Shown here one piece after another: positions 1 through 64,000 of a DNA stretch of 64,000 bases. The notes below the pieces were generated by a model that saw only the letters and a program-made list of their open reading frames with translations, was not told the origin of the DNA and did not search any database. The translations under genes and the position numbers were made by a program. Where the stretch lies: positions 1,901,447-1,965,446 of the forward strand of contig OY762926.1 of NCBI GenBank assembly GCA_963666735.1. The letters are read 5' to 3'. Origin of the DNA: Gemmatimonadota bacterium (GTDB lineage: Bacteria > Gemmatimonadota > Gemmatimonadetes > Palauibacterales > Palauibacteraceae). The stretch's first letter is position 1. Every line of letters starts with the position of its first letter.

Positions 1-312
1 GTGACGCTCGAGGACATCCTCGAGGAACTGGTCGGCGACATCGTGGACGAAACCGATTTGCCGCCCGAACCCATCATCCGGCTGCGAGGGGACGAGATCG
101 CCGTGGACGGCGGCGCCGAACTGCGGGAGATCAACGACTTCTTCGGGACCGCGTTCCCGGTGGTCGAGCACCGGTCGCTGAACGGCTTCCTCCTGGGCGA
201 GCTGGGCCGGGTGCCCGAGGCGGGAGAGGTGGTCGAGCACGGCGATGTGCGGATACGGGTCGTCGCGAGCACCGGCACGCAGGTGACGCGCGCCCGGATC
301 CGCCGGAACTAG
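1..312 (+). CDS. Hemolysin/CNNM (CBS + CorC_HlyC) family protein, C-terminal part (5' end outside window)
   Basis: TLEDILEELVGDIVDETD CBS end followed by a CorC/HlyC-type domain (SLNGFLLGELGRVP..GE). Confidence 0.85.
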   Translation: MTLEDILEELVGDIVDETDLPPEPIIRLRGDEIAVDGGAELREINDFFGTAFPVVEHRSLNGFLLGELGRVPEAGEVVEHGDVRIRVVASTGTQVTRARIRRN

Positions 313-1097
313 TGCGGCGTCGAGGCGACGAAACCTGCGGTGGCCGAGCGCAGATACCAGTCGAACAGCGCGTCACCGAACAGGAATGCGACGGCGGCGC
401 CGAGCGCGAGGAAGGTGCCGAAGGGAACGGGCTTCCCCGTGCGGAGCGAGACCGGACCGTAGACGAGAGCCCCGGCGAGCGCGCCCAGGAAGATCGTGAG
501 GAGGGTGCCGCCGGGGCCGAGGAAGGCACCCACCAGCGCCATCATCTTCACGTCGCCGCCGCCGAGGGCGGGCTTGCGCAACGCCTTCTCGCCCAACCAC
601 CCGACCACGTAGAGAAGTCCGAAGCCCAGAACGGCGCCGGCGATCGCCGCGCCCGGCGGCGTCGACCCGGGGAGCGCCGAGAGGGCAAGGCCCGCGGCGC
701 ACCCGCCCACGGATAGCGCGTCGGGGATGATGTAGTGACGCGCATCGATCACCGCGATCGCGAGGAGGAGCGTGAACAGGACGGCGCCCGTCGGCGCGGC
801 GACCGATGCTCCGTACCGCCACGCCATGCCGCCCCAGATCACGGCCGCCGCCAGTTCGATCGCCGGGTAGCGCCAGGAGATGCGGCCGCCGCAATCGCGG
901 CAGCGTCCCCGCAGGCGCAACCATGAGAGCACGGGAACGTTGTCGAACCAGCGGATCGCCGCGCCGCACGCCGGGCAGCGGCTGCGCGGGCGAACGACGC
1001 TGTGCTCTGCGGGCATGCGCGTGATGCACACGTTGAGGAAGGAGCCGGCCGCCAACCCCAACAGCGCGGCTCCGCCGACAATCGCAGCGTCAGCCAC
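309..1097 (-). CDS. pilD: Prepilin peptidase / N-methyltransferase (A24A)
   Basis: [19 protein letters not shown]...CRDC zinc motifs, GGGDVKM, PFGTFLA; probable GTG start at 1097. Confidence 0.93.
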
Positions 1098-1860
1098 TCG
1101 GGTGCCCGGTCCGCATCCGGTCGAGCAGGATGGCGCCCGCCGATGCCACATTCAGCGACTCCACGCCGTGGGCGAGCGGCACGGCGACGGCGCGGCCGGC
1201 GGCGGCGCGCAGAGAGGCGGAGACGCCGTGCGCCTCGCTGCCGAGCGCGAGCGCAACCGGCCCGGGAGGCGGACCCTCGAGCGGCGTACCGTCGGCCGCA
1301 GCGACCCAGATGGGGACCCCTCGCCCGGCAAGCCGCGCCACGGCATCCCGGGTGTGCGTTCGGAAGACGGGGCCGCGGAACGACGCTCCCGCCGAGGCCC
1401 GCAGCGCCTTCGGCCCCCAGGGATCGGCGGTCTCTCCAACGCCGATCACGGCGGCCGCTCCGAGCGCGAGCGCGGTGCGCACGAGGGCGCCGACGTTTCC
1501 CGGATCCTGCACGCCGTCGAGAAGCACGATCGCGCCCTCGCCCACGTCGTCCCAGCCGTACGCCGGCACTTCGCCGATCGCGAGGATGGGCTGGGGCGTG
1601 GCGGCATCGGCCAGCGTCCGGATGATCGCTTCGGGCACGGCTTCCGTACGCACGCCCCGCGCCAGCGCGCACGCGAGCAGCGCCTCCAGTTCCGAATCGC
1701 TACCCGCCGCTTCGGCGTGCAGCACCGCAACGGTGCGCCCGGTCCACTCGAGCATCTCACCGACGAGCCGCCGCCCCTCGGCCAGGAAGCACCCGGTTTC
1801 CCGGCGTCCCTTTCCGCGGTGCAACGACCGCCAGGCCCTGATCTCCGCGCGCGTCGGCAT
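1090..1860 (-). CDS. TrmH/SpoU family RNA methyltransferase
   Basis: [25 protein letters not shown] and ESLNVA SPOUT motifs. Confidence 0.9.
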
Positions 1861-1947
1861 ACCCCTATTTTACGCCGAGTCACAACGCAGTGTCATCGCG
1901 CCGGCGGAACCGGCGCACCAGAGCGAACCGGGCGGAGCGGATACGTG

Positions 1948-2763
1948 ATGCCGAAGAAGCCAGCGCGGGCGACCGCACTCACGATCGCGGGGAGCGATTC
2001 CGGAGGCGGAGCCGGGATCCAGGCCGACCTCAAGACCTTCCACGCGTTCGGCGTGTTCGGCACGAGCGCGGTCACCGCCGTGACCGCGCAGAACACCATG
2101 GGCGTCCAAGCGGTGCAGACGCTCGACCCGTCGATCGTCCGGCGGCAGATCGAGGCGGTCCGGACGGATCTGGCGCCAAGGGCCGCGAAGACGGGGATGC
2201 TCGCCGACGCGGACATCGTGCGGGCCGTCGTCGCAAGCCTGCGCGGCTTTGAAGCTCCGCTCGTCGTCGACCCCGTGATGGTGGCGACGAGCGGCGACCG
2301 GCTCCTCCAGCCGAAGGCCGCCGACGCGATCCTGGAGGAACTCCTCCCTCTCGCCACCCTCGTCACGCCGAACCTGCCCGAGGCGGAGATCCTTGCCGGG
2401 CGGACCGTGAGCACCGAAGCCGACATGTCCGCGGCGGCCAAGGCCATCCTCGCGCGGGGGGCGGGCGCGGTGCTGGTCAAGGGGGGACACATGGCCGGCG
2501 ATGAGGTGGTCGACCTGTTCCGGAACGGAGAGAGCGAGCGGGTGTGGCGGACGCCCCGCATCCGGACGACGGAAACCCACGGGACCGGATGCACGCTCTC
2601 GGCCGCGATCACGGCGGGGCTGGCATCGGGGCTCACCCTCGAGCCGGCGATCGAACGGGGACTCGCCTTCACGCACGCGGCCATCGCGGCGGCGCCGGGT
2701 CTCGGCTCCGGCCGCGGTCCCCTGAATCACTGGGCCCATCCCGGAGGCGGCTCCCGCGACTGA
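1948..2763 (+). CDS. thiD: Hydroxymethylpyrimidine/phosphomethylpyrimidine kinase
   Basis: [43 protein letters not shown]. Confidence 0.95.
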
Positions 2764-2766
2764 AGG

Positions 2767-5172
2767 CTATTCGCCGTACGGAACCCAGATGTTCTTGATC
2801 TGGGAGGCGTGACGGAGGAACTCGCGTCCCTCACCGCGGGGACCGAACCAGTCCCGCCCCCGAGCGACCGCCGTCCACGTGCGCTTCAGATTGGAGGCGG
2901 AGCGGCGCTCCACGTCGGCGGCCCCTTCTTCCGTCCCGAAGTACCACATCCCGTCCACCGCATCGTGGCCGGCGAGGGTGGGCCGCAGTTCCTCCTCGAG
3001 ACCCGTGAGGATGTTGATGACGCCCGGCGGCACATCCGAGGTCTCGAGCACCTGATAGAAGTCGGTGGCGAGGAGCGGCCAGCGTTCCGAGGCGACCGCG
3101 ACGACGGAGTTCCCGAGGGCGACGGACGGAACCACGCTGGAGATGAAGCCGAGCAGCGCAGGTTCGGGCGGACAGATCACCGCCATCACGCCCAGCGGCT
3201 CGGGCATGGCCAGGGTCACGTTGCGGAAGGGCGTCCGGTGGACGGCCCCGTCCCACTTGTCCGCCCACGCCGCGTAGGTGAAGAGGCGCCGCACCGACGC
3301 CTCCACCTCGCGCGCAGCCGCTTCCGCATCACAGCCGGTGAGCGCGCGCAGCCGGTCCTCGAACGCCGCCCGGCGGGCATCGAGATTCTCGCCCGCGTAG
3401 TACAGGATCTGCGCCCGCAGATGGGCCGTCGTGCCCGCCCAACTCGCGGCGAGTGCCGCCTCCACGGCGTTGCGGGCGTCCTTTCGGTTTCCGCGGGCCA
3501 CTTCGCCCGCGGCGCGTCCCTGATGGTCGAGGACCTTCAGGCTGTACCCGCCATCGGGCCGGGCCTGCCGGCCGCCGATGTAGAGTTTGGCCGTCCGGTC
3601 GACCGCCGGCCTCGCCGCGGGGCCGGCAGCACCCTCGCCGGAGTCCCCGCGGCCGCCGCCCTCCGAAGACACCGCGTCTTCCCCGGGGCCCGACTCCGCA
3701 GCCTCGGGGCGCCGGCGGACATACTCCCGGAGCCCTTCCCGGCCGCCCTCGCGGCCGAACCCGCTCTCGCGGTAGCCGCCGAACCCGGATGCGGCGTCGA
3801 ACACGTTCGTGCAGTTGATCCACACCGTCCCGGCCTTGATCTGCGAGGCGATGTCGAGGGCGAGGTTCACGTTCTCGGTCCAGACGCTCGCCGCGAGGCC
3901 GTAGCGCGTGTTGTTCGCAAGCGCGACGGCCTCCGCGGGCGTGCGGAACGTCATCTGAACGACCACGGGACCGAAGATCTCGACCTGGGCGATCTTCGCG
4001 GCCGGCGACACGCCGGTGCAGAGGGTCGGCGGGTAGAACCAACCGTCCTGCGGGACGCTCCACGACGGCTGCCAGATCGTGGCCCCCTCCTCCCGTCCCT
4101 CCTCCACCAGCGACTCGATCTTCTGCAACTGGACGGGCGCGATGATCGCGCCGATGTCGACGCCCTTGTCGAGCGGCGCCCCCATGCGAAGCGTCTCCAT
4201 GCGGGCGCGCAGACGGTCGGCGAGCGCGTCGGCGATCCCTTCGTGGGCGAGGATCCGCGAGCCGGCGCAGCACACCTGCCCCTGGTTGAACCAGATCGCG
4301 TCGACCACCCCCTCGACCACGCTGTCGAGGTCCGCGTCGTCGAAGACGAGGAAGGGCGATTTTCCACCGAGTTCGAGCGAGATCTTCTTGCCGGTCCCCG
4401 CCGTCGTCTCGCGGATGATGCGGCCGACCTCCGTCGAGCCCGTGAAGGCGATCTTGTCGACGTCCGGATGCTCGACGATCGCGGCGCCCGTGCGACCATC
4501 GCCGGTCACGATGTTCACGACGCCGGGCGGCAGATCGATCTCGCGGCAGAGTTCCGCGAACCGGAGCGCGGTCAGCGACGTGAACTCGGCGGGCTTGAGG
4601 ACGACCGTGTTCCCGGTCGCGAGGGCGGGCGCAATCTTCCACGCCAGCATGAGCAGCGGGAAGTTCCAGGGGATGATCTGGCCCGCGACGCCCAGCGGCT
4701 CGCAGTCGGCGAACTCGGCGTCCATGAGCTGGGCCCAGCCGGCGTGGTGATAGAAGTGCCGCGCGACGAGCGGGATATCGATGTCGCGCGACTCGCGGAT
4801 GGGCTTCCCGTTGTCGAGCGTCTCGAGCGTCGCGAAGAGCCGGGAGTGTTTCTGCAGGTGACGGGCGATCGCGTACAGGTAGCGCGCCCGCCCGTGTCCC
4901 CCGAGGTCGCCCCAGGCCGCCTGGGCCGCGCGCGCCGCCGCCACCGCGCGGTGCACATCCACGGTGCAGCCCCGCGCGATCTCGCCCAGTTGCTCTTCGT
5001 TGCTCGGATCGAGGGTCGCGAAGAACTCGCCGTCCGCCGGTTCGCGCCAGGCGCCGCCGATGTAGTGCCCGAAGCGGGAACCCCGTGCCGCGATCCACGC
5101 CCGCGCCTCGTCCGCGGCCTCCGGGGCCGGGCCGTACTCCATCGTCTCGAACAGTTCCGCGATCTTCGGCAT
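2767..5172 (-). CDS. Aldehyde dehydrogenase, long two-domain type typically linked to deoC
   Basis: IIPWNFPLLM, AFTGSTEVG, LELGGKS, FNQGQVCCAGS, EIFGPV, plus a second degenerate ALDH domain. Confidence 0.92.
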   Translation of the reverse strand: MPKIAELFETMEYGPAPEAADEARAWIAARGSRFGHYIGGAWREPADGEFFATLDPSNEEQLGEIARGCTVDVHRAVAAARAAQAAWGDLGGHGRARYLYAIARHLQKHSRLFATLETLDNGKPIRESRDIDIPLVARHFYHHAGWAQLMDAEFADCEPLGVAGQIIPWNFPLLMLAWKIAPALATGNTVVLKPAEFTSLTALRFAELCREIDLPPGVVNIVTGDGRTGAAIVEHPDVDKIAFTGSTEVGRIIRETTAGTGKKISLELGGKSPFLVFDDADLDSVVEGVVDAIWFNQGQVCCAGSRILAHEGIADALADRLRARMETLRMGAPLDKGVDIGAIIAPVQLQKIESLVEEGREEGATIWQPSWSVPQDGWFYPPTLCTGVSPAAKIAQVEIFGPVVVQMTFRTPAEAVALANNTRYGLAASVWTENVNLALDIASQIKAGTVWINCTNVFDAASGFGGYRESGFGREGGREGLREYVRRRPEAAESGPGEDAVSSEGGGRGDSGEGAAGPAARPAVDRTAKLYIGGRQARPDGGYSLKVLDHQGRAAGEVARGNRKDARNAVEAALAASWAGTTAHLRAQILYYAGENLDARRAAFEDRLRALTGCDAEAAAREVEASVRRLFTYAAWADKWDGAVHRTPFRNVTLAMPEPLGVMAVICPPEPALLGFISSVVPSVALGNSVVAVASERWPLLATDFYQVLETSDVPPGVINILTGLEEELRPTLAGHDAVDGMWYFGTEEGAADVERRSASNLKRTWTAVARGRDWFGPRGEGREFLRHASQIKNIWVPYGE

Positions 5173-5212
5173 TCCCCTCAACCCCCTCTCAACGCGACCC
5201 TCACCGCCGGTC

Positions 5213-6256
5213 TCATCCCAGCGGGTGCCGGTGGTGCGCGGAGTACCGCCCCGTCGCCCGGTGTTCCAACTGGCGTTCGATGTCCGCGAGCAGCGAACTC
5301 GCGCCGAAGCGGAACAGCGACCGGTCGAGCCATGCCCCGCCCAGTTCTTCCTTCACGAGAATCAGCCACTCCAGCGCCTGCTTCGCCTTCCCTACTCCGC
5401 CGGCCGGCTTCAGCCCCACGTGGAAGCCGGAGAGTCGCCGGTAGGCCCGGATCGCGCGCGCCATCACGAGTCCGACGGGGAGCGTGGCGTTGACCTTCTC
5501 CTTGCCGGTCGAGGTCTTGATGAAGTCGGCTCCGGCCATCATGCAGGTCCAGCTCGCGCGGGCGACGTTGCGCAGGCTCCCGAGTTCACCGGTGGCCATG
5601 ATCGTCTTCAGGTGCGCGTCGCCGCACGCCTCGCGGAAGGTGCGGACCTCGTCGTACAGCGCCTCCCAGTCGCCGGTGAGGGCGTGGCGGCGGGTGATGA
5701 CGATGTCGATCTCGCGCGCCCCGGCCCCGACCGCCTCATGGATCTCCTCGACCCGCTGCGCGAACGGCGTGAGCCCGGCGGGGAAGCCGGCGGCGACCGC
5801 GCACACCGGGATGTCGTGGCCGGCGAGCGCCTCCACGACGGCGGGAACCATCGTCGGATACACACAGACGGAGGCCACGCACAGGCCGAGATCTTCCACC
5901 TCGAGCGCGCGGAGGAGGTCGGGACGCACGGGCTGGCGGGCCTTGGCGGCGAGGCGAGCCACCCGTCCCGGGGTGTCGTCGCCGGCGAGCGTCGTGAGGT
6001 CGATCATCGTCACGGCACGGAGGAGCCAGGCGGCCTGCCACTCCTTCTTGACGCTGCGGCGCTTCCCCAGCGTGGCGGCCCGGCGCTCGATCGCGCAGCG
6101 GTTCGCGGCCTGAGCCCGGATCAGGTCCAGGTCGAGCGGGATCCCCGCGTTACGCGCCCGCATCGGGACGATACCGGCACCCCCCACGATGCGGGCAGGA
6201 GGCCCGGACGACGTTGCGGGATTGAGCGAGACGCTCGGTTCCGGTGGCTTGGTCAT
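5213..6256 (-). CDS. deoC: Deoxyribose-phosphate aldolase
   Basis: IDLTTLAGDDT, GAREIDIVI, GADFIKTSTGK, GLKPAGG, RFGASSLL. Confidence 0.93.
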   Translation of the reverse strand: MTKPPEPSVSLNPATSSGPPARIVGGAGIVPMRARNAGIPLDLDLIRAQAANRCAIERRAATLGKRRSVKKEWQAAWLLRAVTMIDLTTLAGDDTPGRVARLAAKARQPVRPDLLRALEVEDLGLCVASVCVYPTMVPAVVEALAGHDIPVCAVAAGFPAGLTPFAQRVEEIHEAVGAGAREIDIVITRRHALTGDWEALYDEVRTFREACGDAHLKTIMATGELGSLRNVARASWTCMMAGADFIKTSTGKEKVNATLPVGLVMARAIRAYRRLSGFHVGLKPAGGVGKAKQALEWLILVKEELGGAWLDRSLFRFGASSLLADIERQLEHRATGRYSAHHRHPLG

Positions 6257-6319
6257 GGCGAGAATATCGCGCACTCTCCTCACACTGGCGAGCGAACGCC
6301 TCCGGCGGGCATGAGCACA

Positions 6320-6348
6320 TTGCCTAGTGTCGCTAGACACTTTACACT
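6320..6348 (+). promoter_or_regulatory. Sigma70-like promoter of the higBA locus with a palindromic operator in the spacer
   Basis: TTGCCT (6320-6325), 17 nt, TACACT (6343-6348); the spacer contains AGTGTC-gcta-GACACT. Confidence 0.6.
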
Positions 6349-6354
6349 CCGTGG

Positions 6355-8998
<2,644 letters not shown>

Positions 8999-9012
8999 GC
9001 GCAGGCCAGACG

Positions 9013-9051
9013 ACGTGGTGCGCTACGGCTCGATGTCGTAGCGCACCACGT
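9013..9051. terminator. Perfect 15-bp stem / 9-nt loop hairpin between convergent katG and the propeller gene; recurs at module junctions
   Basis: ACGTGGTGCGCTACG (9013-9027) and CGTAGCGCACCACGT (9037-9051); no U-tract, so the terminator role is inferred. Confidence 0.5.
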
Positions 9052-10210
9052 ACGGGATGTCGAGCGCGTCCTTCTCCACGACCCAGATCTCGGCTTGGTT
9101 CGCAGACTCGACCACCGAGGAGGCGGAGAGCCGGACGCGGCCGATTCCCGCCCCTGACGCATCCAGGACAAACCACCATCTTTGGCCCTCATCATTGGGG
9201 CCGGCGAGCCATGTCGTTCCGTCACTGCCCGCCGTGAGATGCGTCACCGGTGGAAAATACTGGCGACGTTCGTAGAACTCCCGCAGGGCACCGGCGAAGG
9301 CCCGCCGGTCGACGATGCCGCCGCCGCCCGCCGCACCATAGATCTCGTTTTCGAAGAAGCCACTCGGGATCTGACGCGGCTCGTAGGCAAAGCGGCGATG
9401 AAACAACGTGTCGCCCCGAACATCGATTTTCGCGACCTCGAACTCGGCGGGGCCCCTGCCGAGCCAACTCTTCCGTCTGACGAGTACGGCCCCCGATCCA
9501 TCGGGCGCGAAGGATATCATGTCGTCGTCCGGAAGCGGATGGGTCACGAAATCCCATGTGTCGCGCGGTAGTCCAGCCGTAATCTCGGCAGTCTGCCCCG
9601 CCACCGACCGCAGCGTCAAGGTGTCAAGCGTGGCGATGTCGGCATCGGAAACAACCACCGGCGTCTCCGTGATGCCGCCCCGGGTGAGGCCCACTACGGA
9701 CAGGACTTCGGATCCCGCCAGGCGACCGTCGGCCAGAACGGCCCTTGGCGCAATTCTATCAATGTAATAGGTATCGGGAACGTCGACCCGGTACGGTATC
9801 GTCTCGGCCGCGCCGGTCTCCACATCTATTAATGTGAACCGCAAATTTCTGAAATCGGCTACCCAGAGCCGCGACTCGTACCAGCCCATCGACGACGGCG
9901 AGACGAACTCGCCCGGTCCCTGGCCCCGGCCCCCGAAATCTCGGACGAAGTCACCATCGCGCGTGAAGGCCCTGACTACTCCATCCTGAGACAGCAGCAC
10001 GTACACACGATCCGAGTCCGCCAACACATCACGAACGACGGACAAGCCGTATCTCGGGTCGTCCGCGCTGCCAATCCCGACAACGCTCGTGAGCGACCAC
10101 TCACGGATTCCATCGAGCGCTTGTCCAGAAAGTCGAGCGGAGCCACTCGCAACCGCTGCTGCCCAAAAGAGGACTTGGATTGCGTGCGAACTGCGTCTTT
10201 TCATCCGCAC
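9023..10210 (-). CDS. Secreted NHL-like (6-bladed) beta-propeller protein, family C copy 1
   Basis: Sec signal peptide, FGGRGQGPGEF blade motif, C-terminal DALDIPYVVRYDIEP; paralog of 18167-19351 and 20160-21332. Confidence 0.8.
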   Translation of the reverse strand: MRMKRRSSHAIQVLFWAAAVASGSARLSGQALDGIREWSLTSVVGIGSADDPRYGLSVVRDVLADSDRVYVLLSQDGVVRAFTRDGDFVRDFGGRGQGPGEFVSPSSMGWYESRLWVADFRNLRFTLIDVETGAAETIPYRVDVPDTYYIDRIAPRAVLADGRLAGSEVLSVVGLTRGGITETPVVVSDADIATLDTLTLRSVAGQTAEITAGLPRDTWDFVTHPLPDDDMISFAPDGSGAVLVRRKSWLGRGPAEFEVAKIDVRGDTLFHRRFAYEPRQIPSGFFENEIYGAAGGGGIVDRRAFAGALREFYERRQYFPPVTHLTAGSDGTTWLAGPNDEGQRWWFVLDASGAGIGRVRLSASSVVESANQAEIWVVEKDALDIPYVVRYDIEP

Positions 10211-10213
10211 GCC

Positions 10214-10687
10214 TTACAGCCGCAACCGCGAGGTGGCGGCGCGAATCCGGCTCTCGGCGGCTGGCGAATACCACTTCGAGATGATCCCACCATCGCATGA
10301 CCGACTGGTTTCCGTCGCGCTCCCCGTTGGTGCTGGAGAACTCACGAAGTACGCGAACCCAGCCAACAGCGGGACCGCTTGCCTCAGCGCCGCCGAGCCG
10401 GGAAGCTCCCCCGACGCTGGCGGAGAAACGCGCCCATCGTGCATGACGAAGAAGATGCACAACCCGGAGAGGCGGCAGTACCCGCACCTGGGTGTTGAGC
10501 AATGATCGGCGAAACCGATCGGTCCATCCGCGGAGCAGTACATGCACCCGTCCTCCGCCTTGAAACAGGTCCAGCACGGACCTTCTCCTTCCTGTGCAAC
10601 TTCCTGTGCGACGGCGGATTCCGTGGCCGCCATGCACGTCAGGATGGCGAGACCGAGGCCGAACATGAGAAGTCGTGCGCTCTTCAT
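10214..10687 (-). CDS. Secreted Cys-rich protein, family B copy 1
   Basis: AGGAGGAGG RBS, ATGA overlap with the upstream gene, signal peptide ending AVA-Q, CWxC..CxxC..CxTPxCxxC..C core, RSCDGGI tail. Confidence 0.8.
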   Translation of the reverse strand: MKSARLLMFGLGLAILTCMAATESAVAQEVAQEGEGPCWTCFKAEDGCMYCSADGPIGFADHCSTPRCGYCRLSGLCIFFVMHDGRVSPPASGELPGSAALRQAVPLLAGFAYFVSSPAPTGSATETSRSCDGGIISKWYSPAAESRIRAATSRLRL

Positions 10688-11769
10688 CGTCCTCCTCCTT
10701 TGCTTCCACTCGAGTTTGGGACGGTTTCCCAAGAGTACTTCACGAGTTCGATGCGGTTCAACGTGCGTATCGCGAGGAGTACGGGGGCGTCCGCAGCGCT
10801 GGCAACGAGTCCGAACGGAGCATCGACGGCCGTGTACCTGAGGAAGCGCCCAGCGGGGTCGAACCAGAGTAAGAGCCGTTGGTCGGTGCCGCGGTGTGCC
10901 AGGGTCTGGACGTATCCGGGCCCGACCGCGACAACGGAAGTCGCGCTCCAGATGCCGGTATCGAAGCGCAAGGAACGGGTGGCATCGTCAGCGAACCAGT
11001 CCGCGTCGACTTGCTGCAACGCCAAGGGCACCCACTTCGTGCGGGTGCCGAGGCGCCATGCCCGGAAGGGGCTGAAGCTCTGCCATACCAGCACCTCATT
11101 ATCCCCGGATGCCAGCGAGATGGCCCTTGTGTACGTCGAGTCGGGCGTCCAATGGCCTCGGCTGGCTGGGAGTCGGAGGTTAGGTGGCGAGGAATCGGGG
11201 AACGCCAGGAACCACCCGGTCCCGGTTCGCGCCGCCCCGCCGGCATCCCGCACGGCCGGCAAGCTCCGCCGGGCAATGAGGTTCCCGTCCGTGTCGGCGA
11301 CGACCAGATCACCGCTTGCGGCGTCGACGATTTCCAGCTTGGCCTCGTCGAGGAACCCGACGCCGACTGCTTGTCCGACTTCATCCGGGAGGATGTCCGT
11401 CGCGACAGCGCCGCGGTACACGCGAACACCCGGCTCGCCGTGGAACCAGGCGACGATCAGTTCCCCCGACGGTGACGGGACCGCTCCCCGTAGCAGTCTC
11501 CCCTGCGGTATCGCGACGCTCGCCTGCTCCGTCAACTCGACTGAGGCGTTCGACCGCTGAGGAGATGTTGACTGTCCGAATTGCATCGCCGGCGGCATCG
11601 GTTCGTTTCGGATCGAATCCGCATAAGATCCGGCGGGATGGGAGAGGAGCAGAACGGGAAGCGCAAGGCGGACGCGACCGACCCGGCTGCCCGGCGGGCG
11701 TTCCCGGGCATGTCGCCGACAACGGCGAATGTATGAGGCGTTCCAAACTGCGTGTTCGATTCCCCACAT
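10684..11769 (-). CDS. Exported beta-rich (probable propeller-like) protein, family A copy 1; start uncertain
   Basis: Clear homology to 23112-25731 ([40 protein letters not shown]). Confidence 0.7.
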
Positions 11770-11897
11770 CGAAACTGCTCGTCATGTCAAGAAAAACAAA
11801 GCCGACTCGACCCCTCCATCCTACCCCCCCCCCTAAGCCGGCCGTCAACCCCTTTGACGCCGTGGAAGCCGGCGGCGGGCGAGGCTCGATGGCTCCC

Positions 11898-12476
11898 TGC
11901 GCGGCGGCCATTGAACGGGCTGCGCGCGCTGCCGGGCACGACGTGCAGGTGCCGTTCGCGCCGGGGCGGACGGATGCATCGGAGGAGTGGACGGACGCGG
12001 AGTCGTTCGTCGTCCTCGAACCCGTCGCCGACGGGTTCCGCAACTACGCGAAGGCCGGGAACAACGGCTCGGCGGCCGAGCGTCTCGTGGAGAAGGCATG
12101 CCTGCTCACGCTGACCGCGCCCGAGTTGACGGCGCTCGTCGGCGGCATGCGCGTCCTCGACGCGAACACCGGGCAGTCCGCGCACGGCGTGTTCACGGAC
12201 CGGCCGGGCGCGCTGACGAACGACTTCTTCGTGAACCTGCTCGACATGAGCACGGAGTGGCGGGCGGCCTCCGATGGCGCCTTCGAGGGCCGGGACGCGG
12301 CCTCCGGCGACGCCAGGTGGACCACCACCGAGGTGGACCTGGTGTTCGGTTCGAACTCCGAACTCCGGGCCCTCGCGGAGGTGTACGCGTGCGGCGACGG
12401 GCAGGCGGCGTTCGTACGCGACTTCGTGGCGGCCTGGAACAAGGTGATGAACCTCGACCGGTACGACCTGACCTGA
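11898..12476 (+). pseudogene. katG: Duplicated 3' fragment of katG
   Basis: Near-identical to katG from about 8440 to the stop; no 5' part; carries variants such as SAHG, FFVNL and [11 protein letters not shown]. Confidence 0.92.
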
Positions 12477-12500
12477 TCGCGGAGCGGACGGCGTGGTGCG

Positions 12501-12545
12501 CTACGGCTCGATGTCGTAGCGCACCAGGTAGGGGATGTCGAGCAC
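12501..12545 (-). pseudogene. C-terminal remnant of a family C propeller gene
   Basis: Reads VLDIPYLVRYDIEP* and retains the junction hairpin. Confidence 0.7.
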
Positions 12546-12567
12546 GCGACCTTCGATCACGAGGACC

Positions 12568-13722
12568 TCAGAGCCCCTCGATATCGAGCGCTACGATGGA
12601 GGATTCTTCGAAGCTGCCGGTGTGGAGGGTCCAGACCCTGCGCCCTCTCGCTTCCAGTAGTCGGTGATCTTCGGGAAGGCGGATCGAGCCGAGGAATTGT
12701 CCGGAGGAGAGAAATACGTCATGTATGGCTCCCGGGGCCCCGTGTGGGCCGGATGCACCGGGGGCGGGGCGGTCCCGCTGGACCCAGATCCGTCCATCCG
12801 CATCGACGAAGATCCGGGAGATGATCGCCGGTTCCGGGGGCTCGCCGATTTCGCGAAGGGCGGCCTGCCACGCCTCGGGCATTCGCTCATCCGCCTCGCC
12901 ACCCCGCTCGGCAGGCGAGAGCGGGAGGGCTTCAGCGGGATGACAGAACCGCACGCGCATTGTGTCATCCCGGTCGGAGACCGTCAGTTCGTACCGTCCA
13001 TCCGGGTGCGAGACGACCCAGGTCTCCGCGCCCACTCCCACCAATGACCGTGGCCATGCGGGCAGGATCGTACGCTCCAGGACTCTGGCGCCGGACCGGG
13101 TGACCGTATCGTTCACAGGACTGGCGGGAGACCAGCGGACGAAGGACCGCTCCTCCCAACCATCCTCGATGGGGCCGGGGAACTCCAGCCATACGGTGTG
13201 ATCCGGCTGTAGCGCCACGAACGTGACCTCGCCGGATGCGAATACCGGTGACAGGAACGCCGCATCCACCGCCGTGACGGTGGCCGAGCGAGAATCGAGA
13301 TCCAGTGTGGTCAGCCGAAACGCCCCGAAGTCCAGCACGAGGAGCGTGTTGGCATCTTCCCAGGTCACCGCGGCGGGTGCCTGGACCTCACCGGGGCCTT
13401 CACCGCGGGTCATGACCGGCCCCAGCCAATCTCCATCGGGGTTGAGCAGAATGACTTCGGCGAGGCCCCAGTCCGCGATGGCCACCGATCCGTCCGGGCT
13501 TACGGCGACGTCAGCCGGGAAGATCAGTTCTTCCGCTTCCTCGGAGCCTCCGACACGCCACACTTCACGCCAGGAGAGCTCCGCCGGCCACTCGCCGACG
13601 CGCGTGTTCCTTACAACCCGACCATCGGTGTCGGTGACCTCGCACGCGGTGGATGCGGGTCGGTCACAAGCGGCGATGGTCGCGGCCAGCAGCAACGTCA
13701 CAGTCCGGGATCGCAGGGCCAT
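12568..13722 (-). CDS. Beta-propeller lipoprotein (family G)
   Basis: Lipobox TIAAC, TRGEGPGEV blade motif, IFVDADGRIWVQR, HDVF...GQFLGSIRLP. Confidence 0.78.
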   Translation of the reverse strand: MALRSRTVTLLLAATIAACDRPASTACEVTDTDGRVVRNTRVGEWPAELSWREVWRVGGSEEAEELIFPADVAVSPDGSVAIADWGLAEVILLNPDGDWLGPVMTRGEGPGEVQAPAAVTWEDANTLLVLDFGAFRLTTLDLDSRSATVTAVDAAFLSPVFASGEVTFVALQPDHTVWLEFPGPIEDGWEERSFVRWSPASPVNDTVTRSGARVLERTILPAWPRSLVGVGAETWVVSHPDGRYELTVSDRDDTMRVRFCHPAEALPLSPAERGGEADERMPEAWQAALREIGEPPEPAIISRIFVDADGRIWVQRDRPAPGASGPHGAPGAIHDVFLSSGQFLGSIRLPEDHRLLEARGRRVWTLHTGSFEESSIVALDIEGL

Positions 13723-13754
13723 GTGGTGACACTGACCGGCCGACGGGCTCACGG

Positions 13755-14894
13755 TCAACCGGGATCCTCCTCCCGAAAGCTGAGCTTTGCGATGCGCCAG
13801 GGCGGGAAACGGGTGTCCTGAAGGACATAAAGATGCCTCCCCCCGCCCAGGACCCGTGAGTTTTCCGGTAGGGGCACGTCCTCGTACAGTTTGCGGCCGG
13901 TGTCACGGTCGTAGATGTCGAGGGAAGCATGATACGCGCCGAAGGCCCCCCCGGATCTCGGGGAACGGAAACGGCCGTGTACTACTGCGAGATAGGAACC
14001 AACCACAGCGATGTGCGAGATCGTGCTGCGCCCCCCAAGCAACTCTGGTATTTGGGTGCCGTACCCGCCGGGCCCGAACGCACCGGACTCGAACACGGGA
14101 ACCGGCTCGAACGTCGGGGGTGGAACACCGAATTCACCGATCGAATCGCCTGTCGCGTTCAGGATCGCGACAGGATAGCGGAGAGAGAATGCCATGTAGA
14201 TGGAGTCGCCCGCCACGTCGAACGAGAAGCGTGCGATCGAATTCCAGTAGGGTCTCTCCGCAGGAAGAAACGGCCACGTGTACGAACTCCACACCACCTC
14301 GTTCTCCCTGAGGCGATGCAGCATCAGGGGGCGACGATGGAAACGCGAGAGGTCGTCAGCCCCACCCGATACGCCGCCGAGTCTCATATCCAACAGGAGG
14401 TCGTCGCCGATGGCCTTCGCACGCCAGGGAATCCCGGGTAACGAAACCGTGGTGTCCGCCAGCAGCTCACCGGTCAACCAAGTCAATCGGGTCTGACGGC
14501 TATCGAGCACGGCGACCCGGCCCGAGCCTGTTTCCGCCAAGCCATCGATGCCCTGGAACTCGAAGGGGCCCACTCCGAATCGTCCGAAAGCTGCCTCGAG
14601 CCGACCGTGCTCGTCGTAGCTCCGGACCTTGGGGAGCTGCCCGTCACTCAAGAGGAAGCCCCTGTTAGCACGCTCCTGAAAAATGCCAGGCACGGCGATC
14701 GAGTCCTCCGGACTCTCTTCCAGCACGATGACCGTGTCGGTATCGAACGCAACGTCCAGTGCGATCCCGGCTAATGGTTCCGCAGGATCGGGCGCGATGT
14801 CGCATGCTACAATAGCCAGCACCGTCACGAACGGGGCGGTAGAAACCCGCCACCGCCGCCGCCTGAGACCCGTCAAGATCCTATTGAATGACAA
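13755..14894 (-). CDS. Beta-propeller lipoprotein, family F copy 1 (start 14894 or 14876)
   Basis: Lipobox AIVAC, FGRFGVGPFEF; close paralog of 28769-29863. Confidence 0.78.
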   Translation of the reverse strand: MSFNRILTGLRRRRWRVSTAPFVTVLAIVACDIAPDPAEPLAGIALDVAFDTDTVIVLEESPEDSIAVPGIFQERANRGFLLSDGQLPKVRSYDEHGRLEAAFGRFGVGPFEFQGIDGLAETGSGRVAVLDSRQTRLTWLTGELLADTTVSLPGIPWRAKAIGDDLLLDMRLGGVSGGADDLSRFHRRPLMLHRLRENEVVWSSYTWPFLPAERPYWNSIARFSFDVAGDSIYMAFSLRYPVAILNATGDSIGEFGVPPPTFEPVPVFESGAFGPGGYGTQIPELLGGRSTISHIAVVGSYLAVVHGRFRSPRSGGAFGAYHASLDIYDRDTGRKLYEDVPLPENSRVLGGGRHLYVLQDTRFPPWRIAKLSFREEDPG

Positions 14895-14995
14895 TGACGT
14901 AGCGCCATCGGACGCACGGTCTTGGATGCGATTCCGAAGGTAAAGAGCACCGCCAGCACGGTGGCGATACGGGTCAATTGTGCGAACCGGTCCAT
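14873..14995 (-). pseudogene. Family E peptide gene lacking its Cys-rich core
   Basis: AGGAGG RBS; MDRFAQLTRIATVLAVLFTFGIASKTVRPMAL matches the E leader; an out-of-frame VIVIQ* tail follows. Confidence 0.7.
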
Positions 14996-15007
14996 TTTCT
15001 CCCTCCT

Positions 15008-15500
15008 TTAGGGATTCACGAGTTGACTACGAATGAGGCCGGTCGTGAGAGTTCCACGCAGAACGCCCACCTGAGCCTCGAAGTTCCAACCACAATCGGA
15101 GGCGGCGTTTCTGGAATCGGCCATCAATACGACTCCGGTGCGATCGACGAGAAGCTTCGTGCTCGGGAGAAGTGGCCCGAGGGCGGCCTCCAGGTCTTGT
15201 CGCGATGCGGCGGTGAACGTCGTGCCACGCAACGCCCGTCGCGCATCCTGAGACACGTCGTCGTCACCAACCACCACGACATGGCGCTTCAACGCGTATC
15301 GTCCCCAAGAGCATTCCATACGGCCGACCTGCCACTCAAGCAGGTTCGGCACCGTGCGACATCAACGATCCAAACCAGGTGTGCCTCCGCAGGATCCGGT
15401 TCTTCGAGTCCGAGCCACGACAGGGACGCCGAGGTGCCGACCAGACGGTCCCGGACGTTCGTCCGCCACCGTGCCTCCACGGGCTCGGCCGGTGCCACCG
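15008..15500 (-). pseudogene. Family D CxxC protein, frameshifted and 5'-truncated
   Basis: Two frames (15289-15498 and 15008-15352) together align to 30162-30758; shift near 15295. Confidence 0.8.
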
Positions 15501-15519
15501 TCGCCAGAATGGCGATGGC

Positions 15520-15760
15520 GAAGCAACGAACCCGAATGGCGCCTCGACAGCGACATATCGCACGAATCAGCTCTGCTCGTCGAACCAGAGGAGAATGCGG
15601 TCGTCAGTGCCGCGATTTGCCAGCGTCCCGACGTAGCCGGATCCGATCGAGACGACGGAAGTTACGCTCCAGATCGCCCGACTCGCACGCAAAGCATCGG
15701 CGATGTTCCGCCGAACCAGTCGGCCGACACACGCTCGAACTCCAGGGGCACCCAGTCGCG
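15520..15760 (-). pseudogene. Internal remnant of a family A gene fused to the D remnant
   Basis: DWVPLEFERVSADWF / IWSVTSVVSIGSGYVGTLANRGTDDRILLWFDEQS*FVRYVAVEAPFGFVA, with a frameshift and a stop. Confidence 0.75.
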
Positions 15761-15998
15761 GCCCGCTTTCTCCTCATCCGTACCATCTCACCTGATCGCA
15801 GGCCAGACGACGTGGTGCGCTAGGTGTAGATGCCACGATGGTTGTTCACCGGATCGACGAGTAAAATGAGAGTTCCCGTCAGAGAGCTCACACCCTACTC
15901 GTCGGAGGATCCGGTGAACGTGCACAAGAATGCGAAGTTTGGAGTTACCCCGATTTGGTGGACACCTTTGAGCGTTGGTCACAACGAGGAGGTGTCGC

Positions 15999-16307
15999 AT
16001 GTCGGGACGGAGATACGCGCCGGAGTACAAGGCGCGGATGGTGGAACTGGTCCGTGCGGGACGGAGCGCGGACCGGCTGGCTCGCGAGTTCGAGCCCTCG
16101 GCGACGGCGATCCGGCGCTGGGTGGAGCGGGCCGACCTGGACGAGGGGCGTCGCACCGACGGTCTGACGACGGTCGAGCGCAAGGAAGTCCGGGAACTGA
16201 AGCGCGAGCTTCGCCGGGTGAAGATCGAGCGCGACATATTGGCAAAAGCCACGGCCTGGTTCGCCAAGGAGAGCGGATCGATCCCCCGGGGGGGTTCCGG
16301 TTCGTGA
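15999..16307 (+). CDS. IS3 transposase OrfA
   Basis: MSGRRYAPEYKARMVELVR HTH; ERDILAKATAWFA. Confidence 0.85.
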   Translation: MSGRRYAPEYKARMVELVRAGRSADRLAREFEPSATAIRRWVERADLDEGRRTDGLTTVERKEVRELKRELRRVKIERDILAKATAWFAKESGSIPRGGSGS

Positions 16308-17155
16308 GCGATCACCAGGCCATGTATCCCGTGCGCGTGATGTGCCGCCTGCTGGGTCTCTCCCCGAGCGGGTACTATGCGTGGCGGACGCGGGAGCCGT
16401 CTCGGCGGGCGCGGGAGAACGAGGCGCTCAGTGCGGAGATCGTCGAGATCCACGCCATGAGCGGGGGGACGTACGGGGCGCCGCGGGTCCATGCGGAACT
16501 CAAGGCGCGGGGCCGCGAGGCGGGTGTGGGCCGGGTGGCGCGGCTGATGCGGGCGGCGGAGATCGAAGGGGTGAGCCGGCGCCGCAAGGGCAGTACGACG
16601 AAGCGGGCCGCGAAGTCCAGGCCCGCGCCGGATCTCGTGGACCGAGACTTCTCGGCCTCCGGACCCGACGAACTCTGGGTGGCCGACATCACGTACGTGC
16701 CGACCTGGGCGGGCTTCCTCTATCTGGCCGTCGTGCTCGACGCCTGGAGCCGCCGCATCGTGGGCTGGTCGATGGCGACGCACCTGAGGACGTCCCTGGT
16801 GCTGGATGCCTTCGACATGGCGCTGGCGCAGCGGCGCCCCGACGGGGTGATCCACCACAGCGACCAAGGCAGCCAGTACACGTCCTACGCCTTCGGCGGG
16901 CGCTGCCGGAGGGCCGGGGTCAGGCCCTCGATGGGCTCGGTGGGCGACGCTTACGACAACGCCATGTGCGAGTCGTTCTTCGCCACGCTGGAGTGCGAAC
17001 TGATCTGGCGGCGCTCGTTCCGGACGCCCGGCGAGGCCCGCCGGGGGGTGTTCCGGTTCATCGAGGGCTGGTACAACCCGCGCCGGCGGCACTCGAGCCT
17101 CGGCTACGAGTCGCCCGCCAGCTTCGAGGCGCGCGAGAAAGGAGAGGCGGCGTGA
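16304..17155 (+). CDS. IS3 transposase OrfB (DDE)
   Basis: rve-type DDE motifs; GTGA overlap with orfA and a G7 run at 16288-16294. Confidence 0.85.
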   Translation: MSDHQAMYPVRVMCRLLGLSPSGYYAWRTREPSRRARENEALSAEIVEIHAMSGGTYGAPRVHAELKARGREAGVGRVARLMRAAEIEGVSRRRKGSTTKRAAKSRPAPDLVDRDFSASGPDELWVADITYVPTWAGFLYLAVVLDAWSRRIVGWSMATHLRTSLVLDAFDMALAQRRPDGVIHHSDQGSQYTSYAFGGRCRRAGVRPSMGSVGDAYDNAMCESFFATLECELIWRRSFRTPGEARRGVFRFIEGWYNPRRRHSSLGYESPASFEAREKGEAA

Positions 17156-18166
17156 CCCCCCGGGCCGCGGCCCTCTCCCGCGAGGTGGCGAGAATGGAGG
17201 AAACCACCACTTTCACCTGTCCACTAAAACGGGGTAAGCCCAGTTGACGCCCGCGGGGCGAGCGGTGCTGGTGAAGCGGGTGCTGGCCGGGGAGCCGGTC
17301 GAGGTGGCGACGCGGGAGATGGGGGTGAGCCGCCGGACGGGGTTCAAGTGGCTCAAGCGGTTCCGGGAGGAGGGAGAGGAAGGGCTTCTGGACCGTAGTT
17401 CGAGGCCGCACCATCACCCGCGCCGGATCCCTCGGCAACGGCGCCGCCGGATCGAGCGGTTGAGGCGGGAGCGCTGGAGCTGTCCGCGGATCGCCGATCA
17501 GTTGAACATGCCGGTCTCTACGGTGACGCTGGAGGTGAGGCGGCTGGGTCTGAGCCGGTTGGAGAAGCTGGCGCCTCCGGAGCCGGTGGTGCGCTACGAA
17601 CGGTCGCGGCCGGGGTCTCCGGTGCACATGGACATCAAGAAGCTCGCGCGGATCGTACGGCCCGGACACCGGATCGACGGGGACCGGAGCAAGAGGGTCC
17701 GGGGCGCGGGGTGGGAGTACTACCACGCGGCGGTCGACGACGCGTCGCGGGTCGCCTGCGGAGATGTGCTGCCCGGCGAGCGGAAGGAGGACGCGGTGGC
17801 GTTCCTGTTGCGGGTGGTCGCCTTCTTCGGGAGCCAGGGGGTGAAGATCAGCCAGCTCATGACCGACAACGGGGGCTGCTACCGGTCGAAACGGTTCCGG
17901 CGGGTGCTCCGGGAACTCGGGATCAAGCACATCTTCACCCGTCCCTACACGCCCAGGACCAACGGGAAGGTGGAGCGCTTCATCCGCACCTCGCTCGCGG
18001 AGTGGGCCTACGACCGGTCCTATCCCCACTCGCGCGTGCGGACGGAAGTCCTCCGCATCTGGCTCCGCTACTACTACCTGAGGCGACGACACACCGCCAT
18101 CGGACGCCTCACACCCATGCAAAGACTCGTCGAGCTAAGGGTCACCAACGTCCTTGGCATCTACAG

Positions 18167-19351
18167 CTAGGGCTCGATGTCGTAGCGCACCACGTACGGG
18201 ATGTCGAGCGCGTCCTTCTCCACGACCCAGACCTCGGCCCGGTTTGCCGCCGACACGCGCGAGGTCGTGGGAAGCTGCACCCGGCCAATACTCGCTCCTA
18301 CGGCATCCAGCACGAGCCAGTCGCGCTCGCCGTCTTCGTCCGGCCCAGCCAACCAGATCGTACCGCGGCTCCCAATGCGAACGGTGGTAACCGGCGGAAA
18401 ATACCGGCGTTGTTCATAGAATTCGCGGAGGGCCCTAGCATGAGCTCGATGATCGGTAACGCCCGGCCAATCTAGCTGCTCACGTATCTCGTCAGCAAAA
18501 AAACCCTCTGGGACCGGACGAGGCTCGTACTCGACGCGACGTCGAAACAGCGTGTCACCCAGAACGCCGATTCTCGTCACCTCGAACTCCGCGCGGCCCG
18601 AACCCGCCCAACTCCTGCGCTTGACCCAGACCGCGCCGGACCCGTCGGGTGAGAAGGCTATCAGGTCGTCTTCCGGCAGCGAATGCGTCAGATACACTCC
18701 CGCGTCGGGCGCAAGTCCAGCCTTGATCTCGACGGGTCCACCTCCGAGGGAAAGTAGAGCCAACGTGTCGCGCAGCGAGCCCGTGGGGTCGGAAACGAGC
18801 AGCGGCAGGTTCGAGATACCCCCCCGTGCGGTGGCTCGGAGAGCTGAGAAGGTCCGGGATCCGACCAGTCGACCGTTAGCAAGGATGGCTCTCGGCACGA
18901 CGCTCAAGAAGTAGTACGACAACGGAGGATCCACGTCATATGGGACCGTCTCGGCCTCACCGCTCAAAACATCGAAGAGCGTGAAGCGCCTCAAGCTCGG
19001 ATCAGCGACCCACACCCGCGATCCATGCCAGCCCATTGACGACGGAGTCATCAACTCTGCCGGGCCCTCGCCTCGGCTGCCAAGATCACGAACAAACTCC
19101 CCGGTCCGTTTAAAGACCCTGACTGTCCCCTCTTGGGCCAGCAACACGTACACGTAGTCGGTGTCCGTCAGAACGTCGCGCACTTCTGACAAACCGTAGA
19201 TCGGGTCGTCCGCGCTCCCGATCGAAGCAACCCGTTGAAGGGACCATTCCGGCGTCTGGCCCAGAATCGGGCCAGACGCCCATTGGATCACGCACGCGAG
19301 CACGAGCCCCGGCAGCCCACGGTCGATGAATCCTCTATACGTTTGAAGCAT
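18167..19351 (-). CDS. Secreted beta-propeller protein, family C copy 2
   Basis: Signal peptide, LGSRGEGPAEL, DALDIPYVVRYDIEP; the stop codon lies within the IS481 target duplication. Confidence 0.8.
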   Translation of the reverse strand: MLQTYRGFIDRGLPGLVLACVIQWASGPILGQTPEWSLQRVASIGSADDPIYGLSEVRDVLTDTDYVYVLLAQEGTVRVFKRTGEFVRDLGSRGEGPAELMTPSSMGWHGSRVWVADPSLRRFTLFDVLSGEAETVPYDVDPPLSYYFLSVVPRAILANGRLVGSRTFSALRATARGGISNLPLLVSDPTGSLRDTLALLSLGGGPVEIKAGLAPDAGVYLTHSLPEDDLIAFSPDGSGAVWVKRRSWAGSGRAEFEVTRIGVLGDTLFRRRVEYEPRPVPEGFFADEIREQLDWPGVTDHRAHARALREFYEQRRYFPPVTTVRIGSRGTIWLAGPDEDGERDWLVLDAVGASIGRVQLPTTSRVSAANRAEVWVVEKDALDIPYVVRYDIEP

Positions 19352-19371
19352 TGCCGTTCCCTCCCTACCGC

Positions 19372-19833
19372 CTACAATTGCAGCTTCGCGGTCTCGCTTC
19401 GTATCCCACTCACTTTGGCTGGCGCATACCATTTCGTGACGATCCCTCCATCACACGATCGCTTGATCTCGCTCGCCTGTCGGGGGAACGCGATGGGATT
19501 GGCCGATCCGCGCGCCACGCTGGCCGCTTGTGGTTCAGTTGAGGTTGCCTCGAACTGTTCCATCGGCACGGCGGGTGCCGCGCGCCCGTCTAGCATCACC
19601 GTAACTACACAGCGTGGCCCTCCGACGCGACAGGTAGTGCATCTTGGTGTGGCACAGTACTCGGCGCCGAGCCCTTGTTGGCCTGCCACGCAGTGGGCGC
19701 ACTTATTACCGTTCTCATCAGAAAGTGCACCGTACTGACAATCCCAGCACTGTGCGCTCACGGGTTCGACCGACACCGCCCCGGCCAAGACGGCAAGACT
19801 GAGGCTCAGCATGAGAATTCGTGCGAGTCTCAT
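19372..19833 (-). CDS. Secreted Cys-rich protein, family B copy 2
   Basis: MRLARILMLSLSLAVLAG...VSA-QCWDC...CAHC...CATPRCTTC...C, MLDGR, RSCDGGI. Confidence 0.8.
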   Translation of the reverse strand: MRLARILMLSLSLAVLAGAVSVEPVSAQCWDCQYGALSDENGNKCAHCVAGQQGLGAEYCATPRCTTCRVGGPRCVVTVMLDGRAAPAVPMEQFEATSTEPQAASVARGSANPIAFPRQASEIKRSCDGGIVTKWYAPAKVSGIRSETAKLQL

Positions 19834-19990
19834 CGTCTCTCTCCTTTGTTTCGGTTGGAATCTCGGACGCTTGCCCAAGATACTTCACGAGTTCACTGGC
19901 ATTCGGCGTTCGCATTGCGAGTGCGGCGCGTGCCTCCGTGGCGCTGCCGACAAACCCGAAGGGTGCTTCGACCCTGGTGTCCTCAGGTGG
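19830..19990 (-). pseudogene. 3' remnant of a family A gene
   Basis: TRVEAPFGFVGS...LAMRTPNASELVKY, then a frameshift; it still supplies the RBS for B copy 2. Confidence 0.7.
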
Positions 19991-20159
19991 AGATGTCCCG
20001 CTTTCACGGACGGTTGATTTCTGCGGTTGATCACCTCCGGTTCTGCTCCCTTCGGTCTCTCTCGGACGCGGGAGAGAGGCTCCGGGTGCGCGCCCGCGGT
20101 GCGCCTCGGGGGGACACGCGGAGTGTGGCCACGGGGGAGGGGAAAGCCGACGTGGCTCC

Positions 20160-21332
20160 TCACCGCACAATTTCGTAGCGCACTAGGTACGGGATGTCGA
20201 GTGCATCCGACTCCACCACCCAGCAATCGGTCTTGCCGGCAAATGCCACATGTGACGACGCGGGCAGCTGCAATCTTCCAACCGTCGCTCCGGCACCATC
20301 GAGGACAAGCCAAATCCGCTCGCCAGCTACTTCCGGTCCCGCCAGCCATGTCGTTCCGTCGCTTCCCGCCGAGACCCGCGTCACGGGCGGAAAATACTCC
20401 CGCATTCGAAAGAACTCGCGCAAAGCCGCTTCGTACGCCCGTCGATTAACGACGTGAGGGCTGTTCGCGGATTCAGCTATGGTCTCGTCGAAGAAGTCAT
20501 CCGGCACCCGATGGGGCTCGTAACCAACGCGACGTCGGAAGATCGTGTCACCGCGAACTTGAACTTTGGTGACCTCGAATTCGGCCGGCTCATCGCCATC
20601 CCAACTCGTCCGGTCCACAATCACTGCATGGGAACCGTCCGGCGCTATCGCGATCAGCCCGTCCTCCGGAAGTGGGCTGAGTCTGTATTCCATGTTAGAT
20701 CCAAGGCCATCGGTGATCTCGCCCGTCTGCCGGTCGATCGCAAGTACGGCCAAGGTGTCGTGTAGGGCCCCATCCGCGTCCGTAACGACGACCACCCGGT
20801 CCGTAACGATCCCGCGAGCCTCAGCCCTCGCGGAGAACTGTGGATACCCAGCTAACCGTCCGTCATCGAGTACGGCCCGGGGTACCATCCCGCGGACCGT
20901 GTATGACTCTTTGACCGGCGCGTGATACGGAACCGTTTCCGCGTCACCCGTCGTGACATCGAAGAACGTGAACCTCATCAACCGATAATCGGCCACCCAC
21001 AACCGCGACCCGTGCCAGCCCATCCATGTAGGGTGCAGCAACTCGCCGGGTCCCCGTCCCTTGCGACCGAGCGCGCGAACGAAGGTACCGTCGCGCGAAA
21101 AAACACGGATCTGTCCGTCCTGCGGCTGAAGGACATAAACTTGATTCGCGTCCGCCAGCACTCCCCCAACCGGTGTGAGCCCGTAGGGGGGGTCGTCAGC
21201 GCTCCCGAGCTTTAGGTCGAGCCGCAGAGTCCACTCCGGCACCTGGCCCGCCGCCGAACCAGACGCGGACAAGGCACCGCAGACCAAAGCGGGCACCAGT
21301 ATGGACACACGCCACTGGCCAATTCGCAACAT
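20160..21332 (-). CDS. Secreted beta-propeller protein, family C copy 3
   Basis: Signal peptide, LGRKGRGPGEL, DALDIPYLVRYEIVR. Confidence 0.8.
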   Translation of the reverse strand: MLRIGQWRVSILVPALVCGALSASGSAAGQVPEWTLRLDLKLGSADDPPYGLTPVGGVLADANQVYVLQPQDGQIRVFSRDGTFVRALGRKGRGPGELLHPTWMGWHGSRLWVADYRLMRFTFFDVTTGDAETVPYHAPVKESYTVRGMVPRAVLDDGRLAGYPQFSARAEARGIVTDRVVVVTDADGALHDTLAVLAIDRQTGEITDGLGSNMEYRLSPLPEDGLIAIAPDGSHAVIVDRTSWDGDEPAEFEVTKVQVRGDTIFRRRVGYEPHRVPDDFFDETIAESANSPHVVNRRAYEAALREFFRMREYFPPVTRVSAGSDGTTWLAGPEVAGERIWLVLDGAGATVGRLQLPASSHVAFAGKTDCWVVESDALDIPYLVRYEIVR

Positions 21333-21338
21333 TCCCCC

Positions 21339-23115
21339 CTATAACCGCAGTTGCGCGGTCGCAGTCCGAACCGCACTCACCTCGTCGGCAGAATACGGCG
21401 TCGAGATGATGCCCCCGTCGCACGATCGCCTCGTCTCCGGCCACTCTGGTGTACCCGTGGCTCCTCCGTCTATCGCGACCACGAGCGCACCGCTTGCTCC
21501 CGCCGACCACTTCGTCGCTGGCGACTCAAGGGGCTCCGGGGGTGAGACTGGGCTTACCCCGTTTTAGTGGACAGGTGAAAGTGGTGGTTTCCTCCATTCT
21601 CGCCACCTCGCGGGAGAGGGCCGCGGCCCGGGGGGTCACGCCGCCTCTCCTTTCTCGCGCGCCTCGAAGCTGGCGGGCGACTCGTAGCCGAGGCTCGAGT
21701 GCCGCCGGCGCGGGTTGTACCAGCCCTCGATGAACCGGAACACCCCCCGGCGGGCCTCGCCGGGCGTCCGGAACGAGCGCCGCCAGATCAGTTCGCACTC
21801 CAGCGTGGCGAAGAACGACTCGCACATGGCGTTGTCGTAAGCGTCGCCCACCGAGCCCATCGAGGGCCTGACCCCGGCCCTCCGGCAGCGCCCGCCGAAG
21901 GCGTAGGACGTGTACTGGCTGCCTTGGTCGCTGTGGTGGATCACCCCGTCGGGGCGCCGCTGCGCCAGCGCCATGTCGAAGGCATCCAGCACCAGGGACG
22001 TCCTCAGGTGCGTCGCCATCGACCAGCCCACGATGCGGCGGCTCCAGGCGTCGAGCACGACGGCCAGATAGAGGAAGCCCGCCCAGGTCGGCACGTACGT
22101 GATGTCGGCCACCCAGAGTTCGTCGGGTCCGGAGGCCGAGAAGTCTCGGTCCACGAGATCCGGCGCGGGCCTGGACTTCGCGGCCCGCTTCGTCGTACTG
22201 CCCTTGCGGCGCCGGCTCACCCCTTCGATCTCCGCCGCCCGCATCAGCCGCGCCACCCGGCCCACACCCGCCTCGCGGCCCCGCGCCTTGAGTTCCGCAT
22301 GGACCCGCGGCGCCCCGTACGTCCCCCCGCTCATGGCGTGGATCTCGACGATCTCCGCACTGAGCGCCTCGTTCTCCCGCGCCCGCCGAGACGGCTCCCG
22401 CGTCCGCCACGCATAGTACCCGCTCGGGGAGAGACCCAGCAGGCGGCACATCACGCGCACGGGATACATGGCCTGGTGATCGCTCACGAACCGGAACCCC
22501 CCCGGGGGATCGATCCGCTCTCCTTGGCGAACCAGGCCGTGGCTTTTGCCAATATGTCGCGCTCGATCTTCACCCGGCGAAGCTCGCGCTTCAGTTCCCG
22601 GACTTCCTTGCGCTCGACCGTCGTCAGACCGTCGGTGCGACGCCCCTCGTCCAGGTCGGCCCGCTCCACCCAGCGCCGGATCGCCGTCGCCGAGGGCTCG
22701 AACTCGCGAGCCAGCCGGTCCGCGCTCCGTCCCGCACGGACCAGTTCCACCATCCGCGCCTTGTACTCCGGCGCGTATCTCCGTCCCGACATGTGACACC
22801 TCCTCGTTGTGACCAACGCTCAAAGGTGTCCACCAAATCGGGGTAACTCCAGACACGTCCGTCGAGCATCACGCCACCCAGTACCTTGCAGAATCCTCCA
22901 CCCAGGGTGCAGCGCGTGCACTCCGGGGTCGTACATTCGAGAGCTCCGAGTCCCCAATCGTCCGCTTCGCAGAAAACGCACCTGCGGCCGGGATCGGAGA
23001 TCGGGCCGGGACCGGGTATGCAGTCCCAGCACTGTGCAACCGCGGGTTCCGCGGACGCGATCCCGGCAAGAATGGCAAAGCCGAGGCCCAGCATGAGGAT
23101 TCGTGTGCGTTTCAT
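21339..23115 (-). pseudogene. Secreted Cys-rich protein, family B copy 3, interrupted by IS3
   Basis: Removing the IS and one GAC restores ...VMLDGRVSPPEPLE...RRSCDGGIISTPYSADEVSAVRTATAQLRL*. Confidence 0.85.
21549..22851 (-). mobile_element. IS3-family element, copy 2 (inverted, nearly identical to copy 1)
   Basis: Same ends and ORFs as 15940-17242; 3-bp duplication GAC (21546-21548, 22852-22854). Confidence 0.95.
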
Positions 23116-25731
23116 CGTCTCTCTCCGTTGCGCCGGATGGAGTCTCGGGCACGTGCCCACGAGTACTTCACAAGTTCACTGGCATTCAGCGTTCGCACGG
23201 CGAGCACGACGGGGGCCGCAGTGCCGCTCGCAACGAGTCCGAAGGGGGCCTCGACCTTGGTGTACTTCAGGAATCGGCCATGTGAGTCGAACCGGAGCAG
23301 GAGCCGTTCGTCGGTCCCGCGGTGCGCCAGAGTCTGCACGTATTCGGGCCCGACGGCGACGACCGAGGTCGAACTCCAGATGCCGGGATCCAGCCGCAAT
23401 GATTGGGCCACGGCATCGGCGAACCAATCAGGATTGACCCGTTCAAGCTTCTCGGGCACCCAATCGATGGCGTTCCCGATACGCCACACCCGAAAGGGGC
23501 TGGAACCCTGCCACACAAGGGCTTCTCGCCCAGCCCCCCCAAGTGCGACAGTCCTCGCGTAAGCGGAATCCGGCGTCCAAGTACCGTTGCCCGCTGGCAG
23601 TTGCAGGTGGGACGGCATCGAATCGGAACCGGAGATTGCGACGATCCACCCGGTGGTTGTCCACGCCGCCGCGCTGGCTTCCCGCGATCCCGGTAGGCGG
23701 CGCCGAGTATGTGCGACGCCCGCAGTATCGGTGGCGACCACCTCGCCGCTCGCGGCATCCACGATCTCCAGATCCTTCTCGTTCAGGAACTGAACGCCGA
23801 TCGCGCGCCCCACGTCGGCAGCGAGGATGTCTCTCGAAGCGGATCCACGGTACACGCGAACGCCCGGAGTTCCGGCGAACCAGGCGACGATCAGGTCGCC
23901 CGACGGCGAGAGCGCTGCGCCGCTGAGCAGGCGATCTTCCGGGAGAGCGATGGCGGCTCGCTCGGTGAACTCGATTCCCTCTCTGCCAACACGCGCGAGA
24001 CACGAGAGGAGCAAGAGATTAGAGTAGGGCGAGACAGAGAGATTGAGGATGGAACGAGGAGAAGGAATGAAGGTGAACGGAACGCCCCTCTCTTCAGGGG
24101 AGGGCGGGCGAAGCGCGGCGGCTTCCGCGGCGGATCCGGAGGTGTCGGCGAAGGCGACGCGGCGGCGCTTCACGGCGGCGTACAAGCTGTCGATCGTCGA
24201 GGAGGCGGACGCCTGCGAGACGTCGGGCGAGATCGGAGCGTTGCTTCGGCGCGAGGGATTGTACGGCTCGCACCTGTCGGCGTGGCGGAAAGCGGCGCGG
24301 GAGGGATCGCTGCGGGGGCTGGCGAAGAGACGCGGACCGAAGCCCTCGGGCGGGAAGCGTGAGGCGAGGAGGGTGCGGAAGCTGGAGCGGGAGAACGCGC
24401 GGTTGCGCGAGGAACTCCGCAAGGCGCGCATCATCATCGATGTCCAGGGAAAAGTTGCGGGGCTGCCGGGCGTGAGCCCCGGGGACGGGAAGCGCTCTTG
24501 AGCGCGGCCGGAGGCTTGGCCGGGCACGTGGGCGTACGCGCGGCGTGCGAGGCCCTCGGGGTCGCGCGCGCCACGTTCTACCGTCGCCGGAGGCCGAAGA
24601 CCGGGCGGCGGCGGCCCCGGCCGGCTCCCGCCCGGGCCCTGGACGCGGCGGAGCGGGCGGAGGTCTTCGGCGTGCTGTGCTCGCCGCGCTTCGCCGACCG
24701 CGCGCCGGCGGAGGTGTACGCGACGCTGCTGGACGAGGGCGTCTATCTGTGTTCGGAGCGGACGATGTACCGGATCCTGGCCGAGAACCGGGCGGTCCGC
24801 GAGCGCCGGGCTCAGCGCAGCCATCCCAACCACCCGAAGCCCGAGGTGGTGGCCAAGGCACCGAACGAGGTGTGGTCTTGGGACATCGCCCGGCTGCTGG
24901 CGCCGGAGAAGTGGCGGTACTTCTATCTGTACGTGATCCTGGACATCTACAGCCGCTACGTCACCGGATGGATGGTGGCGGAGCGCGAGACCGCAGGCCT
25001 GGCCGGACACTTGGTCGGCGAGACGTGTCTCAGGCACGGTGTGCGGCCCCGGGTCCTCACGCTGCACTCGGATCGGGGATCCCCCATGACGGCCAAGTGC
25101 ACGGCGCAGCTCCTGGCCGACCTGGGCGTCACGCAGTCGCTGGGCCGCCCCAGGGTCTCGAACGACAACCCGTACTCGGAGGCGCACTTCAAGACCCTCA
25201 AGTATCACCCGGGCTTCCCCGGTCGGTTCGGCTGCATCGAGGAGGCGAAGGACTTCTGCCGGGAGTTCTTCCAGTGGTACAACACCCAACACCGCCACGG
25301 CGGCATCGGCCTGCTCACCCCCGAGCAGGTCCACCTCGGCCGCGCCCCCGAGGTGATCGAGCAACGGCGGAACGTGCTGGCCGCGGCCTACGCCGCCCGC
25401 CCCGACCGCTTCGTCGTCGGCCCGCCGAGGGCTGTGGAACTCCCGGAGGAAGTCTGGATCAACCGCGCACTCCCCGTCACGCCGGTTGATGGATCGGAGT
25501 CGGCCAACGGGAGGAAGGAGGCCTCACTAAACTGAATCGGAAAGTGTCTCACATTCGTTGGCAGGTTCCGATTTCCGAGGCCGCCTGTGCCACCGGTTCG
25601 ACGCTCTCCGCCCCTGCCCGCCGGTCATCGGGGATCCCGTCACGAGCGTGCTGTACGTCACCGCATCCCGATGCGAGGGCGCACGCAACGACAGACCACG
25701 TGAACAGATTTTGGATCCGGGCTCTGTGCAT
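23112..25731 (-). pseudogene. Family A lipoprotein interrupted by an IS
   Basis: N-terminal MHRARIQ...ALASGC lipobox; removing the IS restores AASEI-EFTERAAIALP in frame. Confidence 0.85.
23977..25568 (+). mobile_element. IS3-like element (orfA 24067-24501, orfB 24498-25535)
   Basis: RRRFTAAYK HTH orfA; WSWDI, LHSDRGS, SNDNPYSEAHFKTLKY; subterminal IR TGCCAAC..GAGACAC / GTGTCTC..GTTGGCA; CGATT repeated at 23972-23976 and 25569-25573. Confidence 0.88.
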
Positions 25732-25834
25732 TGTCCCATTCCCGATTCCGGGGAACCCGAACATCGACGACTTCGGCATGGTAGCTCGTGTTGCGCGGCA
25801 CCTGCAACCAGAGAGAAAATCGTATCAACTTGAC

Positions 25835-26545
25835 TCAGACTGTGTACTCTTGATCAAGAATGACTACTCGGTCCGATTCGGCCGGAAGGATGGGCCGGAC
25901 ATGGTCCGCCGTGAACGCTGCGAAGAGCCGGTCCGTCGTCAGCCGCTCCAGTTCCCCCGACCGGCGAAGCTCGTATACCCTGAGGACCGAGAGAGCGGCG
26001 AGGAACGCGCCCAGCGTCGTGGCCCCGTTCGCTCGCGCTCCGAACTGCTTGAACAGCGTGACTGGCGCACAGCCCACGTCCCCGGCCAGTTCCCGCACGT
26101 TGCGAACCGGTCGGTCGGCAGCCTGCCGCACCGCATGAACGAGGGCCGCCTGGAGAGCGGAAGGCAACGACGAGCGCTCGAACGATTTCGCCAAGCTCCA
26201 CAGACCCCGTGTCGCGCGCGCGGCGTCGAGGCGGGGCCGGAGACCCGTTCGGTATTCGGTGAACCAGACCATCGCCGCCACACGCACGCGAAGCAGTTGC
26301 CTGGCCAACTGGGGATCGGGATTCGTCACGAGAGCCACCGGCACCCACGGCCGCTCGCGCTCGAACCTCGCCAACAAGTCGATCTGCGCCGGCCGAACCC
26401 GGCCCACGCAAGCGATCACGACCGCCTCGACCTCACGGTCGAAACTGGCGAGCGCTTCGGTGGCGTCCGCCTCCCGGGCGCCGGGGCCCGCGGCTCGGCA
26501 TACCTCCCGGGCTGTCTGCGGCGTGTCCGCGACTACAAGGATCAT
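25835..26545 (-). CDS. Pseudo-receiver + HTH (AraC-like) regulator, copy 1, with an in-frame deletion
   Basis: MILVVADT receiver-like start, VRELAGDVGCAPVTLFKQF HTH; lacks 30 aa present in copy 2. Confidence 0.65.
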   Translation of the reverse strand: MILVVADTPQTAREVCRAAGPGAREADATEALASFDREVEAVVIACVGRVRPAQIDLLARFERERPWVPVALVTNPDPQLARQLLRVRVAAMVWFTEYRTGLRPRLDAARATRGLWSLAKSFERSSLPSALQAALVHAVRQAADRPVRNVRELAGDVGCAPVTLFKQFGARANGATTLGAFLAALSVLRVYELRRSGELERLTTDRLFAAFTADHVRPILPAESDRVVILDQEYTV

Positions 26546-26980
26546 GGCGGCCTCTGCGGCCTCTTCTGAATGGGAACGCGGCGGCGCCCCGCATTCGATG
26601 TACCTCCGGTCTCTACTCTCTAGACGCCATGAGCGAGCGAAACCCCGCACGAGCCGGCCGACCGGATGGCGAACGTTCATCGGCGTTCGTCTCGTAGACT
26701 GCTTGTAACACAATGTGTGGCAGTCGATTAAGAAGGTCGGCGTCTGAGCCCGGGAAGCAGCGGCGGCTGCGGTGGGATCGCCGGTGGCCGTTGCATCGAT
26801 CCCACGAATCGTCGTGGGACTCGGTCGAATTCGGCGCCAAGAGCAGCGGCGGCGTCCCGGTCCGGCTTGAGGCCGGCACCCGGTTGACACCACATTGATG
26901 GACATCTGGAGGTTTGCCATATGCGGACGGCCGCTCCGGCGACGCGTCGCAGTGAACCTTTCAGCGGGAGATTCTGGGCG

Positions 26981-27349
26981 ATGGGGTTTGATGTGATCGG
27001 ACTCATCACGGTGGTGCTGGCCATCATCGGCGTGGGCGTGAAGCTGGAACTGGGCAACCGCAAGCTCGGCGGCCGGGTCGGCAAGATGCGCGACGAACTC
27101 CGGGGTGAGATCCGGGACACGCGCGACGAACTCCGGGGCGAGATCAAGGATGTGCGCGACAAGCTCGGGAACGAGATCGGTGCGCTCCGGGGCGAGATCA
27201 AGGACGTGCGCGACAAGCTCGGGGACGAGATCGGTGCGCTCCGGGGCGAAGTGGCGAAGACGAGCACGTCGGTGGCCCGGCTGGAGGGCCATGCCTTCGG
27301 CATTCCCTTCCCGGACGCCGGCGGCGGCCGAGGGATTGGTCAGGGCTGA
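26981..27349 (+). CDS. Small membrane-anchored coiled-coil repeat protein
   Basis: N-terminal hydrophobic helix, RDELRGEI repeats, VARLEG end. Confidence 0.7.
   Translation: MGFDVIGLITVVLAIIGVGVKLELGNRKLGGRVGKMRDELRGEIRDTRDELRGEIKDVRDKLGNEIGALRGEIKDVRDKLGDEIGALRGEVAKTSTSVARLEGHAFGIPFPDAGGGRGIGQG
27088..27250 (+). repeat. Nested 33-nt and 54-nt coding tandem repeats
   Basis: gcgcgacgaactccgggg twice, 33 nt apart; ctccggggcgagatcaagga...gagatcggtgcg twice, 54 nt apart. Confidence 0.8.
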
Positions 27350-27409
27350 CGGAGAACGGCCGGTGTGATCCGACCGCAACAGCCGGCGCGACGAAACGTG
27401 TTGGTGACG

Positions 27410-28689
<1,280 letters not shown>

Positions 28690-28768
28690 CGGCGAGACAG
28701 CCGCCGCGGTGCGTTACGGCACGATGATTTCCGGGAGGCCTCGGATCCGTTCAATCGTCACCCTGGCG

Positions 28769-29863
28769 TCACCCTGGACTCTCCTCGCGGAGGCTGAGCT
28801 TTACGATGCGCCAGGGCGGGAAACGGGTGTCCGCGAGAAGGTACAGGTGCCGCCCGCCACCCAGAATCTGTGAGTTCTCCGGTAACGGCACGTCCTCGTA
28901 CAGTTTGCGGCCGGTGTGCCGGTCGTAGATGTCGAGCGACGAGTGGTACTCGGTGAAGCCAACCTCGGAGCCAAAGCGTCCGTGTACGACGATTAGGTGA
29001 GACCCCACCACCGCCATCTGCGAGATCGTGCTGTGGCCCCCAAGCAGGTTCGGTATCTGATTGGCGTACGCCCCCGGAGCAAGGGCACCCGGTTCGAACA
29101 CGGGAAGGGGGTCGAACGAAGCCGGGGGAACGCCGATTTCCCCGATCGAGTCGCCCGCCGTGTTCAGGACTGCCACCGGATAGCGGACAGAGGAGGCCGT
29201 ATAGATCGAGTCGCCCGCAACGGCGAACGGAAAGACGACTAGCGAAATCCAATACGGCCTCTCCGCCGGAACGAAGGGATACCGATAAGCGCTCCATGCC
29301 ACTTCGTTGTCCGTTAGCCGGTGCAGCAGCAGAGGACGCCGGAAGAAGCGTGAAGCGTCCTGTGGTCGCTCGGCGGCCCGCATCATCCCCACCAGCAGGT
29401 CGTCGCCCATTCGTATGACGCCCCGCGGGACCCCTGGAAGTTGTACCGTGGTATCGGGCTCGAGTTCTCCGGTCAGGTACGTCAAGCGACCGCTCCGCGA
29501 GCCGAGGACCGCGATCTTGCCAGAGGCAGTCTCGGCCAAACCGTTGATGCCCTGGAACTCGAACGGGCCCTCTCCGAACCGTCCAAAGGCCGCTGCAAGC
29601 CGCCCATCCTCATGGTAGCTGCGGATCCTCGGAAGCCGTCCATCGCTCAGGAGGAAACCGCTTTTCACGCGTTCCGCAAAGATTCCCGGGGTTGCGATCG
29701 AGTCTTGCGGATCCTCACCTAGCGTGATCACCGCTTCGGTTTCGAACACCTCCTCCAGTGCGACCCCGGCCGGCGGCTTGTAATCGGGTCCCGCCGCGCA
29801 CGCCGTAATCGCCAGACCGGCCGCGAACGGAGCCGGACAGCTCGCTCGCGCAGCCGCCCGCAT
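28769..29863 (-). CDS. Beta-propeller lipoprotein, family F copy 2
   Basis: Lipobox AITAC, FGRFGEGPFEF, DTRFPPWRIVKL. Confidence 0.78.
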   Translation of the reverse strand: MRAAARASCPAPFAAGLAITACAAGPDYKPPAGVALEEVFETEAVITLGEDPQDSIATPGIFAERVKSGFLLSDGRLPRIRSYHEDGRLAAAFGRFGEGPFEFQGINGLAETASGKIAVLGSRSGRLTYLTGELEPDTTVQLPGVPRGVIRMGDDLLVGMMRAAERPQDASRFFRRPLLLHRLTDNEVAWSAYRYPFVPAERPYWISLVVFPFAVAGDSIYTASSVRYPVAVLNTAGDSIGEIGVPPASFDPLPVFEPGALAPGAYANQIPNLLGGHSTISQMAVVGSHLIVVHGRFGSEVGFTEYHSSLDIYDRHTGRKLYEDVPLPENSQILGGGRHLYLLADTRFPPWRIVKLSLREESPG

Positions 29864-29879
29864 GAGAGCGATCACGAGC

Positions 29880-30137
29880 TTACCGGACGACGATCTCAGG
29901 CAGGCAGCAAACCTCCCACGTCGTCCAGCACGCCGAGCCTTCACATGTTTCCCACCAAGGGTCGCGATGCTGGAGGTCCACACACGGGCCAACTTCCTCC
30001 TCCCATTCCTCGACGCACGGGTCCCCACTGTCCTGTCCTTTCAGGGCCGAGGGGCCGACGGTCGTCGATGCGACCGCGAAGATGAGAGCCACCGCGAATG
30101 CGGTAGCGATACGTATGAACCGCGAGAACCTGTCCAT
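29880..30137 (-). CDS. Small secreted six-Cys peptide precursor (family E)
   Basis: AGGAGG RBS, signal-like leader, acidic Trp-rich core with 6 Cys ending CCLPEIVVR. Confidence 0.75.
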   Translation of the reverse strand: MDRFSRFIRIATAFAVALIFAVASTTVGPSALKGQDSGDPCVEEWEEEVGPCVDLQHRDPWWETCEGSACWTTWEVCCLPEIVVR

Positions 30138-30161
30138 TCTTCCCTCCTAACGGGATTCGAG

Positions 30162-30758
30162 TTAACTGCGGATGACGCCAGTGGAGAGAGTCCCCCGCAA
30201 GGCGCCGACCTGAGCTTCAAAGCTCCAGCCGCAGTCCGAGCCGACAGCCCTGGAATCGGCCATCACTACGACTCCGGCGCCATCAATGAGTAGCTTCGTG
30301 TTCGGGAGAAGTGGACCCAACGCTGCTTGCACGTCCCGTCGTCGCGCTTCCGTGAGGGCCGTGCCCCGCAGGGACCGACGCCCATCCTCCGGTACGTCAT
30401 CCGTATCAAACACTACGACATGGCGCCGCAACGAATCGTCGTCTCCGAGGGCATTCCAAACGGCGGGCCTGCCACTCAGGCACGTCTGACAGCGTGCCAA
30501 ATCGACGATCCAAACCAGGTGCGCCTCCGCAGGATCCGGTTCTTCGAGTCCGAGCCACGACAGGGACACCGCCCTTCCGACCAGGCGATCCCGGACGCTC
30601 GACCGCTCTGCGAGCGGAGCCGTCGACTGCAGCGTCGCCGCGAGCTCGCGGTTCGACGCGGCCGTGTTCCAGACCGCGACCGCGCCGCAAAGCACCAGGG
30701 CGAACACAGCCAAGTCCAGAACCTTCCTGAAGGATTTTCCTGCAGCCATGAGCCCCAT
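30162..30758 (-). CDS. Membrane-anchored CxxC (thioredoxin-like) protein, family D
   Basis: N-terminal TM helix, LVWIVDLARCQTCL, LPNTKLLIDGAGVV; the fold is inferred. Confidence 0.65.
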   Translation of the reverse strand: MGLMAAGKSFRKVLDLAVFALVLCGAVAVWNTAASNRELAATLQSTAPLAERSSVRDRLVGRAVSLSWLGLEEPDPAEAHLVWIVDLARCQTCLSGRPAVWNALGDDDSLRRHVVVFDTDDVPEDGRRSLRGTALTEARRRDVQAALGPLLPNTKLLIDGAGVVVMADSRAVGSDCGWSFEAQVGALRGTLSTGVIRS

Positions 30759-30855
30759 CCGCCTGCGATGAAACCGGGTTTCTCCTCGGGCTCAAACTGT
30801 ATTCCCCAGCGAGGTTACGGCAACGGCTATAGTGTATCGGTTTTGCTCAAATCGA

Positions 30856-31647
30856 CTACTCTTGGTCGAAAGTGAATACTCCGACCGATTCTGCAGGCAG
30901 GATCGGTCGGACATGTTCCGCCGTGAACGCCGCGAAGAGTGGGTCCGGGGCCATCCGCTCAAGCTCCCCGAGCGGGCAGCCCGGCCATGCGCGCACCCTT
31001 CGGGCCAAGGTTGCCCGGTGTATCTCCGTGCGGTGTAGCACGCGCTTCCAGCCTAAACCCGACCGGCGAAGCTCATGCACCCTGAGAACCGATAGAGCGC
31101 GGAGGAAAGCGCTCAGCGTGGTCGCACCGTCTGCTCGCGTTCCGAACTGCCGGAACAGCGTGACGGGTGCGCAGCCCACGTCCCGGGCCAGTTCCCGCAC
31201 GTTGCGAACCGGTCGGTCGGCCGCCTGCCGCGCCGCATGAACGAGGGCCTTCTGGAGAGAGGAAGGCAACGACGTGCGTTCGAACGATTCCGCCAGGCTC
31301 CACAGGCCCCAAGTCGCACGCAAGGCGTCGAGCCGGGGTCGGAGACGGGTCCGGCGTTCGGTGAACCAGACCACTGCCGCCACACGCACGCGAAGCAGTT
31401 TCCGGGCCAACTCGGGGTCGGGATTCGTCACGAGCACCACCGGCACCCACGGCCGGTCACGCTCGAACCTCGCCAACAGGCGGACCTGCTCGGGCCGAAC
31501 CCGGCCATGGCAAGCGACCACCACCGCCTCAACCTTACCGTCGAGAGTGGCGAGCGCTTCGGTCGCGTCCGCCACACGGGCGCCGGGGCCCGCGGCTCGG
31601 CCTACGTCCCGGGCTGTCTGGAGCGTGTCCGCGACCACAAGGATCAT
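30856..31647 (-). CDS. Pseudo-receiver + HTH (AraC-like) regulator, copy 2 (full length)
   Basis: Paralog of 25835-26545 with a second HTH-like segment WKRVLHRTEIHRATLARRVR. Confidence 0.68.
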   Translation of the reverse strand: MILVVADTLQTARDVGRAAGPGARVADATEALATLDGKVEAVVVACHGRVRPEQVRLLARFERDRPWVPVVLVTNPDPELARKLLRVRVAAVVWFTERRTRLRPRLDALRATWGLWSLAESFERTSLPSSLQKALVHAARQAADRPVRNVRELARDVGCAPVTLFRQFGTRADGATTLSAFLRALSVLRVHELRRSGLGWKRVLHRTEIHRATLARRVRAWPGCPLGELERMAPDPLFAAFTAEHVRPILPAESVGVFTFDQE

Positions 31648-31770
31648 GTTGGCTTCTTCCGAACGGGGTGGTTTTTCCCATGTTCTCGCATGCCGCTTGT
31701 ATCGCACCGAATGACGAGCGACTGGAACGAAGGGTTTCCGAGGTCGGAAGACAGGGGTGGGCCTTGGCCA

Positions 31771-32025
<255 letters not shown>

Positions 32026-32199
32026 CCGTAGAGCAGCCGACATGGTGCGCTACGGTACGATCTCGTAGCGCAGAAACCGGGGCAACTCCACCTTGCTTCC
32101 TGTACGCCGCCGGGGGGCTGAACCTTACATCCGTCTTCCGGCTCTTGCGATCCGCCGCACCCGGGGTGCGGTCTCGTTTCCGGAGTACCGTTCCCGCGG

Positions 32200-33045
32200 C
32201 TACGGGAACCGGCGGATCGACTCGGCGACGAGGCGCTGGAAGCCGGCTTGGGCGAGTTTCGTCGTCTCGAGCACTTCCTCGTGATTCAGCGGCTCGTCGA
32301 GGACGCCCGCCGCGTAGTTCGTGAGGCAGGAGACGGCCACGCAGCGGATGCCGAGGGCACGCGCCGCGATCACCTCCGGTACCGTGGACATGCCGACGGC
32401 GCCGGCGCCCAGCGTTCGCAGCATGCGGATCTCGGCGGGGGTTTCGAAGGCGGGACCGTGCATCGCCGCGTAGACGCCCTCGTGCAGCGTCTGCCCGAGC
32501 TCGGCCGCGGTCTCGCGCAAGATCACACGTAGTTCGCGGTCGTAGGCGAAGGTCAGGTCGGGGAAGCGATTCTCCGTCCCCACGACGGAACCGATGAGGG
32601 GGCTCGTGCCGGTCAGGTTCAGGTGGTCCGAGATCAGCATCAGTTCGCCGGGGTGCCAGCCCTCGCGGATCGCCCCGGCCGCGTTCGAGAGGAAGAGGAC
32701 GGGGATCCCCAGCGCCGCCGCGACCCGCACGTAGAAGACGACGCGGTCCGGCGGGCCGCCCTCGTAGAGGTGGACGCGTCCGCCGAGGCCCAGCACGGGC
32801 CGGCCGCCGAGCGTCCCGATCAAGGCGTGCCCGGCGTGCCCGGTCACCGTCGGGCGGGGCCAGCCGGGAAGATCCTCGTATGGCACCCGCACGGGATCCT
32901 CGATCTCCGCGCCGAGCCCGCCGAGCCCCGAACCCATTGTGACCGCGACATCCGGCACGGCGCCGTCCAGCCGGTCCTCGATGCGGGCTCGCAGCGCCGC
33001 AGCCGCCGCCTCGACGCCGGCCTGGATGTCGGCGGCGCGGGTCAA
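32200..33045 (-). CDS. punA: Purine nucleoside phosphorylase (trimeric type)
   Basis: GSGLGG, GHAG, GRVHLYEG, SNAAG, GPAFETPAE, VGMSTVPE; TTGA overlap with nupC. Confidence 0.93.
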   Translation of the reverse strand: MTRAADIQAGVEAAAAALRARIEDRLDGAVPDVAVTMGSGLGGLGAEIEDPVRVPYEDLPGWPRPTVTGHAGHALIGTLGGRPVLGLGGRVHLYEGGPPDRVVFYVRVAAALGIPVLFLSNAAGAIREGWHPGELMLISDHLNLTGTSPLIGSVVGTENRFPDLTFAYDRELRVILRETAAELGQTLHEGVYAAMHGPAFETPAEIRMLRTLGAGAVGMSTVPEVIAARALGIRCVAVSCLTNYAAGVLDEPLNHEEVLETTKLAQAGFQRLVAESIRRFP

Positions 33046-34460
33046 GCGAGGACGCCGGCCAGCGTCGCCGTCATCCACGTCGCCACGGTACCCCCCAGCA
33101 TCGCCCGCAGGCCGAGCTTCGACAGGTCCTCGCGGCGGGCCGGCGCGATCCCGCCGATACCCCCGATCTGGATCGCGATCGAGCTGAAGTTCGCGAAGCC
33201 CGTCAGCGCGTACGTGCACATGATGAGCGACTTGTTCGAGAGCTGCAGGTCGCCGCCGAGCCCGGCCCCGAGGTTGGTGAAGGCGAGGAACTCGTTCGCG
33301 ACCATCTTCACACCGAACAGCGTTCCGACCTCGGCCGCGTCGGCCCACGGCACGCCGATGAGCCAGGCCACCGGCGCGAAGACCCAGCCGAAGATCCGCT
33401 CGAGCGTGATGCCCTCCACGCCGAACAGCCCCGTCACCCAGCCGATGATGCCGTTCCCCAGGGCGATGATGGCGAGGAAGGCGAGGAGCATGGCTCCCAC
33501 GTTCAGGGCGAGCTTCAGCCCGTCCCCGGCCCCCCCCGCCGCCGCGTCGATCACGTTCGCGTGCGCCTGCGGCGGGTCGATGTCCAGCGTGCCGCGCGTC
33601 TCGGGCTCTTCCGTCTCGGGCATCAGCATCTTGCTCACCACGACCCCCGCCGGAGCCGCCATGATGCTCGCCGCCAGCAGGTGCCCCGCGATGCCCGGGA
33701 ACACCCCCACGAGGATCGCCACGTACGCCGCCAGCGCCCCACCCGCCACGGTCGCGAAGCCCCCCGTCATCACCGTGTTGAGTTCCGACATCGTCATCCG
33801 GTCCACGAAGGGCCGGATGAGGAGGGGCGCCTCCGTCTGGCCGACGAAAATGTTGCCGGCGGCCGAGGTCGTCTCGGCGCCGCTCGTCCCGAGGGTCCGC
33901 TGCATCGCCCAGGCGACGCCCCGCACGACGCGCTGCATGAACCCCAGGTGATAGGCGAGGGCCATGAGAGAGGAGAAGAAGATGATCGTGGGCAGGACGC
34001 TGAAGGCGAAATTCGCGCCGATGTTCACGATGCCGCCCGCGCCTCCGTCGACCGGCGTCGAGCGATCCACGAGCGACCCGAACACGAAGCGCGACCCCTC
34101 GTTCGTATAGCCGATGAGGGCGACGAACACGTCGTTGACGGCGCTGAAGAAGGTTCGGCCGATCCCCGTCTTGAGGACCAGGAGGGCGAACGCAACCTGA
34201 AGCCCGAGCCCCTTCGCGACGAGGGGCCACGAGATCGACTTCCGGTGCGCGGAGCAGAGCCACACGGTCGTGAGCAGGAACGCGATCCCGAGCAGGCCCC
34301 GCGCCAAACGCGAGAAGAAGGGTTCGTCGATCGTGCCGCCCACCCCCTCGAGCCCCTGCGCCGCCAGCGGCGCCGCCGTCGCGGCCAGCAAGAGGCAGAA
34401 CGCCGCGGTTGCGGCCGCCGCGGCCAGTGCGGAGCGGCGTGGGTCGCGACGCTGGGACAT
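33042..34460 (-). CDS. nupC: Concentrative nucleoside transporter (CNT/NupC)
   Basis: [47 protein letters not shown]. Confidence 0.93.
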
Positions 34461-34547
34461 CGGCGCACTCCGGTTGAGGTTCGCGGCGACGGGAGCCGCG
34501 GAAACATATCCCGTCCCGTCTTCCGCGCCACGCGACACCCGCTTCCA

Positions 34548-34601
34548 TGCCAATTTGGCACCCAACGCCGACCGACCGTGCCGGCGAGTGCCATTTTGTC
34601 G
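34548..34601. promoter_or_regulatory. Candidate enhancer (UAS) pair upstream of dnaK
   Basis: Palindrome TGCCAA-T-TTGGCA (34548-34560) and a variant TGCCATTTTGTCG (34589-34601). Confidence 0.5.
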
Positions 34602-34631
34602 GAAAAGTCGGCGTACCGGCGGGCCGCGGCG

Positions 34632-34647
34632 CGGCACGGCGATTGCA
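34632..34647 (+). promoter_or_regulatory. Sigma54 -24/-12 promoter of dnaK
   Basis: CGGCACGGCGATTGCA fits YGGCACG-N4-TTGCW (GG-N10-GC). Confidence 0.65.
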
Positions 34648-34773
34648 ACGTGCTTCTTCCTGTTCGCGGGTGCGCGCCGGAAACGAGGCGCCGCTCCGTG
34701 CGATTCGGATGTGGTTCGGACTGGGACGAAACCAGCGGAAACAGCAGACCAGCACAAAGCCAAGGACAATCGA

Positions 34774-36714
<1,941 letters not shown>

Positions 36715-36738
36715 TCCCCGGCGCGGTTCCGGCGGCCC

Positions 36739-36777
36739 GCGACCCGGGAGCCCGGCCCTCTGGCAACCCCGGGTCGC
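36739..36777 (+). terminator. Stem-loop after dnaK
   Basis: GCGACCCGGG ... CCCGGGTCGC inverted repeat; no U-tract. Confidence 0.35.
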
Positions 36778-36877
36778 GCACCGCTCATCCTATGTGCACG
36801 GCGGAAGGAAACGCTAAGTTTGATTCGATATACTGTTCGGCTGTGCGGTGACGCGGCCGGGAGAGGGAGATGGAGGA

Positions 36878-38506
36878 ATGAGCGACTCGCTGCGTACTCG
36901 ACTGAACCTGCTGATCGCGACGGCGTTCGCGTTCGCGTTCGGCGTGGGATTGGCTTCGGTACTGGACCTGACGCCGGTTTCGATCGCGGCGGACGGCAAC
37001 CGGGACCCGGGGTGGGTGATCGGGGCCCCGGCAAGCGCCGGGATGACGATGGAGAACGGCTTCGCCAATGTGGCGCAGCGCGTGGCCCCCGCGGTCGTCA
37101 CGATCTACCTGACGGCGGAGCGGGAAACCTCGTTTCCGAACGCATCCCCGTTCCCGCCGGGCTTCGAGCCGCCGCCGGGCTTCGAACCGCCGCCGGGGCT
37201 CGAGCTTCCGCCCGGGTTCGAGCTGCCGCCCGATTCCGAGCAGGACCGCGAGGAGGAGCGGCGGCCACGGACCGTCGAATGGAGCGGGTCCGGCTTCATC
37301 GTCTCGGACAACGGCTACGTGGTGACGAACAACCATGTGGTGGCCGGCGCGGAGCGCATCGACATCGAACTCCACGACGGACGGGTCTTCGACGACGTGG
37401 AACTCGTGGGGCGCGATCCGCAGACCGACGTGGCGCTGCTCCGGCTCGAGGTGGACGACATCGCCGTCCTTCCCATCGGCTCGAGCGACGAGACCGCGGT
37501 AGGCGAGTGGGTGCTGGCCATCGGGAGCCCCGGCTTCCGCACCGCACCGGGACCGCTGCTGTCGTCCGTGACGGCGGGGATCGTCTCCGCCAAGGGGCGC
37601 AACATCTCCATCCTCCGGGACCGCAATCCTCTCGCGATCGAGGATTTCATCCAGACGGATGCGGTGATCAACCGGGGCAACTCGGGCGGGCCGCTGGTGA
37701 ATGCGGCGGGCGAAGTGATCGGAATCAACACGGCGATCCTGTCGACGACGGGGAGCTACCAGGGGTACGGCTTCGCGGTCCCGATCGAACTCGCCCGCGA
37801 GGTCGTCGACGACCTGATCGAATTCGGGGAGGTCCGGCGGGCGCTCATCGGCGTCTCGATTACCGATGTCGACGCCGCGGACGCGGCGTTCTACGGCTTG
37901 GAGCGCGTCGAGGGCGCGAAGATCCAGACCTTCTCCTTCGACAACAGTCCCGCCAGGCTTGCCGGACTCGAAGGCGGCGACGTCATCGTCGGCGTGGCGG
38001 GGCAGCCCGTCTCCGGCGTGTCGGAACTGCAGCGGCGGATCCGCGCTTTCGAGCCGGGGGAGACGGTGGCCCTCGACATCGTCCGCCGCTCCACGCTGGA
38101 GCGCGACCGGGCGCGCGTCCGCCTCATCTCGGCGGACGACGACTCGTCTCCCCGGGTCGCGGCACGCTCCGAGGCGCCCGAGGCGACAGGCGACGTGCTC
38201 GGCCTTGAAGTGAGAGATGACACGGAGGTCGAACCCGGGGAATACGCACCGTACCGCATCGAGCCGGGGTTCAGGGGCGTCGTCATCACAGGCGGAGATT
38301 CGAGGGGCGCGGTGGGGCGGCTGCGCCTTCCCGCAGGGACGCTCATCCTCGACATCAACGGCGAGGAGATCCAGGGGCGGGCCGATTACGAGCGAATCCT
38401 CTCCGCGCTGGAGCCCGGCGATGCGCTGAGCGTACAATTCAACGTCCTGCTGATCGACGGGAGTCGACGGAACATGTTCCGGAGCGTCGTAATCCCGGAA
38501 CGCTGA
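36878..38506 (+). CDS. degP: DegP/HtrA serine protease with PDZ domains
   Basis: GSGFIVS, TNNHVV, TDVALL, QTDAVINRGNSGGPL. Confidence 0.92.
   Translation: MSDSLRTRLNLLIATAFAFAFGVGLASVLDLTPVSIAADGNRDPGWVIGAPASAGMTMENGFANVAQRVAPAVVTIYLTAERETSFPNASPFPPGFEPPPGFEPPPGLELPPGFELPPDSEQDREEERRPRTVEWSGSGFIVSDNGYVVTNNHVVAGAERIDIELHDGRVFDDVELVGRDPQTDVALLRLEVDDIAVLPIGSSDETAVGEWVLAIGSPGFRTAPGPLLSSVTAGIVSAKGRNISILRDRNPLAIEDFIQTDAVINRGNSGGPLVNAAGEVIGINTAILSTTGSYQGYGFAVPIELAREVVDDLIEFGEVRRALIGVSITDVDAADAAFYGLERVEGAKIQTFSFDNSPARLAGLEGGDVIVGVAGQPVSGVSELQRRIRAFEPGETVALDIVRRSTLERDRARVRLISADDDSSPRVAARSEAPEATGDVLGLEVRDDTEVEPGEYAPYRIEPGFRGVVITGGDSRGAVGRLRLPAGTLILDINGEEIQGRADYERILSALEPGDALSVQFNVLLIDGSRRNMFRSVVIPER
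37151..37232 (+). repeat. 18-nt coding tandem repeat (PPGFEx, four units) in DegP
   Basis: FPPGFEPPPGFEPPPGLELPPGFELPP. Confidence 0.75.
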
Positions 38507-38611
38507 TCCGCCGGACGCCGGGAGGAGCGGGGGTTCTTGCTTGCCCCCGTTCCTCGCGATCCCGAGATTCCCCGGCCGATCCCGGCGCCGCCTTCGACTT
38601 GGCGGAGTCGC

Positions 38612-38694
38612 GCGAAAGTGGCGGAATTGGCAGACGCGCCAGCCTTAGGAGCTGGTGGCCCTTGGCCGTGGGGGTTCGAGTCCCCCCTTTCGCA
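38612..38694 (+). tRNA. tRNA-Leu(TAG)
   Basis: GCGAAAG/CTTTCGC acceptor stem, CCAGC-CTTAGGA-GCTGG anticodon arm, long variable arm, GTTCGAG T-loop; CCA not encoded. Confidence 0.95.
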
Positions 38695-38769
38695 CTTCGT
38701 GCCGTACACGGGTGTGCACACACTGAGCCGTTCGCCCGTCCGGGAACACGAGCGGGAGCCAAACCGACC

Positions 38770-40041
38770 TTGAGCGCAGCCGACCCACAAGCCGCCACGA
38801 CGGATCCGTTCGACGTCGCGATCAAGCAGGAGAACGATTACCTGCGCCGCCTCGACGTGTCCGTGGACCCCGCGCAGGTGGCGGCGACGCGCCGCCGCGA
38901 AGCCGCCAAACTCCGGAAGACAACCCGCATCAAGGGATTCCGGAAGGGGAAGGTCCCGGTGCGGATCGTCGAGGAACGCTACGGTCCCCTCATCGACGAG
39001 CGGACGGTCGACGCGCTCGTCAACCGGGCGTATCGGAACGCCATCGAGCGGCACGACCTTTCCACCATCGGGGAACCCGTGGTGAGCGAACTGGATTACC
39101 GGCCCGGTGAGCGGCTCTCCTTCCGTATCGACGTGGAGGTGATGCCGGCGATCGAGCTTGCGCGGACCGGAGGGTTCCGGGTCCAGCGGCGCGAGGTGGC
39201 CGTCGAGGATGCGGACATCGACGAGGTCATCGAGAACATCCGCAAGGAGAACGCGGTGCTCCAACCCGTGGACCGGGCGCCGCGGAGCGGGGATGTCGTC
39301 GCCGTGGCCATCCGCGAACACGGGAGTGGCGACGGCGCCGCGGAGAAACCGTATCGGTTCGAACTGGGCGCGGGCTACGCGATTCCGGATGTCGAAGCCG
39401 CGATCCTCACGCTGGCGCGCGGCGAGGCAGGCTCGTTCACGGTTTCCTACCCGGAGGATTTCGGAGCCGGGGAACTCGCGGGCACCACCCGGTCGCTGCA
39501 GATCCGTCTCGACGATGTCCGGGCCAGCGAGCTTCCCGACCTCACGGACGAGTTTGCGAGCGAGATCGGAGATTTCGGGACGCTGGCGGACCTTCGCGAA
39601 GCGGTCGGAAAGGAACTCCTGGCGCGGGGTGAACGTCAGGCGGACGAGGAAGTCGGCGAACAACTCCTCGACGCGGTGATCGAAGCCAACGCCTTCGAGG
39701 TGCCGCCGAGTCTCACGTCGCGTTATCTTGACCAGGTGATCGACGCCCCCGAGGGAGCGGATCCCGAGCAGGTCGAGGAGGCCCGCAACTCCGTGGCCCC
39801 CCAGGTGGAGCGCCAGATCAAGCGGGATATGGTGCTCGAGCGACTCATCGAGGATCAGGGGCTCGATCTGTCGAGCGAGGAATTCGACGAGCGCCTGTCG
39901 GAACTCGGGAGGGCGAGGAGCAAGAGTCTGGTGGAGATACGCCGGCAGCTCGCGAAGGAGAAGCAGCTCGACTCGCTCCGCCGCCGTTTTGCCATCGACA
40001 AGGCGTTCCGGTTTCTGATCGACGGCTCGGACGTGAGCTGA
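38770..40041 (+). CDS. tig: Trigger factor
   Basis: IKGFRKGKVP ribosome-binding motif; position between tRNA-Leu and clpP; TTG start is probable. Confidence 0.92.
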   Translation: MSAADPQAATTDPFDVAIKQENDYLRRLDVSVDPAQVAATRRREAAKLRKTTRIKGFRKGKVPVRIVEERYGPLIDERTVDALVNRAYRNAIERHDLSTIGEPVVSELDYRPGERLSFRIDVEVMPAIELARTGGFRVQRREVAVEDADIDEVIENIRKENAVLQPVDRAPRSGDVVAVAIREHGSGDGAAEKPYRFELGAGYAIPDVEAAILTLARGEAGSFTVSYPEDFGAGELAGTTRSLQIRLDDVRASELPDLTDEFASEIGDFGTLADLREAVGKELLARGERQADEEVGEQLLDAVIEANAFEVPPSLTSRYLDQVIDAPEGADPEQVEEARNSVAPQVERQIKRDMVLERLIEDQGLDLSSEEFDERLSELGRARSKSLVEIRRQLAKEKQLDSLRRRFAIDKAFRFLIDGSDVS

Positions 40042-40071
40042 TGGGCTTCGCAAACCACGTGAGGGACTGAC

Positions 40072-40707
40072 TTGAGCACGATATTCGCACCGTATGTCAT
40101 CGAACGGTCGAGCCGCGGGGAACGCACGTACGACATCTTCTCGCGTCTCCTCATGGACCGGATCGTCTTCCTCGGAGCTCCGATCAACGACGATGTGGCG
40201 AACGTGGTGATCGCCCAGTTGCTCTTCCTGGAGGCGGACAACCCGGAGCGCGAGATCAACATCTACATCAACTCGCCGGGAGGGAGCGTCCAGGCGGGAC
40301 TCGCGATCTACGACACGATGCAGTTCCTGAACGCCCCGGTGGCGACGATGTGCATGGGGATGGCGGCGTCGATGGGAGCCTTCCTGCTCGCCGCCGGCAC
40401 GCCCGGCAGACGGCGCTCGCTGCCGAACGCGCGGATCATGATCCACCAGCCTTCCGGCGGCTCCTACGGGACGGCGGCGGACATCGAGATTCAGGCGAAG
40501 GAAATCCTCAACGCCCGCGAGCGGCTGAACGGGATTCTCGCCGGACACACCGGACAGGACCTCGACCGGATCGCCGAGGATGTCGATCGCGACCGCTTCA
40601 TGTCCCCGGAGGAAGCGCGGGATTACGGGCTCATCGACCTGGTGGTGGCGCGCGAGGCGGAGGTTGACGGCAAGAACGGGCGACCCCGCCCCGCCGTGGC
40701 GAAGTAG
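40072..40707 (+). CDS. clpP: ATP-dependent Clp protease proteolytic subunit
   Basis: [29 protein letters not shown]. Confidence 0.97.
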
Positions 40708-40740
40708 CAGGGCAACCCGGGGGACCGAGGGGAGGCGACG

Positions 40741-41985
<1,245 letters not shown>

Positions 41986-42025
41986 GGTCACTACTCCGGT
42001 CCGGACGGCCGAGTTCATCGGCGCG

Positions 42026-42589
42026 GTGGGCGCGGCCGGACAGAAGCCGCCGCGCGACCTCCAACAGATCGCGATCGCCGGGCGCTCGAACGTCGGAAAG
42101 TCCTCGCTGCTCAATCGTCTCGTGGGGCGCAAGAGCCTCGCGCGAACCTCGAAGCAGCCGGGGCGCACGCGCGAGATCAACTTCTTCCTCGTCGACGACC
42201 GCTATATGCTCGTCGATCTGCCGGGCTACGGGTTCGCGAAGGCGCCGAAGACCGTGCGGGAGAAGTGGGGACGGCTGATCGACGGGTACCTGCGCCGGAC
42301 GCCGAAGCTGCTCGGCCTCGTGCTGCTCGTGGACGCGCGCCGCGGACTCACGGACGACGATGAGCGGATGATCGAGTTCCTGGGGGCGACGGGCACGCCG
42401 ACGCTCTTCGCGCTCACGAAGACGGACAAGCTGAACCGGTCCGGGCGTCGGCGGGCGACGAAGGAGCTGCGCGAGGCGCTCGAGCTCGATGCGGACCAGC
42501 TGGTCGAGACGTCCGCGCGCACCGGGGCCGGCGTCGACACGCTGCGCGAGAGCATCGCCGCCCTCATCGCCGAGGCGGAGACCGGCTAG
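42026..42589 (+). CDS. engB: GTP-binding protein EngB/YihA (true start may be further upstream)
   Basis: GRSNVGKSS, PGRT, DLPGYG, TKTDK. Confidence 0.93.
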   Translation: MGAAGQKPPRDLQQIAIAGRSNVGKSSLLNRLVGRKSLARTSKQPGRTREINFFLVDDRYMLVDLPGYGFAKAPKTVREKWGRLIDGYLRRTPKLLGLVLLVDARRGLTDDDERMIEFLGATGTPTLFALTKTDKLNRSGRRRATKELREALELDADQLVETSARTGAGVDTLRESIAALIAEAETG

Positions 42590-42730
42590 CCGATCGGACT
42601 CCTCGCCTGAAGCACGACGCACCTGAGACCAGGGGCCCGCGCGGAGAGGAGACACGATGAGAAAGCTCGCATCGGACTGCTCGGAACCTTTCGGCGCCTT
42701 TCGCTCGCGGCGCGGAGGCGGCGCGGCCGG

Positions 42731-42943
42731 ACGCCGGCGAACACCCGGCTGCGCGCGGAACACCTGCTTCGGAGGCACCCGGAGATTCTCGACTTGGATC
42801 CGGGGCGGATCCTCCTCATCGCGGGCCTGCAGCGTACCGCGACGACGACCCTGCACCGATTGCTCGCGGCGGACCCCGGGATTCGCGCGTCGTGCAAGCT
42901 GCACCTGTGCGCTGCGGGTTCAACGACGTGGCACGAGGGCTGA
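42731..42943 (+). pseudogene. Sulfotransferase fragment
   Basis: ANTRLRAEHLLRRHPEILD...LIAGLQRTATTTLHRLLAADP (5'-PSB loop); no start, early stop. Confidence 0.7.
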
Positions 42944-43005
42944 AGGCCCGCGCGGAGGCCGGTTCGGCGGACGGGGGAGCCCGCGCCGGTGTGGGACCCG
43001 ACGCT

Positions 43006-43096
43006 GGGAAGGGGCCAGCGAGAGTCAGCGGGTGCCCAGCCTGTAGGCCTCGAACTCCCGCTTGAGGTTCTCGATGTCCACGCTGAGGTCGACGAG
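43006..43096 (-). repeat. Diverged duplicate of a segment of the sigma54 activator gene
   Basis: Matches about 45040-45130 (ctgtaggcctcgaactcccgcttgaggt...tcgatgtccac..tgaggtcgacgag). Confidence 0.8.
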
Positions 43097-43135
43097 CCAT
43101 CCGATGCGGATTGCCGGTTCCCCATCGCCGATTCG

Positions 43136-44497
43136 TCAGTCGGGTGGACAGGACTCGACGATGACTAGCGCGCCTGTCTCCCCTTCGAGGCGCAGGTGCA
43201 GCACGTAGTCCACGTCCAGATTGTCAGAGACCACGCCAAAAACTCCGCCGCCCGCGCCAAAGTGCAATGCTTCCAGCTCCGCGGACGCGGCCACCATGCC
43301 TCGATAACGCCCGCAGTTGTCCAAGAGATCCCAAGTCGAGCCAGCCTCGGCCCCTGTTCCCGGCTCCCGCTCGGCCCACAACCACCCTTCCGGCGACACT
43401 TCCAGGGCCGCCAATACAGGCCTCATGTCCGACTCCTTCTCACCTCTTTCCGGCAAGGGAGGAGGGGTGCCCAACTCCACGGTACGAAGGGTATCCCCGT
43501 CAAAGTTGACTTCGTGGAAGCGTCGGGCCGACCGATTCGCTAGCCACACTGTTCCGCCGGGTCCAGCCGCCCAAACGACCCGGGGTTCGGCGGCGGCAGC
43601 CGTGGTCAGATTCGTCGTGCCACCCCTGATCCGCCCCGCGTCGCGCCGGGTTTCCCTAGTTCTGCCCTCACCCAACGTTATGGGTCTCAGTTCGATCAGG
43701 AGCGTGTCCCCCGAGAGTATCTCGTGTTCAGCGGACACCGGCAGACGCGCCACATGCAATTCCTGTCGACCAACGGAGGAGTTGAATGAAATGTGGGTCA
43801 ATTCCCGATAAACGGAACCGAGAGTATCCGTGCCCACAACCCTTGTCATTGGCTTCGGATCCCAAGCCAAGGTAGCTACCGTGCCGCCGGATCGGCCCAG
43901 CTCGTTACCCAGCGAATCCAAGAGCAGTTGTTGCGAACGGTCGCCGACCCACAATCGGTTGGGTGCCTGCCACACAATCCGGCCGCGCCCAGCCAGCTGG
44001 TTGGAGTAGCGTTTCTCGCCAGGTCCGTCTCCCTCTCGCGCCATGCTCCGCAGGTATCGCCCATCGCGATCGAAAACGCGGACTTCTCTCCATCCGACAT
44101 CAAGGACATAGATTCGACCGCCCCCATCCACCGCCAGGTCGTGGATGTCGGCGAAGGCATCAGGTCCAGACCCGGACAGTCTTCCGATCCTCAGTTCCTC
44201 GACCAGCCGCCATTCTTCGGCAACCTCGGGGCCAGCCGACGCGACGTTGGACACCACCGCACGTCGCCCACCCAAGGTGTCTTTCGGAAGTCCACCAGCC
44301 CCGCGTTCGACCTGGGCCGCCGACGGAATCGCCATGATCGCACATGACACCGTCGCCACGATAGCGTGCCGTGGCGAACGCAAGCGGTTGCCACCTCTTC
44401 TGGCCAATATCGCTTTCCAGGGAAGGGCGCTCGGCGCTCGGCGCGGGGGCAAGGCTCGGCCGGATCCGACCGGGATGGTTTGGCGGCGGCTGTGCAA
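43136..44497 (-). CDS. Secreted beta-propeller protein (family H); start uncertain
   Basis: LVEELRIG, LAVDGGGRIYVLD, AREGDGPGE, VSPEGWLW, DNLDVDYV. Confidence 0.75.
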   Translation of the reverse strand: MHSRRQTIPVGSGRALPPRRAPSALPWKAILARRGGNRLRSPRHAIVATVSCAIMAIPSAAQVERGAGGLPKDTLGGRRAVVSNVASAGPEVAEEWRLVEELRIGRLSGSGPDAFADIHDLAVDGGGRIYVLDVGWREVRVFDRDGRYLRSMAREGDGPGEKRYSNQLAGRGRIVWQAPNRLWVGDRSQQLLLDSLGNELGRSGGTVATLAWDPKPMTRVVGTDTLGSVYRELTHISFNSSVGRQELHVARLPVSAEHEILSGDTLLIELRPITLGEGRTRETRRDAGRIRGGTTNLTTAAAAEPRVVWAAGPGGTVWLANRSARRFHEVNFDGDTLRTVELGTPPPLPERGEKESDMRPVLAALEVSPEGWLWAEREPGTGAEAGSTWDLLDNCGRYRGMVAASAELEALHFGAGGGVFGVVSDNLDVDYVLHLRLEGETGALVIVESCPPD

Positions 44498-44719
44498 GTC
44501 ACTTACTCCACGATAAAGATGCAGGTTACGTCAACAGAGAAGTGCCACATGCCGCCGCCGAGATAGTAGCATCGTATGTCCCCTACGTGAGCGGCGTCCG
44601 CATCGAGATCTGCGCAGGCGTCAACAGCCTCGAGAATCCAACCTGTGACTGCACTTTCCAGATCATGGGGGGGGGCGAGCGGAAAATGTCAAGATTGGCG
44701 TTCCTCTCGCCTGTTTAGG

Positions 44720-46363
44720 TTAATGTTCGATGCGGTACTTGCGGATCTTGCGGTAGATCGTGCGCTCGCCGATGCCCAGGGCCTGCGCGGCTTTCCGGCG
44801 GTTTCCCCCGGTCTGGCGGAGCACCGCGACGATCGCCTCGCGCTCGATCTCCTCCATCGTCATCCCGGGCCGGATCGCGATCATGTCGGCGTCCTCCGGG
44901 TAGGGACTGTCCCAGGCCGGCTGGGCGACTTCGTCCCCGGCGGGCGAGGCGCCGGCGGCCCCGGCCGCATCGGACGCGTCGACCGCGTCGGTGATGTCGA
45001 TCTCGATCGCGTCTTCGATGTCTTCCCCCGCCCCGCTCCGGGAGGGGGCCGGAGGGAGTCGGCGGGCGCCCAGTCTGTAGGCCTCGAACTCCCGCTTGAG
45101 GTCATCGATGTCCACCTTGAGGTCGACGAGGGTGCGGAAGACGAAGGCGAGTTGCGGTGAACCGGGGATGGATCCGGCGCCGGCGCCGGCCGGAGGCGCG
45201 ACGTGCCCGGGGGACGGCACGAGGCTCACGCCCCCGGTCCGGATCTCCGGCGGGATGTCCTCCGGGCGGATGACGGAGCCGGGGGCGAGCACGACCATGG
45301 ACTCGATCAGGTTCCGGAGTTCACGGACGTTCCCCGGCCAGTCGTAGTCGAGCAGGATCTGGAGCGCTTCCGGAGCGAGTCCGCGGAACTCCCGGTCGTG
45401 CTGCCGGCTGAACTCCGAGATGAAGCGGCGGATGAGGACCGGGATATCGCGGCGGCGCTCGCGGAGCGGCGGCATGTGGACGTTGAGGACGTTGAGGCGG
45501 TAGTACAGGTCGCGGCGGAACTCCCCCGTCTCGACCGCCTGCCTGAGGTCGCGGTTGGTGGCGGCGACGACGCGCACGCTGACCTGGATCTCGTGGTCCC
45601 CGCCCACCCTCATGAAGCGGCGGCTCTCGAGCACCCTCAGGAGCCGCGTCTGAGTGGGGAGCGGCATCTCGGCGATCTCGTCGAGGAGGAGCGTACCGCC
45701 ATCGGCAAGTTCGAACATGCCCCGCCGCAGTGAGGTCGCTCCGGTGAAGGCGCCCTTCTCGTGCCCGAACAGTTCGGATTCGAGCAGCGACTCGGGGAGG
45801 GCGGCGCAGTTCACCGCGATGAAGGCCTTGGCGCGCCGCGGGGAGAGCCGGTGGAAGGCGCGCGCCACGAGTTCCTTTCCGGTCCCGCTCTCGCCGGTGA
45901 GGAGGACGGTGCTCATCACGGGGGCGATCATGTGCACCCGCTCGAGGATCTCGCGCATGGCCTCGGCGCGCCCGATGATTCCCGTTTTGCGCTGCAGGTC
46001 GTAGCGGTCGAGGTGCGTCTGCAGGACGACCCGCATCTCGTCGGGATCGAGGGGAACCGGGAGCGCCTCGTCGAGATCGAAGGACCGTGCCATCCGCCGA
46101 CGCGCGTCCGGGTGAGTCTCCTCCGTGAGTCCGAGCACGGGCGGACGCGGAATCTCCGCCTCGAACAGGCCGCGCATCGCGGCGGCGCGCGATTCGTCGG
46201 GGGGACCGGTGAGGACGAGGGCGACCTCTGCCGCGCCGCCCAGCCGTCCCTCGAGTTCGCGCACGGATTCCACGAACTCGACCTCGTGCCCGTCGGCCTG
46301 CGCGGCCTGCCGGACGGCGATGGCGGCCTCCACTGCGCGCCCGTCGACGAAGACGCGCGCCAT
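44720..46363 (-). CDS. Sigma54-dependent transcriptional activator (degenerate receiver-AAA+-Fis HTH)
   Basis: GESGTGKE, ESELFGHEKGAFTGA, WPGNVREL, LGIGERTIYRK. Confidence 0.95.
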   Translation of the reverse strand: MARVFVDGRAVEAAIAVRQAAQADGHEVEFVESVRELEGRLGGAAEVALVLTGPPDESRAAAMRGLFEAEIPRPPVLGLTEETHPDARRRMARSFDLDEALPVPLDPDEMRVVLQTHLDRYDLQRKTGIIGRAEAMREILERVHMIAPVMSTVLLTGESGTGKELVARAFHRLSPRRAKAFIAVNCAALPESLLESELFGHEKGAFTGATSLRRGMFELADGGTLLLDEIAEMPLPTQTRLLRVLESRRFMRVGGDHEIQVSVRVVAATNRDLRQAVETGEFRRDLYYRLNVLNVHMPPLRERRRDIPVLIRRFISEFSRQHDREFRGLAPEALQILLDYDWPGNVRELRNLIESMVVLAPGSVIRPEDIPPEIRTGGVSLVPSPGHVAPPAGAGAGSIPGSPQLAFVFRTLVDLKVDIDDLKREFEAYRLGARRLPPAPSRSGAGEDIEDAIEIDITDAVDASDAAGAAGASPAGDEVAQPAWDSPYPEDADMIAIRPGMTMEEIEREAIVAVLRQTGGNRRKAAQALGIGERTIYRKIRKYRIEH

Positions 46364-47952
46364 CAGCCGCCTGGCGACGCGTGCGCGGTATCGCCGCGCA
46401 ACAGGTCGACCGCGTGGTCGACCACCGGTTCGAGCGCGGCCAGGCCGTCGGACACGCCGCCCGGGCTCCCGGGCAGGTTGATGAGGAGCGTCTCGCCGCG
46501 GACTCCGGCCAGCCCGCGGCCGAGCGCGGCGTAGGGCGTGGATTCGGCACCGACGCGGCGCAGCATCTCGGCGATCCCCGGCGCCTCGCGCTCGAGGACC
46601 GTGCGCGTCGCTTCGGGCGTCACGTCGCGCGCGGCAAGTCCGGTTCCGCCAGTCGTGAGGACGAGATCGACCCCCCGTACATCACACCAGTGCAGGAGGC
46701 GCGAGGCGATCGCGTCACTCTCGTCCGGCACGACATCCGCGCCGGACAACGAGTAGGCGCGCCCCCGAATCCACTTCCGGATGAGATCTCCGGAACCATC
46801 TTCGCGCTCGCCGGCGTACACGCCGTCGGAGATGGTCACGACGGCGATCCGCGGGGCGATCCGGTGCAGCGATCCGCGCGGATAGAAGGGCGGGCGCACG
46901 ACTTCGCCCGCGATCGCCTTCCCCCGAATCATGATCTCCACGGCGTCGCCGAAGCCCGCGTCGACCGGCAGGTAGGCGGTCGCGATTCCGTGCCCCATGG
47001 AAGGGCTCACGGTCCCGCTTCGGACCTTTCCGACCGCCTCCCCGCCGAGTCGCACTTCGTAACCCGCCCGCGGGAAGCCCCGCTCGAGCAGTCTCAGGAA
47101 GCGCAGCTTGCGGGCGAGACCGGCGGCGCGCTGGACGGCGAGGGCTTCCGCGCCCATGAAGTCGCCCTTGGCGTGCTTCACGAGCCACCCGAGTCCGGCC
47201 TCGAGCGCGGTCGTCTCATCGTCCACGTCGTTGCCGTAGAGCGCGTACCCCATCTCGAGCCGGAGCGAGTCCCTGGCCCCCAGGCCCGTGGGGACGGCGC
47301 CGGCCGCGACGAGCGCCCGCCACGTCGCCACCGCGTGCGCGTTCGGCATATAGAGTTCGAACCCGATCTCCCCCGTGTAGCCGGTCCGGCTGATGACGCA
47401 CGGCGCCCCCGCGACCTCGCCGTGCACGAACCGGTAGTACTCGATCTCCGCCAGCGGCTGGTCCGTCAGCGGCGCCAGCATCACCTCGGCCATGGGTCCC
47501 TGGAGGGCGAGGAGGGCGATCTCATCGCTCTCGTCCGTCATCTCGACGTCGAAGCCCCGCGCGAGCCCGCTGAGGTGCGCCCAGTCCTTGGCCAGGTTGG
47601 CGGCGTTGACGACGAGCCGGTAATCCGCCTCGCCCATGCAGTAGACGATGAGGTCGTCGATGACGCCGCCGGTCTCGTGGCACATCGCGCTGTACTGGGC
47701 GTCTCCCGGCGCCAGGCGCGAGGGGTCGTTCGTCGTCGCGTAGGCCACGAACGCCCGCGCGTCCTCGCCGCGGACGCGGAACTCTCCCATGTGGGAGACG
47801 TCGAACAGGCCCGCGGTCTCGCGCACGGCATGGTGCTCGGCCCGGATCCCGGTCGGGTACTGGACGGGCATCGCGTACCCGGCGAAGGGAACGATCTTTC
47901 CGCCCAGGCGGACGTGTTCTTCGAATAGCGGGGTTTCTTTCAGGTCCTTCAC
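46363..47952 (-). CDS. gcvT: Glycine cleavage T protein fused to a MogA/MoaB domain
   Basis: [29 protein letters not shown], then [28 protein letters not shown] in one frame. Confidence 0.88.
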
Positions 47953-48866
47953 GATGCCGCTCCCATGAGCATGGCGAGGATCGCCTTCTGCGAGTGGAGC
48001 CGATTCTCCGCCTCGTCCCAGACGCGGGACGCCGGCCCGTCGATGACTTCGGCCGCGACTTCCTCGCCCCGGTGCGCGGGCAGGCAGTGGAGGAAGATCG
48101 CATCATCGGCGGCCCGGGCCATGATCTCCGCGCCCACATGGTATCCGTCGAAGGCCCGCGCACGCTCCACGGCCTCTTCCTCCTGTCCCATCGAGGCCCA
48201 GACATCCGTCGTCACGACGTGCGCCCCCTCGGCCGCCTCGGCCGGCGCCCGAAAGAGATCGACCTGCGTCGCGCGTCCCGCCGCGGCGAGGATCGCGGGG
48301 TCCGGATCGTAGCCTTCCGGGCAGGCGAGACGGAGTCGGAAGCCGAGCTTCGCGGCCGCGTTCAACCACGAGTTCGCCACGTTGTTGCCATCGCCGATCC
48401 AGGCGACGGTCCGCCCCGAGAGGTCGGGGCCGAACTCCGCGCGCGCGGTCTGCAGATCCGCCATGATCTGGCAGGGGTGCAGCAGGTCCGTGAGGCCGTT
48501 GATGACGGGAATCGAACCGTGCTCGGCCAGCGCCTCGACATCGGCCTGCGCGAACGTCCGGATCATGATTCCGTGCACGAAGCGCGACAGGACACGGGCC
48601 GTATCGGAGAGCGGCTCCCCGCGTCCGATCTGGATGTCGCGCGCGGACAGGAAGAGCGCCTGCCCGCCCAGTTGGTGCGTCCCCACCTCGAAGGACACCC
48701 GGGTACGGGTCGAACTCTTCGTGAAGATCATGGCGAGCGTCTTCCCGGTGAGGGGACGGCCCGCCGCGCCGGGGTCGGCCTTGAGGCGGTCGGCGAGATC
48801 GAGCGCCTCGCGCAGCCGCCCGGGCGCCCAGTCGGCGATCGAGAGAAAATGTCGGGTCCGGTCCAT
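47949..48866 (-). CDS. argF: Ornithine carbamoyltransferase
   Basis: [24 protein letters not shown]. Confidence 0.96.
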
Positions 48867-48892
48867 GGCCTCGTGTGCCCTCGGGTCTCCGC

Positions 48893-50377
48893 TCAGAGGA
48901 TGTAGCGTCTCAGGTCTTCGTCGTCCGCGATGCGCGACAGACGGTCCCGCACGAAGTCCGCGTCGACGGTGATCGTCTCGTTCGCCCGCGCTTCCGGCAG
49001 ATCGAAGAGGATCTTCTCCAGGAGTGTGCTGAGGACGGTGTGGAGACGCCGGGCGCCGATGTTCTCCGTCCTCTCGTTCACGTGGCTCGCGATGCGGGCG
49101 ATTTCGCGGACCGCGCCCTCCTCGAACTCGAGCCGGGCGGACTCGGTCTCCACGAGTGCCCGGTACTGCGCGAGCAGGGCGTAGCGGGGTTCCCGGAGGA
49201 TGCGCGTGAAAGCCTCCGCGTCCAGACTCTCGAGTTCCACGCGGATCGGGAACCGGCCCTGCAGTTCGGGGATCAGATCCGAGGGCTTCGCGATGTGGAA
49301 CGCCCCGGCCGCGATGAACAGGATGTGGTCCGTGCGGACCATCCCGTACCGCGTCTGGACCGTGGACCCCTCGACGATGGGCAGGAGGTCGCGCTGCACG
49401 CCCTCGCGCGAAACGTCGGGTCCCGCGCCGCCGTGCTTCCCGGCGACCTTGTCGATCTCGTCGAGGAAGACGATCCCCATGCTCTCGGTTCGGCGCAGCG
49501 CCTGCTCCGTGACCTCCTCCATGTCCACCAGGTTCGCGAGTTCCTCGGAGCGGAGGATCCGGCGGGCGTCCGCTACGGTGACCCTGCGGCGGCGCGTCTT
49601 CTTCGGAAGCACCCCCTTGAGGACTTCCCCGATGTTGAAGTCCACGCTCTCCATGCCGCCCCCCACATCCAGCATGGGGATCGAGCTTTCGCTGACCTCG
49701 ACTTCGACCTCCCGTTCATCGAGCATGCCGTCGCGCAGGAGGCCGCGGAGCTTCTCGCGCGTGCGCTGCTTGCGCTGCTCGGAAGGCTCGCCGGAGCGGG
49801 TCTCGGATGCGTGTCCCGCAAGCGACACGACGAACTGCCGCTGCGGGTCCCCGCCGGAACCCGCCACGGGCTCACCCTCCGCCACGGGAGGAAGAAGCAG
49901 GTCGAGGAGGCGCTCCTCGACTCGCCGGTCGGCGATCTCACCGTGCCGGGCTTCCTGCTCCTCGCGCACGAGCTTGATCGCGATCTCGACGAGATCCCGG
50001 ATCATCGATTCCACATCGCGGCCGACGTAGCCCACTTCGGTGAACTTCGAGGCCTCGACCTTGATGAACGGAGCGCCCGCAAGCCGCGAGAGACGGCGGG
50101 CGATCTCGGTCTTCCCCACACCGGTCGGGCCGATGAGGATGATGTTGTTGGGGAGGATCTCCTCGCGCATCCCCTCGTCGACGTTCTGCCGCCGCCAGCG
50201 GTTGCGGAGCGCGATCGCGACGGCCTTCTTCGCCTCGTCCTGTCCGATGATGTACTGGTCGAGTTCCTCGACGATCTGTCGGGGGGTGAGCGCCGCCGCG
50301 ATTCCGGGGTCGCCGGGATCCGGGGCGGGGACGATATCGGGGCGGTGCGTCACTCGCCCGCCATCGCTGGTCGTCAT
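48893..50377 (-). CDS. hslU: HslUV protease ATPase subunit
   Basis: [37 protein letters not shown]. Confidence 0.96.
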
Positions 50378-50946
50378 GGTTCGTTTCCGTTCCCGTTCGC
50401 GTTGCCGTCCGCGCTGCCCGGGAGTTCGAGCACCGTGATCTCCCGGTTCGTGTACACGCAGATCTCCGCCGCGATCTCCAGGGCCTGCCGGGCGACTTCC
50501 GCGGCCGGCAACTCCGTCCGGCGGACGAGGGCCCGGGCGGCGGCGAGCGCGTGCGGCCCTCCGGAACCGAGCGCAAGAATGCCGTCGTCCGGTTCGATGA
50601 CCTCTCCCGTGCCGGCGATGAGCAAGCTCGTCTCCCGGTCGGCGACGGCGAGCAGCGCCTCGAGCCGCCGGAGATAACGGTCGCTCCGCCACTCCTTCGC
50701 GAGTTCCACCGCCGCGCGCGTGAGGTGGCGAGGGTAGCGTTCGAGTTGCGCCTCGAACTTCTCGAACAGGGTGAGAGCATCGGCGACGCCGCCGGCGAAG
50801 CCCGCCAGGATCCGGCCATCGCGCATGGTGCGGAGCTTGTTCGCCTTCGCCTTGACGACGGTTTCTCCCATGGTCACCTGGCCGTCACCCGCCATCGCGA
50901 CCTCCCCTCCGACCCGGACACAGAGGATCGTCGTGGCTCGTATCAT
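50374..50946 (-). CDS. hslV: HslUV protease peptidase subunit
   Basis: [25 protein letters not shown]. Confidence 0.96.
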
Positions 50947-50951
50947 TCTCT

Positions 50952-51896
50952 TCATTCTCCTCCGCGCGGATGGGCCCGGGAGTGTACGCGCTTGAGGCGG
51001 TCCACGGATGTGTGCGTGTAGATCCGGGTCGTGCTCAGACTCGCGTGTCCCAGCATCTCCTTCACCGAGACGAGGTCCGCCCCCCGATCGAGAAGGTGGG
51101 TCGCGAAGGAGTGGCGCAGCGAATGCGTGGTCAGCCGGTCACCGTCCGCGACCCGCGCGAGTTGGGCCGTCACGTCGCGCTGGATCTGCCGCCGCGAGAG
51201 GCGGGTGCCGCGAACGGAGAGGAACGCGGCTCGGGAGGTGCTTTCCCCCCGTTTGCCGAAGTAGGCGTCGAGCGCTTCCGAGGCGCGCCGGCCGAGCGGG
51301 ACGATGCGCTCCTTCTCCCCCTTGCCGAGAGCGCGAATCTGCCCGGCGCGGGAGTCCACGGCGGTCGCATCGAGGCCGTGCACCTCCGCCAGCCGCAGTC
51401 CGCACGAGTACAGCAACTCGAGGAGGGCCCAGCGCCGGAGCGCCACCGCGGATCCGTCCCGCCGCGCCGCCTCGCCGGCCGAATCGAGCAGTTCGCGCGC
51501 GTCCTCTTCGCTCAGAAAGGAGGGCAGCGTCCGGTCCCGCCGGGGGGTGCGCACGAGCCGGGCGGGGCTGGCCTCCACCCGGTCCGTGCGCCGGAGGAAG
51601 GCGAAGAAGGCGCGCACCGCGGCGAGCTTGCGGGCGATCGAGGAACGTTTCAGCCCGCGCAACTCCAGGTCTCCCATGAAGGAACGGATGGACACCCGAT
51701 GGACGTCCGCCCAGCCCCAGTCGCGTGTCCCCTCGTACGCGCTCAGGAAGGCCTCGAATTGATCGAGGTCGCGACGGTACGCGGACACGGTGTTGGGGGA
51801 CAGCCGTCGCTCGGCACGGGCGTAGCGGAGGAAGTCGTCGACCCAGGCGCGCCGGGCTCGCGCTCGCGCACCGGCGGGCGCGGACGTCCCGGTCAT
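50952..51896 (-). CDS. xerC: Tyrosine recombinase XerC
   Basis: [39 protein letters not shown]; topA-xerC-hslV synteny. Confidence 0.88.
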
Positions 51897-54448
51897 TTTC
51901 TCGACGACTTCTTGCGGGGGCCGCCGCGCCGCCCACCCGTCTTTCTGGTCGCGTCGCGCTCCTTCCGCTTCCTCAGCAGGTCCAGCGCCATGTCCAGCGT
52001 GACCTCATCGGGCTCCGTCCCCCTGGGCAGCGAAGCGTTCGTCTTGCCGTGTTTGACGTAGGGGCCGTAGCGACCCTTGTAGATTGCGATCGACTCGCCG
52101 TCATCGGGGTGCGCGCCGACTTCCCGCAGCGGTGTGGCGCTCGCCCGCCGGCCCCGCGTCTTGGGCGCGGAGAGCAACTCCATGGCGCGCTCGAAGGTGA
52201 CCTCGAGCGGGTCGTCGTTTTCCGTCAGCGAGCGGAAATCCTTTTGGTGGACGACGTACGGACCGTAGCGACCGATCCCCACCTTCACCGGGTCGCCGCT
52301 CTCCGGGTGCGTGCCGAGCGGGGCGGGCATGGCGAGCAGCTTGAGCGCCATCGCCAGCGACACATCCTCCGGCTGAACGTTCTTCGGGAGGGAGGCGCGT
52401 TTCGGCTTCCTCGCGTCCGTCCTCTCGCCTTGCTGCACGTAGGGGCCGTAGCGCCCCTCCATGAGGTAGATGGCCTCTCCGGAATCGGGGTCCTCTCCCA
52501 GCCGGTCCGGACCTTCCGCCCGTTTCTGGAGGAGATCGATCGCCTGCTCCTCGCTGAGGTCGGCCGGGGCGACATCCTCCGGGAGGGACGCGGTGAGCCG
52601 ATCACCGTTGCGCTCGAGTTCGAGGAAGGGGCCATAACGGCCGATCCGCACGCGGGGGGTGAGGTCCTGGAGGCGGACGGTCGAGGCCTCCCGCGGGTCG
52701 ATGGCCGCTTCGCGCTCGACAAGTCGCGCTTCGAGACCTTTCCCGCCGCTGTAGAACTCCCCGAGGTACGCGCGCCAGTCCACGTTGCCGCGCGCGATCT
52801 CGTCCAGCGCCTCCTCCATCTCGGAGGTGAACCCGGTGTCGACGAGGTTCGGGAAGTGATCCTCCAGGAGACCGGTCACCGCGAAGGCGATGAAGGTGGG
52901 CACGAGTTGCTTGCTCTGCCGCACGGCGTAGCCTCGATCGACGACGGTCGAGATGATGGCGGCGTACGTGGAGGGGCGCCCGATGCCGTCCGCCTCCAGT
53001 TCCTTGACGAGCGCCGCATCCGTGAAGCGGGGGGGCGGCTTCGTCTCGTGCTTCCGACTCTCCAGCTTGCGGTTCTCGAGTGTCTGACCCTCCCGCATGT
53101 CGGGGAGGACCGTTTCCTGGTTCTCCAGCGCCGCGTCCGGGTCGTCGGAGCCTTCGACGTAGGCGCGGAAGAAGCCGGGGAACTCGATGACTTTGCCCGC
53201 GGCGCGGAAGCGCGCCTCCTCCGCGTCCACGTGCACGTTCAGGTGCCGCAGCCGGGCATCCGCCATCTGCGTCGCGACCGCACGTCTCCAGATCAGTTCG
53301 TAGAGCGCCTTCTGCCGGCCGGTGAGTCCGAGTTCGGCGGCCGTGCGCATGTCGGTGCCGGACGGGCGAATCGCCTCGTGGGCCTCCTGGGCGGAGCGGG
53401 ATTTCGTCTTGTAGCGCCGCGGGACAGAGCTCAGGTATTCCTCCCCGTACCGGGCCGCCACGCGGCTTCGGATCGCCCTGATCGCGGCTTCGGACAATGT
53501 GACGGAATCGGTCCTCATGTAGGTGATATGGCCGGCCTCGTAGAGCGCCTGCGCAATCCGCATCGTGTCCCGGGCCCCGAGGTTCAGCTTGCGGTTGGCC
53601 TCCTGCTGGAGGGTCGCGGTCGTAAACGGAGGATACGGGCTCCGCTTCGACTGCCTTTCCTGCAGCTTGACGACCTTGAAGGTCGCGTCGGCCAAGCGCG
53701 CGCGGAGGGCCTCGGCGCGTTCCCGGTCCAGCAGGACGACCTTGCGGCCGGACTTGAGCGCGCCGGTGCGTTCATCGAAATCCCGGCCCCTCGCGATCGC
53801 CACCCCGTCGAGCGCAGCCAGATCGGCCGTGAAAACGTGCCCATTCGCGGCGAGGTGGGCGCGCAGCCGCCACCAGGTCCCGCTCCGGAAGGCGCGCCGC
53901 TCCCGCTCGCGCTCGACGAGCAGGCGGACGGCGACCGACTGCACGCGGCCCGCGGAGAGTCCGGGCTTGATCTTCTTCCACAGGAGCGGGGAGACCCCGT
54001 ACCCGACGAGGCGATCCAGAATCCTGCGCGCCTGCTGGGCTTCGATGCGGGGGAGGTCGATCTCTCCCGGCTGCTCGAGCGCCGCGAGCACGGCATTTCT
54101 CGTGATCTCGTTGAATGTGATGCGGCGGAACCGCTCTCGAAGCGACCGCTTCCGCGCGGTCAGAGCCTCGACGATGTGGTAGGCGATCGCCTCGCCTTCG
54201 CGGTCGGGGTCCGTGGCGAGGAGAATTGAATCCGCCTTCGCCGCCTCCGCGCGCAGCTTCCGGAGGACGGGTTCCTTCCCCTCGATCGTGACGTACTCCG
54301 GCTCGAACCCCTTTTCGACGTCGACGCCGAGGCCGCTCCTGGGGAGATCCCGGACGTGCCCGACGGATGCCTGTACGCTGAAGCCGGCCCCGAGATACGA
54401 CTCCAGGGTGCGGGCCTTCGCGGGCGACTCCACGATGACGAGATTCAC
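51893..54448 (-). CDS. topA: DNA topoisomerase I
   Basis: [41 protein letters not shown]-terminal repeats. Confidence 0.97.
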
Positions 54449-54458
54449 GTGCGGCCTC

Positions 54459-55058
54459 TCAACTCTCCTGTGGTCCTTCCGTGGTTCCTTCCACTGTTCC
54501 TTCCACCGTTCCTTCCCGGTCCGCCGGCGGGCGGGGCGCGAGACGCCGCAGACATCTCAGCGCTACCTCCACGACATCATCCGGTTCCCGTCCATCCGTC
54601 TCCAGCACCAGTTCGGCCTCCGCGTAGGCGGCCTCCCGCGCCGCGAGCAGGGCGGCGAGCGCAGCCGCGGGGTCGGGTCCGGCCAGCAGAGGCCGAACCT
54701 CGGCACCCTCCCCGGAGAGGCGATGGATCGCGGTCTCGGGGCGCACGCGCAACCAGACGCGTACCCGGCCACCGGACGTACGGTCGATGTCCCGGCGCGC
54801 CATCCACCCTCCTCCGGTCGCAACGATGACATCCGTTGCCCGTGCCGCCCGGGACGCGGCCCTGGCCTCGAGCCGCCGGAACTCGGCTTCGCCGCCGACG
54901 CGAAACAGGTGAGGGATCGTCTCCCCCGCCAGCTCCTCGACCTCGCGGTCGAGATCCACATAGCGATACCCCAGCCGCCGGGCGAGGAGCGGTCCTATCG
55001 TACTCTTCCCCGCCCCGGAGAGCCCGACGAGCCAGATCCTTCGGGGCACCCTCGACAC
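54459..55058 (-). CDS. aroK: Shikimate kinase
   Basis: GLSGAGKST, FRRLE, ATGGG, RPLL; EGTV tail repeats. Confidence 0.9.
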   Translation of the reverse strand: MSRVPRRIWLVGLSGAGKSTIGPLLARRLGYRYVDLDREVEELAGETIPHLFRVGGEAEFRRLEARAASRAARATDVIVATGGGWMARRDIDRTSGGRVRVWLRVRPETAIHRLSGEGAEVRPLLAGPDPAAALAALLAAREAAYAEAELVLETDGREPDDVVEVALRCLRRLAPRPPADREGTVEGTVEGTTEGPQES

Positions 55059-55059
55059 G

Positions 55060-56247
55060 TCACGTCCCGATCCGGGCGAGGTAGCTCTCCATGTTGGACC
55101 GCATGTCGGATACGTTGTCGCCGCCGAATTTCTCGATCCACGCGTCGGCCAGCACGAGCGCCATCATCGCCTCGCCGACGACGCCGGCCGCGGGCACGGA
55201 GCACGTATCGCTGCGCTCCAGGAGCGCCTTGGCGGGCTCGCCGGTCCGGGTGTTCACGCTGTCCAGGGGGCGCCGGAGCGAGCTGAGCGGCTTCATGGCG
55301 ACGCGGGCCACGATGTCGCCCCCCGTCGTCATCCCCCCCTCGAGTCCGCCGGCGTTGTTCCGGCGCCGCCGATAGCCCCCGCTCGCGGGGAGGGCGGGAT
55401 CCCGCTCGATCTCATCGTGCACCTCCGACCCCCGGAAGCGCGCGGCCTCGAAGCCCATGCCGATCTCGACGCCCTTCATGGCGTGGATCGACATCATCGC
55501 CCCGCCGATGCGGCCCCCCAGGCGGGTCTCCCAGGTGACGTGGCTCCCGAGCCCCACGGGTACGCCGCGCGCCACGACCTCGAATACGCCCCCCAGCGAA
55601 TCCCCGGCGCGGCGGGCGGCATCGATCGCGTCGACCATGGCCGCCGACGCGTCCGCATCGATGCAGCGCACGGGCGACGCGTTGGTCACGGCGAACAGAT
55701 CCTCCGGCAGCGGCAGTCCGGGCGGGATCGACACCGGACCGATCGACACCACGTGGCTCTCGACGCGCACGCCAAATCTGGCCAGCAGACGCTTGGCGAT
55801 GGCCCCGGCGGCAACGCGCGCGGCGGTCTCGCGCGCGCTGGCCCGTTCGAGGATGTCGCGCGCGTCCTCCCTCCCGTACTTGAGCATCCCCGCGAGGTCG
55901 GCGTGTCCCGGCCGCGGCATGTACACCCGGCGCAGGAGTTCGTCGTCGTCCACATCCGGCGCGTCGATCGCCATCGCCGCGCGCCAGTTCCTGTGGTCGC
56001 GGTTGGGGATCCGGATCGCGATCGGCGACCCCAGGGTCTCGCCGAGCCGCACGCCGCCGAAGATCTCGCCCACATCCTTTTCGATCCTCATGCGGCCGCC
56101 CCGGCCGTGCCCTCCCTGGCGGCGGACCAGTTCGAACGAGACATCGCCGGGCCTAAGAGCCAGCCCGGCGGGGATCCCCTCCAGCACGGCGACCACGGCG
56201 GGGCCGTGTGTTTCGCCCGCCGTCGTCAACCTCAGACACCTCAGCAT
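55060..56247 (-). CDS. aroC: Chorismate synthase
   Basis: TAGETHG, PRPGHAD, RASARETA, GGLEGGMT, RSD. Confidence 0.96.
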   Translation of the reverse strand: MLRCLRLTTAGETHGPAVVAVLEGIPAGLALRPGDVSFELVRRQGGHGRGGRMRIEKDVGEIFGGVRLGETLGSPIAIRIPNRDHRNWRAAMAIDAPDVDDDELLRRVYMPRPGHADLAGMLKYGREDARDILERASARETAARVAAGAIAKRLLARFGVRVESHVVSIGPVSIPPGLPLPEDLFAVTNASPVRCIDADASAAMVDAIDAARRAGDSLGGVFEVVARGVPVGLGSHVTWETRLGGRIGGAMMSIHAMKGVEIGMGFEAARFRGSEVHDEIERDPALPASGGYRRRRNNAGGLEGGMTTGGDIVARVAMKPLSSLRRPLDSVNTRTGEPAKALLERSDTCSVPAAGVVGEAMMALVLADAWIEKFGGDNVSDMRSNMESYLARIGT

Positions 56248-56385
56248 CCTGTCCTCATCGCGTCAACATCGCATGAAAGTCGCATGAACATCGCGTGGAT
56301 CTCTCCTCATCGAACGGCCGTTCCAACGGCGGGAAAAGGATGCGCCGAGGCGGGAGCCGCAACCTGACGACCCCCTGACGGCCCC

Positions 56386-58124
56386 TTACCGTCCGTCCGG
56401 CTGGCGATGAATGATGTGCGGCGTAACGAGGATGATCAGGTCCTGCTTCACCTCGTTCTCCTTGGTGCTCCGGAACAGATTTCCAATCAGCGGGAGGTTC
56501 ATGAGCCCGGGAATCCCGCTGCGGCTCCGACTCACCTCGCTCAGCGTAAGACCGCCGATCACGGCGGTCTCGCCGTCATCGAGCAGCAGCGTCGTCTCAC
56601 CGATCTGTTTCTCGAACACGAAGCCCACATCCGAGAGTCCCAGCTTCAGCCCGGACCGTTCGGCCATCAGCTCCAGCCGGATCTGATTGTTGTTCGTCAC
56701 GTGCGGGACGACGTCCAGAATAATCCCCGTGTCCTCGAAATCGACGTTGACGCGCGCGGACTCGGTCTGGGCCCCCGGCTCCAGAACCCGGATCGGGGTG
56801 CGTTCGCCCACCTGAATCCTCGCGTGCGCGTGGTCCACGACCCGGATCGAGGGCGCAGCCTGCACGTCCGACAACTGCTGCGATTCGAGCGCTTCGAGGA
56901 ACGAGAAGAGGGAGAACTCGCCGAACGCCACGGCCGTGAGGATCTGAAGCGCCGGCCCGATCGGGCGATCGTTCGCGTTCGCCAGCGCCGCGACCGCCGT
57001 GCCTCCGAGGCTCACGAGCGTTTCGTTCGTCCGCTGGACGAACCCCTGATCGACCGTTCCATCGCCGTCCACGTCAACGAGTTGGGGCGGCGAATTGGGG
57101 TCGGGCGCCGGGATGACGTCGTTGATGCCCTGTTCCACGAAGTCGCCGGCCCGCTCCTTGAGGTCGTACACGATCCCCAGTTGCTGTACGTCGGTCCGGT
57201 CGACAAACACGATCTTCGCCTCGATCGCGACCTGGGGAGACGTCGGTCCAGCGCGGCGATGATCGTGTCCATCCGCGCGACGACGGACGGTGCGTCGGTC
57301 ACGATGACTGTGTTGCTGCCGGCGAACGACACGACCTGGCCGCGGTTGGGCGTCGCCAGGTGTCGGAGCGTCTCCGCCACCGAGTCCGCCCGCGCATAGT
57401 TGATCCGGATCACGCGCGTTTCGCTCAGCAGTTGATCCCGCGCCTGGAGGTTCTCCAGCCAATCGACGACGACGATCCCGCCGTCGGTCCTGTGCCAGCC
57501 GAGGTTCTGGGCGGACAGAATCGCGTTCAGCGCCACATCCCACGGCTGATCGCGGATGTCGATGCCTCGAACGATGACGGACGCGACCTCTCCATTCGGG
57601 ACGACCGAGATGTCCGCGAACTCCGAGAACCCGGCGAGGACGTCGAGCATGCTCGCGCTGTCGTACACCACCGAGATGCGTGGCTCGGTCTCCTGCACGA
57701 CCGGCAGCGGCCCGGAAGCACTCCGGACATCCGTCGTGGACCAGGGAGAAAAAGGCGGCCCCGGGTTCCGGAAGGTCACGCGAACCGCACCGGAGTCCGC
57801 GGTTACCCGGTAGGCGGTTTCCCGCTCGAGATCGAATATGAGCCGCACCGTCCCGGGCCGGAACCGGGTTGAACGGATGCCGAGCACTCCGCCGCGGTCG
57901 ATCCGGTCGTAGTGGCGGCGCGCGAGTCCCCGGTTCACCCCCTTCAGGTCAAGAAGCAGCCGCGGAGGATTGGTGAGCATCATGTGGCGGGGCGTGGCCG
58001 GCCCTCCGACGACCACCGTGATCTCGGTCTCCGTCCCCTCGGAGGCGATCCTCACTTCCCGCATCTCGGCTGGGGAGGCTGCCGCAACCGCTGCGGCGAC
58101 GGCGAAAATGGCCCGGGAGATCAT
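56386..58124 (-). pseudogene. pilQ: Type IV pilus secretin PilQ with a single frameshift near 57235-57240 (real or sequencing error)
   Basis: AMIN and N domains lie in ORF 57012-58124; the secretin domain (PQVAIEAKIV...DLIILVTPHII) lies in ORF 56386-57543. Confidence 0.85.
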
Positions 58125-58525
58125 CCGCCTGTCCCCCGCTCACGCCTCACCCGCAGCGTCTCCCGACGGCTGACTCCGAAGCTCGTGATCACGAAATCCA
58201 CCTCCTCAATGCGAATCCGCACGACCCGGGCCGTGCCGATGATGTCGCGTTCGCGGGCACGGTATCGCCGGCCCGTGGTTCGATCGGTCAGAATCGCAAC
58301 GCTTCCCAGTTGCGGGTTGTACAGCACGCCGGACAGCGCAAGGTCTCCGAAACGGGGCCCCGCCTGTGTGTCCGGGTCAAGCGGCAGGAACGGGTCGCGT
58401 CGCTCGAAGGCCGGGTAGGCGAAGATCTCGCGCTCGTAGATCGGCGGCCGTGTCTGTGCCGTGACCTCCGGTGGCCCGGTTCGTAACGCTGCCGCGAGCA
58501 CCGCGGTCAGGATCATGCGAGTCAT
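58121..58525 (-). CDS. PilP-like pilus assembly protein
   Basis: RRDPFLPL motif; position between pilO and pilQ. Confidence 0.65.
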   Translation of the reverse strand: MTRMILTAVLAAALRTGPPEVTAQTRPPIYEREIFAYPAFERRDPFLPLDPDTQAGPRFGDLALSGVLYNPQLGSVAILTDRTTGRRYRARERDIIGTARVVRIRIEEVDFVITSFGVSRRETLRVRRERGTGG

Positions 58526-59112
58526 CCACCCTCCGGCGAAGCGGCGTCTTCCGGCGGAAGCACGAAAGTCTCGAGGCTGAAGCGCGCGTGAACGAGTTGC
58601 CGTCCCGAGTCCGTGATGCGGGAGGGTACGATCTCGTCGACCTCGGGCCGTACGATTCGGGCGAAGCCGGCGACCCGCGTCAGGAACTGCCCGACATCGT
58701 GGTACGCCCCCTCGACCTGAAGCGCCCATTGTTGCCGCACGAAGTAGCCGGTGGAGTCGGCCACGGGATCGGCGGGCAGCGCACGTACGAGTTCGAGACC
58801 GAGCGACTGTGTTTCGGCCGCGATGGCTTCATATATGGCCTCGACTTCACCCTCTCGCGGAACGAGCCGTTTCAGCGCCGCGAGCTGCCGTTCGCCGAGT
58901 ACGAGACCCTCGTGTATCTCATCCGGGTTGCCGTCCCCCAGCTCGGCGAGGGCGTTGGCCCGCTCGGTCCGCTCAACCCGCTCTGCCAATCCGGCCAGCT
59001 CCACCCTGCGCGGGTTCCAGAAGTGCAGATGGAAGGCCGTCCCGCAGCCCAGCAGGAGTACGAGTCCGAGCGCCCGGTACTGCGCGCGGGGTTCCCTCGG
59101 TAGCACGGTCAA
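58522..59112 (-). CDS. pilO: Type IV pilus assembly protein PilO
   Basis: TM helix, LVPREGEV, GAYHDVGQFL..VA...RIV. Confidence 0.8.
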   Translation of the reverse strand: MTVLPREPRAQYRALGLVLLLGCGTAFHLHFWNPRRVELAGLAERVERTERANALAELGDGNPDEIHEGLVLGERQLAALKRLVPREGEVEAIYEAIAAETQSLGLELVRALPADPVADSTGYFVRQQWALQVEGAYHDVGQFLTRVAGFARIVRPEVDEIVPSRITDSGRQLVHARFSLETFVLPPEDAASPEGG

Positions 59113-59729
59113 GCCGGTTCGACCCGCCGGGAGGCGGGCGCATGGGCGAATCGAAGCACGAGAGTGAAGGCCTGCCGGGCGACCTGATCGGGATCGGATC
59201 CCTGCTGCCGGCTGCCGACGATCCTCACATCGGCAATGTAGTCCGAGGTCTCCAGGCTGCGGACGAATTCCGTGATCGCGAGCGGATTGCCCGCAATCCC
59301 CTGAACTTCGACCGTGAGGTCGGGTGGCGGCGACAGTTGACGCAGGGAAGTCAGCCAGGCCGGCGGCGGGAGCGCGCGGCTGATTTCGTCCATCATGTGC
59401 GGCCACGCGAACCGGTCGCGGTCCAACTGTTCGACGAGGGCGACGCGCTCGCGGATCTCGCGAGATCTTTCCGTCAAGCTGTCGCTTGCGGCCCGGAGTT
59501 CGGCGAGCCGCGCCGAATCCGCCACCGCTGCTTCAAGACGCACCTGCAGTTCGAGGGCCTCGGCCCGCTGCGATCGCCACAGCGCGACCGTGGCCGGCAG
59601 GATCGTCAGTGCCGAGATCAACAGTGCGACCCCCCAAAAGTCGATGCGGAGACGGCCACCGTCGCGCCCGTGCGTCGCGACCCCGTGCCGCGCGCGCAGA
59701 GCTTCGGGCAGAAGGTTGATCTCGATCAT
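59109..59729 (-). CDS. pilN: Type IV pilus assembly protein PilN
   Basis: MIEINLLP, WPHMMDEISRALP..AWLTSL. Confidence 0.88.
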   Translation of the reverse strand: MIEINLLPEALRARHGVATHGRDGGRLRIDFWGVALLISALTILPATVALWRSQRAEALELQVRLEAAVADSARLAELRAASDSLTERSREIRERVALVEQLDRDRFAWPHMMDEISRALPPPAWLTSLRQLSPPPDLTVEVQGIAGNPLAITEFVRSLETSDYIADVRIVGSRQQGSDPDQVARQAFTLVLRFAHAPASRRVEPA

Positions 59730-59752
59730 GGTCGTACCCACGCTCTCACGTT

Positions 59753-60712
59753 TCAGCCTCCCCGAACCGGGGACCGAAGAGCGAGCCCGATCGAAAGCAT
59801 GAGCATCGGCGCCACCGAGCCCAGATCCGTCCGATCCGCGACGTCCGGCGCGACCTCGATACGTTCGAACGCGTGCGCGAGGCGCGTTTCCACGCCTGTC
59901 GTCTCTGCGAGGATCTCGACCAGGCCGGGCGCCGCGGCTCCTCCGCCGCACAGGTATACGCGTGCGATCCCCGGTCCGGTCTCGACGAAGGCCCCCGCGC
60001 GGTCGATGCCGCGTGCGATCCGGCGGGCGCCTTCATCCAGCCCGTCTGCCGTCGGAGCGCCGACGGCCAGTTCGCGGGCCAACAGCGGGAGCCCGTTCCG
60101 GAGCAGGTGTATGGCGGTCGAATGGGCCCCGATGTCGACCAGCACGGTCACATCCCTCATCGCGGCCGGATAGTTCGCCTCGAACGCGTTGCGAAGGGCC
60201 AGAGCCTCCACGTCGACCGTCGTCGGGTTCAGACCCGCCCGCCGCAGGAGTGCGACGCGCGTCTCGATGACGTCTCGTTTCGCCGCCGCCAGCAGTACGC
60301 TCATCGTCGAGCTTTCTCCGTCCGGATCGATGATCGCGAAGTCCAGTTCCACGTTCTTCATGTCGAAGGGAACGTGCTGCTCCGCTTCCCACGGCATCAC
60401 GGCGCGGGCCTCCGCCTCATCCATCCGGTCGATTTCGATCACCTTGCTGAGCACATCGCGCCCACCGATGCCGATGACCACATCGCGGGGCTTGATTCGC
60501 TCCCGCCTGAACATCGAGGAAAGCGTGTCGGCGACACGCTCCGGATCCCCGATCGTCCCGCCGCGCACGGTATCCGCCTCGTTCGGAGCGGTCGCGAGCC
60601 CCGTCAGGCGGGGCCCGCTCGGACCATGGTCGATCACCGCGGCCTTGCTGAAGCCGCTGCCGACATCGACGCCGACGGTGGCCTTCCGGCGCCGCAACCC
60701 GAATCTGCTCAT
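59753..60712 (-). CDS. pilM: Type IV pilus assembly protein PilM
   Basis: VGVDVGS, WEAEQHVPFD, LVDIGA, LCGGGA, IGLALR. Confidence 0.9.
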   Translation of the reverse strand: MSRFGLRRRKATVGVDVGSGFSKAAVIDHGPSGPRLTGLATAPNEADTVRGGTIGDPERVADTLSSMFRRERIKPRDVVIGIGGRDVLSKVIEIDRMDEAEARAVMPWEAEQHVPFDMKNVELDFAIIDPDGESSTMSVLLAAAKRDVIETRVALLRRAGLNPTTVDVEALALRNAFEANYPAAMRDVTVLVDIGAHSTAIHLLRNGLPLLARELAVGAPTADGLDEGARRIARGIDRAGAFVETGPGIARVYLCGGGAAAPGLVEILAETTGVETRLAHAFERIEVAPDVADRTDLGSVAPMLMLSIGLALRSPVRGG

Positions 60713-60715
60713 GCC

Positions 60716-61564
60716 TCAGTTACGGAGGGACATCGAGTAGACGACGCGCCGACCCGCTGCGCGACCGTTGCGGCCGATGGCCGTACCGGTCAGCCGGATT
60801 TCGCGCACGCGGGAGAGTTCCCCCGGTGCCACGCCGGCCTGGATGGCGCCTCCCGACAGCCGGTACTCGAACGCCGCGCCGAGCTCGAGCGGGGACACGA
60901 ACTCCTGGCCGTTGCGCCGGATGGATACCGTTCCCGGTTCGGAATCGGATCGGCGGATCGCGTAGGTGAGCCGTCCATAGACGCGAGCGAGCGAGCCGGG
61001 CACGGGCGTCGTCCCGAAGCCGCCGTTCCAGCCGCTTGTGCGCCGGAACCACCGGGTCGGCATTCGGTTCGCCCGATCCGCTCCCGCCGCCCGGCAGGCG
61101 GTCTCCGCCGCCACCGAGACACTTGAGGCGGGCGTGAACCCGTCCGCGTAGTTCCAGTCCGCGGAGTACGGCCCGGAGAACGCCGTGCCGCGCCACCCGG
61201 ACTGAAGGTTCGCGGCGATGGAATCGTAGGCGAAGAGATCGATCGATCCGCTGCTCACCGTGTCGCACACGATTGCCCTCAACACGACGACGCGGACGGA
61301 CACGGTGTCGGGCGTTGCGACGAGCAGGTCGCCCGGCCCGGCGCCGCGGATCTCCGCTCCCATGCCGTCGGCCAGTGCGCGTGCCGTCTGCGACGCCCGG
61401 ATGGCGTCCTCATTACGCAGATGAAAGCGGCTCTGACTCCCCAACAGGCCGATGAGCAGGCCGATGAGCAGACCGGCGCCAGCGAGCGCGACGAGCATTT
61501 CGGCAAGGGTGAACCCTCCCTGGCGGCATGGTCGGGGCGGCGTGAGGGGGCGCGGAATGCTCAT
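60716..61564 (-). CDS. Minor pilin (PilW-like)
   Basis: G|FTLAEMLVAL class III signal. Confidence 0.75.
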   Translation of the reverse strand: MSIPRPLTPPRPCRQGGFTLAEMLVALAGAGLLIGLLIGLLGSQSRFHLRNEDAIRASQTARALADGMGAEIRGAGPGDLLVATPDTVSVRVVVLRAIVCDTVSSGSIDLFAYDSIAANLQSGWRGTAFSGPYSADWNYADGFTPASSVSVAAETACRAAGADRANRMPTRWFRRTSGWNGGFGTTPVPGSLARVYGRLTYAIRRSDSEPGTVSIRRNGQEFVSPLELGAAFEYRLSGGAIQAGVAPGELSRVREIRLTGTAIGRNGRAAGRRVVYSMSLRN

Positions 61565-61929
61565 GGCGCCGCAGGCAGCGGGCGAGGCCGCGAGAGGACG
61601 ATCTCGAGTGCCGCCGCCGGGGCTGGCGGCAGCGACACGGTTACGCGGGCGAGCTTGAGCCGCGGCAGCGGCGCGGTCACGTCATGCGAGATGTCGAATC
61701 GACGTCCACCGATATCGACGGTACTCGTGTGGGAGACGGCGGCGGCATGCCCGGCTCGGACGAGCGACTCCACGGCGTTTCGTCCCGCGAGCGCGTGGTC
61801 CGTACCCCACTGCGCCCGTAGCGCCAGGGAACCGATCCCGAGCGCGACGCCCGCCGCTCCGAGGATCCCGATGGACGTGACGACGATGGCCAGCAGGACC
61901 TCGACCAGACTGAAGCCCGCAGTCTTCAA
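61561..61929 (-). CDS. Minor pilin (PilV-like)
   Basis: G|FSLVEVLLAI class III signal. Confidence 0.75.
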   Translation of the reverse strand: MKTAGFSLVEVLLAIVVTSIGILGAAGVALGIGSLALRAQWGTDHALAGRNAVESLVRAGHAAAVSHTSTVDIGGRRFDISHDVTAPLPRLKLARVTVSLPPAPAAALEIVLSRPRPLPAAP

Positions 61930-62405
61930 TGTTGAAAAGGTACCGCGCGAACCCGGCCCAGGAAGTTCGACACCAGCCGAACGCCGCGCTTGCCGCGGTA
62001 CAGGTGGATGCTGCCGGGGGATCCGTGTCCCCTGGCGTTGAAACGGAGAGTGGAGGGCTGCAATCGCACCGAGTCGATCCGGCCGAGCGCGTGCCTCCCG
62101 AGATCGACGCGGGACAGCAACGACCCTCCGCGCCGCGATACTTCGAGATGGGTCCCCGCGAGCGTCACCGCAGTCGGCGCATGGGTCGCCACGGCGTGGA
62201 GACGTGCCAACGCGAGCTGCGACTCCGCCACCCGGGCGGCTCGGGTCAGACTGAAGCTGTCGAGGGGTCCGCGCGAGATGATGACAGTCGCGGCCAGCCC
62301 TGTGACCGCCAGCGCGACCGCGACTTCCACCAGACTGAACCCGTTCCGCCCTGTACGCGATCCTGTGCGCGATCCATGAGATCCGCGTGATCCGCCTTGC
62401 TGCAC
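61926..62405 (-). CDS. Minor pilin (FimT/GspH-like)
   Basis: G|FSLVEV, ARLHAV, LRFNARG, GRVR. Confidence 0.75.
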   Translation of the reverse strand: MQQGGSRGSHGSRTGSRTGRNGFSLVEVAVALAVTGLAATVIISRGPLDSFSLTRAARVAESQLALARLHAVATHAPTAVTLAGTHLEVSRRGGSLLSRVDLGRHALGRIDSVRLQPSTLRFNARGHGSPGSIHLYRGKRGVRLVSNFLGRVRAVPFQH

Positions 62406-62477
62406 GGGGTGCTCCCTTTCTCGAATGAGGCGTTGCCGATTCTGTCCGTAAGTATCGCTTCCCGTGTCAACGGCGCA

Positions 62478-62903
62478 TCAACAGCTGGTGGCCTCGATGA
62501 TCTGCCCGACCACGCCCGAGGCGTTGGCGGCGGACGAATTGACGCACCACGTGTTCGGCGAGGATGCGTGTTTCGCCGTGATCTGGTAGCCGTCCGTGTA
62601 CGCCGTCACGGCCAGCGAGATGTTCGTGCTGGCCTGGAAATCTCGAGTCCCGTCGCCATCGAGGTCCGCCCCTCCGCCGGCCGCCACGCTGACCGCGGCA
62701 TAGGCCTGGCTGGTAAAGAAGTGCGCTTCCTCGGCCGTCATCATGTTGCGAATGTCGCTCTGCGCGGCGGCATCGAACGCCTTTTCCTTCGTACTCGTGA
62801 ACTGCGGAATCGCGATGGCCGCCAAAATGCCGATGATGACGACCACGATCAGCAGTTCGATCAGCGTGAACCCCTCGGCACCACTCCTCGTCGTTCTTCT
62901 CAT
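62478..62903 (-). CDS. pilA: Major type IV pilin
   Basis: G|FTLIELLIVVVIIGILAAIAIPQF; C-terminal Cys pair. Confidence 0.9.
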   Translation of the reverse strand: MRRTTRSGAEGFTLIELLIVVVIIGILAAIAIPQFTSTKEKAFDAAAQSDIRNMMTAEEAHFFTSQAYAAVSVAAGGGADLDGDGTRDFQASTNISLAVTAYTDGYQITAKHASSPNTWCVNSSAANASGVVGQIIEATSC

Positions 62904-63013
62904 CCCTTTCCTCACTTCCGCCCGGGTTGGATCTTCGGCAGCACCTCCGGTGGGGGCTGCGCGAGCCGCGGCTCCCGGCGGCGCGCCGGCGACCGCGGAC
63001 GGTTACCCTACAG

Positions 63014-63559
63014 TTAGTCATCGTCCAGCAACGGAGTATCAACGCCCCAGTCCGGAGGTTCATCGAAGCCCGAAGCCGCACGGATTCGGCCATGCCGCAC
63101 CGACAGGGTCAGCGAATGCACACGTCCGGCACTGTCACGCAGCGGCCGGCGGATATCGTCGGTCCCGCCCGATGGCTCCAGAGGCTCCGGAGGCGGCAAC
63201 CCCAGCGCGCGCAACGTCTCCGGCACGGTGTCGAAACCCCCCGCGAAGGCGGCCGTCCACGACCGGACGAGTGCCGGACCGCCGATCCGGTCAGGCCTGG
63301 CTCGCAGACGCAGCGTCCAGTTCGGAGCCTCGAAGCGCAGCCACCGGTCCTCCCCCGCCCGCCGGTCCGCCACCACGCGTCCGTACCGCTCGAAGGCCGC
63401 ATCGACAGGCTGGCCGAGGAGGTCCCGCACGCAGGGAGCCGTCGCGCCGTGGATGGCGTCTCCGTCGTTTGTGCTCGCGGACATGCGGCAAGAAGAGGAA
63501 TGGGGAGAAACCCCGCAAGCCGCGAGGCCCGCTTCCCGCGATATCGGCAGGGGCGTCAC
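63014..63559 (-). CDS. Hypothetical protein
   Basis: Co-oriented ORF filling the pilC-pilA gap with a GTGA overlap; no recognisable motif. Confidence 0.45.
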   Translation of the reverse strand: MTPLPISREAGLAACGVSPHSSSCRMSASTNDGDAIHGATAPCVRDLLGQPVDAAFERYGRVVADRRAGEDRWLRFEAPNWTLRLRARPDRIGGPALVRSWTAAFAGGFDTVPETLRALGLPPPEPLEPSGGTDDIRRPLRDSAGRVHSLTLSVRHGRIRAASGFDEPPDWGVDTPLLDDD

Positions 63560-64000
63560 TGGATCGCGTTGATGAGTTCGAAGATCGGGAGGTACATGGC
63601 GATGATCATCCCGCCGACGAGACCTCCGAGGAACACGATCAGAACCGGCTCCAGTATCCTGAGCAGGCTCTCGGCGCCGGCATCGACTTCGTCGTCGTAG
63701 AAGTCGGCGATCCGGGCCAGCATCTCATCGAGATCGCCGGTCTCTTCTCCGACGTGGATCATTCGGGCCACCATGGGAGGGAAGGCCCGGGTCTCCTGCA
63801 GAGGCCGAGCGATGGAGTGACCCCGCTGGATCGCGGCCCGACTCGTCCGTATCGCGTCCTCGATGACCCGGTTCCCCGCCGTCCGCGCCGTGATCTCGAG
63901 CCCCTCGAGAATGGGGACCCCCGACGAGAGCAGCGTTCCCAAGGTCCGCGTGACGCGGGACACCGCGGCTTTCCGGATCAGCGGGCCGAGAACCGGCAGC
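63556..64000 (-). CDS. pilC: Type IV pilus platform protein PilC/GspF, 3' part (runs off the window)
   Basis: TLGTLLSSGVPILEGL, GEETGDLDEML..IADFY, AMYLPIF. Confidence 0.93.
   Translation of the reverse strand, partial: LPVLGPLIRKAAVSRVTRTLGTLLSSGVPILEGLEITARTAGNRVIEDAIRTSRAAIQRGHSIARPLQETRAFPPMVARMIHVGEETGDLDEMLARIADFYDDEVDAGAESLLRILEPVLIVFLGGLVGGMIIAMYLPIFELINAIQ

Follow-up and report, generated by a model that had tools for sequence, protein, structure and literature searches.

Do the cysteine-rich peptide genes and beta-propeller genes arrayed between katG and punA in this marine Gemmatimonadota genome form a functional unit, and what might such a unit do? We analysed the whole 64-kb stretch around the array (the window). 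A 23-kb island occupies the site between katG (catalase-peroxidase, full-length ORF at 6395..8998, plus strand), its left border, and punA (purine nucleoside phosphorylase, 32200..33000, minus strand; PNP_UDP_1, E 3.7e-52), its right border. All genes listed in the preliminary description were found in place on the minus strand, in two types of cassette, A>B>C (type 1) and D>E>F (type 2). Two of the five modules are intact, and the other three are decayed.

The three reported type 1 copies all exist, but only that at 9023-11769 is intact, the others having lost A or carrying a split B. By profile comparison, C as well as F is an NHL propeller. C1 (9023..10210) is exported, and profile A7 of the C family matches the NHL domains of Thin and TRIM2/71 (E 6.6e-23 to 4e-15); its Pfam matches, DUF5128 and TolB_like, are both below threshold. 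B1 (10214..10687) is a secreted nine-Cys protein of about 125 aa in mature form, as judged from the signal peptide and Cys pattern. In the alignment of B, eight N-terminal Cys residues following the signal peptide are invariant or nearly so, and the ninth, invariant, lies within a conserved C-terminal motif. B1 has no Pfam or NCBIfam match, and B is without an assigned fold or family. A1 (10684..11769), previously described as a lipoprotein, instead has an ordinary signal peptide, and only some relatives show a lipobox Cys (export signals and lipoboxes were read by eye throughout). The AF2 model of A1 (pLDDT 61, pTM 0.61) is all-beta with the TRIM2 NHL domain as its top Foldseek match (E 6e-8, TM 0.58), suggesting that A is an exported, divergent propeller-like protein. 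Among 5.8e9 proteins the A family forms 18 clusters; those with a name, six in number, are from Palauibacter or Gemmatimonadetes.

In the copy at 18167-19990, C2 (18167..19432; 60% identity to C1, residues 28-395) and B2 (19372..19833; nine Cys, aligned with the B family) are kept intact, and A is reduced by sequence match to a remnant of about 200 bp (A2, 19786..19987). In the copy at 20160-25731, C3 is an intact NHL propeller (20160..21332; 53% identity to C1) that matches PF17170 at 24.2 bits, barely above cut-off. A 1.3-kb IS3-family element (copy b, 21549..22854, minus strand) interrupts B3 after codon 87; it was recognised by self-comparison and by the break in the B3 match: the 5' part (22855..23115, the tblastn match beginning at 23115) is identical to the uninterrupted form P0187 over residues 1-87, and the 3' part (21342..21548) corresponds to its residues 88-156 with 98.6% identity. 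A3 (23112..24000; 62% identity to A1 residues 77-347) has lost its 5' end because of a second IS3-type element abutting at 24043 (orfA and orfB, 24043..25535, plus strand; HTH_Tnp_1 and rve domains). Another A-family remnant was detected by sequence match at 15523..15754.

Both type 2 copies likewise exist, that at 28769-30758 being intact. It consists of D2 (30162..30758), a membrane-anchored CxxC protein; E2 (29880..30137), a secreted acidic peptide with an 85-aa precursor, six Cys in the mature part and no Pfam or NCBIfam match; and F2 (28769..29863), an NHL propeller lipoprotein assigned by the F-family profile and its lipobox. This profile (A5) matches NHL domains with E 8.5e-13, and the lipobox Cys is invariant in 9/9 sequences. 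In the copy at 12568-15500, G and F1 are intact but E1 and D1 are broken, leaving E2 as the single intact six-Cys peptide where two had been counted. G (12568..13758; weak NHL match, lipobox) is an extra NHL-like propeller lipoprotein without a peptide gene of its own, 97% identical to its ortholog in the sister genome G393; F1 (13755..14894), an NHL propeller lipoprotein, is 94% identical to its ortholog there. E1 (14873..14995) is a remnant of 40 codons, its Cys-rich part removed by a 144-bp deletion relative to L033 8059-8202, the G393 ortholog. D1 (15000..15466) is a pseudogene with a frameshift, the match being split over two reading frames, and with its 5' end lost; its DNA aligns to the ortholog in G393 with 96.8% identity and a single gap.

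Two regulator-like genes, Reg1 (25835..26590) and Reg2 (30856..31650, heading D2-E2-F2), are present on the minus strand as described, but the pseudo-receiver label is not sustained: only a weak TetR-type helix-turn-helix was detected, at residues 138-210 of Reg2. The real coding part of the regulator is about 264 aa, of which Reg1 has an internal deletion of 30 aa (alignment A11). In sister genomes, too, members of the Reg family stand at the head of A-B-C and D-E-F blocks. In agreement with the earlier reading, no maturase and no ABC exporter gene was found in the island.

The katG-punA site is an insertion hot spot. It is empty in two sister genomes, and katG itself is 85-94% identical to the katG adjoining the same cassettes in sister genomes. 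Self-comparison of the window DNA indicated that the array was built by duplication. Duplicated 3' fragments of katG lie on the plus strand at 11904..12554 (92.6% identity to 8426-9074) and 27944..28726 (94.3% identity to 8253-9035), with a degenerate one at 31770..32072 (81-93% identity to katG 3' copies), and a duplicated 3' fragment of punA lies on the minus strand at 27409..27944 (96.5% identity to 32199-32734). The punA fragment and the katG fragment that meet at 27944 are a tandem-duplication junction. Insertion elements further include copy a of the IS3-family element (15937..17253, plus strand; rve and HTH_21 domains), 99.6% identical in inverted orientation to 21537-22854, and an IS481-like transposase (17244..18170, plus strand; LZ_Tnp_IS481 and rve domains). 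Segmental duplication and IS activity filled the hot spot with cassettes of two envelope operons, five in all, and three modules are broken because of IS elements, the 144-bp deletion and the frameshift. GC3 of the cassettes is 0.73-0.76 vs 0.87-0.92 in the flanking genes.

That peptide and propeller genes form conserved units, as proposed, was confirmed outside the window. In six other genomes, all 12 B loci have a C-type propeller next after B, and 10 of the 12 also have A upstream. The order D>E>F is kept in all seven other Candidatus Palauibacter genomes with E, and in 10 further genomes of the class 12/13 loci combine D with a six-Cys ORF and an F-like gene; in two loci D is relocated (E>F>D), E still being directly upstream of F. 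Around 20 D loci, the only recurring neighbour families are the propeller and D. Such an arrangement is far beyond chance. The A>B>C operon was found only in the genus Palauibacter, in contrast to D-E-F, which is class-wide and keeps its gene order in two orders of the phylum, with proteins 24-45% identical. Within the genus the distribution is patchy (B in 6/19 other genomes, E in 7/35); G326 carries three cassettes, and F genes are doubled in G393 and G326. Neighbouring genes have congruent distance matrices (B-C, r=0.95; E-F, r=0.77; D-F, r=0.94), as the preliminary description anticipated for the first two pairs, although linkage alone already predicts this. The duplication- and IS-shaped insertion, the decay, the propeller-like A and the class-wide versus genus-only distribution go beyond that description. 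Relatives come from metagenome bins of corals and sponges, namely 'Palauibacter poriticola' and RHO-labelled bins.

What each type 2 product might do can be approached from its conserved residues. In 52 sequences of D, the first Cys of the CxxC motif and a third Cys are invariant, and nearly all sequences have the second CxxC Cys. No Pfam or NCBIfam model is passed by D2 itself, but two of the 52 relatives match Redoxin, and the best PDB matches of D are thioredoxin-like proteins (E about 0.1) with the CxxC aligned; from these weak profile matches D probably has a thioredoxin fold. Thioredoxins usually have a Trp preceding the CxxC motif, and its absence from D, which has an RCxxC-type motif, counts against this assignment. 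E is the fastest-evolving of the three (mean pairwise identity 0.33, vs 0.45 for D and 0.44 for F), yet its six Cys are invariant; the mature peptide is acidic in 18/19 sequences (net charge -4 to -11). The 20 invariant columns of F across 15 proteins are Gly, Pro, Ala, Val, Leu, Phe, Trp and Tyr, none being charged and none His, Ser or Cys, consistent with a binding scaffold.

The involvement of disulfide chemistry, suspected from the outset, gained support elsewhere in this genome. Three DsbA-like genes, with Thioredoxin_4 and DSBA matches above cut-off, each have a propeller paralog directly downstream. Ahead of two of these genes lie ORFs that encode a signal peptide and 8 or 6 Cys. Judged from these domain matches, DsbA-like genes take the place of D there, a non-homologous replacement. 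In a 609-aa fusion frame, preceded by a six-Cys signal-peptide ORF, a membrane anchor and a DsbA-like domain are followed by a propeller-like C-terminal part, which matches four of 68 propeller paralogs (phmmer E 5e-10 to 3e-7). A genome filter blind to location, which selected small Cys-rich ORFs bearing a signal peptide, yielded 12 ORFs: six upstream of propeller frames (0.27 expected), one more just downstream of a propeller and another ahead of the fusion. Among 28 DsbA-like loci in other genomes, both of those with a downstream propeller have an upstream Cys-rich ORF, compared with one of the other 26.

Conserved synteny, the DsbA-like replacement, the fusion, the enrichment of Cys-rich ORFs, the co-occurrence of DsbA-like genes with propellers in other genomes, the NHL fold and the residues of F all support a reading in which a dedicated oxidoreductase folds the peptide and the folded peptide then works with its propeller; we give it about an even chance of being correct. 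E would be exported via Sec, membrane-anchored D would set its three disulfides, and this acidic peptide (about 45 aa), once folded, would act with the six-bladed NHL propeller lipoprotein F, which may bind E rather than catalyse. A>B>C would be a genus-only variant, in which nine-Cys B is paired with the propeller C and the propeller-like A. Several observations count against parts of this reading. E and F are both acidic, so that simple charge complementarity is absent; A>B>C cassettes have no oxidoreductase of their own; most of the about 40-68 propeller paralogs have no Cys-rich neighbour; and the genome has a general DsbA/VKOR pair, so that a dedicated folding enzyme is not obviously needed.

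Known systems share parts of this theme. The methylamine dehydrogenase genes mauB, mauD and mauA unite comparable components in one operon: a propeller subunit (MauB, seven-bladed), a small subunit rich in disulfides, and a dedicated accessory protein of about 200 aa, thioredoxin-like and anchored in the membrane. Unlike mau, the cassettes have no Pfam or NCBIfam match to Mau families, the alignment of E shows no conserved Trp pair able to form the quinone cofactor, and no mauE or mauG neighbours were found at D loci. In the sublancin operon, sunA is accompanied by its own thiol-disulfide oxidoreductases, bdbA and bdbB, and the peptide disulfides are essential. Here too a ribosomal disulfide peptide lies beside a dedicated thioredoxin-like enzyme in a variable, mobile stretch, but the cassettes lack an ABC exporter and a glycosyltransferase, the peptide is acidic, its partner is a propeller lipoprotein and the organism is diderm. 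The likeness to NVEALA-type loci of Bacteroidota, drawn earlier, was not borne out: the six-bladed propellers show weak DUF5128 (PF17170) matches, as at NVEALA/DUF5128 loci, and match PDB 4raa, a 'putative exported protein' (E 3e-4), but B and E have no PF14055 match, and a genome search gave none, its controls being silent too. Nothing in print was found under 'NVEALA' or 'DUF5128' in the literature library searched, so that the comparison system is itself uncharacterised. According to PMC6107167, NHLRC2 and plant SOQ1 are fusions of a six-bladed NHL propeller with a TlpA-like thioredoxin domain, SOQ1 being membrane-anchored on the non-cytoplasmic side, with an inter-domain cleft inferred to bind a partner; that paper reports no conserved operon around bacterial NHLRC2 homologs. 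This fusion is a precedent for coupling a thioredoxin-fold module to an NHL propeller, as is also seen in the DsbA-like/propeller fusion here. In contrast, the cassettes have separate genes with the peptide gene between them, and the motif of D is RCxxC-type versus CC(I/V)NC, with no detectable sequence relation.

The state of the array itself bears on other readings. All three decayed cassettes retain their terminal propellers (C2, C3, F1 and G) in intact form with the upstream genes broken, an orphan-immunity-gene pattern. Peptide-less propellers trail the cassettes (G, and the doubled F), the cassettes are patchy in the genus, several per genome in some cases (G326) and situated in an IS-rich hot spot with GC3 below the flanks, and E evolves fastest. 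All this would suit a toxin/immunity system, in which E and B would be Sec-exported, disulfide-stabilised bacteriocin-like peptides, D a dedicated folding enzyme as in the sublancin operon and the propeller lipoprotein the immunity protein capturing its cognate peptide in the producer's envelope. We regard it as unlikely, since most peptide bacteriocins are cationic and mature E is acidic, no outer-membrane exporter, GG leader or ABC/C39 gene was found at the loci, a 380-aa propeller is unusual as immunity protein for a 45-aa peptide, and no match was found in any library searched. The same decay, in an array built by duplication, could also mean that there is no functional unit and that the small ORFs are hitch-hikers of a paralog expansion. 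This is highly improbable and already disfavoured by the order kept across two orders, by six invariant Cys in so divergent a peptide, and by recurrence of the theme with a non-homologous enzyme.

The thioredoxin-fold protein and propeller might also be a split NHLRC2/SOQ1-like extracytoplasmic enzyme, with the peptide as substrate, redox relay or metal carrier, for instance in envelope oxidative-stress or copper handling. The D-F distance correlation is the tightest of the three pairs within type 2, the fusion frame described above joins a DsbA-like to a propeller-like domain, the NHLRC2/SOQ1 fusion has a conserved inter-domain cleft (PMC6107167), and katG adjoins the locus in 7/19 sister loci examined. 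We consider it quite unlikely: the katG link is explained by the hot spot, class-wide loci being away from katG; D shows no relatedness in sequence to the thioredoxin domain of NHLRC2; a search for longer fused forms of D found none, which is weak evidence; no polar residue is invariant in F; and A-B-C has no thioredoxin-fold partner. Very unlikely, finally, is that the cassettes belong to an NHL-type 'eukaryote-like' repeat expansion of sponge and coral symbionts, with the propellers as putative variable surface proteins and the Cys-rich peptides as co-displayed ligands or adhesion partners. The propeller family has 43-45 matches in the genome (DUF5128, 45 matches, 23 over cut-off), relatives come from coral and sponge bins, and part of the symbiont literature counts NHL repeats among the eukaryote-like proteins of sponge symbionts; but D-E-F also occurs in Longimicrobiales genomes, leaving aside their host link, and the main text of the Palauibacterales paper mentions neither NHL nor propellers.

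With peptide folding by a dedicated enzyme as the preferred reading, these cassettes represent an undescribed envelope module, in which a secreted Cys-rich peptide is combined with a beta-propeller, often together with a disulfide enzyme of its own.

The genes D, E and F, which encode an anchored CxxC protein, a six-cysteine peptide and a propeller lipoprotein, make up a cassette of known folds that is real and conserved, appears to be undescribed, and is inherited as one unit. By profile comparison, F and the last protein of the A-B-C cassette (A, propeller-like; B, a secreted nine-cysteine protein; C) are assigned as NHL six-bladed beta-propellers, F being in addition a predicted lipoprotein. 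The C profile matched the solved NHL domains of Thin, TRIM2, TRIM3 and TRIM71 at E-values of 6.6e-23 to 4e-15, and the F profile matched solved NHL domains at 8.5e-13 to 5e-8. Against DUF5128 (PF17170; gathering cut-off, 22.9 bits), C3 scored above the cut-off (24.2 bits), C1 (21.0-21.8 bits) and C2 (17.9-19.0 bits) below it, and F and the extra propeller G gave no match. Protein A is probably a divergent propeller, as judged from its predicted structure: the AF2 model of A1 is all-beta at moderate confidence (pLDDT only 61), its top Foldseek match is the TRIM2 NHL domain (E 6e-8, TM 0.58), and language-model features agree with the assignment. At the sequence level, A has no relative beyond its own 18 clusters and no link to the PDB, and the comparison of the A and C profiles gave them as unrelated (probability 0.9%). 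The propeller family of the cassettes has 43-45 matches in the genome carrying the window, whereas A, B, D and E do not occur elsewhere in it. One DUF5128-like propeller gene (PF17170, 25 bits) lies outside the island at 43139-44530 on the minus strand, where it adjoins a sigma-54 activator gene.

Protein D is probably a membrane-anchored thioredoxin-fold oxidoreductase. It has an N-terminal anchor and, in 52 aligned sequences, a CxxC motif at a conserved position (C90 invariant, C93 nearly so) and a conserved third cysteine. In alignments with PDB entries the CxxC falls on the active site of thioredoxin, the best matches being thioredoxin-like (best E 0.094), and the motif agrees with that of TlpA/Redoxin-type oxidoreductases, in which a CxxC at a conserved position is followed further on by a Pro-containing loop. 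No Pfam or NCBIfam match was obtained for D2, so no curated family model was passed; 2 of the 52 D relatives matched Redoxin, and a D profile restricted to the genus had no match in the PDB.

Peptide E is synthesized as an 85-aa precursor, of which the mature part (about 45 aa) contains six invariant cysteines and has a net charge of -4 to -11 in 18 of 19 examples. In the mature part of B (about 125 aa), eight N-terminal cysteines arranged as CxxC-like pairs are separated by a variable linker from a conserved C-terminal motif, which carries the ninth cysteine. Searches of Pfam, NCBIfam and the ESM Atlas and an AF2 prediction identified no family, fold or look-alike of B: the AF2 fold from 22 sequences was unusable (pLDDT 45, pTM 0.22), and the ESM Atlas gave no usable match. 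Thus, four families, A, B, D and E, are without a Pfam or NCBIfam model. All the products carry export signals or an anchor as read by eye, in agreement with the preliminary description. Two of its other proposals were not borne out. The likeness to NVEALA-type loci found no support, as B1, B2 and three E-family peptides had no PF14055 match at E-values up to 0.1 (a whole-genome PF14055 search gave 0 matches, which is uninformative since the controls likewise had no match). The supposed pseudo-receiver regulator, a gene product of about 264 aa (Reg1 is short by 30 aa), showed no receiver match in Pfam or NCBIfam and instead a weak TetR-type HTH (E 0.04-0.06); members of this regulator family stand at the head of A-B-C as well as D-E-F cassettes in several sister loci.

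The window has a G+C content of about 68% and belongs to a genome of 3.98 Mb in a single contig; the named database relatives of its proteins are from Candidatus Palauibacter, a genus of Gemmatimonadota. The cassettes occupy a 23-kb island between katG (6395-8998, plus strand) at the left edge and punA (32200-33000, minus strand; PNP_UDP_1, E 3.7e-52) at the right edge, made up of genes on the minus strand, IS elements and duplicated pieces of the flanks. In the two sister genomes G058 and G082, punA and katG are convergent with about 50-60 bp between the matched ends, indicating that the island is an insertion into an otherwise empty site. Neither genome has a match to B; G082 has no credible match to D or E (the lone E match, E 0.004, lies within an 885-aa frame), and G058 gave no match to E and only a weak one to D (E 0.002, with stop codons). 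Another sister genome, G100, carries an insert of about 3.1 kb at the same site (G100:C1:52071-55213).

Self-comparison of the window revealed copies of the katG 3' end at 11904-12554 (92.6% identical), 27944-28726 (94.3% identical) and 31770-32072 (degenerate), and a copy of the punA 3' end at 27409-27944 (96.5% identical), which abuts a katG copy head-to-tail at 27944. A joint of this kind is what a tandem duplication of the entire segment between the two genes would produce, and the katG fragments at 11904-12554 and 31770-32072 mark earlier rounds of duplication. The GC3 of the cassette genes is 0.73-0.76, against 0.87-0.92 for the flanking housekeeping genes (aldehyde dehydrogenase, DeoC, KatG, PNP, DnaK, HtrA, trigger factor and ClpX), which suggests a foreign origin or relaxed codon selection. 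An open reading frame at 26921-27349 (plus strand) has a high GC3, 33-bp and 54-bp tandem repeats at 27086-27249 and weak, coiled-coil-type Pfam matches; its relatives are located at about 3222000-3223800 of the same genome.

The island is an unusually informative, decaying cassette array. Both repeated module types of the preliminary description were found where it had placed them, but only two of the five copies are whole, type 1 copy 1 (A1, B1 and C1) and type 2 copy 2 (D2, E2 and F2). In type 1 copy 2, A is reduced to a remnant of about 200 bp. In type 1 copy 3, the 5' end of A3 has been lost to an IS3-type element (24043-25535), and a 1.3-kb IS3-family element (21537-22854), 99.6% identical to a second copy at 15937-17253, splits B3 precisely at the boundary of codons 87 and 88. 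The protein collection also contains B3 in undivided form (P0187, 156 aa; two member sequences, four contigs), suggesting that the insertion in B3 (21342-23115) is recent or polymorphic. A third copy of the element is apparently present at about 3865700-3867200 of the genome, just upstream of a frameshifted C-like propeller gene (3866144-3868445). Type 2 copy 1 consists of true orthologs of a cassette in the sister genome G393, recognizable at 94-97% identity; its E1 has lost 144 bp, corresponding to the entire cysteine-rich part, D1 is frameshifted and lacks its 5' end, and F1 and G are still intact. The terminal propeller genes are retained in all three decayed cassettes.

Outside the island, 7 of the 35 other genomes examined from the genus carry E together with D, every time in the order D>E>F. 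In a set of 1.84 billion proteins, the D profile matched at least 150 cluster representatives with a length of about 200 aa; it also matched 30 of 401 genomes of the phylum (that of the window included), with members in three further families of the class. From 10 of these genomes, 13 enlarged loci were drawn; a signal-peptide frame with the six-cysteine pattern C..C..C..C..CC and an F-like propeller gene were found in 12, in the order D>E>F (10 loci) or E>F>D (2 loci), while L079 has D and F-like genes and lacks the six-cysteine frame. Within the genus, B was detected in 6 of the 19 further genomes searched, and outside the genus it gave matches only at E 1e-4 or weaker in a sample of 400 other phylum genomes; A precedes it in 10 of its 12 loci. 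The proposed neighbourhood of peptide and propeller genes is conserved, since a C-type propeller gene follows B in 12 of 12 loci and F lies directly downstream of E in all 12 enlarged loci having E; the arrangement is more than chance. A DNA-pattern scan of 185,579 species genomes, based on a 13-row alignment, detected 23 D loci, of which 22 are labelled Palauibacter, Longimicrobiales or simply Gemmatimonadota. The sole D homolog labelled from outside the phylum (L096, in a 'Bryobacterales' bin) is on a short contig of 2.8 kb and may be mis-binned. The D-E-F cassette is shared by two or more orders of a phylum in which few members have been cultured.

Around 20 D loci, no family recurs besides D and the propellers. 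No protease is conserved there, nor is a RiPP maturase or an exporter, the last two of which the preliminary description had found lacking in the array, and a RiPP reading is ruled out by the lack of a recurring maturase among these neighbours.

A comparable arrangement was identified with DsbA-like enzymes. Each of three DsbA-like genes of the window's genome, all scoring over the Pfam cut-offs, has a propeller paralog immediately downstream, and two of them are preceded by signal-peptide frames with eight or six cysteines, one of which ends in CC. These two loci, with the order peptide, DsbA-like protein and propeller, are G000:C1:2942088-2944378 and G000:C1:2414966-2417131, the latter with a second six-cysteine frame after the propeller. 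Both are located just downstream of frames which resemble, by eye, transposase or integrase fragments. At G000:C1:2420532-2422558, a six-cysteine signal-peptide frame is followed by a 609-aa fusion frame that joins a membrane anchor to a DsbA-like domain and a C-terminal part resembling a propeller. By phmmer, this C-terminal part is similar to 4 of 68 propeller paralogs (E 5e-10 to 3e-7).

As the scan upstream of 33 propeller paralogs gave mostly high-GC noise, a location-blind filter was used instead. It retained 12 small frames with a signal peptide and many cysteines in the genome: six upstream of propeller frames, where about 0.27 are expected by chance, one just downstream and another before the fusion; three of the remaining four are spurious-looking Arg-rich frames. 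Cysteine-rich signal-peptide frames next to propeller paralogs are also seen at G000:C1:2901680-2902231, 2430844-2431080, 3066082-3066399 and 295467-295844, with 7, 7, 9, 10 and 4 cysteines, in families unrelated to B and E. DsbA-like genes as such are ubiquitous (148 of 151 genomes, a tally including four flagged as unpublished). Among the best 28 DsbA-like loci of other genomes, a count that leaves out the unpublished L142, two have a propeller downstream and both of these have a cysteine-rich frame upstream, as against 1 of the 26 loci without a downstream propeller. Of all the observations, this recurrence of the three-part arrangement around a thioredoxin-fold enzyme of unrelated type argues most strongly for a joint action of peptide, oxidoreductase and propeller.

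Pairwise distances were compared by Mantel correlation for 15 D-E-F triads (r = 0.94 for D-F, 0.77 for E-F and 0.75 for D-E) and 8 A-B-C modules (r = 0.95 for B-C, 0.48 for A-B and 0.50 for A-C). The peptide and propeller matrices are therefore congruent, as anticipated for co-diversifying pairs, but co-evolution beyond linkage is not supported by this congruence, because congruent matrices are bound to result when adjacent genes are duplicated as one. One hint beyond linkage, from 8 modules only, is that B follows C much more closely than it follows A, which is equally adjacent. Evolution is fastest in E and B (mean pairwise identity 0.33 and 0.43, against 0.44-0.59 for their partners). When F2 (residues 39-380) and mature E2 (residues 36-85) were modelled as a complex on own alignments, without controls and with an uncertain partner fold, the ipSAE values were 0.00 and 0.01, which speaks neither for binding nor against it.

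The reading to which we give about an even chance is that a dedicated oxidoreductase folds peptide E, which then acts with propeller F. After Sec export, D or its DsbA-like stand-in would form or correct the three disulfides of E, and the folded E would act together with F; A-B-C would be a genus-specific relative relying on the general DsbA/VKOR system. In the 15 triads, every column in which F is invariant holds Gly, Pro, Ala, Val, Leu, Phe, Trp or Tyr, which fits a binding scaffold better than an enzyme. A split redox machine resembling NHLRC2 is a rather doubtful alternative. The nearest described parallel to D-E-F is NHLRC2/SOQ1, in which a TlpA-like domain fused to a six-bladed NHL propeller forms a conserved cleft (PMC6107167). 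NHLRC2/SOQ1 is, however, one polypeptide with a CC(I/V)NC motif, whereas D and F are separate genes and the D motif differs; longer, fused relatives of D were looked for and none was found, which is weak evidence.

In logic, the cassette resembles two other kinds of operon, that of methylamine dehydrogenase and those of bacteriocins encoded with an oxidoreductase of their own. The Mau light-chain, heavy-chain and MauD models of Pfam and NCBIfam had no match among the cassette proteins, and a MauA-like quinone cofactor in E is ruled out, no Trp column being conserved. That E is a toxin and the propeller its immunity protein is an unlikely explanation: class II bacteriocins are typically cationic, with a small membrane immunity protein and an ABC/C39 exporter or a Sec signal, whereas E is acidic, its neighbour is a propeller of about 380 aa, and the cassette has a Sec-type signal (by eye) and no exporter. 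A role in host or surface interaction appears improbable. The cassette belongs to none of the compared systems. Nothing on D-E-F was found in print in the literature on NHL and six-bladed propellers, TlpA, DUF5128, NVEALA and bacteriocins, and a term search of the main text of the Palauibacterales paper found no mention of NHL, propeller or transposase (PMC10469786).

More broadly, and only tentatively, Gemmatimonadota may possess unrecognized three-part extracytoplasmic modules, in which a Sec-exported, hypervariable, disulfide-knotted peptide is combined with an interchangeable anchored thioredoxin-fold enzyme (of the D or the DsbA type, and in some cases fused) and with an NHL propeller by which the cognate peptide would be recognized. 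Such modules would represent a new system for making and sensing or neutralizing diversified cysteine-rich peptides in kin or host interactions, the arrays being a graveyard of their turnover. The array provides a clear record of cassette gain, duplication and loss at one chromosomal site. If the pairing of peptide and propeller is real, it would offer a concrete bacterial context for the unexplained association of thioredoxin and NHL domains in NHLRC2 and SOQ1, and would mark out marine and host-associated bacteria as a source of small disulfide-rich peptides.
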